Source of the DNA: Reyranella sp. | GTDB lineage: Bacteria > Pseudomonadota > Alphaproteobacteria > Reyranellales > Reyranellaceae | Direction of reading: 5' to 3' | DNA length: 40,506 nt | Assembly: GCA_044377795.1 (NCBI GenBank) | Contig: JBILYJ010000001.1 | Coordinates: 1-40,506, forward strand | Shown: in pieces, positions 1 through 40,506 of the stretch | Numbering within the stretch: position 1 is the stretch's first letter | How the letters are laid out: every line of letters starts with the position of its first letter | The notes under the pieces: generated by a model | The model's input: only the letters and a program-made list of their open reading frames with translations | Databases searched by the model: none | What the model was told of the DNA's origin: nothing | Program-made: the position numbers and the translations under genes

Positions 1-228
1 GCGGTGATTGGCAAAGCGTGCTTCGTTTCCGCCGGAAGAGCCGTCGATATTCGCGTTCCTTCCCAGTTCGAAGATGCTGTCGGCGCCGGCCGCGATCCGC
101 GCCAAGGCGACGCCATCGGCAATCCGCTCACCCTTGTACTCGATGATCTTCGTGCCCCAGGGAATCTCCTCGGCGGCAAACAGGCCATCGCCGTGAATTC
201 CCGACTTTCTCACGACTACTTTCGCCAC
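1..228 (-). CDS. SET domain-containing protein (3' part runs off the window edge)
   Basis: Not in the ORF track. Manual translation from GTG 228 (alternative ATG 246) gives VAKVVVRKSGIHGDGLFAAEEIPWGTKIIEYKGERI...NIDGSSGGNEARFANH, which contains the SET motifs SxIHGxGLFA, IIEYxGE and GNxARFxNH. Confidence 0.85.
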   Translation of the reverse strand, partial: MAKVVVRKSGIHGDGLFAAEEIPWGTKIIEYKGERIADGVALARIAAGADSIFELGRNANIDGSSGGNEARFANHR

Positions 229-515
229 GTGTCTCTCGTCGTTCATCAGTGAGCCCCCTTAGCATCCGGACGACACGGCGAGAACAAGATCGTCCGCTAT
301 CACTGATCGCGTCATGGGCGAACGAATCGAAAATTGCCCCGCCGCTGCGACTATTCGAGTTTGTTTGCCTTCGACGATGGCCTATGCTCGACACGCGTGG
401 GGCTAGGCTATTTTCGGCATACGATTGGGAAAATTAGGATGGATCCGACCGCACGCCTCGGTGCGACGCCATCTAGAACCGTGTTCCGGGGCATTTGGCT
501 TTGCGGGTTCGTGAA

Positions 516-2429
516 ATGAGCGCGAGTCTCCGCAACGCCAGCCTTCGCCAGCTGGCCTTCCTGGCCGGCGGCTTCGTCGCCCTCCTCTGCGTGGCGCTCC
601 TCACCCTCAGTTCCCTGCGTGAATTGGGACTGCGACACGAAGCGCTGAAATCCGCCGAAATCGACGTCGCAAACATCGCCCAATCGCTGGTCCAGCATGC
701 GGACGATTCATTCGAACTGGCCGACAGCCTTGTCATTGGCCTCGTGCACCGACTGGAGGCGGAGGGCACCGGACCTGGCGCGCTCCAAAGGCTCAGAAAC
801 GACATCAACCTCCGCAAGGGCACGATGGGGCGTGTCCGCGGGCTGTTCGTCTATGACGAGAACGGCCGCTGGCTCGCGACGTCGGAGTCGGTCAATCCCG
901 CCTTGTTCAACAACAGCGACCGAGAATACTTCAAGCTCCATCGGGCATCGCCCGACAAGGGGTTGCTGATCAGCAGCCCCATCAGGAGCCGCTCGGGCGG
1001 ACAGTGGGTCATCACGGCGTCGCGGCGCTTCGATCGTCCGGACGGGTCCTTTGCCGGTGTCGTGCTGGCCAGCATCGACGCAAGTTACTTCGCCGACTTC
1101 TACAAGCGCTTCGACCTCGGCCCGACGGGGGTCATCACCCTGATCGACAAGGGCGGCATCGTCCTCGCGCGAAGCGTCGACAATGAAACCTCGGTCGGCC
1201 GCGATATCTCGAGCACGCCGCTCATCCGCGACATGGACGCCCGCCGACCGGCGGGTCTCTACTATTTCAGGTCGCCATTCGACCAGACGATGCGCCTGAG
1301 CTTCTACAGGCTGAGCGACCGCTTTCCGCTTCTCATCCTTGCGACAGAAGCAAAGGACGAAGTCCTCGCGCCATGGCGCCAGGAAGCAATGATCCGCATG
1401 GCCCTCGTCCTCGGCCTGGTGGCGTTGATCGCCAGCACGGGCATCTACCTTGTGCGCCAGTTGCTGAAGGGGCAACGCATTGCGGCGGTGCTGGCCGCCA
1501 AGGAGGCGGACTTCCGGCTGCTGGCCGAGGAGTCGAGCGACATGGTCATGCGCATCGGCTTCGACGAGCGCATCATCTACGTATCGCCCTCGTGCGCTCG
1601 CCTACTCGGGTGGAGCGCCGAGCAGCTTTGCGGGACGCTCGTGCTGGCGGGGGTCAATGCCGAGGATCTGCCGCATGTGCGCGAAATCGTGCGGGCCCTG
1701 AAGGAGGGCGAGGTCGAGGAAGCCCGGCTCGTCTACCGGACGCGGCACCACCAGGGCAGTGAGATTTGGCTCGAGACCGCCCTGCGCGCGACCCACGATT
1801 CGGAATCCGGCAAGGTCAATGGCGTCGTCGCGATCTCGAGGGACATGACGGAGCACAAGGACCTCCAGGACAGGCTGGCGACCCTGGCGACCAAGGATGG
1901 CCTGACGGGACTCGCCAACCGGCGTCACTTCGACGACATGTTGCAACAGGAATGGCGGCGGGCCGAGCGCGACGGCACCGCCGTCTCGCTGGTCATGATG
2001 GACGTCGACAATTTCAAGAGGTTCAACGACCAGTATGGTCATCAGGCCGGCGATTCGTGCCTGAAGACCGTTGCCAAGGCGATTGCGGCGGAAGCGCGTC
2101 GCCCGGCCGATCTTGCCGCCCGCTACGGCGGCGAGGAGTTCGTGCTGCTGCTTCCCAACACCGACGAGGTGGGCTGCGCACTGGTCGCAGAGCGGATCCG
2201 ACAGTCCCTGGAGACCCTCAACCTCTCGCACGCCCTGAACCCGCCGACGAAGCGGGTGACGATGAGCATCGGTGGCGCGACGGGCTGGCCGAATGCCGAA
2301 ACCCAGGGCAACCATCCATCGCTGATCGCAGCGGCAGACCGGGCACTGTATGCCGCCAAGCATGCCGGTCGCGACCGTTTCGTCATGTCAGGCCAGGTCG
2401 TCGCCTGGCGGGACGCCGAGAGCGCCTGA
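516..2429 (+). CDS. Diguanylate cyclase, TM-dCache-TM-PAS-GGDEF
   Basis: Two TM segments flank a Cache-like periplasmic region (SDREYF, SSPIRSRSGGQW). A PAS domain follows, then DGLTGLANRR, an RPAD I-site and the GGEEF active site. ATG 516 preferred over TTG 495. Confidence 0.92.
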   Translation: MSASLRNASLRQLAFLAGGFVALLCVALLTLSSLRELGLRHEALKSAEIDVANIAQSLVQHADDSFELADSLVIGLVHRLEAEGTGPGALQRLRNDINLRKGTMGRVRGLFVYDENGRWLATSESVNPALFNNSDREYFKLHRASPDKGLLISSPIRSRSGGQWVITASRRFDRPDGSFAGVVLASIDASYFADFYKRFDLGPTGVITLIDKGGIVLARSVDNETSVGRDISSTPLIRDMDARRPAGLYYFRSPFDQTMRLSFYRLSDRFPLLILATEAKDEVLAPWRQEAMIRMALVLGLVALIASTGIYLVRQLLKGQRIAAVLAAKEADFRLLAEESSDMVMRIGFDERIIYVSPSCARLLGWSAEQLCGTLVLAGVNAEDLPHVREIVRALKEGEVEEARLVYRTRHHQGSEIWLETALRATHDSESGKVNGVVAISRDMTEHKDLQDRLATLATKDGLTGLANRRHFDDMLQQEWRRAERDGTAVSLVMMDVDNFKRFNDQYGHQAGDSCLKTVAKAIAAEARRPADLAARYGGEEFVLLLPNTDEVGCALVAERIRQSLETLNLSHALNPPTKRVTMSIGGATGWPNAETQGNHPSLIAAADRALYAAKHAGRDRFVMSGQVVAWRDAESA

Positions 2430-2447
2430 CCGAGGCACGCCCCAAAC

Positions 2448-3608
2448 ATGTCGATGTCGGTCGATGTCCTCACGCTCTATCTGCTGAATTTCGTGGTCGC
2501 CTTCGTGATGGCCGGGATCTACTTCTTTTCCTGGTTCCATCATCGCGACGTCGCGGGCGTACGCGGCTGGGCCACTGCCCTTGCGCTGGGAGCGCTGGGC
2601 TCCCTGGAGCTCAGCCTGCGGACCAACAGCTCGCCCCTTTCGCTGGTCATCATGGCCAACTCGCTGGTCGTTGCAGCATACGCCACCGTGTGGATGAGCG
2701 TGCGGCGGTTCAACACCGGGGAGCGCGCCCTCAAACGTGCCGTCATTCCCACGGCCCTGTTCTTCGTCATCTTCACCGCAGCCCTGGTGGGCGGCACCGA
2801 TGTCAATGTTCGCGTCGCGCTCTGCTCGTTCGCGATTGCCATCCTGTCGCTGCTTGCCGGCTGGGAAGTTCTCCGGGCCAGGATCAGCGAGCCGCTGATC
2901 AGCCGGATCCCCACGGCGCTTGCGCTTCTGATCACGTCCCTTGCCATGGTCGTGCGCATCGTCTTCTCTCTTCTCGAGGATCCGCCGCAAGACCCGGCGA
3001 CGCCTTTCTACGATCCGACCCAGGGCATCACGCTCCTCGTCAATACGATCTGCGTCGTGGCCATGACGCTCGGGTTCCTGATGATGGCCCACGAGCGGCT
3101 GAGGCATCATTACGAGAGCCTGGCGAGAACCGACGAACTGACTGCCCTGCCGAATCGCCGCTTCCTCCTCGACGAAGGGAAGCGCCTGAGGCACCCCGCC
3201 TGCGTGCTGATGATCGATCTGGACCACTTTTCCGAGGTCAACAGGGTGTTCGGCCATGCCGGCGGCGACCATGCGCTCATCGCCTTCGCGAACCTGGCAC
3301 GCGGCCAGCTGCGCCCCAGCGACCTGGTCGCCCGCTACGGTGGCGAGGAATTCTGCGCGCTGCTGCGCGACGTCGACGAGCCGGAAGCGCGGCGGATAGC
3401 GGAGCGGCTTCGCGCACGCATCGCGGACCTGTCGATCGACGTGGACGGCCGCCCCCTTCGCATCACCGCCAGCATCGGACTGGCGAGGCTCGACGGAGAC
3501 CTGGAGACGGCGATGCGCAAGGCCGACGCTGCGCTCTACCGTGCCAAGGCCCTCGGCCGCAATCAGGTGCAGAGCGCAGGAGACCTTTGCGAGACGGACG
3601 CTTCCTGA
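2448..3608 (+). CDS. Integral-membrane diguanylate cyclase (multi-TM + GGDEF)
   Basis: About 7 hydrophobic helices, then DELTALPNRR, an RPSD I-site and GGEEF. Starts 18 bp after the upstream DGC. Confidence 0.9.
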   Translation: MSMSVDVLTLYLLNFVVAFVMAGIYFFSWFHHRDVAGVRGWATALALGALGSLELSLRTNSSPLSLVIMANSLVVAAYATVWMSVRRFNTGERALKRAVIPTALFFVIFTAALVGGTDVNVRVALCSFAIAILSLLAGWEVLRARISEPLISRIPTALALLITSLAMVVRIVFSLLEDPPQDPATPFYDPTQGITLLVNTICVVAMTLGFLMMAHERLRHHYESLARTDELTALPNRRFLLDEGKRLRHPACVLMIDLDHFSEVNRVFGHAGGDHALIAFANLARGQLRPSDLVARYGGEEFCALLRDVDEPEARRIAERLRARIADLSIDVDGRPLRITASIGLARLDGDLETAMRKADAALYRAKALGRNQVQSAGDLCETDAS

Positions 3609-3615
3609 AGGAAGG

Positions 3616-4809
3616 TCAGTCCGCCGCGGGCGGCGGCCAAAATTGCCCAGCCTTCGCCATTCTCCCGATCCAGCCAACCACCTCGTCGGCGGGCATCGGC
3701 CGGGCAATCATAAAGCCCTGCGCGAAGTCGCAGCCGATCGCCTCCAGGGCATCCCATTGCGCCTGCGTCTCGATGCCTTCACCGGTCAGGCTCACCCCCT
3801 CGCGAGCCGCAAGGGCCACCAGCATCGAGGCGATGTCCCTGCCCTCCTGGTCGTCGGGCAACCGCGCCACCAGGCCACGATCCATCTTCAGATCGCTGAA
3901 GGGGTAGTATTGCAGCCGGCCAAGATCGGAATAGCCTACGCCATAGTCGTCCATCGATATCCCGACGCCCGCCGCGCGCAAGCGCGTCAGCAGGCTGCGG
4001 GCGACGGCGGGATAGCGCGCCCTCTCCGTTTCCGTGATCTCCAGGATGAGAGAGCGCGGATCCATTCCCCGAGCGTCGAGCAGGGCGAGAATCTCCTTGG
4101 CCGTCTCCAGCGAGGTGAGCACGAGGGCCGAGATGTTCACCGACATCGAAAGGGACAGCCCTTCCTTCTTCCAGGCCACCTGCTGATCGACGGCCCGCGC
4201 CAGCACCTCCCACGTCAGGGTGACGATGGCGCCCGATCGCTCGGCAAGCCCGATGAACTGGTCTGGCCCGATCAGGCCATGCTGTGGGTGTCGCCAACGC
4301 ACCAGCGCTTCGATCCGGCTGACCACGCGGCCGGGAATCGAAACGATCGGTTGGTACTGCACCTCGATTTCATCGCTTGGGATCGCATCGAGTTTGCGCA
4401 CAGCCAGGTCGCCGTGCGGTAGCTGTTCCTGCTGGGCGCCAAGGGCGGACAACGTCATGGCCACGTTGGCAAAGAAGGATGGCTTTGCGAGTACGCGAAC
4501 CACGTCGAGGCCGGCGCGAATGGCGCTCCGTCGAATGACTTCGCCGTCCACGACATCGCTGACACCGACCAGAACGGTGCGCGGACGCCAACCGGCGTCC
4601 AGAGTGTCGATGATCTTCAGGCACTGCTCACGCCCGAGATCGACATCGAGGAAGAGCCAGTCGAAATGCCGTCCCTGCAAAAAGTCCGGAAGCTCGTCCG
4701 CCGAGCCGATGGCTCGGACGGAAAAATCCAGAGCGATCGCCCTTTCGACCAACTCAGCCCGGAATTCATCATCACCGCTGACCACCAGGGCGCGGAACTT
4801 GTGCGGCAT
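3616..4809 (-). CDS. REC-EAL c-di-GMP phosphodiesterase
   Basis: N-terminal receiver-like domain (WLFLDVDL, LAKP). EAL motifs present: EALVRW, SVNIS, LEITE, DDYGVGYS, LKMD, GEGIE, QGF. Confidence 0.88.
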   Translation of the reverse strand: MPHKFRALVVSGDDEFRAELVERAIALDFSVRAIGSADELPDFLQGRHFDWLFLDVDLGREQCLKIIDTLDAGWRPRTVLVGVSDVVDGEVIRRSAIRAGLDVVRVLAKPSFFANVAMTLSALGAQQEQLPHGDLAVRKLDAIPSDEIEVQYQPIVSIPGRVVSRIEALVRWRHPQHGLIGPDQFIGLAERSGAIVTLTWEVLARAVDQQVAWKKEGLSLSMSVNISALVLTSLETAKEILALLDARGMDPRSLILEITETERARYPAVARSLLTRLRAAGVGISMDDYGVGYSDLGRLQYYPFSDLKMDRGLVARLPDDQEGRDIASMLVALAAREGVSLTGEGIETQAQWDALEAIGCDFAQGFMIARPMPADEVVGWIGRMAKAGQFWPPPAAD

Positions 4810-4941
4810 CAAACGGGTCCGAAAGGGATTGGCCAGAAGGTGGTCTCTGGTCTGCAGACACGAACGTATCGGACATGAACCGCCATGTCATGGCCGCTCG
4901 CAGTCCGAGGGCCTATGCAACCCGAAGTCGAGCGCGGCCGG

Positions 4942-6003
4942 CTAGGAGCGTTTTGCACGGGGCGCTTCCTGGCCTGCCAGGTTCGAGAGCAGCTTCAGGC
5001 TGGCCGAGTAGTAGTCGTCTTCATCGCCGATTGCGGCGACCGGCGCCGTTCCCTTGAACTCGCCGGCCACGAATTCGGTGACCGCCGCGACGGCGGCGTA
5101 ACCGCCGCTGGACGGGTACGGCGCCACGGAGCCGTCGTCGAGGTTGATCCAGGCGGGGGGCCGTCCTCCGAACCTCGGCGTCCGCCAGGCCGTCACGAAC
5201 CGGCCGAGGCGGGAGGCCTGATTGTGCCACGCCAGGTACAGCGGAATGCGTATGGCATCGAATCCGAAATGCGGCTTCCAGTCGTCGGCGACCCTGAACG
5301 CCTGCGGCCCAACCAGTAGCCAGTCCGGCGGGAGCTTGTAGTCGCCAAAGGCCGCATTGTCGCAAAGCCAGAGCCCGTCGGCTTCGAGACGCCGCCATTT
5401 CTCCCGGTCACCCGCACCCTCGGCAAAATCGTGGATTGCGGACCATACATAGTAGGAGAGATTGACCACGTAGCGATTGCCGCGCGCAAAACCCTGAAGG
5501 CCCGGCAGCAGGATCAGTCGCCCCTGGAATTCGACCGTCAGCCGCTCGAGGACGGCCGACTGGATACGCCGGGACGGCTGCAGCCAACGCGGCTCGTTCC
5601 ACTTTGCGGCGGCGCGCATGAGCGCCCAGGCGATCAGGATGTCTCCATCGGCCGCGTTGTTCTTGTCGGGAACGGGGTCGGACGTATTAGGCGACCAGCG
5701 CCAGGAAAAGAGGCCGTCGCCGCGCTGCAGCGATCTGGAGGTCCAATCCCAGATCCTCCCGAAGGACTCCTTGTCGTCGTAGCTCTGGGCAAAGAGAAGC
5801 CCCCAGCCCTGGCTCTCGGAATGGCTGACATTGTTGTTGCCGCTGTCGATCACCCGCCGGCCGTCGACGATGAAGCGGCGCTTGAAGGTCTGCCAGTCCT
5901 GATCAGCCCGGGCGGCCGTGGGACAAAGCGAAAGCGCCGCAAGGCCGACGCCCGCTTTCAGGAGCCGCCGGCGCGAACGATCGGTCACCCGACCCGGGTC
6001 CAT
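4942..6003 (-). CDS. bcsZ: Endoglucanase, GH8 (BcsZ), with Tat-type signal
   Basis: SHSESQGWGLL, NNAADGD, NLSYY and GFDAIRIPLY are GH8 motifs. SRRRLLK twin-arginine leader from ATG 6003. Last gene of the bcs cluster. Confidence 0.9.
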   Translation of the reverse strand: MDPGRVTDRSRRRLLKAGVGLAALSLCPTAARADQDWQTFKRRFIVDGRRVIDSGNNNVSHSESQGWGLLFAQSYDDKESFGRIWDWTSRSLQRGDGLFSWRWSPNTSDPVPDKNNAADGDILIAWALMRAAAKWNEPRWLQPSRRIQSAVLERLTVEFQGRLILLPGLQGFARGNRYVVNLSYYVWSAIHDFAEGAGDREKWRRLEADGLWLCDNAAFGDYKLPPDWLLVGPQAFRVADDWKPHFGFDAIRIPLYLAWHNQASRLGRFVTAWRTPRFGGRPPAWINLDDGSVAPYPSSGGYAAVAAVTEFVAGEFKGTAPVAAIGDEDDYYSASLKLLSNLAGQEAPRAKRS

Positions 6004-6005
6004 GG

Positions 6006-6494
6006 CTACAGGCCGGTCCGTTCGTAGCGAAAAACCAGCGGTGGATAGGCTCCGTTGCCGCGTTCGGCGAGCCGCATGGCAAGGCCGGGCCGCTCCGCCT
6101 GTTGGGTGAGCCAGCCTTCCAGAAGCGCCTCGAGGATCGCCGCGAAAGCCGTCTGCGCCTCGACTCCGTCGAAGACCGGATAGCCGACCACGACGAACTC
6201 GAGCGCCTTCTCGGCCTCGTAGATATCGACATGCCCCCAATCGAGAGCCTGCAGCCCGGCGTTCATCGCCGCCTTGAGTTCGGCGAGGGAGTTGGAGGCC
6301 GGGATGGCGTGTTCCCTGGAAATGGCCGAACCCGCGCCGGCCAGGATGCGCAGCGCCTGCTCGTCTCCGGCGACCTGGGAAAGCGCTGTCGTCAGCCCCT
6401 CCATCAGGCTCCGCAGGGGGGCCGGGCAGGAGCGGCGGGCGGCTACGCCCAAGGTCAAGGAATCGAATGAATTATTTGCCGGGCGGACAGCCAT
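6006..6494 (-). CDS. bcsD: Cellulose biosynthesis protein BcsD
   Basis: About 160 aa with SLAELKAAMNAGLQALDWGHVDI and ALLEGWLTQQ, typical of BcsD. Lies between bcsC and bcsZ. Confidence 0.8.
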   Translation of the reverse strand: MAVRPANNSFDSLTLGVAARRSCPAPLRSLMEGLTTALSQVAGDEQALRILAGAGSAISREHAIPASNSLAELKAAMNAGLQALDWGHVDIYEAEKALEFVVVGYPVFDGVEAQTAFAAILEALLEGWLTQQAERPGLAMRLAERGNGAYPPLVFRYERTGL

Positions 6495-6517
6495 CGAAAG
6501 TCCGTTCTGAACCAAGG

Positions 6518-9500
6518 CTAGTTAAAGGAACTCTTCAGGAATAGCAGAATTGTGCCCTGGTCGTACTGATAGGCATTGTCGAAATTGGCCTTGGCGCCGA
6601 TCGAAGTGCGCTCGGTCGCTGCATATTCGAAACCGAGGCGCAGGCCGAAGGCAATGCCTGTGTTGCTCTGCGCCGGGAAGATCGGTGCAAACGCCGCCGC
6701 TCCGGACGAGGCCAGGATGTTCGCCGCGTTCTGGAAATAGTAGTTGGTGGGAAAGAACAGCGACGAACTCTGCTGGATGCTCTGCACACCGAGGGTCGCC
6801 CCGGCGCTGTACGTGAACTTGCCCGAAGTCTCCGTCCAGTCGATGGGGAACGTCAGGCTGTAGAAGCTCTGCGGGCTGAAGTAGCCGCCCTGGCCGTAGG
6901 TGAAGTAGCTGTAATTCTGGTCGTAGCTCAGGTAGGTCGCCGAGATGCCGACCTTGAGTTCCTGGTTCTCGTCCTTGATGGGACGGAAATAGGCGCCGGC
7001 GGTGAACTCATAGGACTGATTGCTCGCTACGTTGGTGCCCATGTAGTAGCCGTAGGCGAACTTGGAATAGATGCCGAGCGTCTGGTCGTCGTAGCTGATG
7101 ATCGCTTCGCCGCCGTTGCGAGTCACCCCGCCCCAGGTCAGGCCGGTGATGGGATCGGTCACGCCGGCATAGGACAGCACGGAATCGGTGACCGACCGGC
7201 GCGACGCCTCGATCTTCAGGTTCATCTTGTCGCCGAGAGGCTGGTTCCAGGCGATGCCGCCGACGATGGTGGTGAGCGGGAAGCCGAGCGGCGTGCTGCC
7301 GACGTCGAAGGTGAGACGTCCCCAATCGAGTCCCATGCCAAAGGCGATGCCCGTAGCCTGCGCATTGTTGGGCTGCAGGCCACCCGCCAGCCCGGCAATC
7401 GCATTCGCGCCATAGCGCTGCAGGGTCGACAGGTCGCCCCCGATGGTCCCGGCGTTGATCGTCACCGGCATGATCGTTGGAACGAGGGCGGCGTTGCCGA
7501 CGGGAATGCGGGCCTTGACCGGTACGTTGATCTCGTTGATGCGACCGAGGCCCGATTCGCCGGACCGGCCGCGGAAACCGATGCCGCCTTCCACGATGAT
7601 CGCCGTCGACTTCTTCAGCGAGTTAAGCTCGCGTTCGATCTCGCGGCTGAGTGGATCGTTGTCGCTCATCGAACCCGACGGCGCACCCGGTGTCCCCGGC
7701 AGCGGCGGCGGCGTCATCGCGGTCACCGAAGTGTTCGCACTGCTTTCGCCGCCCGGCCGGCGCAACGGCACCAGCGGATTCTGCGCCACCTGGACGGGCG
7801 GCGCGGCGCGTACCGGTCCCGCCTGCGCCGTCAGGACGGCGGGCGTCGCCAGTGACGGCCGGTCCAGCGACATCACGTCGGCCCGGCTCGGCGCGCCGTC
7901 CGTACTCGTGACCGAAGCCTTCTTTGCGGCAACGCGTCGTTCGAACTCGGCCATGAACTCGGCTTCTGCGCTCCCGGCGGAGGGCCGCAGTGAAGCGGCT
8001 TCCGGCGCTCTGGCGCCGGTGTTGCCGGGCGACACGACCGCCGCTCGCTGAATGGGAGCATTGTCGACCGATGCAGGTGACGGCACCGGAAGCAGCTCGG
8101 TCTGCCCCAGACCGCGGTTGAGCTGCTGGGCGGTCTCGAGCGCGCGCTTGGCGCCCGTGCTGTCTCCCTGCGCGCGGAGCAGGCGTGCCTGGACCATGTA
8201 AAGGCGCGGATTCTGCGGTTGCAGGCGCAGCGCCTCGGCGAGCCACACATCGGCACGCTCGTATCTCCTGAGATCGATGGCGATGTTCACCGCCTGCTGC
8301 AGCGTGTCGGCATCGGCCGGCGACGACACCATGATCCCGTCGAGAACCTGGATCGCCTGCTCGCCGAAATTCGAATCCTTGTACACCCGCGCCAGCGCGA
8401 GACGGGCGCCGACGCTGGGCGACGGGCCGGAGACGTAGGGCAGCAGGACGTCGTAGGCAGCGGTCAGGTTCTTCTGCGTGCGCAGGCGGTCGGCCTGCTG
8501 GATCGCCAGCGATTCCTGGAGGTTGGCCACGTCGCGGCCGCCCGTGTTCTTGGATATGCGCGCCAGCAGCGTGCTGGCCTCGGCGTCCTGGCCCGCCTCC
8601 GACGCGGCGTAGAACATGGTGCGCAGCGTATCCGCGCTGAGGTCTTTGCGGGCCGCGAGGCGGCGGACGACCGCCATCGCCTGCGCCCGGTCGCCGATCT
8701 TGGCCAGGGCCAGGGCCGCGTTGGCCTGCTGCGACGGCGTCGCGCTCGGGGCATTGGCGCGCGCCGCCAAGGTGGCCCGCGCACCGGCATCGCCCGCCTT
8801 CGCCGCGGCGATGAGCTGATCGGTATCGCCGGCGTTGCGCAGATCGTTGCGCAGGGTGTTCATGCGCGCGGAACGCTGGTTGACCGGGATCCGGTCGAGC
8901 AAGGCCACGGCCTCGCCGGTACGCGACTGCTCGGAATAGTAGACGGCCGCCGCATAGAGGCTTTCCGGGCGCCCGCTGGCAACCAGTTCGTCGATCAGCG
9001 GCTGCGCTTCGGCGACTTTGCCCTGCCTGGCCAGCAGCTTCGCAAGGTCGTAGCGGATCCACGGGCTGGACGGATCCAGGCGCATGGCCTCGCGGTAGAG
9101 CTGTTCGGCCCGCTCGGGCTGCGAACGCTCGAGGCCGGCCGCCTGCACCCGCAGGCGCTGCGCCGCCTCCTGCGTGCCGTCCGACTGGATGCGGGTCCGC
9201 ACCGAGGGATCGAGGTTGGCGAGGAGCGGCTCGCTGCGCGTGTCGCGTCCCTGGGCGGTGAGGACCTGATAAAGACCCGCCTGCGCTTCCTTGTTCCCCG
9301 GATCGCGGCTGAGGGCATCGCGAAGGTAGCTTTCGGCCTCCCGTTGCTTGCCTTGTCGGCGCAGCAAGTCGCCCATCAGGGCCTGCGCCGTGCCGCGCTC
9401 CTTGGGTGTGCCGGCATGGTCGGCCAGGGGCCGGACAAGCTTCTCGGCCTGGGTCAGGTCTCCACGATCGCGCAGGGCGACCGCCTCCCGGTAGGACAGC

Positions 9501-10600
9501 CAGAAATTCGCGGCTTCGAGCGCCGGCGCCCAGTCGGCCGCCCGGCTCGGGGCCATCTTGATCGCCTTGTCGAGCTGGTCGCGGGCGTCGGCGAACCGCT
9601 CCTGGCGCAGTCGTACGATACCGATGCCGGCAACCGCGTCGACGTTTGTGGGGTCGGCCTGCAGGACGCCCTCGAAGCGCGCCACGGCCTGGTCGTTCAG
9701 ACCCTGGTCCGAGAGCCGATAGGCTTCGGCCAGGGCGGCCCCCAGCGGGTCCTGCCGCACCGGTTTTTGAGCGTCCATGAGCTTGTCACGCACCACCGTG
9801 TCGCCAGGGAAGCGTTGCAGATAGGAGTCGAAGAACGGCTTGTCCTGTGGCCCGACCGTGAGCCACAGCATGGCCTGGCGCATTGCCTCGAACGAGGCCT
9901 GGCCCACCGCCGGGTCGCTGGCAAGTTCGGCCAACAGGACAATGCCTTCGCGCCTTGTCTGCTCGTTGTAGGTGAGGATGCGGGCGTAGGTGAACTTGGT
10001 CCGTGAAGTCGCATAGCTGCGCTCAGCCAGGGCCTTGAGCCGGATCCTCGCCTCGTCCCAGCCGGCCCCGGTTCCCGCCAGCGTCTCATAATACTCGACG
10101 GCGAGATCGAAGGGTGGCGGCCCACTCCGGAAGGCCCTCTGATACTGCGCGATCGCGCGATCGTAGGCGCCGGCCGCGGCCAGCCGGCGGGCTTCGGCCA
10201 GGGCCACCTCGTCGGTCTGGCCCAGCGCCATCGCGCGTTCGAGTTCCGCCGCGCGCGCATCGTTCGGGTCGATCTGGCGCAGGCGCTGGATCGTGGCGCG
10301 GACCTGATCGAAGCGCTGGCTCTGCAGTTCGATCGAGCCTAGCTGGAACAGCGCCTCCGTATTGTCCGGCTGGCTTTCCAGGATCTTTCGAAGTGATTGG
10401 GCGGCGAGGTCGGGACGGTTGCGCTCGCGCCACATCGACGCCTGCTCGAACAGGAGGCCGTAGATCGACGATGACGACGGATCGGCCGTCGTCGGCGGCG
10501 GCGCCGCCCACCCCGGACTCGAGGCGGACAGGACGACGACCGCGCTGGCAAGAACGCTCTTGATAGCCCCGCCAAGCTCCGATCGCTTCGACCTTGCCAT
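6518..10600 (-). CDS. bcsC: Cellulose export protein BcsC (TPR + outer-membrane beta-barrel)
   Basis: Signal peptide and TPR repeats, then a C-terminal barrel with RSGESGL, DVGSTPLGF, RRSVTDSVLSYAG and FTYGQGGYFSPQ. ATG 10600 preferred. Confidence 0.92.
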   Translation of the reverse strand: MARSKRSELGGAIKSVLASAVVVLSASSPGWAAPPPTTADPSSSSIYGLLFEQASMWRERNRPDLAAQSLRKILESQPDNTEALFQLGSIELQSQRFDQVRATIQRLRQIDPNDARAAELERAMALGQTDEVALAEARRLAAAGAYDRAIAQYQRAFRSGPPPFDLAVEYYETLAGTGAGWDEARIRLKALAERSYATSRTKFTYARILTYNEQTRREGIVLLAELASDPAVGQASFEAMRQAMLWLTVGPQDKPFFDSYLQRFPGDTVVRDKLMDAQKPVRQDPLGAALAEAYRLSDQGLNDQAVARFEGVLQADPTNVDAVAGIGIVRLRQERFADARDQLDKAIKMAPSRAADWAPALEAANFWLSYREAVALRDRGDLTQAEKLVRPLADHAGTPKERGTAQALMGDLLRRQGKQREAESYLRDALSRDPGNKEAQAGLYQVLTAQGRDTRSEPLLANLDPSVRTRIQSDGTQEAAQRLRVQAAGLERSQPERAEQLYREAMRLDPSSPWIRYDLAKLLARQGKVAEAQPLIDELVASGRPESLYAAAVYYSEQSRTGEAVALLDRIPVNQRSARMNTLRNDLRNAGDTDQLIAAAKAGDAGARATLAARANAPSATPSQQANAALALAKIGDRAQAMAVVRRLAARKDLSADTLRTMFYAASEAGQDAEASTLLARISKNTGGRDVANLQESLAIQQADRLRTQKNLTAAYDVLLPYVSGPSPSVGARLALARVYKDSNFGEQAIQVLDGIMVSSPADADTLQQAVNIAIDLRRYERADVWLAEALRLQPQNPRLYMVQARLLRAQGDSTGAKRALETAQQLNRGLGQTELLPVPSPASVDNAPIQRAAVVSPGNTGARAPEAASLRPSAGSAEAEFMAEFERRVAAKKASVTSTDGAPSRADVMSLDRPSLATPAVLTAQAGPVRAAPPVQVAQNPLVPLRRPGGESSANTSVTAMTPPPLPGTPGAPSGSMSDNDPLSREIERELNSLKKSTAIIVEGGIGFRGRSGESGLGRINEINVPVKARIPVGNAALVPTIMPVTINAGTIGGDLSTLQRYGANAIAGLAGGLQPNNAQATGIAFGMGLDWGRLTFDVGSTPLGFPLTTIVGGIAWNQPLGDKMNLKIEASRRSVTDSVLSYAGVTDPITGLTWGGVTRNGGEAIISYDDQTLGIYSKFAYGYYMGTNVASNQSYEFTAGAYFRPIKDENQELKVGISATYLSYDQNYSYFTYGQGGYFSPQSFYSLTFPIDWTETSGKFTYSAGATLGVQSIQQSSSLFFPTNYYFQNAANILASSGAAAFAPIFPAQSNTGIAFGLRLGFEYAATERTSIGAKANFDNAYQYDQGTILLFLKSSFN

Positions 10601-10616
10601 AGGCCCCCAAACTCGA

Positions 10617-13313
10617 TCAGCTTCCGTCCGACGACGGCCGGGAAAGAAGCCGGTTAGCCCTGTTCGCCGAGAATCGCTCGATCGCCACGGCAAGCACCAA
10701 TATAACACAAATCAAGCAAATGAATGCAGCAAGTTCAAAAGACCCGGCAAGCCATTGAATTCGCCACCAGATTGGAAGTCCGCCCACGAATTTCCTGATT
10801 CCTGAGGTGTAGAACTCGCCCTTACTGCCTGCCAGATAATAGAAATCGCCCTGGACGTTGGTCGCCCGCTCCGGATCGCCGAGATGATTGCTCAGATCCA
10901 CCAGGGATGCCGGCTGACTACCGCCGACCATGACCACCAGCCGGCTGTCGTTGAGCGGCGACCAGAAGCTGGAAAGGAAACCGTAGGGCTTGCCGAGGTT
11001 GGCCTTGGCGAGTTCCGGGGCGGCGCCGCGATAGTAGGGCGCGCGCGGATCGGTCGGCTGGAATTGGCGCTGCAGGAAGGAGAGCCCGGGCGCGGCCGTC
11101 ACGGCGGTCGGCGTGATATGGACCGAGTTGTGGGCCTCCCACTGCTTCAGCAGTGGCTGGTTCGACGGCAACCCGATCACGATCAGGTCCCGGTCGGCCA
11201 CCTGTTCGACCTTCGCGGCATCGACCACCACATAGCGGCTCGGCGGCACGCCCGTGGCATCCGCCATCATGCCCAGCAGGTTCAGAAGCGCCTGCACCTC
11301 CTGCGGTGACGCGGTCTCCGGCATCACGAACGCGGTGGTCGCGAGGTCGGCATGGCGGGTGAAGGGAAATCCGGCATTGGCGAACAGCGCCAGGTTGGGG
11401 AAAGCGGCGAAATGGGCGACGCGACTGAGGTCGATCGTCGAGTCGGGGTCGATGCCGGTACGATCGCTCCAGTCGAGCATTCCGCAATCGGCGTCCGCCT
11501 TTGCCCGCAGCTCGAACAGGAAATCGAGCTGGTTCTGGCTGGCGAGCTGGAAGCCCGGAAGCAGCACCTGGCTGACGCGATCCTCGGCCCGTCCCGGGAA
11601 CAGCCATTCCTTAAGCCGCGACAGCACCTTCAGCTTGGGTTCGAGGGGAATCTCGCCGACGGTGCGCTGGTTGAGGTCGACGAAGACGCGCGAATTGCCG
11701 GGATCGACCCAGCTGTCGTCGGCACGACGGATATGCACGTACATCTTGCCGCCCGACAGGGCGCCAAAGAACAGGTCGGGCGCCGTGCGGAACGACACCT
11801 TGGGCGTGTCGAGGAGCCGGCGGCCGTTGATGGCCCCGCCGCCGGCCAGTTCGCCGAGACGCACCGGCCGATCGCTCGGAATCCATTTCGGCGCGTCGTA
11901 CGGGCGCCGCGGCTCCGGCAGCGGCTCGCTGGCGGCCGACCAGCCGCCGCTCAGGCGCGATGTCGAGGTCGCCAGCGTCCCCGCGGCCGCCTGCAGCTGC
12001 CCGGCGTCGTCGCCGATGACCAGCAGGAGCTTGCTGTCGACCTGGGCAGGATTGGCAACCACCGCGACACGCGGTCCTTCGCCCGGAATGGCCGCGACAC
12101 CGGGCGGATAGTTGCCGCCCGCCACCAGGACGACGGCGCTGCCGGCCGGCAAGCCGGTATACTGCACGGGGAACGTGGCACCCTTGTTGCCGGCGACCAG
12201 ACCGAAATAACCGGCCACCATGCCGGCCGCCTGCATCACGCCGGGGTCGGGATCGGGCGGCAGCACGAAGGGCAGGTTGAGAGGCAGCGGATCCTTGGGA
12301 TCGGCGAAAGGCCGCGGCAGCAATGCCAGGTCGTCGGCGATCGGCAGCCGCGTCGTGCTGAGATAGATGAAGGTCGCCGGCTCGATGTTCACCCAGATCG
12401 CCCTGTCGCGATCGAGCGTACAGGCCTTGGCCCCCTGCCCCTTGAGCGTAAAGCGGAAATGCAGGCGGTTGTCGGTCGACAGCAACGCCGGCGTGAAGGT
12501 GAACTCGGCGCGCGCCTTCGGTCCGCTCGCCTTGCCCAGCGCGACCGAGCCGATCGGCTCGTTGTTGAGGAACACCTGGAGCACGCCGTCCTCGCGGGCG
12601 ACGGCGTTGGAATAGCTGAAGATGAGGCTGATTCGCGCCGCGAGGAAGGCATCGTCCTGGCGGGTCGTGAAGACAATGCCGGTTTCGGCTGTGGCCCCTT
12701 CGAGATGAAGCGCCCTGCTCCGCAGGTCGCTCAGCCGGATCAGCTGGCTGCGACCATCTGCGGTCCCGGTGAACATCGGATAGTTCGCCATCGGAAGCGG
12801 CGAAGGGGTCGGCAATATGTCGGGCCGGTTTGCACCGGGCGGAGGGACAGGCGTCGTCGTTACGGTGGGAGCCACGGGCGGAGCCGGCGCTGGAGTCGGC
12901 GCCGGCACGACGGGTGGGAGAGCCTGGGATGGCGGCGGCCGCGGCGCCCCGGCCGGCACCGGGCTGCCGGACGGAGGGATCGTCGGCGGCACGATGGGGG
13001 TTGCCACGTTCGCGGGCGGCATCGGCGTGGTCGTTGGCAATGGCGCCTGCAGCCGCGGACTTTGCGGTTCCGGGGGTGGAATGATGGCGACGCCCGACGG
13101 AATGGACGGCAGGCTGGACGGCAGTTCGAACTTCGGCGGGACCTGCGTCGGCTGCGTGAGCTGGACCGCCGGGCTGTTGGCCTGCGGCGGGAAGAAGGTC
13201 ATCGGTGGCGAGCCGGCCCCCGTCCGCGGGGCAGGATCCTGTTGTGCCACCGCAGGAGCAATGATCGTGAGAGCCAGAACCATCGCGGCGCGACGGACCG
13301 CTGCCGACCTCAC
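10617..13313 (-). CDS. bcsB: Cellulose synthase regulatory subunit BcsB with Pro-rich N-terminal extension
   Basis: DLALLPRPF, PYDAPKWI and PNLALFANAGFPFTRHADL, plus a C-terminal TM anchor. GTG start overlaps the bcsA stop. Confidence 0.9.
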   Translation of the reverse strand: MRSAAVRRAAMVLALTIIAPAVAQQDPAPRTGAGSPPMTFFPPQANSPAVQLTQPTQVPPKFELPSSLPSIPSGVAIIPPPEPQSPRLQAPLPTTTPMPPANVATPIVPPTIPPSGSPVPAGAPRPPPSQALPPVVPAPTPAPAPPVAPTVTTTPVPPPGANRPDILPTPSPLPMANYPMFTGTADGRSQLIRLSDLRSRALHLEGATAETGIVFTTRQDDAFLAARISLIFSYSNAVAREDGVLQVFLNNEPIGSVALGKASGPKARAEFTFTPALLSTDNRLHFRFTLKGQGAKACTLDRDRAIWVNIEPATFIYLSTTRLPIADDLALLPRPFADPKDPLPLNLPFVLPPDPDPGVMQAAGMVAGYFGLVAGNKGATFPVQYTGLPAGSAVVLVAGGNYPPGVAAIPGEGPRVAVVANPAQVDSKLLLVIGDDAGQLQAAAGTLATSTSRLSGGWSAASEPLPEPRRPYDAPKWIPSDRPVRLGELAGGGAINGRRLLDTPKVSFRTAPDLFFGALSGGKMYVHIRRADDSWVDPGNSRVFVDLNQRTVGEIPLEPKLKVLSRLKEWLFPGRAEDRVSQVLLPGFQLASQNQLDFLFELRAKADADCGMLDWSDRTGIDPDSTIDLSRVAHFAAFPNLALFANAGFPFTRHADLATTAFVMPETASPQEVQALLNLLGMMADATGVPPSRYVVVDAAKVEQVADRDLIVIGLPSNQPLLKQWEAHNSVHITPTAVTAAPGLSFLQRQFQPTDPRAPYYRGAAPELAKANLGKPYGFLSSFWSPLNDSRLVVMVGGSQPASLVDLSNHLGDPERATNVQGDFYYLAGSKGEFYTSGIRKFVGGLPIWWRIQWLAGSFELAAFICLICVILVLAVAIERFSANRANRLLSRPSSDGS

Positions 13314-15475
13314 GTCGGCCTCGGCGCCGCCGGTAGCGGTTGCTGCACGGGCTCCCGGGGCCGGCGGAGATTGCGGGCCGCCATGCCGGCCAGACCGCGG
13401 ATGGCGCCGGAGAGATCGATCAGCGACTTGCCGACGGTGTCAGGCGGCCGGTCGTCCCAGTTGAGCCAGGCATCGGCGCGGCCGAACACGGCACTGACGA
13501 TCGTGCGCTCTTCCTCGAGGTTCGTCGGCATGAATTCGAGCCGCACCTCACGGCCGTTGACGGCAACGACCCGGGCCGGCACTGCGGAGATGTCCTCGAT
13601 CTGCTCGAAGTTGATGACGACTTCCTCGTTCACCGTCACGTCGGTCGCGAGGTCGTCCATCCGCAGCAGGCCGCCGCCGAGGGAGAGATCCTCGGTGCGC
13701 CCCATCAGCGAGCGCCTTCCGTCGAAATAGAGCGCGATCGGCTGCCGGCTGCGGACGCGCGGCTGGGCCCTCACCTGCCGCCGTTCGCGGCCGACCGCGA
13801 GGGCCGCGAACACGGTGAAGGCGCTGTAGAAGCACCAGAACAGGTTCATCCAGAGCACCGGCGCGTCGCCCGGGAACAGCTCGGTGAAGAGAAGCCGGTA
13901 GAAGCCGACGCCGATCGCCGCCAGCAGCACCACGGCCAGGATCATCAGCGGCCGCATGATCGGCGTATCGTAGAGTTCCTTCTCCAGCACACCGCCCTTG
14001 CTGGTGACGTTGAAGCTGCCGGCCTTGGGATTGATCAGTGCCAGCAGCGTCGGCCCCATGATGTGGAACAGCAGCACGTTGTCGTAGATCTCACCCCAGA
14101 AGGAATAGCGAAAACGCCCGTCGAGCCGCGACTGCGTCGCCAGGGTGTGGAACAGGTGCGGTCCGGCATAGGCCATGACCATCAGGGCGCTCGCCACGAT
14201 GATGTTCTGGGACGTCACCAGATAGGCCACAGGCGCCGTCAGGAAGACGAAACGCGGCACCGGAAACAGGAAGTACATCATCGCATTGAGGTAACAGATG
14301 CGCTGACCGAAGCTCAGGCCCCGCCCGAGCAGCGGATTGTCGGTGCGGAAGATCTGGATCATGCCGCGCGCCCAGCGCATCCGCTGGCCGATATGGATCG
14401 AAAGCCGCTCGGTCGCCAGGCCGGCGGCCAGCGGCCACCGCAGATAGGCCGTGTTCCAGCCCTTGCGATGCATGCGCAGCGACGTATGGGCATCCTCGGT
14501 CACGGTCTCGACGGCGATGCCACCCACCTCGTCGAGCGCCTCGCGGTTCAGCACAGCACACGAGCCGCAGAAGAAGGTCGCGTTCCAGAAGTCGTTGCCG
14601 GGCTGGAGCAGGCCGTAGAAGAGCTGGCCTTCGTTGGGCACCCGGCCGAAGGTGCCGAGATTGCGCTCGAACGGATCGGGCGAATAGAAGTGATGCGGCG
14701 TCTGCAGCATCCCGAGCTTGCGGTCGCGCAGGAACCAGCCGACGGTCATCTGCAGGAACGCGCGCGTCGGGATATGGTCGCAGTCGAAGATGGCGATCAG
14801 CTTGCCCTTGGTGATCGTCAGGGCGTGATTGATGTTGCCGGCCTTGGCGTGCTCGTTGCTAGGCCGGATCAGGTAGCCACAGCCCGCCTCCTCGGCAAAG
14901 CGCTTGAACTCCGGCCGACGTCCGTCGTCGAGGATGTAAACCTTGAACTTGTCGGCGGGGTAATCCATGACCATCGCCGCCAGCACGGTCGGCTTCACGA
15001 CGTCGAGGCTTTCGTTGTAGGTCGGGATATAGACGTCGACCGTCGGCCATTCCTGGACATCGGCAGGCAGCGGCGCCGGCTGGCGGTCGAGCGGCCACAG
15101 GACCTGGAAGTAGCCGATCATCAGGACGATCCACGCATAGACCTCGGCGGCGTAGAGGCCGTAGCCGAACATCATGTCGAACGGGTCGACGAAGCCCAGC
15201 GTCTCGGTCGTTCGCCACCACAGGTACCGGGTCGACACGAGAGCCGACAGCACGACGATGATCAGGGTCGCCATGCGACTCTTGAAACGGTTCACGAGCA
15301 GAAAGATGAAGGCCGTGAAGACCGCGAAGATGGCCTGCGTCTGCAGATCGAACGGCGTGATGATGACGAAGGCCGCCGGCCCCAGGGCTACGATCCCGAC
15401 AAACAGGTAGAAAAGCCTCGTGCCCAGCGGAACGCGCCGGTTCGGGGTTGGCTCGACGGTGCTGAGGAAGGTCAT
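13310..15475 (-). CDS. bcsA: Cellulose synthase catalytic subunit BcsA (GT2 + PilZ)
   Basis: DDG, HAKAGN, DCD, QTPH, FFCGS, TED and QRMRW motifs. PilZ motifs RAQPR and DLSLGG. Confidence 0.97.
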   Translation of the reverse strand: MTFLSTVEPTPNRRVPLGTRLFYLFVGIVALGPAAFVIITPFDLQTQAIFAVFTAFIFLLVNRFKSRMATLIIVVLSALVSTRYLWWRTTETLGFVDPFDMMFGYGLYAAEVYAWIVLMIGYFQVLWPLDRQPAPLPADVQEWPTVDVYIPTYNESLDVVKPTVLAAMVMDYPADKFKVYILDDGRRPEFKRFAEEAGCGYLIRPSNEHAKAGNINHALTITKGKLIAIFDCDHIPTRAFLQMTVGWFLRDRKLGMLQTPHHFYSPDPFERNLGTFGRVPNEGQLFYGLLQPGNDFWNATFFCGSCAVLNREALDEVGGIAVETVTEDAHTSLRMHRKGWNTAYLRWPLAAGLATERLSIHIGQRMRWARGMIQIFRTDNPLLGRGLSFGQRICYLNAMMYFLFPVPRFVFLTAPVAYLVTSQNIIVASALMVMAYAGPHLFHTLATQSRLDGRFRYSFWGEIYDNVLLFHIMGPTLLALINPKAGSFNVTSKGGVLEKELYDTPIMRPLMILAVVLLAAIGVGFYRLLFTELFPGDAPVLWMNLFWCFYSAFTVFAALAVGRERRQVRAQPRVRSRQPIALYFDGRRSLMGRTEDLSLGGGLLRMDDLATDVTVNEEVVINFEQIEDISAVPARVVAVNGREVRLEFMPTNLEEERTIVSAVFGRADAWLNWDDRPPDTVGKSLIDLSGAIRGLAGMAARNLRRPREPVQQPLPAAPRPT

Positions 15476-16248
15476 CGCTGTCCGGGTTCCATGCCGTCGA
15501 GAAGCAGTCCCTGCACCGAAGCGGCCAGTCCCCGCACATCGGCCGCCGCCTTGCTGGTCGGCGCGCGATCGACCACGAGTTGCTGATGCGCCACGGCCTC
15601 GCCGAAGCTGTCGTCGTAATTCACGATGCCGATCATCGCCTGCCCCAGCCTGCGCCGGAGCAGGGCGATCACGTCGCGCGTCAGCTTGCGGCGCATGTCG
15701 ACGAGGTTGAAGACGTAACGCACCTGACGGCCGGATCCTTCCGGCACACGCCCGAGAAAACTCTGCGATTCGACCGTCGACAGCAGCGACACGGAGGTGG
15801 CATCGGCCTGCAGCACGACGATGTCGAGCGTCGAGATCTGACGCGTCTGATCGAGGAAGACCGAGGGCCCCGGCGGCGTATCGACGACCACGACGAAGCC
15901 CCGCTCGATGAAGGGGGCAAGCGTGTTCGCGAGCCAGTTCTCGTTGCGCGCCAGATGGTCCGTCACGGCATGAAGCTGCGCCCCGTTGACCTGCCCGAAC
16001 GGCAGGACGAGGAGATTGGCACCGCCCGGCAGGACACCCTCGCGAACCGAGCGCCCATAGACGAGGCAGTGCGCCCAGCCACGATCATCAGCAAGCTGGA
16101 TGCCGGCGTGCAGGCGCATCGAGTTCTGGACGTCGAGATCGACGACGAGGACCCGCAGACCGGAACGGGCCAGCACGCCAGCGATGTTGATGCTGAGAGA
16201 GGTCTTGCCCACGCCGCCCTTGGGTGAACAAAAACAGACGACCGACAT
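15472..16248 (-). CDS. bcsQ: BcsQ, MinD/ParA-like ATPase
   Basis: MSVVCFCSPKGGVGKT deviant Walker A, VDLDVQN, DTPPG. ATG 16248 overlaps the upstream stop (TAATG). Confidence 0.9.
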   Translation of the reverse strand: MSVVCFCSPKGGVGKTSLSINIAGVLARSGLRVLVVDLDVQNSMRLHAGIQLADDRGWAHCLVYGRSVREGVLPGGANLLVLPFGQVNGAQLHAVTDHLARNENWLANTLAPFIERGFVVVVDTPPGPSVFLDQTRQISTLDIVVLQADATSVSLLSTVESQSFLGRVPEGSGRQVRYVFNLVDMRRKLTRDVIALLRRRLGQAMIGIVNYDDSFGEAVAHQQLVVDRAPTSKAAADVRGLAASVQGLLLDGMEPGQR

Positions 16249-16688
16249 TAACGTGCCAGTCGGTCGAAGAGTCCATTCAGGCCACCGGTAGAGGGCGGCT
16301 GCACCGCCTGGCCGACCGGCTGGCTGATGATGCGACGAATGTCGGCCAAGGTCCTGTGAGGTCCGCGCGCCTCCGGCGCGGAGGACCGCCCAGCGGCCGC
16401 GGCATGCTGGAACGCCTCGTTCCGCCATGCTCCGCGTTCGGCGGGCCGCACCTCGCCGATGCCCGGCGAACGGTCGAAGACGTCGGCCAACAGGTCGTTT
16501 CCCGATGTCGCCCCGACCGCGAGCGGCATTTCCTGCCGCTCGGACAGGGGCGGATCCTTGCCGAAGATGGCATCTATCAAGGGTGCCGACATTTGATCCG
16601 TCGTGCTGTCGAATTCGCGATAGGGCGTGCCGGTACGGCCTGTTGCACTCAGGAGATGGGCGACATCGTCGTTGTTCTTGATGGCCAT
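16248..16688 (-). CDS. bcsP: BcsP/BcsR-like cellulose biosynthesis accessory protein
   Basis: N-terminal NDDVAHLL...YREF and C-terminal LNGLFDRL resemble BcsP. Translationally coupled upstream of bcsQ. Confidence 0.6.
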   Translation of the reverse strand: MAIKNNDDVAHLLSATGRTGTPYREFDSTTDQMSAPLIDAIFGKDPPLSERQEMPLAVGATSGNDLLADVFDRSPGIGEVRPAERGAWRNEAFQHAAAAGRSSAPEARGPHRTLADIRRIISQPVGQAVQPPSTGGLNGLFDRLAR

Positions 16689-16900
16689 GTCCGTACTCCA
16701 CCCACCATGTCTGATACACTATCGGTCGCGGCCCGTCATCTCTGCACGCACAATATAAGCTATCAAAATGTCAGGGTTAGCGCCCGCTTTTCATCCAGCA
16801 GATCCGTCACCGATCTGCAACTCACTGAGATGTCCGAGATCGAATGCACCCCCCCCGGTCACGGGCTTGCAGGCCGCATCGGCCCTGCGGCGCGGATATG

Positions 16901-16931
16901 AAAAAGCCGGCGACCAGGGCGGCCGCCGGCT
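16901..16931 (-). terminator. Intrinsic terminator of the aminotransferase gene
   Basis: Minus strand AGCCGGCG-N11-CGCCGGCT followed by TTTT, about 30 bp after the stop at 16960. Confidence 0.75.
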
Positions 16932-16959
16932 GCTTTCAGGATCGGTTTAGGCTGAAGTT

Positions 16960-18288
16960 CTAGGCGACGGCCTTGATCGTCTTGGCGGTGATCTCGACGA
17001 TCTCGTCGATCTGGGCCTTCTCGATGATCAGCGGCGGCGACATGGCGATGGCGTCGCCGGACTGGCGCACCATCAGGCCGAGCTCGAACGCCTTCGAGAA
17101 GGCCTTGTAGCCGCGCGTGCCGACGGAGCCTTCCGGCGCCAGGTCGATCCCGCAGGCCATGCCGAGATTGCGGATGTCGGTGACGTTCGGCAGGCCCTTC
17201 AGCGAATGGATGCCTTCCTCCCAATAGGGCGCAAGGTCGGCAGCCCGCGCGAACAGCTCCTCGTCGCGATAGATGTCGAGCACCGCCGACGCCGCCGCGC
17301 AGGCCAGCGGATGCGCCGAGTAGGTGTAGCCGTGGAAAAGGTCGATCGCATTCTCCGGCCCGTTCATCAGGCCGTCGAAGACGTGCTTGCGCACGAAGAC
17401 GCCGCCCATCGGCACCGTGGCGTTGGAGATGCCCTTGGCCACCGTCATCAGGTCGGGGATCACGCCGAACTTCTCGGCGGCGAAGCTGCTGCCGAGGCGA
17501 CCGAAGCCGGTGATGACCTCGTCGAAGATCAGCAGGATGCCGTGCTTGTCGCAGATCTCGCGCAGCCGCTTCAGGTAGCCCTTCGGCGGCGGCAGGAAGC
17601 CCGTGGAACCGGCGCACGGCTCGACGATGACGGCGGCGATGTTGGACGCGTCGTGCAGACCCACGATGCCCTCGAGCGCATTGGCCAGGTGCGCGCCGTT
17701 CTCCGGCTCGCCCTTCGAGAAGGCGTTCTCCGGCAGGTGCGTGTGCGGCAGGTGATCGACGCCCGGCAGCATCGCGCCGAACCACTTGCGATTGTTCACC
17801 ATGCCGCCGACCGAGATGCCACCGAAGCCGACGCCGTGATAGCCGCGCTCGCGGCCCACGAAGCGGGTGCGCGTGCCCTGGCCGTTGGCGCGGTGGTAGG
17901 CCAGCGCGATCTTCAGCGCGCTGTCGACCGCCTCGGAGCCGGAGTTGCAGTAGAAGGCATGGTTCAGGTCGCCCGGCAGAAGGGCGGCATGCCGCGCCGC
18001 CAGTTCGAACGCCTTGGGATGGCCCATCTGGAACGACGGTGCATAGTCCATCTCGTCAAGCTGCTTGGCGATCGCCGCCTTGATTTCCTCGCGGCCATGG
18101 CCGGCATTGACGCACCACAGGCCCGCCGTGCCGTCGATGATCTGGCGCCCCTCCGGCGTCCAGTAATGGACACCCTTCGCCCGGGCCAGCATGCGCGGAT
18201 TCTTCTTGAACTGCCGGTTCGCCGTGAACGGCATGAAGAACGCTTCAAGATTGTTCGCGGCAGGCGCGCTGTTTGACGACATCCCCAT
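16960..18288 (-). CDS. Class III omega-amino acid:pyruvate aminotransferase (beta-alanine/BauA-like)
   Basis: MPFTANRQFKKNPR, NSGSEAVDSALK, IFDEVITGFGRLG, PLP-lysine in TVAKG, HGYTYSAHP. Confidence 0.9.
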   Translation of the reverse strand: MGMSSNSAPAANNLEAFFMPFTANRQFKKNPRMLARAKGVHYWTPEGRQIIDGTAGLWCVNAGHGREEIKAAIAKQLDEMDYAPSFQMGHPKAFELAARHAALLPGDLNHAFYCNSGSEAVDSALKIALAYHRANGQGTRTRFVGRERGYHGVGFGGISVGGMVNNRKWFGAMLPGVDHLPHTHLPENAFSKGEPENGAHLANALEGIVGLHDASNIAAVIVEPCAGSTGFLPPPKGYLKRLREICDKHGILLIFDEVITGFGRLGSSFAAEKFGVIPDLMTVAKGISNATVPMGGVFVRKHVFDGLMNGPENAIDLFHGYTYSAHPLACAAASAVLDIYRDEELFARAADLAPYWEEGIHSLKGLPNVTDIRNLGMACGIDLAPEGSVGTRGYKAFSKAFELGLMVRQSGDAIAMSPPLIIEKAQIDEIVEITAKTIKAVA

Positions 18289-18309
18289 ACTCCTCTGAAT
18301 TCCGGAACC

Positions 18310-18411
18310 CTATACTGAACCGCTTTCTATCCAGAACAAGATGATATCTGCCAACGGCTAGGTTGCAGTAATCTGCGCACAAACGACCTGACCCGCTCAC
18401 TATACTGAACA
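18310..18411. promoter_or_regulatory. Probable PuuR/PauR-type operators in the divergent promoter region
   Basis: CTATACTGAAC occurs at 18310-18320 and 18400-18410. The second copy lies in the imperfect palindrome GCTCAC-TATA-CTGAAC. Confidence 0.5.
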
Positions 18412-18422
18412 CAGTAAGCACC

Positions 18423-18971
18423 ATGGACATCACGACCGGCGAGAGACTGAAGATCGCGCGCCAGCGGGCCGGGCTCTCCCAGCGGGCGCTGGCCAAGAAG
18501 GCGGGCGTCGGCAACGCCACCGTGTCCCTGATCGAGAGCGACCGGATCAACCCGTCGGTCAGCGCGCTCAAGCGGATACTGGACGCGATCGCCATGCCGC
18601 TGTCCGACTTCTTCGCGATCGACGAGAAGGCGAGCGAGGAGAAGGTCTTCAAGGCGAGCAGCCTCACGGAGATCGGCCGGGGCGGCATATCGTTCCGGCA
18701 AATCGGCAAGGACCTGTCCGGGCGCGCCCTGCAGCTTCTCTACGAGACCTACCAGCCGGGCGCCGACACGGGGAAGATCATGCTCCGCCACGAGGGTGAG
18801 GAAGCGGGCTTCGTGATCTCGGGCCGCATCGAACTCACGATCGGCTCGACGCTGCACATCCTCAACACCGGCGACGCCTATTACTTCAAGAGCGTCGAGC
18901 CGCATCGTTTCAGGAATGCGACGACGAAGCCGGCGGTGATCGTGAGCGCCTGCACCCCGCCGACATTCTAG
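18423..18971 (+). CDS. XRE-HTH + cupin transcriptional regulator (PuuR-like)
   Basis: LSQRALAKKAGVGNATVSLIESDRINPSV HTH. Cupin with HEGEEAGFVISG and PHRFRN, ending ACTPPTF. Confidence 0.88.
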   Translation: MDITTGERLKIARQRAGLSQRALAKKAGVGNATVSLIESDRINPSVSALKRILDAIAMPLSDFFAIDEKASEEKVFKASSLTEIGRGGISFRQIGKDLSGRALQLLYETYQPGADTGKIMLRHEGEEAGFVISGRIELTIGSTLHILNTGDAYYFKSVEPHRFRNATTKPAVIVSACTPPTF

Positions 18972-19043
18972 CAAGGCGCAGAAAGATCTCGCGGGCCGGG
19001 CGCCACTGCCGGCCGTCATGACTGTGGGAGGCGCCAGGGGCCC

Positions 19044-21416
19044 TCACCCCGCTGGCGGCTCGCTCGACATCTTCTCGATCTCGCACCACGCGCATCGTAG
19101 CGGTATCGAGCCGCTGACGGGATCGGCCCGATCGGTGCTGATGGCGCCGTTCAGGTTCGCTGCCAGCGGGTGATTCCGATCGTAGGGCGTGCCTTCCCCG
19201 CCATCGACCCACCAGCCGTGCTGGCCGAACACGGCACCAGGTGCGAGGCCCGGCACGAGGACGGCGCGGGCGACCGCATCACCGCTCGGCGTCCTGATGC
19301 GAACCCAGTCGCGCTGGACGATCGACCGCGCGGCCGCATCGGCCGGGGCAATCTCCACGATCGGGTCGGGCACCAGCCGGCGCAGCGAGCCGATGTTGCG
19401 ATGCTGGCTGTGGCAGTAGGCGACGCTCTTGGCACTCCCAAGGCGCAACGGATAACCCGCTTCGGCGGGCACGAGATCGCTGACGTCGAGTTCGGGGATC
19501 GGCCGGTAGCCGGAGAGCAGCAGCCGCTCCGAATAGAGTTCGATCTTCCCGGTCGGGGTCGGGTAGCCGCGGGGATGGCCATCGTGCGGGATCGCCTGGG
19601 CATCGACCTGCGCCGCTCCCTCGACCGCGATGCCCGCCGGAGAACGGCGCAACATCTCGACGGTCAATCCGGTCTTGGCCAGGACCGCATCGTGGCCGCG
19701 GTCGGCCTCGAGATCGAACATTCGATCGCCGAGGCCAAGCCCTGCGGCGAGTCCCATCACGATGTCGGTGTCGGAGCGTGCCTCGCCGACGGGCGCGACG
19801 ACGGGGGGCCGAAGCTGGACGTGGCGCAGTCCCTCGAGGCTGCCGTCGAAGCCGGTCCGCAGTCCTTCCCGCTCCCACGAGGTCGCGACGGGCAGAATGA
19901 TGTCTGCATAGCGGGCCGTCGCGTTGACGAAGAAATCCGCATGGACGTGAAATTCGAGCGCGCACAGCGCCTTGCGGGCAATCTCCGTATCCGGCTGCGA
20001 CACCAGGAGGTTGGTGCCGAAAGACATCAGCATGCGCACCGGATAGGGCGCCTTCGCGAGTACCGCCTTGTAGACGTCGCGGGCCGTCACCCAACCTTGA
20101 AGTCCGGGACCAAGGGGTCGCTCGGCAAGACCGATCGCCTTGTCGCGCTGTGTCGCGGGCAGCAGATCCTGGCCGGAAATATCGACGAAGGGCGCCGCTA
20201 CGCCGGGCACGTTGCCGCCCTTGCGGCCATAGCTGCCGGTGAGCGCATAGAGGATCGAAATCGCGCGATCGGTCTGCGTGGCCGTGACGCTCTGCCCGAC
20301 ACCGTTCCAGGCGTAGTAGGCAACCGACCCGGCACCGGCAATGATGTCGGCGGCCTTTGCGAGGTCGCCGGGCTCTATGCCGCTCACCTCGGCAACACGC
20401 TCCGGCGGAAATTCCGCGGCGGCCCGCGCGAACAACTCCAGCGCGGTGTGACACAGGACGGGGCCGGTCAGCGTCTGGACAGTGCCCTGCCAGCGCAGCG
20501 CAGGCGTGACGCTTCCCAGGTCCCAGCCTCCGCGCGTCGGATCGAACGGCAGCAGGCCGCCGCCGTCGCCAGCGTAGGAAAACAGAATGTCGGTCCGGCC
20601 ATCGGCCCGAAGGTCGCTCTCGCGCAGGAAGCGGCCGGTATCGGAGCGCACCAGCAGGCTGGCGTTCGTCCAGGTCGCCGCAAATGCGTGATCGAAGCGT
20701 CCGCTCGAGACCAGCAGGTTCGCCAGCCCGAGGGCAACCGCCTGGTCCGTGCCGGGGCGCATCCGCAGCCACTGGGTCGCGCGCTTGGCCAGCGCCGTCG
20801 GCCGCGGATCGATGACGATCATGCGCGCACCGCGCTTCAGGCCCTTCTGTATCTCCACCTGCCGCGCCAGCCAGGTGGCCGCGGGATTGTTGCCCCACAG
20901 CACGATGCAGTCGGTGTTGGCGAAGTCCGGTGTCCCGATGTCGTGCCCGTAGGTGAAGCGCGATGCGTAGTCCTTGTGCCAGTTACAGATTTCGGTTCCG
21001 TAGACGGTGTTCGGGCTGCCGTAGGCGCGGATGAAGCGCTCGACCCATGAGATCGAATCCGAAATGTGCGAGCCACTCGGCGTGGTGACGGAGAAGGCCA
21101 CCTGTTCGGCGCCGTGCCTCGCCCGGATCTCGGACAGGCGCGCGGAGATTTCGGCCAGCGCCTCGTCCCAGCCGATCGGCTGCCAGCCGGGATCGGGGGC
21201 GCCCTTCGGTTGGGTGCGGCGAAGCGGGTGCGTCACCCGTTCGGGATGATAAACGAGCTCCGGGGCCGCCCGCCCCTTGGGACAAAGCGCCTGGCCGGTC
21301 GGATGATCGGGCAAGGGCTCGATCCCCAGCAACCGCCCGTCTTCCACGACGGCGACGCAGCCGCAACGCGACCGGCATTGCGTGCAAAAGGCCGCAATCT
21401 TCTGCGCTCCAGACAT
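19044..21416 (-). CDS. Cytoplasmic Mo/W-bisPGD oxidoreductase catalytic subunit (DMSO reductase superfamily, acetylene-hydratase-like branch)
   Basis: CTQCRSRC...LCPKG [4Fe-4S] motif, WGNNP, IDPR, RPGTD, ADIILP, TPTGKIELYS and a C-terminal Molydop-binding domain (HSQHR, QHGWW). No Tat leader from ATG 21416. Confidence 0.85.
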   Translation of the reverse strand: MSGAQKIAAFCTQCRSRCGCVAVVEDGRLLGIEPLPDHPTGQALCPKGRAAPELVYHPERVTHPLRRTQPKGAPDPGWQPIGWDEALAEISARLSEIRARHGAEQVAFSVTTPSGSHISDSISWVERFIRAYGSPNTVYGTEICNWHKDYASRFTYGHDIGTPDFANTDCIVLWGNNPAATWLARQVEIQKGLKRGARMIVIDPRPTALAKRATQWLRMRPGTDQAVALGLANLLVSSGRFDHAFAATWTNASLLVRSDTGRFLRESDLRADGRTDILFSYAGDGGGLLPFDPTRGGWDLGSVTPALRWQGTVQTLTGPVLCHTALELFARAAAEFPPERVAEVSGIEPGDLAKAADIIAGAGSVAYYAWNGVGQSVTATQTDRAISILYALTGSYGRKGGNVPGVAAPFVDISGQDLLPATQRDKAIGLAERPLGPGLQGWVTARDVYKAVLAKAPYPVRMLMSFGTNLLVSQPDTEIARKALCALEFHVHADFFVNATARYADIILPVATSWEREGLRTGFDGSLEGLRHVQLRPPVVAPVGEARSDTDIVMGLAAGLGLGDRMFDLEADRGHDAVLAKTGLTVEMLRRSPAGIAVEGAAQVDAQAIPHDGHPRGYPTPTGKIELYSERLLLSGYRPIPELDVSDLVPAEAGYPLRLGSAKSVAYCHSQHRNIGSLRRLVPDPIVEIAPADAAARSIVQRDWVRIRTPSGDAVARAVLVPGLAPGAVFGQHGWWVDGGEGTPYDRNHPLAANLNGAISTDRADPVSGSIPLRCAWCEIEKMSSEPPAG

Positions 21417-21646
21417 CTGCACTCCCCTGCTCGACGTCACGATGGTCTCTTTGACCCCGAGACGGCAACCTCGACCGAGTTCGTCGAGCGGCCGGGAAGC
21501 GGCACCGGCCAGGACCAGATGAAGCTCACGACAGGCGTCGCCATTGGCCTCATGGTGGCCGGCTCGCCATGCGCGCAACGCTTACGGCAACTACGGGCGA
21601 AGGCTTGCGCGGTTGGCGACCGCCTCCTGCCAGCATTTGCAACGAA

Positions 21647-21680
21647 GAAAACCCCGCGCCGGGCCACCGGGCGGGGTTTC
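21647..21680 (-). terminator. Intrinsic terminator of cspA
   Basis: GAAACCCCGC...GCGGGGTTTTC hairpin with a U-tract on the minus strand, just after the stop at 21698. Confidence 0.75.
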
Positions 21681-21697
21681 AGCGGTGTTTGCCCGCG

Positions 21698-21898
21698 TTA
21701 TGCCTTGAGGTTGGCGGCGGCGTCCTTGCCGCGCTCGTTCACGACATCGTACGTGATCTTCTGGCCCTCGTTCAGGCCGTTCAGGCCCGCGCGCTCAACC
21801 GCGCTGATGTGGACGAACACGTCCTTGCCGCCGTTGTCGGGCTGGATGAAGCCGAAACCCTTGGTGGCGTTGAACCACTTAACCGTGCCTGAAGCCAT
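21698..21898 (-). CDS. cspA: Cold-shock protein (CspA family)
   Basis: MASGTVKWFNATKGFGFI...DVFVHISAVERAGL with RNP1/RNP2 motifs. ATG at 21898. Confidence 0.95.
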   Translation of the reverse strand: MASGTVKWFNATKGFGFIQPDNGGKDVFVHISAVERAGLNGLNEGQKITYDVVNERGKDAAANLKA

Positions 21899-22096
21899 AG
21901 TATATCCTGACTGCGAGTTGTTTGCCGCGTTAGGGCGACCCCCTCTAATGCACGCCATCAGGCGGAGTGGCAAGGTGTGGCTCCCCTACGACTTGATGGT
22001 TGTGGGAACGAGGCGGTCGGCTGGCGATCGCAGAATCAGGTCTGCCTGGCCTTGTGATCGGGGTTTCTGGCAAGGGCGCCCCGAGGTGCCGTACGT

Positions 22097-22510
22097 CTAT
22101 GCATGGGAGGCGAGCAAGCCCTTTGGCAGGATCCGCAATCGCGTCTCGGACGAAAGCCATTCTCTCGCGTCTGCTTCGTGGGCGAAACCGCGCAATCGAC
22201 GTCTGTTGCCTGTCCGCTGCTTCAGAAAGACCGCCGCATGCACCAAGGACGGCGAAGGGCCATTCCCAAGCACGATCGCAATGGAGCCCGGAATCGCGGT
22301 GCTCAGACGAGGAATGGCGGGCAACGAGTCCATAGCGTCGCACAGCTGAATGTCGGCTTTGCTCAGGTCGAACAGCTTGCAAAAGCCGACCGCACCCTCC
22401 GCCCGCATGACCGCCCGGAACGATCTGAGGAAAGGTCGATCCAGCACACCGATGCCCTGAACGACGACCAGGGCCTCAGGTCTGAACATCTTCCATCCCA
22501 ACGCAACCAT
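22097..22510 (-). CDS. Small hypothetical protein, STAS/SEC14 (SpoIIAA-like) type
   Basis: KLFDLS...IAIV...RGFAHEADAREWL pattern resembles small SpoIIAA-like proteins. Confidence 0.5.
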   Translation of the reverse strand: MVALGWKMFRPEALVVVQGIGVLDRPFLRSFRAVMRAEGAVGFCKLFDLSKADIQLCDAMDSLPAIPRLSTAIPGSIAIVLGNGPSPSLVHAAVFLKQRTGNRRRLRGFAHEADAREWLSSETRLRILPKGLLASHA

Positions 22511-22686
22511 AACGGTTATCCCGTCGCTCTTCTTCGAGAGACATACTGCACTTATGGCGCGATAAACCTCATCAACTTTCTTCTATACGTTGACAGGGAC
22601 AATGGACGACAATTTCGATAGTCGAAAATGTTATATTATTTCTAATAGGCCCACCGGTGCCACCCTGCGCCCGCCAAACACCACCA

Positions 22687-23760
22687 TCACTTGTGCGGTA
22701 CCTTCTCCGAATTGGTGAGGACACGGCAGGTGGCATTGCCCCCGACATAGTCATCGAGCAGCGGCCAGCCGCGCTCGCCACGCGCGGGCACCAGCGTGAG
22801 AAGGCGCATCGACTCGTCGCGATCCGGGAAGCGGGCGCGATAGAGTTCGGCCCAAGCCATGTAATGGCGGCCGTTGCCGCGCAGCACGAGGAACCCCAGG
22901 TCCTGCCGCTCATCGTCAGCACCGGTGAACGCCGCGAGCCGCCCGGGATCGTCGATGGCATCCAGCAGAAAGGCGATGGCGCGATGGAGGTCGGCGCCGT
23001 CGGGACGGGGCTGCCACACGTCCTGGCCGAATGGCCCCAGCAATTCGCCGATGTAGACCAGTGAGGCGATCGCATGGCGCTGGTACCACAGCGCCCGCGG
23101 CCCGCGCTTCATCTCCAGTGGCAGGCTGCCATCGGCGCCCATCCCGGCGATGGCCGCCCGGGCGTCGCTCTCTGCAACGTCGGCAAGCTCGCGCCGGCCG
23201 GTCAGCACCGCCCACTGGGCCGCGACGGTGGCGCGCAGCAGGGCGTGATTGTTGTGGTTGCTCATGGCTTCGCCCTTGGCGCGGCTCTTCTTCCCACCGG
23301 TCGTCACGTCCTGGAGGGCGACGAGATGGGAAAGCCAGCGCTCGACCTCCTCCGCATGAGCTCTTCCGGCGGGCGCGTGGCGCAAGTCCATCCACGCACC
23401 GAGGATGGCGATCAGCGCGCGACGCAGGGAATAGATCGAGTTGGTATTGCTCTCGGCAGGCCCCGCGTCGACGATCTCGGAGAGCGCACCGGCACGCGCC
23501 CAGCGCAGCAAGGCCTCGACGGCCCTGCCGGCGGCTTCCTCGTCGCGCCGGCCGCGCCAGGCGGCAGCACCCTCCATCTGAAGGAGAGCGAAGGGTTCGA
23601 TCCGGCGGTCGGTTCCCTTGTGCGCAGGCCCTTCCACAGCGACGACCGGCACCGGATCGATCTGGACCGCCGGCGGACGACAGGCATCCTCGGCGGGCGA
23701 CCGGGCGTGCCCGGGCCAGGCGGCGAGCACCAGCAGGACGACAACGATGCAACGGGTCAT
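22687..23760 (-). CDS. algL: Periplasmic alginate lyase (AlgL/PL5-like)
   Basis: Signal peptide from ATG 23760, overlapping the alg8 stop. NHNNH catalytic motif, DGSLPLEMKRGPRALWYQ. Confidence 0.8.
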   Translation of the reverse strand: MTRCIVVVLLVLAAWPGHARSPAEDACRPPAVQIDPVPVVAVEGPAHKGTDRRIEPFALLQMEGAAAWRGRRDEEAAGRAVEALLRWARAGALSEIVDAGPAESNTNSIYSLRRALIAILGAWMDLRHAPAGRAHAEEVERWLSHLVALQDVTTGGKKSRAKGEAMSNHNNHALLRATVAAQWAVLTGRRELADVAESDARAAIAGMGADGSLPLEMKRGPRALWYQRHAIASLVYIGELLGPFGQDVWQPRPDGADLHRAIAFLLDAIDDPGRLAAFTGADDERQDLGFLVLRGNGRHYMAWAELYRARFPDRDESMRLLTLVPARGERGWPLLDDYVGGNATCRVLTNSEKVPHK

Positions 23761-25379
23761 GGCAGCACCGCCAGCTTGAACTCGTGCAGCGTATAGAGGC
23801 TCGGCAGGCGCAGGACGCCCGCATAGCTCACGATGGCAAGCACCAGGACCGACATGGCGACGGCGGTCAGGTAGAACGCGACGCCGTTGCGTATCTGGTC
23901 GGCCAGACCGCCGCCGAAACCCGCCTTCTGGTCGCCGCGGTTGGTCCAGCGCTGCTTGGACAGGCGGAACAGACAGTAGACTTTCACCGCGGCATTCACG
24001 ACCTGGTTCACATAGAGCAGCAGCGGATAGACGAGGTGGACCTCGCGCGAGTAGCCGAACAGCACCACCGCCTGCCAGAGCCGCGTGACCGCAATCCAGA
24101 TGAAGTAGGTGACGAGGAAGGCCGGCGAGACCAGCACGGCACCCATCACGCCGAGGATCGGGCTCACCAGCGTGGTCCACATCGCAATGCGCTGGTCGAC
24201 GATGCACCACCAGATGAAGAAGCCGGTGCGGCGAGGACCCAGCGCGATGGCGCGCGCGCCGTTGCGGAGCATGTTGCCCGACCAGCGGCGCAGGTTCTGC
24301 ACCATGCGCTCGTAGCCCGAGCCTTCGATATGCTCGACGGTGTAGGCGATCGTGTCGGGCACGTACATCATCTTCGCGCCGACGCGCAGCATGTAATACC
24401 AGGTGGTCTTGTCGTCACCCGACAGGAAGCGGAAACGACCCCACAGCCAGTGTTCGAGATGGTCCTCCTCGACCAGCTCGTAGAACTCCGGCCGGATAAC
24501 ATGGTTGACGCGATACAGCGACAGCCGCCCGGTCAGGGTCAGGACCTTGCCGGCGAGCGCGTGGCTCTGCATGGCGATGCGGCGCTGCGCGAACCTCATG
24601 GTGAGCCACAGCTGAATCCACCGCGGGCCGAAGCAGATCACCTCCTCGTCGGTCGTCATCGCCTCGAGCGCGGGGTCGGCGACGAACAGGGAGGTGCACT
24701 TGGCGAGCATGCCATCACCGATGATCGAGTCGCCGTCCATGAAGACGACGACGTCGTCCTCGCGGACTTCGCCGCGCTCACGGCCCTTCGCCATGGCGCG
24801 GAGCGATGCGCCGATACCGTAGCGCTTCCCGGGCGCGGTCTGGCGGGCGATCTCGAAGCGGATCTCGATGTCGGCCGCATGCTCGGCCAGGAAGTCGGCG
24901 ATGATGATCTCGTCGCTTTCGTCACCGGACCCCAGCCAGATCGTGCCGGGCAGGCCGGTCGATCGCAGCTCACGCACGATGCTGTCGACCACGGCGTGGG
25001 TGATTTCCCGCTTCTCGCGGAAGGTCGTCATCATGAAGTGGACCCGGCGCGGACGGTGACCGTCCTGCCAGGCCTGGTCGGCGAGCCGGCGCAACGCAGG
25101 ATAGCGCACGAAGGCGTAGATCCAGGCCCGCACGACGTGGGTGGTCCACCAGCCGAACCGCCAGAGACCGAGGCCGCCGATCACGATCGTGACGTGACGC
25201 GCCGCCGGGTCCCACAGCGTGTTCGGCACCGTCAGAAGCAGGATGACGCAAAGTGCGGCGTACGCCGCCAGGCCACCAAGCACGGTCGGGTTCCACTTCG
25301 CCCAGAAGCCGGGCTGGGGAAGCATGTCGGCATACTGGATGACACCCGGCGTCGGTGGGACCCTTGCCACCGCGTTCAC
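23757..25379 (-). CDS. alg8: Alg8-like GT2 polymannuronate synthase
   Basis: N-terminal TMs (IGGLGLWRFGW), GKR, MDGDS, RFAQR, VLTLTGRLS, FRFLSGDDKTTW, LRRWSGN, DQRIAMWT and QRWTNR all resemble Alg8. Confidence 0.85.
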   Translation of the reverse strand: MNAVARVPPTPGVIQYADMLPQPGFWAKWNPTVLGGLAAYAALCVILLLTVPNTLWDPAARHVTIVIGGLGLWRFGWWTTHVVRAWIYAFVRYPALRRLADQAWQDGHRPRRVHFMMTTFREKREITHAVVDSIVRELRSTGLPGTIWLGSGDESDEIIIADFLAEHAADIEIRFEIARQTAPGKRYGIGASLRAMAKGRERGEVREDDVVVFMDGDSIIGDGMLAKCTSLFVADPALEAMTTDEEVICFGPRWIQLWLTMRFAQRRIAMQSHALAGKVLTLTGRLSLYRVNHVIRPEFYELVEEDHLEHWLWGRFRFLSGDDKTTWYYMLRVGAKMMYVPDTIAYTVEHIEGSGYERMVQNLRRWSGNMLRNGARAIALGPRRTGFFIWWCIVDQRIAMWTTLVSPILGVMGAVLVSPAFLVTYFIWIAVTRLWQAVVLFGYSREVHLVYPLLLYVNQVVNAAVKVYCLFRLSKQRWTNRGDQKAGFGGGLADQIRNGVAFYLTAVAMSVLVLAIVSYAGVLRLPSLYTLHEFKLAVLP

Positions 25380-26611
25380 AGCCGCTTCTCCGCCGGTTGA
25401 TCGACGGGCCGGTCGGCCACCGTGCGGAAGTCGCCCAGCACGGTGTCGAGCGAGCGACGCTGGAAGGAAACCACGGCCGGCGTACCGGGCTCGAGTTCGT
25501 CACGCAGCCGCTCGGCCTGGTCGCCGTCCAAACGGAGGACCGCGCGCGCGGTGCGGTCGAGATCGCCCTGTCGCACGCCACTGTCGCGCGCCTGGCGCCA
25601 GGTGTAGCGGCTCTCGACATCGTCGAGGAACCCGGCCGCGCGGTCGATGGCAACGATGTGCGCGGGCAGGCGCAGGCGCAACGCCGGAATATAGATGGTG
25701 GCGGCATCGCCCACGCTGACGCGCAGGACCTCGTTCTGCGTCAGGAAGGCGTTGATCGTACGCTCGCCTTTGCGCTCATAGACCGCGACCGTGTCGCCGG
25801 CCCGGACGGCGCTGCCTTCCCCGTGGAGCACGCGCATGATGCGGCCATCCCCCGTTGCGGTGACGACGGCGGCGGCGCGACGCTCCTGCCACACGCGCAA
25901 CTCCTCGGTGGCCACGTCGATCTCGGCGCGCGCACGCTGCACGGCAGCCTCCAGCTCGGCGAGCCTGCCGGTGATGCGATTGCCATCGAAGAAGCGGCCC
26001 GCCGCCGCAGAGGCGACGAGGGCGCTGCGCTGCTCCTCGAGGATGCGCGCACGCTTGAGCTGTGCATTGAGGATGGCGTGCTGATTGGTATGGTCTTCCA
26101 GTTTCTGGCGGGGGGCGAAGCCCTGCGCGAACAGCCCGCCGACGCGATCGACCCGCGCCTTGGCGGTGACGAGCTGTTCCTCGAGCGAGGCGATCTCGGC
26201 CTGCACCGCCTTCAGCTCAGCCTGCGTGATGATCAGCGTATCATCACGCTTGGCCTTCTCGGAAACGAGATGCGCCTCATGCTGTCGGAGCGCATGGCGC
26301 GCCCGTTCGAGCTGGACGCTGGCGAGCGACACCTGGCGCTCGACCTCGGGGTCGTGGATCTTTGCCAGCCGGCCGCCGTTCGTCACCGTGCTGCCGGGCT
26401 TGATGCCGACGCCGAGCATCACACCGTCCGACGGCGCCCGGATGGGCTCGACGGCGCCGGCGATGACGGCGGCGTCGACCTCGAGCCGCACCACGTTGGC
26501 GTAGACCAGGGCACCGCCGTAGACGATCGCGGCACCGCCGGCGATCGTCCACAGCAGGCCCATCGTCATGCGACGGACGAGGCTGCGCTTGGTGGTGTTC
26601 GGCTTGGACAT
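25376..26611 (-). CDS. alg44: Alg44-like membrane-fusion (HlyD-type) co-polymerase lacking a PilZ domain
   Basis: Short cytoplasmic N-terminus, one TM, lipoyl-like halves (IRAPSDG, VTATGDG) and a coiled coil. Lies between algD and alg8 and overlaps the alg8 start. Confidence 0.65.
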   Translation of the reverse strand: MSKPNTTKRSLVRRMTMGLLWTIAGGAAIVYGGALVYANVVRLEVDAAVIAGAVEPIRAPSDGVMLGVGIKPGSTVTNGGRLAKIHDPEVERQVSLASVQLERARHALRQHEAHLVSEKAKRDDTLIITQAELKAVQAEIASLEEQLVTAKARVDRVGGLFAQGFAPRQKLEDHTNQHAILNAQLKRARILEEQRSALVASAAAGRFFDGNRITGRLAELEAAVQRARAEIDVATEELRVWQERRAAAVVTATGDGRIMRVLHGEGSAVRAGDTVAVYERKGERTINAFLTQNEVLRVSVGDAATIYIPALRLRLPAHIVAIDRAAGFLDDVESRYTWRQARDSGVRQGDLDRTARAVLRLDGDQAERLRDELEPGTPAVVSFQRRSLDTVLGDFRTVADRPVDQPAEKRL

Positions 26612-26637
26612 GGCACCGATCCTACGGGTCTAACCGC

Positions 26638-28041
26638 TTACCAGCAGACCCCGCGATAGCCCGGCTGCTCCTGGACGGCCGCCGGCAGGCGGACCAGATC
26701 GATGACGGTGCTGTCGGGATGACGCGCCTCGAGAGCGGCGATGAAGTCGGGCGTGCCGTGCGACACGACGATCACGTCGCAGGCGCTGACCAGTTCGCCG
26801 GCCGTGTCGGTCAGCAGGTCCGGCAGGACCTGAAGCGCGACCCGGGTCGCGGGATTCGCGGCCTTGAGATAACCGCCAGCCAGGCGGACACCCGCCGTGT
26901 TGACGTTGCGGTCATGCGCCAGGACCTTGTAGCCGGCGTCGATCAGGCGGCCGAGCAGGTCGATCTGCGGGCTCTCGCGCAGGTCGTCGGTGCCGTCCTT
27001 GAAGGTCACGCCCAGCAGGCCGACCCGCTTCGCGCCGGTCTCGGCGATCAGGCGGAAGGCGTGGTCGATGTGCGAGTCGTTGGACCGCAGCAGGCTGTCG
27101 ATCAGCGGAACCTCGACGCCGTTGGCATGGGCGAGGCCGGTGATGGCCCGCACGTCCTTGGGCAGGCACGAGCCGCCGAAGGCGAAGCCGGGCTTGAGAT
27201 AGTACGGCGAGAGGTTCAGCTTCCGGTCCTGCACGAAGATGTCCATGACCTTGTGGCTGTCGACGTCGGCCGACTGGCAGATCTTGCCGATCTCGTTGGC
27301 GAACGCGACCTTCACGGCATGCCAGGTGTTGTCGACGTACTTCACCATCTCGGCCGCCTCGATCGAGGTGCGCAGCATCGGCGCCTCGATGGAGCGGTAG
27401 ACGCGGGCCAGCATCTCGCCGCTGCGCTCGTCATGTTCGCCGATCACCGTCTTGGGCGGCGCGTAGAAGTCGGCGATGGCCACGCCCTCGCGCAGGAACT
27501 CGGGATGGAAGCACAGGCCGAAGTCGCGGCCGCAGCGCTTGCCCGACATACGCTCGATCTCGGGCAGCACGATGCGGCGGGTCGTGCCGGCCGGCACGGT
27601 GCTGCGCACGACGACCAGATGGTAGTCGCTCTTGAGGGCCAGGGCGCTGCCGATCTCGCCGGCGACGGCCTTGAGAGCCGAGAGATCGACGGTGCCGTCC
27701 GCGCGGCTGGGGGTGCCGACGCAGACGAACGTGATGTCGGTCTCGAGCACGCCATCGAGCGCATTGGTGTGGGCGGTGATGAGATCGTCGGCGACGCCGT
27801 CGGTCAGGGCTTCGCCGAGACCCGCTTCGACGATCGGCGAGGAACCGGCGGCGATCTGTTCGACCTTGCTCAGGTCAAGGTCGATGCCGACGACGCGATG
27901 GCCCAGCTGCGCGAAGCAGGCGACCGACACGGCGCCGACGTAACCGAGGCCGACGATCGAGATCGACGGCAGCGTGAGCGCTTCGTCGGCGGTCGACACG
28001 GCGGAATTGAGGGTGGTGAAGGTGCGGGTCTCGTAAAGCAT
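26638..28041 (-). CDS. algD: GDP-mannose 6-dehydrogenase
   Basis: GLGYVG, CVGTPS, PEFLREG, KLNLSPYYLKPGFAFGGSCLPKD, TDDLRESP and terminal GVCW resemble AlgD rather than UDP-glucose dehydrogenase. Confidence 0.88.
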   Translation of the reverse strand: MLYETRTFTTLNSAVSTADEALTLPSISIVGLGYVGAVSVACFAQLGHRVVGIDLDLSKVEQIAAGSSPIVEAGLGEALTDGVADDLITAHTNALDGVLETDITFVCVGTPSRADGTVDLSALKAVAGEIGSALALKSDYHLVVVRSTVPAGTTRRIVLPEIERMSGKRCGRDFGLCFHPEFLREGVAIADFYAPPKTVIGEHDERSGEMLARVYRSIEAPMLRTSIEAAEMVKYVDNTWHAVKVAFANEIGKICQSADVDSHKVMDIFVQDRKLNLSPYYLKPGFAFGGSCLPKDVRAITGLAHANGVEVPLIDSLLRSNDSHIDHAFRLIAETGAKRVGLLGVTFKDGTDDLRESPQIDLLGRLIDAGYKVLAHDRNVNTAGVRLAGGYLKAANPATRVALQVLPDLLTDTAGELVSACDVIVVSHGTPDFIAALEARHPDSTVIDLVRLPAAVQEQPGYRGVCW

Positions 28042-28089
28042 GGCGTTTCTCCAAGAGGGCGGCCGGTATTGGCCTGTGCCAACCCCTTC

Positions 28090-28104
28090 CCAAGACGCGT
28101 GCCA
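28090..28104 (-). promoter_or_regulatory. Putative sigma54 promoter of the algD operon (-12 variant)
   Basis: TGGC-ACGCGTC-TTGG has correct -24/-12 spacing, with GG in place of GC at -12. Confidence 0.55.
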
Positions 28105-28132
28105 ACCGTGCCAAGAGGAGAAAACGTCGATA

Positions 28133-28145
28133 ATTCAATGACTTA
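28133..28145 (+). promoter_or_regulatory. IHF-like site
   Basis: ATTCAA-TGAC-TTA versus WATCAA-N4-TTR, in an AT-rich patch between the promoter and the enhancer boxes. Confidence 0.45.
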
Positions 28146-28169
28146 AGAAATTGGCTCCAAGCGCAATCG

Positions 28170-28232
28170 TCGCGAATTGCAAATCGCGGCGGGCCGGCCG
28201 GCGCGTCGCGCTTCGCAGGTTGCAAATCGCGC
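28170..28232. promoter_or_regulatory. Paired LuxO-type enhancer boxes upstream of algD
   Basis: TCGCG-AAT-TGCAA (28170-28182) and TCGCA-GGT-TGCAA (28213-28225). Each overlaps a direct repeat TTGCAAATCGCG. Confidence 0.6.
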
Positions 28233-28242
28233 CGCGCGAAGG

Positions 28243-29661
28243 TCAGGCCAAGTCGGCCTGCCAGGCCTGGATTCGACGATAGAGGGTCGAGGGGCTGACC
28301 TGCAGCGCAGCCGCCGCCTTGGGGATGTTGCCGTCGCACTGTGCGATGGCGCGCTCGATGGTCCGGCGCACGATCGCATCGAGAGGTTCGATGGGCATCG
28401 TCGCTTCCGGAAGCGAAGCTGCGATGGATCGAGCTCCCGTCACCGGCACGCCCCCGACGCCACCCTGGAAAGAGCGCGGAAGCATGTCGATTTCCACGGT
28501 TTCGCCCTCGTTCAGCACCACGACGTTGCGGACCGTGTTTTGCAGTTCGCGAACGTTGCCCGGCCAGCCATAGCCGAGCAGCACCGCCTCGACGGCCGGC
28601 GAGAAGGCGGTGAACTTCTTGCCGTCCTCGACGGAGAACTGCCGCAGGAAGTGCCGGGCGATCAGCAGCACGTCATGGTCGCGCTCGCGCAGCGGCGGGA
28701 GATCGACCGGGATGACGTTGAGGCGATAGAAAAGGTCCTCGCGGAAGCGTCCGGCCGCAACTTCCTCCTGGGGATCGCGATTGGTGGCGCAGACGATGCG
28801 CACGTCGACCGGGCGGGGCTTGTCCTCGCCGACGCGTTGTACGGTACCGGTCTGCAGGAATCGCAGCATCTTGGCCTGCAGACCGAGATCCATCTCGCAG
28901 ATCTCGTCGAGGAACAGCGTGCCGCCACTGGCCTGCAGAGCGGCGCCGGCGCGGTCGGCGGTCGCTCCGGTGAAAGAGCCCTTGGCGTGGCCGAATACCT
29001 CGCTCTCCAGCAGATCGCGCGGGATGGCCGCGCAGTTGATGGCGACGAAGGGCTTCTCGCGTCTTCGGCTGAGTTTGTGCAGGGCGTCGGCGCAAAGTTC
29101 CTTGCCGGTGCCGCTCTCGCCGGTCACGAACACGGTCGCCTTGCTCGCGGCCGCGTTCTGCAGGATGCGATAGATCGATTGCATGACCATCGACTGGCCG
29201 ATGAAGCTGCAGAAGCGGTCGCGCCCGGTCTCCTCCTGGATGGCGGCAACCTGGGATTCGAGCTTGCGACGCTGCAGGGCGTTTCGCACGGTGATGCGCA
29301 GACGGTCGGCACTGAAGGGCTTGGTCAGGAAGTCGAGGGCGCCTTCCTTCATGGATTCGACCGCCAGCCGGACAGAGGCCTGTCCGGTTACGATCACGAC
29401 CTCGGTCGGCAATCCCCGGCTGCGGACCTCACGCAGCAGATCTATTCCGTTCATATCGGGAAGATTGACGTCCAGAACCAGGACATCGGGAGGCAGGACG
29501 GTGATGGCAGCAAGCGCCAGCTTGCCGTTGCCGAAAATCTCCACGCTGCAGTTCTCGCTCTTGAGATACTCGGCGTAGGTCTCGGCCAGGGCCGGCGCAT
29601 CCTCGACGATCAAGACCCTGCCGCGCGTGTTCTGCACGGGGCCCCCTTCCCCTGTTCTCAT
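28243..29661 (-). CDS. luxO: LuxO-like sigma54-dependent response regulator (REC-AAA+-Fis HTH)
   Basis: REC Asp intact (LVLDVNLPD), FIGQS linker, SKATVFVTGESGTGKELCA, GSFTGA, LFLDEICEMDL. C-terminal CDGNIPKAAAALQVSPSTLYRRIQAW closely resembles Vibrio LuxO. Alternative GTG start at 29637. Confidence 0.8.
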   Translation of the reverse strand: MRTGEGGPVQNTRGRVLIVEDAPALAETYAEYLKSENCSVEIFGNGKLALAAITVLPPDVLVLDVNLPDMNGIDLLREVRSRGLPTEVVIVTGQASVRLAVESMKEGALDFLTKPFSADRLRITVRNALQRRKLESQVAAIQEETGRDRFCSFIGQSMVMQSIYRILQNAAASKATVFVTGESGTGKELCADALHKLSRRREKPFVAINCAAIPRDLLESEVFGHAKGSFTGATADRAGAALQASGGTLFLDEICEMDLGLQAKMLRFLQTGTVQRVGEDKPRPVDVRIVCATNRDPQEEVAAGRFREDLFYRLNVIPVDLPPLRERDHDVLLIARHFLRQFSVEDGKKFTAFSPAVEAVLLGYGWPGNVRELQNTVRNVVVLNEGETVEIDMLPRSFQGGVGGVPVTGARSIAASLPEATMPIEPLDAIVRRTIERAIAQCDGNIPKAAAALQVSPSTLYRRIQAWQADLA

Positions 29662-29705
29662 ACCTCCTAGTTAGTCTATTGCAGCGGGGCGGGCCAGCGG
29701 GTCCG

Positions 29706-30266
29706 TTACACGGTTTGGCGAGCCCGATGCATGACCGCAAGGCCGAGAGCCGTCGCATGCGGCATAAGATTGAAACCGCCTTGGCCGACATGCAGGGCAA
29801 GCTGGTCGAATGGCAACAGCAGGCGCCGGGCGCCCTCGAGGTCTGTTTCGGTCGGGGTGCCGGTCAGCCGCGCTTCCGTACCATAGAACATGTGTGCTTT
29901 GGCGCAGCGCTGATTGCCGTTCACGACGAACGAGCCGAGCGATACGATTTCGCCGCACTCGAACCCGGTCTCCTCGCGCAGCTCGCGGCGTGCAGCCACT
30001 TCGGGATCTTCGCCGGGCTCGAGCAGGCCGCCCGGGAATGTGAGACACGGGCGCCTGGCACCGTGCTTGTAGCCGCGAAGCATTACGGCGCAGTCGTCGG
30101 CGGTCAGGGCGACCAGGACGACGAAATCCGGCAGGGCGACCTGGAAATAGTCGTCGATCTCGCGCCCGTCGGGCAGCAGGACCCGTTCTCGCCACACCGA
30201 CAGGCGCGGACCGGCGTCGAAGGCCAACGAACGATCGAGGACGCGCCAGGCGGAGTCGGCACACAT
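29706..30266 (-). CDS. NUDIX hydrolase (ADP-ribose/NDP-sugar pyrophosphatase type)
   Basis: Nudix box GGLLEPGEDPEVAARRELREETG, with upstream VLLPDGREI and YKHG. Confidence 0.85.
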   Translation of the reverse strand: MCADSAWRVLDRSLAFDAGPRLSVWRERVLLPDGREIDDYFQVALPDFVVLVALTADDCAVMLRGYKHGARRPCLTFPGGLLEPGEDPEVAARRELREETGFECGEIVSLGSFVVNGNQRCAKAHMFYGTEARLTGTPTETDLEGARRLLLPFDQLALHVGQGGFNLMPHATALGLAVMHRARQTV

Positions 30267-30324
30267 GGAAATCTCTTTCAGGAAGTGGCCCGGCGACGCA
30301 GAGCGCCGCCGGGTCTGGACCAGA

Positions 30325-32223
30325 TCAGATGATGAAGATGTCGTGACCGATATTGGCCAGCATGTCCTGCGGGCCCTTCAGAGTGGCAATGTCGATGGAC
30401 TCGCCCTTGTGGATGTCGAGCACGATATGCAGGCCGTTGTCTTCCATGACGAAGGAGATGTCCTTCGCTCCGTGCTTCAGCATGTAGGCAGACACGTCGA
30501 TGCGGTCGCGTCCGACTTCGAAGTCGTTGATCAGGTCGCCGGGGGACTTGCTGTCGGCCGGCAGGAAGACGAACGTGTCGTTTCCGGCGCCGCCCGAGAG
30601 CGAATCCTTGCCCTCACCGCCGATCAGCACGTCGTCCCCGCTGCCGCCCTTGAGCGTATCGGTTCCCGAGCCGCCGACCAGCCGGTCGTTGCCCGCCCCG
30701 CCGTCCAGCGTGTCGTTGCCGGCACCGCCATCCAGAGCATCGTTGCCGGAGCTTCCGGACAGCTTGTCGTTGCCCATGCCGCCGGCCAGCTTGTCGTCGC
30801 CGGTACCGCCGTCGAGCGTGTCGTTGCCGTTGCCGCCATCGAGCACGTCGTTGCCCGCTCCGCCCGACAGGGCGTCGTTGCCCTCGTCGCCGCTCAGCGT
30901 GTCCTTGCCGTCGCCGCCCGCGAGCTTGTCATCGCCCGTGCCGCCAGCCAGCACGTCGTTGCCGGAGCCGCCGTCGAGGCTGTCATTGCCCGAGCCGCCA
31001 TCCAGCGAGTCATCGCCCGCCCCGCCGCTCAGCGCGTCGTTCCCGGCATCGCCCAGCAGCTTGTCCTGACCGTCGCCGCCCAGGAGCTTGTCGTTGCCCG
31101 AGCCACCGTTCAGCAAGTCGTCGCCCGATCCACCGTCCAGGAGGTCGTCGCCGGCTTCGCCATAAAGCGTGTCGTTGCCGGCCTCGCCGTAGAGCTTGTC
31201 GTTGCCCGAGCCACCGGAAGCCACGTCGTCGCCGGTGCCGCCGTAGAGCGTGTCGTTGCCGGCATCACCCTGGAGCTTGTCGTCGCCGGCGCGGCCGTAG
31301 AGCGTGTCGTCGCCGTCTCCACCCGAAATGTTGTCGTTTTCCGTACCCGGAACGTAGGGCTTGGCCGAGCCGCTCCCCGCCGACTGCGAATCGCCTTCCG
31401 GCGCCCCCGTCTTGCCGTGCGCGTTCAGGACCTTCACGTTGGCGGTGCCGATGTCGATGGTGATGACCGAATCGTCGAAATCGCGGTCGCCGCCGCCCTT
31501 GAGGTCCTCGAAGCCGATACGCACGATGCCCTTGGCGGCATCGACCGTGCCGACCGTGTGCAGGATGCCGTCATTGTTCAGCGGAAGCGTCTTGGCGTAG
31601 GCGGCGCTGTGATACGGGTCGCCCTTGACCTGGACCGCCTTGCCGTCGTCACCGACGAACCAGACCTTGGGATTGACCGAGGTCAGCGTTGCGACCTTGC
31701 CGTCGGCATCGCGGAATTCGAAGCGACCGTTGGCCATCTTCGAAAAGTCGTTCTGCGACGCGCCGTTGGACACGACGAAGAAGCCGATCTGGTCACCGGC
31801 ACGCAGATCGAGCGGCTTGCTGTCACCGGACGACAGGTTGCCGCCGCTGCCCTTGAGGCTGGCGTTCGCCCACAGCACCTGGACGTCGGCGATCTTGCCG
31901 TCGACGACCTTGTACCAGCCGAGCGTGTTCAGGTAGCCCGCGGTCTCGCCATTGAATATGACCGCGCCCTTGTAGTCCTGATCGACCACCAGGCGGTCGA
32001 GCCTGGCGATGGAGGGGCCGGAACCGCCGCCGTACAGCACGTCGTTGCCGGTCTGGCCCGACAGCATATCGTTGCCGCGGCCGCCATAGGCGACATCGTT
32101 GCCGCTATTGGCATAAACCGCGTCGTTGCCCTGTCGGGCGAGGAACAGCTCGTCGATCGAGCCTCCTTTGAGGGTGTCGTCCTTTATCGTCCCGACGACG
32201 GGGCTCTGCATGAACTCAGACAC
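30325..32223 (-). CDS. Secreted RTX Ca-binding protein with DUF4114-like domain
   Basis: N-terminal RTX repeats, then ETAGYLNTLGWY...GFEDLKGGGDRDFDDSV (DUF4114-like), about 28 consecutive GGxGxDxLx nonapeptides and a DLINDFEVGRDRID type-I-secretion-type tail. GTG 32223 has an RBS; alternatives are 32229 and 32211. Confidence 0.85.
   Translation of the reverse strand: MSEFMQSPVVGTIKDDTLKGGSIDELFLARQGNDAVYANSGNDVAYGGRGNDMLSGQTGNDVLYGGGSGPSIARLDRLVVDQDYKGAVIFNGETAGYLNTLGWYKVVDGKIADVQVLWANASLKGSGGNLSSGDSKPLDLRAGDQIGFFVVSNGASQNDFSKMANGRFEFRDADGKVATLTSVNPKVWFVGDDGKAVQVKGDPYHSAAYAKTLPLNNDGILHTVGTVDAAKGIVRIGFEDLKGGGDRDFDDSVITIDIGTANVKVLNAHGKTGAPEGDSQSAGSGSAKPYVPGTENDNISGGDGDDTLYGRAGDDKLQGDAGNDTLYGGTGDDVASGGSGNDKLYGEAGNDTLYGEAGDDLLDGGSGDDLLNGGSGNDKLLGGDGQDKLLGDAGNDALSGGAGDDSLDGGSGNDSLDGGSGNDVLAGGTGDDKLAGGDGKDTLSGDEGNDALSGGAGNDVLDGGNGNDTLDGGTGDDKLAGGMGNDKLSGSSGNDALDGGAGNDTLDGGAGNDRLVGGSGTDTLKGGSGDDVLIGGEGKDSLSGGAGNDTFVFLPADSKSPGDLINDFEVGRDRIDVSAYMLKHGAKDISFVMEDNGLHIVLDIHKGESIDIATLKGPQDMLANIGHDIFII
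30567..31323 (-). repeat. 27-bp coding tandem repeats (RTX nonapeptides)
   Basis: About 28 degenerate GGxGxDxLx units counted in the translation. Boundaries approximate. Confidence 0.85.
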
Positions 32224-32243
32224 GATCAATCTCTTTCAAAAGG

Positions 32244-32280
32244 GCGCGCGCCGTTTTCCCGCCCCGAAAGGAGCGCGCGC
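32244..32280 (-). other. Intergenic stem-loop ahead of the RTX gene RBS
   Basis: GCGCGCGC...GCGCGCGC stem with an inner TTTC/GAAA pair, followed by CCTTTT on the minus strand. Confidence 0.45.
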
Positions 32281-32317
32281 GGTTCAGGAACGAATGGGGC
32301 GATGGCCGAGGGCCGGA

Positions 32318-32692
32318 TCAGACCCGGCCGTAGACGTCGTCGAAGCGCTCGATATCGTCTTCGCCGACATAGTCACCGCACTGGACCTCGATCAGCACCA
32401 GCGGCCGATCCGTGCGATTGGTCAGACGATGGATCGCCCGCAAGGGGATGTAGACGGACTGGTCCGGCTGCAGTTCACGCTCCGCGCCGTCGACCTCGAC
32501 GATCGCGGTACCCTGGACCACGACCCAGTGCTCGGCGCGCCGCGTATGGCGCTGGCGCGAAAGGCTGCCGCCCGGGGCGACGACGATCCGCTTGACCTGG
32601 TATCCAGGATCGGCGGCAATCGATTCGTAGGCTCCCCAGGGCCGCACGACCGGCGTGGCGAGAGAGCGATGTTCAACGGCGCTGGCTTGCAT
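32318..32692 (-). CDS. Stand-alone type II mannose-6-phosphate isomerase cupin domain (C-terminal half of ManC/AlgA)
   Basis: RPWG, QVKRIVV, LSRQRHTRRAEHWVVVQG, IEVQCGDYVGEDDIERFDDVYGR. ATG 32692 with a GAGGA RBS. Confidence 0.88.
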   Translation of the reverse strand: MQASAVEHRSLATPVVRPWGAYESIAADPGYQVKRIVVAPGGSLSRQRHTRRAEHWVVVQGTAIVEVDGAERELQPDQSVYIPLRAIHRLTNRTDRPLVLIEVQCGDYVGEDDIERFDDVYGRV

Positions 32693-32725
32693 GGTGTCCT
32701 CGCGAGATGTGGCGAGGTGCCAGAC

Positions 32726-32741
32726 TGCAACCGCCAGGCCA
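32726..32741 (-). promoter_or_regulatory. sigma54 promoter of the cupin-RTX-NUDIX-(luxO) unit
   Basis: TGGC-CTGGCGG-TTGCA has exact GG-N10-GC spacing, about 35 bp upstream of ATG 32692. Confidence 0.7.
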
Positions 32742-32808
32742 GCGGACCGCAAGTCGTCAGAACGTTGAAAACAAACGACAATTGGCGGAGCACCCCGGAA
32801 TTCGGCCA

Positions 32809-32850
32809 TCGCGTTTTGCAACGGGGCCGCCCGGTCTTCGCGAATTGCGA
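32809..32850. promoter_or_regulatory. Paired LuxO-type enhancer boxes upstream of the cupin gene
   Basis: TCGCG-TTT-TGCAA (32809-32821) and TCGCG-AAT-TGCGA (32838-32850). Confidence 0.6.
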
Positions 32851-32854
32851 CGCG

Positions 32855-35185
32855 CTATGGCCGTTCCATCGCGGCAAGCGCCTGTCGGCCGCTCGTGAGC
32901 AGGAGCGTCACGTGCCCCGCGATGTCATCGTCGGAGGCCAGTTCCACTGCGGCGGCCGCTTCAGCGGCACGTGATGCCCCGAACTGACCGAACAGGCCGG
33001 CGAGTCGATGCGCGGCCTTGCGCAGGCGCGACGGATCGTGCGCCTGAGCGGCGGCATCCAGTTCGCGCAGCGATTCATCCGCATCCTGCCGAAACCGCAT
33101 CAGAAGCCTGGCAAAAGCCTCCTCCCCCACCGACTGGCGCAACTCTTCAAGGGTGACGAGATCCATGTCTTCCTCCACCGCCGGCACGACCGGCATTGTC
33201 CGTCCCGTCGCGCGCTCGATGACAGCCGCAAGCTCGAGCGGGCGTATCGGCTTGGCAAGACAGTCGTCGGCTCCGGCCGCCAGGGCGCGTGCCTTGTCCT
33301 CGGGTTGGCCGAAGGACGTCAACGCAACGATGGGCACCGCAGCCGCCGGCCCATCGAGGGCGCGGATCGCCCGGATCGCCGCCAGCCCGTCCATGACCGG
33401 CATCCAGACGTTCATCATCACGAGATCGAAGCGGCTGGTCTTCGCGGCGGCGAGCGCAGCGGAACCGTCGGCTACGATTTCCACGCGATGGCCCATCTTC
33501 TCCAGCAGCGCCCGGACCAGGATCTGATGTGACGGCACATCCTCCGCCGCCAGAACCGAAAGGTGCCTGTGTATGCGGGCGTCCGGGAGGGCAGCCGCCG
33601 CAACGTCGGTGGCGGCGACATCGAAGTCGAGTTCGAACCAGAAAGTCGATCCCGCACCGGGGGTACTGTCGACACCGATGGCTCCGCCCATGCTTTCGAC
33701 GAGTTGCCGGCAGATCGCCAGTCCCAACCCGGTGCCGCTGGCCTGCCGGACGGCGGCCTCTGCCCCTTGCTCGAACGGCATGAAGAGGCGGCTTCGCATC
33801 TCCGGCGAGATGCCGATGCCGGTGTCCTCTACGGCGAAACGCAAGCGAACCGAGCCGGCGTGACGTTCGGCCAGTCTGCAGGACAGGGTCACGGCGCCGC
33901 CATCGGTGAACTTCACCGGGTTGCCCAACAGATTGAGCAGAATCTGGTTCAGACGCCGCGCATCCCCTTCCAGTCGCGGCGGGACGTCGGGCGCCAGTTC
34001 AGACGCGATTCGGAGCCGGGCAGCGCCGGGGAGGCTGCGCGCCACCGCGACGGCGCCTTGCACCAGGTCCTGCACGTCGAGAGGACGAACCTCGAGATCC
34101 GAGCGCCCGGCATCGAGGCGGGAGAAGTCGAGGATGTCGTTGATCAGTGAGAGCAGATGAGTCGCCGACTTCTCGATCAGCTCGACGTGCTGCTTCTGCA
34201 CGGCATCCAGCGGCGTGTCGACCAGCAGGCTCGACAGACCGATGACGGCGTTCATCGGCGTGCGGATCTCGTGGCTCATGCGGGCGATGAAATCCGACTT
34301 GGCGCGGTCGGCGATCTCGGCGGCTTCCTTGGCCTGACGAAGCTCGTATTCCCGCTGCTTGCGCACGGTGACGTCGCGCAGGCACGCGACGACCATGTGC
34401 CTTCCCGACGATCGTGCGGCCGCGATGGTGACCTCGCAGAAGAACTCGCTGCCGTCGGCCCGCACCGCCCTCATTTCGTGGCGGGCCTTGCCGTCGGGCA
34501 CCTCGCCGGCCTCGACGTAACGCCGCAGCCCCACTTCGAGGCCGGGTCGGAAGCGCTCGGGGATCACGATGTCGACCGGCCTGCGGCCGATGATATCGTC
34601 GCGCCGGTAGCCGAGCACGGTTTCGACCGCTTGATTGACGTCCACGGCCCGGCCCGTCCCGTCGACGCAGAATATGCAGTCCGGGGTGGCATCCATGATC
34701 GCGCGCAGCCGCTCTTCGCTCCGCTGCAGCGCGGCTTCGCGTTCCTTGATCCCGGTGATGTCTACACGCAGGCCGACCGTCTCGCCCGTGGGCGTCCGGC
34801 GCTCGAGAATGCGCACCCAACGGCCGTCCGCGGTGCGCTGTTCGATGGGACCCTGCGGATCACGATGCTGGCGCAGCCGCTCCGCTATCCATGCCTCCTC
34901 GCGGCCCCGCGCCTCCGGATACTGGCCGCGCCGCACGCCTTCCCGGAGTCCGTGCTCGTAGGAGGTGCCGACGCCAATCAGGTCGGCACTGTCGCGATAC
35001 ATCTCGCGATAGCGTTCGTTGTACAGGGCGATGTGGTCGTCGGCATCGAACAGCACGAACCCGTCGGGCAAGGCTTCGAGGGCCGCGAGCAGCAGCGCGC
35101 CGTCCTGCGTCGCGGTGCGCGGCGCGGACACCGGGTCGGGCTGGACGTCGACCTGTCCGCCCGGGGATTTGTTCGCCTCTGTCAT
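32855..35185 (-). CDS. Cytoplasmic hybrid histidine kinase PAS-PAS-HisKA-HATPase-REC(D>N)-Hpt
   Basis: MSHEIRTPMN, NLLGNPVKFT, DTGIG, GTGLGL. Receiver reads FDLVMMNVWMP; Hpt has AHRLAG. Confidence 0.9.
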   Translation of the reverse strand: MTEANKSPGGQVDVQPDPVSAPRTATQDGALLLAALEALPDGFVLFDADDHIALYNERYREMYRDSADLIGVGTSYEHGLREGVRRGQYPEARGREEAWIAERLRQHRDPQGPIEQRTADGRWVRILERRTPTGETVGLRVDITGIKEREAALQRSEERLRAIMDATPDCIFCVDGTGRAVDVNQAVETVLGYRRDDIIGRRPVDIVIPERFRPGLEVGLRRYVEAGEVPDGKARHEMRAVRADGSEFFCEVTIAAARSSGRHMVVACLRDVTVRKQREYELRQAKEAAEIADRAKSDFIARMSHEIRTPMNAVIGLSSLLVDTPLDAVQKQHVELIEKSATHLLSLINDILDFSRLDAGRSDLEVRPLDVQDLVQGAVAVARSLPGAARLRIASELAPDVPPRLEGDARRLNQILLNLLGNPVKFTDGGAVTLSCRLAERHAGSVRLRFAVEDTGIGISPEMRSRLFMPFEQGAEAAVRQASGTGLGLAICRQLVESMGGAIGVDSTPGAGSTFWFELDFDVAATDVAAAALPDARIHRHLSVLAAEDVPSHQILVRALLEKMGHRVEIVADGSAALAAAKTSRFDLVMMNVWMPVMDGLAAIRAIRALDGPAAAVPIVALTSFGQPEDKARALAAGADDCLAKPIRPLELAAVIERATGRTMPVVPAVEEDMDLVTLEELRQSVGEEAFARLLMRFRQDADESLRELDAAAQAHDPSRLRKAAHRLAGLFGQFGASRAAEAAAAVELASDDDIAGHVTLLLTSGRQALAAMERP

Positions 35186-37716
35186 GCGGCGCCGGGTCGG
35201 CTCGAACGGACCGCCAGAACGGCAGCGTCGCCAGCGGACAGGAGAACATCCGTGTGCGCCTGCACGTCTTCGTCGCCGGCACGCTCGACCGCGACGGCGG
35301 CATCGGCGGCATCCGTCGCGCCGAACTGGCCGAACAGGCCGGCGAGGCGATGGGCGGTCCTGCGCAACAGGGCCGGCTCGCTCCCGGCGGCGCGCAGTTC
35401 GTCAAGGGACAGGCTGGCGTCCTGCACGAAGGCGTCAATCAACCGGCTGAATGCCTCCGGGCCGACCGCATCGTGCAACTCGTCGAGGGCGGCACGATCC
35501 ACCGCACAGGCCGCCATGGGTACGACGCCGCCGCCAGGCGCGGCGTTTCGGTCAATCGCCGCGTCGAGCTCATCGACGCGGATCGGCTTGCTGATGTGGT
35601 CGCTCATCCCCACAGCGATGGCCTTTTCCCGGTCACTCGGCTGGGCAAAAGCGGTAAGCGCGATGATCGGTATCGCCGCCACCGGGGCGCCGAGGCTCCT
35701 TATGCGCCGGGTCGCCTCATAGCCATCCATGCCCGGCATCTGGATGTCCATCAGGATCAGGTCGAAGGCCCCGTTGCGCGCCGCCGCCACCGCTTCGCCG
35801 CCGTCGGACACGACCTGCACGCGATGGCCCAGCTTCTCCAGCATGGCGCGCGCGACGATCTGGTTGGCCGGCGTGTCTTCGGCCACCAGGATACGGAGGC
35901 TCCTGCGGACGTGAGTCCGGGCCGCCGGAGAACTCCTCACGCCACCCGCAGGATCGATCGCCCGACCGAACGGAAGCTCGAACCAGAAGGTCGAGCCTTG
36001 CCCGAAACTGCTCACGACACCGATCTCCCCCCCCATGAGATCGACAAGCCGCTTGCAGATCGCCAGCCCCAGGCCGGTGCCGCCCTTCCGACGCGCCAGA
36101 CGGAGGTCTCCCTGCTCGAACGGCTGGAACAGCCGGCCCTGGACCTCAGGCGCGATGCCGACACCGGTGTCCGTAACGGAAAAGCGGAGTCGCAGGGTCG
36201 CGGCGCCCTGGTCGACGACCGTGGCCGACAGGGTGATGGCGCCCCGCTCGGTGTACTTCACGGCGTTACCCAGCAGGTTCAGGAAGATCTGGTTCAGCCG
36301 GTCGCCATCCCCCGAGACGAAGGTCGGGATGTTCCCGGCAAACGCCATCGCGATGTCGACCCGCTCGGCGCCCGGCAGGCCGCGGGCGATGTCGATGGCG
36401 CTCTCGGCGAGACGATGCAGGTCGAAGTCCGATTTCTCGACCGTGAGGCGCCTGGCCTCGAGGCGCGAGAAGTCGAGAATGTCGTTGATGATCTGGAGCA
36501 GGTGCGCCGCCGAATCCTCGATGATGCGAACATAACGCTTCTGCGTTTGCCCGAGCGGGGTATCGGCCAGCAGGTTCGACATGCCGATGACGGCGTTCAT
36601 CGGCGTGCGGATTTCGTGGCTCATCATCGCGAGGAAGTCGGTTTTTGCCTGCGTCGCCTCCTCGGCGTGGCCGCGGGCCCGCCTGAGGTCGGCCATGGTC
36701 GCCTCCTGGCGGGTCAGAAGCGTCGCGATCCAGCCGGTCAGGCCGAGCAGCAGCAGCGAGAACAGAGCGGTCCCGATGCCGACGAACCACGCCGTGGTGT
36801 ACCAGAGTTCGAGGATCAGCCCCTCGTTCGCCGTCACGTTCACGACCAGCGGGTAATCCTTCAGCGTGCGCGGCGCCACGATCCGCATCTGGCTGGCCGA
36901 GTTGTCGGCGAGGCGCGGTCCGGTCGTGACGGTGGCGCCGGCTTCATTGCCGCGCCCGATGATGTCGCTGAACACGGGCTGCTCGCGAAACGACTTGCCG
37001 ATCAGGTCTTCCCGGGTCGGATAGCGGGCGAGCAGGATGCCGTCGCTGCGGAACAGGGAGATCGCGCTCTCTTCACTGATGTTCACCGCCTTGAAGAAAT
37101 CCTGGAAGAAGCTGCTCTCGATGCCCGTCAGGACCAGCCCCAGCACCTCTCCGGTCCGGCTCCGGATCTTGCGGGCGAGATAGAAGGTCCATGTGCCGGT
37201 TCCGCGGTTCTTGACTGGAGCGCTGAGAAAGACGTCGAGCCGCGGATCGGCCATGTGGGCCTTGAAGTAGTCACGGTCCGCCAGGTTGATCCGGGGTGGT
37301 GGATAGGATCGTGTGAAACTGATGACGTCGCCATTCAACGCCACGATGGTGGCCACGTCGACCTGGGGCACGCTGCTCGCCTTGTTGCGCAGCATGTCGA
37401 AGATCTCCTGCGTGCCCATCTCGCGCCGCAGCTCGTCCTCGTTGGCGATGTCGGCATCGTGCACGCGGTCGCTGATGCTCTTGAGCACCAGGTCGGCGGC
37501 CTTCATGGTCTGGTTGGTCGAGGCCGCCAGGATCGTCGACATGTTGGAGAGATTGACCTTCCACTCCTCGATCGTCGTCGTGCGGGCCTGCCACAGCATC
37601 AGGGTTGCACCCATCACCACCAAGCAGACCGTCAGGACGCCTCCGGCGATCGCCGCGCGGCCACGCGGGCTCATCTGGTACCGAAACGCGGGTCGGGCTG
37701 CGGCAGTTTCATCCAT
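35182..37716 (-). CDS. Membrane hybrid histidine kinase TM-dCache-TM-HisKA-HATPase-REC-Hpt
   Basis: Two TMs around a Cache-like domain (ADRDYF, SAPVKNRGTGTW). MSHEIRTPMN, NLLGNAVKY, DLILMDIQMP, AHRLAG. Stop overlaps the next kinase start. Confidence 0.92.
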   Translation of the reverse strand: MDETAAARPAFRYQMSPRGRAAIAGGVLTVCLVVMGATLMLWQARTTTIEEWKVNLSNMSTILAASTNQTMKAADLVLKSISDRVHDADIANEDELRREMGTQEIFDMLRNKASSVPQVDVATIVALNGDVISFTRSYPPPRINLADRDYFKAHMADPRLDVFLSAPVKNRGTGTWTFYLARKIRSRTGEVLGLVLTGIESSFFQDFFKAVNISEESAISLFRSDGILLARYPTREDLIGKSFREQPVFSDIIGRGNEAGATVTTGPRLADNSASQMRIVAPRTLKDYPLVVNVTANEGLILELWYTTAWFVGIGTALFSLLLLGLTGWIATLLTRQEATMADLRRARGHAEEATQAKTDFLAMMSHEIRTPMNAVIGMSNLLADTPLGQTQKRYVRIIEDSAAHLLQIINDILDFSRLEARRLTVEKSDFDLHRLAESAIDIARGLPGAERVDIAMAFAGNIPTFVSGDGDRLNQIFLNLLGNAVKYTERGAITLSATVVDQGAATLRLRFSVTDTGVGIAPEVQGRLFQPFEQGDLRLARRKGGTGLGLAICKRLVDLMGGEIGVVSSFGQGSTFWFELPFGRAIDPAGGVRSSPAARTHVRRSLRILVAEDTPANQIVARAMLEKLGHRVQVVSDGGEAVAAARNGAFDLILMDIQMPGMDGYEATRRIRSLGAPVAAIPIIALTAFAQPSDREKAIAVGMSDHISKPIRVDELDAAIDRNAAPGGGVVPMAACAVDRAALDELHDAVGPEAFSRLIDAFVQDASLSLDELRAAGSEPALLRRTAHRLAGLFGQFGATDAADAAVAVERAGDEDVQAHTDVLLSAGDAAVLAVRSSRPGAA

Positions 37717-37753
37717 CTTTCAATGTCCAACGGGAGCTTCAAACGATTCGGGT

Positions 37754-37769
37754 TGCAAGAGCAGCGCCA
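37754..37769 (-). promoter_or_regulatory. sigma54 promoter of the kinase pair
   Basis: TGGC-GCTGCTC-TTGCA has exact spacing, about 38 bp upstream of ATG 37716. IHF-like AATCAC-TGCG-TTT at 37784-37796. Confidence 0.7.
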
Positions 37770-37841
37770 TTCGCATTCTACCGAATCACTGCGTTTAAAG
37801 CATCGGATAGCTACCAAATGTGGCTCTGGACGCGCTCGGAT

Positions 37842-37897
37842 TTTCAACTTGCGACGCAATCGCAGACTCGCCGGGCCAGCCCGTTTGCATCTTGCAA
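37842..37897. promoter_or_regulatory. Paired LuxO-type enhancer boxes upstream of the kinases
   Basis: Perfect palindrome TTGCA-TCT-TGCAA (37885-37897) and weaker TTTCA-ACT-TGCGA (37842-37854). Confidence 0.65.
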
Positions 37898-37970
37898 ATG
37901 CCCGCTGTTCTGCAGGGCGTCCAGACGACGGGCAGGCCTCCCGCCACTCGAGCCCGGAAGCGATCAGGAC

Positions 37971-38531
37971 TCAATCAGGTTGCTGCGCCAGCTCCGTCTC
38001 TTCCTTCGTTTCAAAATCGAAGACGCGGCGCTCGACGATGGCGAAGCAGCCGATCCAGAGCGCGGCGTCATAGGCACTGACCAGGCTGTCGGCGTCACCC
38101 TCGGTAACGCCTTGCCAGCCCCACAGCCCGACCAGGCCGACCACGACGGCGTACAGCACCACCTTCGCCACATTGCGCGCCCGCCATTCGAGCCCGCCAT
38201 ACTCGCCAGGTGCGTAGACGTCGTAGGCCAGCAGGGCACAGATCGCCAGCCAGGCTGCCGAATTGACGAAGCTCGACGTGTCGCCAGACGCCCAGTAGCC
38301 CCAGCACGTAGAGACCGCCAGGCCGTAGCCGACGGTCTGGGCGGCGTGAATCCCGACCTGCTCGAACCGCGATGCGTAGGCCAGGTCGAGGTCCAGCGAG
38401 TCATAAAGAAAAGTCGCGAGCAGAATGAGCCAGGCGACCTGTTCCAGCGCCTCGTTCGCCGTGCCGTAGCGCAAGTCGAGTCCCACATCCACCAAGAGCA
38501 GCACGAAAAAGCCGGTCCTGATAAACTGCAT
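37971..38531 (-). CDS. Hypothetical multi-pass membrane protein
   Basis: 186 aa with about 6 hydrophobic segments and GC3-rich codons. Repeated xAWLxxxAxxxYD-like motif. Confidence 0.65.
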   Translation of the reverse strand: MQFIRTGFFVLLLVDVGLDLRYGTANEALEQVAWLILLATFLYDSLDLDLAYASRFEQVGIHAAQTVGYGLAVSTCWGYWASGDTSSFVNSAAWLAICALLAYDVYAPGEYGGLEWRARNVAKVVLYAVVVGLVGLWGWQGVTEGDADSLVSAYDAALWIGCFAIVERRVFDFETKEETELAQQPD

Positions 38532-38930
38532 CCCGCGTCATCGCCTGCCTTGATGACGCAGATATGAACAGGCATGAGCGAGCCTCCAGCGATGCCCTCC
38601 TGCCGATCCGCTGACGGACAGCCCTCACGGCCGCAAGACCAACAAGCCGCCATCGAGCAAGCGTGAAGACGCGGTCCTTGCCGCAGTCCATGCCCGGATC
38701 ACGGCGCGCCCCACCTCCGCGCATGGCTCGAAGCTCATCCGGAAGCAACCGAGACCGACAAGCAGAATGGCATCAGGCGGGCCAACGGTATCGCCCTGCA
38801 CCTCTTCTTGGATTCATCAACCCGAATGTCGGCGTCAGGCGACGACGGCGTATGAGGCATGCTGTTGCAGGCCTAGAACCAGAACCAGTTCCAGCTGTGA
38901 CCAGGAGGTTGAGAGGTTTGTGCTGCAAAT

Positions 38931-39548
38931 CTAATTTTCTGAGAAAGCTCTTGCGGAATTCCGCGCTGCCATCGCGACGGCGACATACGCCCACCCCGCA
39001 AAGAGTAGTGAAACGCCGCCAATCGTGGCTGGCGTAAAAGTATGGCCATACGGAAGTTTCATCACCAGCAAACCAGCCACAAGGATAGCGATGAAGCCTG
39101 ATACGAGGAACCAATGCCACCCCTTCATCCGCCGCACCTTTGCGGCAAAAATGATCTGCGTCAGTCCATGCAATGCGAAGACCAGGGCCATCAAAACCAT
39201 GGTAGGCACCACGCTTGCAAAAGGATCCAAGTAAACGAATACGCCGCCAATTGCGGCTAGCAGGCCGAGCACCAGGTACCAGGCAAAAACAGCAGCCCCT
39301 AGCATCTTGCCAGACTGTGCGAGTTGCACGATGCCCACAAACATCAGAACAAGACCCAGGACCTCATTTGGAGAAATTGACGAAATCACGGGAACAGTGA
39401 TGGCGACGCCTCCCCCGACGATCAGCAGACCTCCGACCAGAATGAACAGAAGCCAGTGAGAACTGAGGATGTCAGCGATATTGCGTCGTTCGGTTCCTTC
39501 CTTTTCCCCCAGGCCCATGTCCTTTTCTCCTCCTTCATCGAATATCAT
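38931..39548 (-). CDS. HdeD/DUF308 family membrane protein
   Basis: Six-TM pattern: WLLFILVGGLLIVGG...LGLVLMFVGIVQL...GWHWFLVSGFIAIL...IGGVSLLFAGW. Start could be 39518. Confidence 0.8.
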   Translation of the reverse strand: MIFDEGGEKDMGLGEKEGTERRNIADILSSHWLLFILVGGLLIVGGGVAITVPVISSISPNEVLGLVLMFVGIVQLAQSGKMLGAAVFAWYLVLGLLAAIGGVFVYLDPFASVVPTMVLMALVFALHGLTQIIFAAKVRRMKGWHWFLVSGFIAILVAGLLVMKLPYGHTFTPATIGGVSLLFAGWAYVAVAMAARNSARAFSEN

Positions 39549-39769
39549 ATATTGCCTTTGAAGGCTGATCGTTAGTCAACCAGACGTCGTCACTTGCCAA
39601 TCTCGCCTGGAGCGTCGCGTCCCAAGATGGCAATGCTCAAAGTCGGGTTTCGATGCGATGAGCGTATCAAGGCACCCAGTTTGTCCAGCCGATCGGCGGG
39701 CCTGCCTCTATGCGGCCTCCGCATGCAGTTCAGGATTGGGCTGATGGCGTGTCTCCCTGATGGGCCATT

Positions 39770-39937
39770 GGAGTCGCTCCTAGAATGAGCCGTTTCATGT
39801 GGGCGTTGGTCGCCGAAATCCTCAACCGTTTCCCTCATGCCGGCGACCGTTCAACGCAAAGCCACTCAGGGATTGCGGCATCGTTTCACGTTGCGGCACA
39901 CTTGGCGAATGGTCCCGTTCATATTCTCAATGATGCT
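39770..39937 (-). pseudogene. IS256-family transposase C-terminal relic
   Basis: Manual minus-strand translation SIIENMNGTIRQVCRNVKRCRNP*VALR*TVAGMRE... matches the IS256 tail (NxIENxNGTIRxVxRNVKRWR...ALRWxAAGM). Two stops and frameshifts. Confidence 0.75.
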
Positions 39938-40232
39938 GGGGTTGCGCCTACCGAGAATCACTCGGGACAATACTCATGATAAGCAGACTCACCTCCCAGC
40001 TGGCTTAGTCTTGGGGGCTCGGATCATCAGGAATCAAGTAGAAATCCCTGCCGTCAACACTGATCCACCAGTTGTCAGGGGCTTCGCGCCCCGTCGCGTC
40101 CCACCATCACCCGAGAGAGCAAAAGCGGAACAGGCTCAATCTACTGACGTATGAAAAGCGGAGAGCAGGTCAGGTCGCCTGCTCCAAGCCGTGAACTTAA
40201 AGACAGGCGTAGACGGACCCGAGCATGTCCGC

Positions 40233-40341
40233 TCCTGAGAGGCTGGCCGGAAATGAATTGAATCGATTCAAGCACTTACCTCATCCTGAGAGGCTGGCCG
40301 GAAATGAATTGAATCAATTCAAGCCCTTACCTCATCCTGAG
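40233..40341 (+). repeat. 51-bp tandem duplication bounded by TCCTGAG
   Basis: Units 40233-40283 and 40284-40334 differ at 2 positions. TCCTGAG occurs at 40233, 40284 and 40335. Confidence 0.9.
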
Positions 40342-40495
40342 GAGGCCACGAAGTGGCCGTCTCGAAGGATGGGCAACAGACGAAGTGCTCGTGCCCACCC
40401 TTCGAGACGCATCGCTACGCGATGCTCCTCAGGGTGAGGTTATCGGGTCCGTTCATAACCCGTTGTTTTAGCTGCATTCATTTCCGGCCAGACTC
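40239..40495. mobile_element. MITE-like element with 20-bp terminal inverted repeats and TGA flanks (IS5/IS1031-like ends)
   Basis: Left IR GAGGCTGGCCGGAAATGAAT (40239 and 40290) and right IR ATTCATTTCCGGCCAGACTC (40476-40495) match at 19/20. TGA lies immediately outside both ends. No transposase inside. Confidence 0.6.
40329..40440. repeat. Alphaproteobacterial REP-like palindromic element
   Basis: ACCTCATCCTGAGGAG...CGTCTCGAAGG...CCTTCGAGACG...CTCCTCAGGGTGAGGT nested inverted repeats with side hairpins (GGCCAC-GAA-GTGGCC, GCATCGC-TAC-GCGATGC). Confidence 0.8.
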
Positions 40496-40506
40496 TGAGG
40501 TTAAGG

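Follow-up and report, generated by a model that had tools for sequence, protein, structure and literature searches.

Predicted activation of an alginate-type operon and an RTX protein gene by a LuxO/SypG-family sigma54 activator in Reyranella sp.

Which regulator switches on the alginate-type genes of Reyranella sp., and through which sites? The locus lies in a stretch of 40,506 nucleotides (contig JBILYJ010000001.1), which was analysed as a whole and is called the window below. It holds an algD operon, a cupin-RTX-NUDIX-activator unit closed by the activator gene, and a kinase operon (Table 1). Conserved sigma54-type promoters with paired LuxO-type boxes are probably activated here by the resident LuxO/SypG-family protein, so that a mannuronan of alginate type is made together with an RTX matrix protein, as judged from sequence comparison.

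Table 1 Features of the Reyranella sp. locus (positions in the window)
Feature	Position	Strand	Remarks
AlgL-like alginate lyase (PF05426)	22687..23760	-	357 aa; start deduced from its overlap (4 bp) with alg8
Alg8-type GT2 synthase	23757..25379	-	540 aa; PF13641
Alg44-like membrane-fusion partner, without N-terminal PilZ domain	25376..26611	-	411 aa
AlgD-type GDP-mannose 6-dehydrogenase	26638..28041	-	467 aa
Sigma54-type -24/-12 element, algD operon	28104-28090	-	TGGCACGCGTCTTGG; non-canonical TTGG at -12
AT-rich, IHF-like patch	28130..28152		partly conserved
algD promoter, proximal activator box (predicted)	28170..28182		motif match
algD promoter, distal activator box (predicted)	28213..28225		motif match
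Sigma54 activator, LuxO/SypG family, REC-AAA+-HTH	28243..29661	-	profile and alignment
NUDIX hydrolase	29706..30266	-	family by profile
RTX-repeat protein with DUF4114 domain	30325..32229	-	start between 32229 and 32211
Mannose-6-phosphate isomerase cupin, stand-alone	32318..32692	-	124 aa; PF01050
Sigma54-type element, cupin-RTX-NUDIX-activator unit	32726..32741	-	TGGCCTGGCGGTTGC from 32741
Cupin promoter, proximal activator box (predicted)	32809..32821		motif match
Cupin promoter, distal activator box (predicted)	32838..32850		motif match
Kinase 2, PAS-PAS-HisKA-HATPase-REC-Hpt	32855..35185	-	Asn at receiver phospho-Asp; Hpt His intact
Kinase 1, dCache-HisKA-HATPase-REC-Hpt	35182..37716	-	all four phosphorelay residues intact
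Sigma54-type element, kinase operon	37754..37769	-	TGGCGCTGCTCTTGC from 37769
Kinase promoter, proximal box (predicted)	37842..37854		TCGCAAGTTGAAA; one mismatch here, full match in most orthologs
Kinase promoter, distal box (predicted)	37885..37897		perfect TTGCA-N3-TGCAA

Gene content and predicted product

The gene identities of the first-pass annotation were confirmed. The top PDB match of AlgD is the GDP-mannose dehydrogenase 1MFZ (E 2e-122, versus 3e-76 for UDP-glucose dehydrogenase). Close relatives of the Alg8-type protein carry the JGI labels 'glycosyltransferase Alg8' or 'mannuronan synthase', and its identity is based on these source labels and on synteny, P. aeruginosa Alg8 lying outside the comparison. 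A PilZ-bearing homolog in locus L033 aligns over its residues 148-541 with the Alg44-like protein (33% identity, E 6e-69), and the AlgL-like protein has a hydrophobic N-terminus that resembles a signal peptide. The predicted product is an alginate-type polymer, beta-1,4 mannuronan. In the second unit, the cupin shows 51% identity to a region adjoining the ManC match on contig C571, the RTX protein is modelled (pLDDT 88) with a long beta-roll and a beta-rich N-terminal domain, and the NUDIX gene likewise adjoins the module in loci L106 and L216.

Since export and activation parts are missing, the regulation might be as proposed without exported alginate as its result: the operon might make another mannuronate polymer or one bound to the cell, or it might be decaying. 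At the locus, neither AlgK/AlgE export genes nor AlgG/AlgX/AlgIJF modification genes were found (AlgK and AlgG were looked for at the locus only). In the 98%-complete genome, fragmented over 672 contigs, there was no match to AlgE (PF13372) nor to the acetylase and PilZ parts of other modules. The Sel1-repeat, MBOAT and other genes of distant modules are missing from the Reyranella module, and genome G078 has kept no more of the operon than an algD-like gene, with the same promoter in front. According to the available text of PMC4436075, the arginines of the PilZ domain, which this Alg44 lacks, are essential in Pseudomonas. However, algD, alg8, alg44 and algL are intact in 10 other genomes (66-99% identity) and Alg44 has a fixed length of 410-412 aa in 11/11 other Reyranella copies, a pattern unlike decay. 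A product other than exported alginate is considered rather unlikely.

Promoter design and chance expectation

The promoter design shared by the three minus-strand units, a sigma54 element plus a box pair, was found again, with proximal boxes 66, 68 and 73 bp from the sigma54 element and box spacings of 43, 29 and 43 bp, as annotated before. The paired boxes are real, but their form is the symmetric TYGCR-N3-YGCRA and not the consensus first given; on the minus strand, the six boxes start with TTGCA or TCGCA. The IHF-like patches are indeed AT-rich, but modestly so (16, 14 and 13 A/T per best 20 bp), and match the IHF consensus only with up to two mismatches. At the algD promoter, the -12 reads TTGG and not TTGC, and TGGCACG-N4-TTGG is retained at 10/10 orthologous algD loci. 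No NtrC- or Fnr-type sites were found in the three upstream regions. Rfam gave no RNA match within the window, and a Qrr search of the genome gave no match, the control genomes likewise giving none.

Chance matches in GC-rich DNA would be the simplest explanation of such boxes. Single boxes are at background, with 199 in the genome versus 189-221 in four order-3 Markov genomes; four further strict boxes lie inside window genes and another, GC-rich box overlaps the region upstream of algD. Box pairs 26-46 bp apart, in contrast, exceed background: they occur four times in the genome and 0, 0, 0 and 0 times in the four simulated ones, and a sigma54 element stands beside 4/4 of them. A PWM built solely from other genomes finds six places in this genome, five of which have a sigma54 element directed into a gene. 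In all, the genome has five predicted promoters of one design, three in the window and two on other contigs (C160 and C410), and all five face coding genes.

The design is also retained in orthologous loci of 9 to 10 other Reyranella genomes. A pair is found at the algD promoter in 10/10 (9 exact, 1 with one mismatch), at the cupin promoter in 9/9 (8 + 1) and at the kinase promoter in 9/9 (7 + 2), with base turnover within the box consensus and diverged spacers. Pairing, position, conservation and phylogenetic profile largely refute chance, whose probability is negligible.

The activator and its link to the boxes

In the activator, the receiver Asp and Walker A are intact, as is the GSFTGA loop, and the LuxO family is its best NCBIfam and PDB match. 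Its score against NF041946 (LuxO) is 585.9 bits, below the 800-bit cut-off, compared to 821 for Enterovibrio LuxO and 650 for an Enterovibrio SypG-like paralog. Ser152 aligns with the autoinhibitory R-C linker Gly (G141/G145; numbering inferred), which is stated to be conserved across all LuxO proteins; this position is S, G or N in Reyranella homologs. Based on the score and this Ser, the assignment as LuxO proper was rejected. The protein is 51% identical to both Enterovibrio LuxO and the Enterovibrio syp-locus activator, and neither LuxO nor SypG is a supported sister in a FastTree phylogeny (74 proteins, 460 columns; 19 close relatives omitted). Its closest paralogs (75-82%, other Reyranella) sit in or near syp-like loci with SypA-, SypC- and SypD-like and epimerase genes (four loci) and SypE-like genes (two loci); sypA and sypC have no match in the window's genome. 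In its HTH the activator is very similar to Enterovibrio LuxO, and the Enterovibrio luxO upstream region contains TTGCATTTTGCAA. In the available text of PMC10162802, the LuxO site is TTGCAWWWTGCAA and the Syp enhancer is TTCTCA-N3-TGMDWN. The genome contains rpoN.

At least two pairs occur in 14/18 family genomes with the activator versus 3/112 without it. LuxO-like genes are present in 73/401 sampled genomes of the class (Alphaproteobacteria), where a stricter pair occurs in 8/73 genomes with such a gene versus 2/328 without, and is missing in the other 65/73. Fisher values for this co-occurrence are overstated because the compared genomes are related and not independent. Related genomes have only 2-4 sigma54 activators each. 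In G090, the module activator is doubly deleted, an intact paralog lies about 13 kb off and every box is retained. G010 has a 57% homolog, yet no pairs. Boxes lie beside sigma54-like elements in 4/5 sampled alphaproteobacterial loci of the same Alg8 clade and in gammaproteobacterial L033, although at distant loci a box stands alone or two lie 17-22 bp apart, and sigma54 elements were scored there by a lenient criterion; a LuxO-like gene is present in the four boxed genomes and in L033. G511 and G006, which carry the same Alg8 clade, have neither LuxO-like gene nor boxes, and G006 has a LuxR-type regulator at the Alg8 locus instead.

Boxes and promoters could be real but bound by another conserved factor, e.g. 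NtrX, with the LuxO-like gene being a passenger or one input. NtrX is present in every Reyranella genome checked, and G112 (96% complete) and G033 show three and two real-looking pairs, respectively, with no LuxO-like gene detected. However, NtrC and NtrX are genus-wide while the pairs are not, the box is the same as the LuxO site in the literature and the HTH resembles that of LuxO. Moreover, a G112 pair precedes an Hpt kinase similar to the kinase that adjoins the syp-linked paralog of G059, which fits an activator gene that was lost or not assembled. Binding by another factor is very unlikely. Most likely, the shared design is read by the resident LuxO-family activator and covers the genes for the polymer, the RTX protein and the kinases as well as the operon of the activator itself.

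Kinases and the proposed relay

Both window kinases carry an Hpt domain, as previously annotated, but they are unequal: the receiver of kinase 2 is degenerate in six genomes, with an additional Ala-to-Pro change in the N box here. No stand-alone Hpt protein LuxU adjoins the activator, both window Hpt matches being kinase C-termini, and three further Hpt-domain matches lie elsewhere in the genome. The promoters on C160 and C410 would drive Hpt-less hybrid kinases: one set is a periplasmic-binding-protein/HAMP kinase pair, the other a GAF-PAS kinase, whose gene on C410 ends after 315 aa here and is 822 aa in G062. With these two conserved promoters, and with ManC, PMM and type I secretion genes elsewhere in the genome, the regulon is not self-contained as first described.

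In the proposed mechanism, kinase 1, with its periplasmic dCache sensor, would autophosphorylate and pass the phosphoryl group by a His-Asp-His(Hpt) relay to the receiver Asp of the activator. Kinase 2 would mainly serve as a second Hpt or a modulator, and the unlinked Hpt-less kinases would feed the same Hpt domains, in the way that RscS and HahK of Vibrio fischeri feed SypF. Once phosphorylated, the activator, bound to box pairs 60-130 bp upstream, would loop to the sigma54 polymerase and start transcription. AlgD would then supply GDP-mannuronate to Alg8 and the PilZ-less Alg44, AlgL would trim or clear the polymer, and control would be mainly transcriptional and not by c-di-GMP. Because the activator is encoded at the end of a target unit and the promoter design is common to the four sensors, a positive-feedback switch is predicted.

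Alternatively, within a real regulon, the linked kinases could be targets or BinK-like phosphatases and not the activating input, another Hpt protein would supply the phosphoryl group, and the loop would be negative or externally driven. The defects of kinase 2 and the additional Hpt matches are consistent with this, and V. fischeri offers a precedent in the literature available, with BinK opposing SypG and LuxU able to replace SypF. On the other hand, kinase 1 retains all relay residues, and in G010, G100 and distant taxa the activator gene is immediately preceded by a kinase-1 homolog. This alternative is unlikely, and the relay through kinase 1 is preferred.

More broadly, Reyranella may have a four-gene, c-di-GMP-independent mannuronan synthase whose Alg44 lost PilZ, and a LuxO-type sigma54 switch inducing its own gene and four sensor kinases for an all-or-none matrix. 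LuxO-family activators might then be a class-wide, interchangeable plug-in for syp- and alginate-type matrix polysaccharides, with Vibrio quorum sensing as one derived use. This picture is tentative, possible rather than probable. The locus itself probably extends the LuxO/SypG circuit, most of whose study has been in Vibrionaceae, to an alginate-type pathway of Alphaproteobacteria, with exact sites, promoters and a predicted relay now on hand. An Alg44 without PilZ offers a natural case for testing the still unsettled c-di-GMP activation of alginate polymerization, and a minimal synthase without c-di-GMP input would help alginate production.

Comparison with known systems

A LuxO chassis acting on protein-coding polysaccharide targets, implied to be new in the first-pass annotation, is already published: according to the available text of PMC10162802 and PMC8941931, the Vibrio LuxO paralog SypG/ScvE activates polysaccharide genes via sigma54 and an Hpt-fused kinase. 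Counterpart circuits are Aliivibrio fischeri SypF-SypG/syp, V. parahaemolyticus ScvE and V. vulnificus RbdG (PMC10162802, PMC8941931, PMC12369376, PMC10804989; available text). Like these, Reyranella appears to combine a LuxO-family REC-AAA+-HTH activator linked to polymer genes with several sigma54 promoters and upstream sites, an Hpt-fused hybrid kinase adjoining the activator and unlinked hybrid kinases. In contrast, its output is a synthase-type alginate module and not a Wzy-type pathway, its box is of the LuxO type and not the TTCTCA type of SypG, its four sensors bear the same promoter design and its activator lies outside any syp/scv locus (SypA, SypC, SypE, Wzy).

With Vibrio LuxO-LuxU-Qrr (PMC4878744, PMC10162802; available text), the locus shares the activator family, a near-identical HTH and the same, usually paired, 13-bp site (TTGCA-N3-TGCAA type), apparently upstream of and near sigma54 promoters. 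It differs in the sub-cut-off score (586 versus 800 bits), the linker Ser, the kinase-fused Hpt and the protein-coding targets.

The AlgD, Alg8, Alg44-like and AlgL genes are shared with the Pseudomonas/Azotobacter alginate operon, where, according to the available text of PMC4064291 and PMC4436075, an NtrC-family regulator (AlgB-KinB control) and sigma54 also act on algD. Unlike there, only four genes are present, Alg44 is PilZ-less, AlgE was not found, the locus has no epimerase or acetylase genes, and the regulator is LuxO-like with hybrid Hpt kinases. In environmental bacteria, rearranged operons without algKE or modification genes are described as atypical alginate operons (bioRxiv 10.1101/769745), the available part of which does not mention a regulator, an RTX-DUF4114 partner or a PilZ-less Alg44. 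Reyranella likely represents a new wiring, with an alginate-type target, of a circuit design known from Vibrio biofilm genes.

Gene organization and promoter architecture

The window corresponds to contig C471 in a genome of 5.34 Mb (672 contigs, 66% GC), and the closest titled relatives of its LuxO/SypG-family activator are found in the alphaproteobacterium Reyranella (85–98% identity). In the minus-strand gene series, long upstream regions precede kinase 1, the cupin gene and algD, and three transcription units therefore fit. No excess of sigma70 promoters or terminators was seen in the region, and the only minus-strand terminator called from the cupin to the activator gene lies inside the RTX gene. 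Four metatranscriptome contig sets contain short stretches nearly identical to parts of algD, the RTX gene and other genes, although strand, start and level are not visible from contigs.

Coordinates of the module and of associated features
Feature	Location	Gap to next gene (bp)
Kinase 1	window 35182–37716 (-)	-4
Kinase 2	window 32855–35185 (-)	162
Cupin		88
RTX-DUF4114 protein		58
NUDIX		44
Activator	window 28243–29661 (-)	201
algD		26
alg44-like		-4
alg8		-4
algL		
Palindrome TTGGC-N4-GCCAA	window 28066–28079 (-)	
Second, one-mismatch algD boxes	window 28177–28189, 28220–28232	
Cellulose operon (bcsQABC, bcsZ), two GGDEF genes, one EAL gene	window 495–16719	
230-aa ORF, no Pfam match	window 18327–19019	
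186-aa ORF, no Pfam match	window 37971–38531	
C410 GAF-PAS kinase gene, end of the ortholog match	L170:1–112 (G000, window genome)	
Deleted module activator gene	L097:7137–7707 (G090)	
Box pair, no LuxO-like gene found	L180:8930–8986 (G112)	
Box pair, Hydrogenophaga	L012:6547–6601	
Conserved 600–700 aa protein, no Pfam match	L219:5407–7353, L216:15387–17474, L215:1–1828	
syp/scv-like loci, divergent sigma54 promoters and LuxO-type boxes	L126, L128, L129, L130/L182 (G059, G080, G081, G090)	

A sequence check bore out the positions and distances that the first-pass annotation had proposed for three sigma54-type elements and six boxes, the -12 element of the algD promoter being TTGG. Its T(T/C)GC(A/G)-type boxes are present, but the consensus is symmetric (TYGCR-N3-YGCRA) and one box carries a mismatch. 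Single boxes occur at background frequency: the genome has 199, and four order-3 Markov genomes have 189–221. Strict pairs, 26–46 bp apart, exceed it: four were found in the genome, all with a sigma54 element, vs none in each of the four simulated genomes.

Within the family, alg8 is present in 13 of 130 genomes. Twelve alg8 regions were taken, of which G099 has no upstream DNA and G006 holds a more distant module, leaving ten for the algD promoter. Its box pair is kept in all ten (nine exact, one with one mismatch), together with TGGCACG-N4-TTGG. The cupin promoter pair is retained in 9/9 genomes with the cupin gene available (eight exact) and the kinase promoter pair likewise in 9/9 (seven exact), each with a sigma54 element; in G079, cupin and kinase are absent from the stretch examined. 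Alignments indicate that boxes and -24/-12 elements are retained while the spacers diverged. Lack of conservation at orthologous loci had been named beforehand as grounds against the boxes, and this check came out in their favour, with conservation in 9–10 genomes.

Two further features were seen at the algD promoter. Just downstream of the -12 element, over the predicted start site, lies a palindrome kept exactly or nearly in nine of the ten orthologous promoters, a candidate repressor site or 5' hairpin. A second box, offset by 7 bp, also overlaps each algD box, so that three half-sites follow one another, an arrangement conserved in orthologs. Six kb from the module, a complete cellulose operon was found, for which no box pair was called. 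A homolog of the 186-aa ORF adjoins a syp-like locus in L183.

Polymer genes and RTX protein

AlgD is of the GDP-mannose dehydrogenase type, and close relatives of the GT2 protein bear the labels Alg8 or mannuronan synthase. The 'HlyD' gene product is Alg44-like, with an alignment that starts past the PilZ domain of a 547-aa homolog and a length of 410–412 aa in each of 12 Reyranella copies, the window's and 11 others. Neither a match to the PilZ domain of this homolog nor AlgE was found in the window genome. In Pseudomonas, the PilZ arginines are described as essential for alginate (PMC4436075). The full-length model of the RTX protein is good, with a long beta-roll and a DUF4114 domain, and matches RTX and other beta-solenoid folds only; its N-terminal part folded without alignment reached a pLDDT of 33. 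We infer that it is a calcium-binding matrix protein, and NUDIX and cupin would act in sugar-nucleotide supply.

Spread to other genomes

In a class sample of 401 genomes, an Alg8 homolog was found in 16 others, and 14 of these regions were examined. Five fall in the same close Alg8 clade (49–59%), and most of these have genes for RTX, AlgD and ManC as well. Boxes adjoining sigma54-like elements occur in four of the five, together with a LuxO-like gene that in three cases lies within ~17 kb of alg8, whereas G511 has neither boxes nor LuxO-like gene. Module, box and activator also occur together in the gammaproteobacterial locus L033. The Alg44 proteins of these distant loci retain PilZ. At the nine more distant alginate loci, boxes are absent or mostly GC-rich, and lenient sigma54 matches were seen in two. 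LuxO-like genes lie elsewhere in the genome in two of three checked genomes with such loci.

Several variants were observed. At L125 (G078), where the same set of kinase, activator and promoter faces the cellulose gene bcsC, it drives no more than an algD-like gene and one for a GGDEF protein. In L106 (G006), a module of the same make-up (alginate-RTX-NUDIX-cupin) but without boxes stands beside a LuxR-type response regulator and a hybrid kinase, apparently a regulator swap. In the betaproteobacterial Hydrogenophaga, a 42-bp box pair precedes neighbouring genes for a hybrid kinase and a LuxO-like protein. The conserved 600–700 aa protein accompanies fuller alginate-type modules and adjoins MBOAT genes and, in two loci, Sel1-repeat genes.

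The activator and its probable link to the boxes

The receiver Asp, Walker A and GSFTGA loop of the REC-AAA+-HTH activator are all intact. It matches the LuxO HMM and the LuxO structure best, and its HTH is closely similar to that of Enterovibrio LuxO, upstream of which TTGCATTTTGCAA was found; the LuxO site is published as TTGCAWWWTGCAA (PMC10162802). Of the 18 family genomes with the activator, 14 have at least two pairs, vs 3 of the 112 without. Among the 401 class genomes, a stricter pair occurs in 8/73 with a LuxO-like gene vs 2/328 without. P values for these associations are overstated because kin are not independent. Two observations count against the activator as reader of the boxes: G112 and G033 have real-looking pairs while a LuxO-like gene was not found, and the strict pair is missing in most class genomes with a LuxO-like gene. 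The ten Reyranella genomes examined have one to four sigma54 activators each, mostly one NtrC-like and one NtrX-like, and the window assembly shows no others than the activator of the window and an incomplete NtrX; rpoN was found in this genome. One pair in G112 lies ~900 bp upstream of a gene, and a similar pair is present in G051. The N-terminus of this gene presumably resembles RpoN.

The activator does not qualify as LuxO proper, scoring 586 bits vs a cut-off of 800 and having Ser152 at the position of the linker Gly, described as conserved in all LuxO proteins (PMC4878744). It is 51% identical to Enterovibrio LuxO and equally to the syp-locus activator of Enterovibrio, and a tree favoured neither LuxO nor SypG as its nearest kin. 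A Qrr search gave no match in the window genome or in its control genomes. Four other Reyranella genomes carry paralogs at 75–82%, located within or close to syp-like loci (SypA 37–41%, SypC 53–56%, SypD 25–26%, epimerase 50–54%, and SypE 28–29% in two), also preceded by boxes and sigma54 elements. Reyranella is not one of the two alphaproteobacterial genera named for scv loci in PMC8941931. In G090, the module activator gene has two internal deletions, the boxes are kept and the syp-linked paralog ~13 kb away is intact. This one case suggests that the paralogs are interchangeable.

Regulon and proposed phosphorelay

Contrary to the first assumption, the regulon is not self-contained. A PWM built from 30 boxes of other genomes and scanned over the window genome returned six places, five with a sigma54 element, and two of these five are promoters outside the window, on contigs C160 and C410. 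The C160 promoter precedes a periplasmic binding protein and a HAMP hybrid kinase and recurs in 4/4 other genomes examined; that on C410 precedes a GAF-PAS hybrid kinase and recurs in G062. Both unlinked kinases lack an Hpt domain. Genes for ManC, PMM and a type I secretion system are on contigs other than the window's, where no box pair was called. The C410 kinase gene encodes 315 aa vs 822 aa in G062; the match to this ortholog breaks off at a distance of 113 bp to the end of the contig, where unrelated AT-richer DNA follows, possibly an insertion.

Of the two Hpt-fused kinases proposed to feed the activator, both have the Hpt His, and kinase 1 also retains its His, Asp and Lys. The receiver Asp of kinase 2 is Asn in the window genome and five others (Asp in G014 and G034), and therefore no relay can pass via its own receiver. 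Two genomes have a single kinase only. In V. fischeri, RscS and HahK are reported to signal via the SypF Hpt, and a sypF deletion to be complemented by the Hpt alone (PMC10162802, PMC12369376). By analogy, the unlinked kinases would signal to the Hpt domains of the linked kinases and from there to the activator.

Comparison with known systems

The observation made in the first-pass annotation is confirmed, and its interpretation is partly supported. The suggestion that a LuxO-type activator on polysaccharide genes might be new does not hold: for SypG, ScvE and RbdG, control of such genes by a LuxO paralog via sigma54 and an Hpt-fused kinase is published, and scv loci are reported from 28 genera, including two of the Alphaproteobacteria (PMC8941931). 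Pseudomonas algD is also described as being under an NtrC-family regulator and sigma54 (PMC4064291), and atypical alginate operons in which export or modification genes are missing have been described (bioRxiv 10.1101/769745, whose supplements may list such loci). A literature search judged by listings and the opening lines of abstracts, with few subscription papers in its scope, gave no account of an alginate-type module under a LuxO-family regulator or of an Alg44 that naturally lacks PilZ. The Reyranella circuit would resemble SypF-SypG in its manner of working and shares its site type with LuxO, and its activator is a strict member of neither family. What is new here is a variant wiring of a kind of circuit that is already known.
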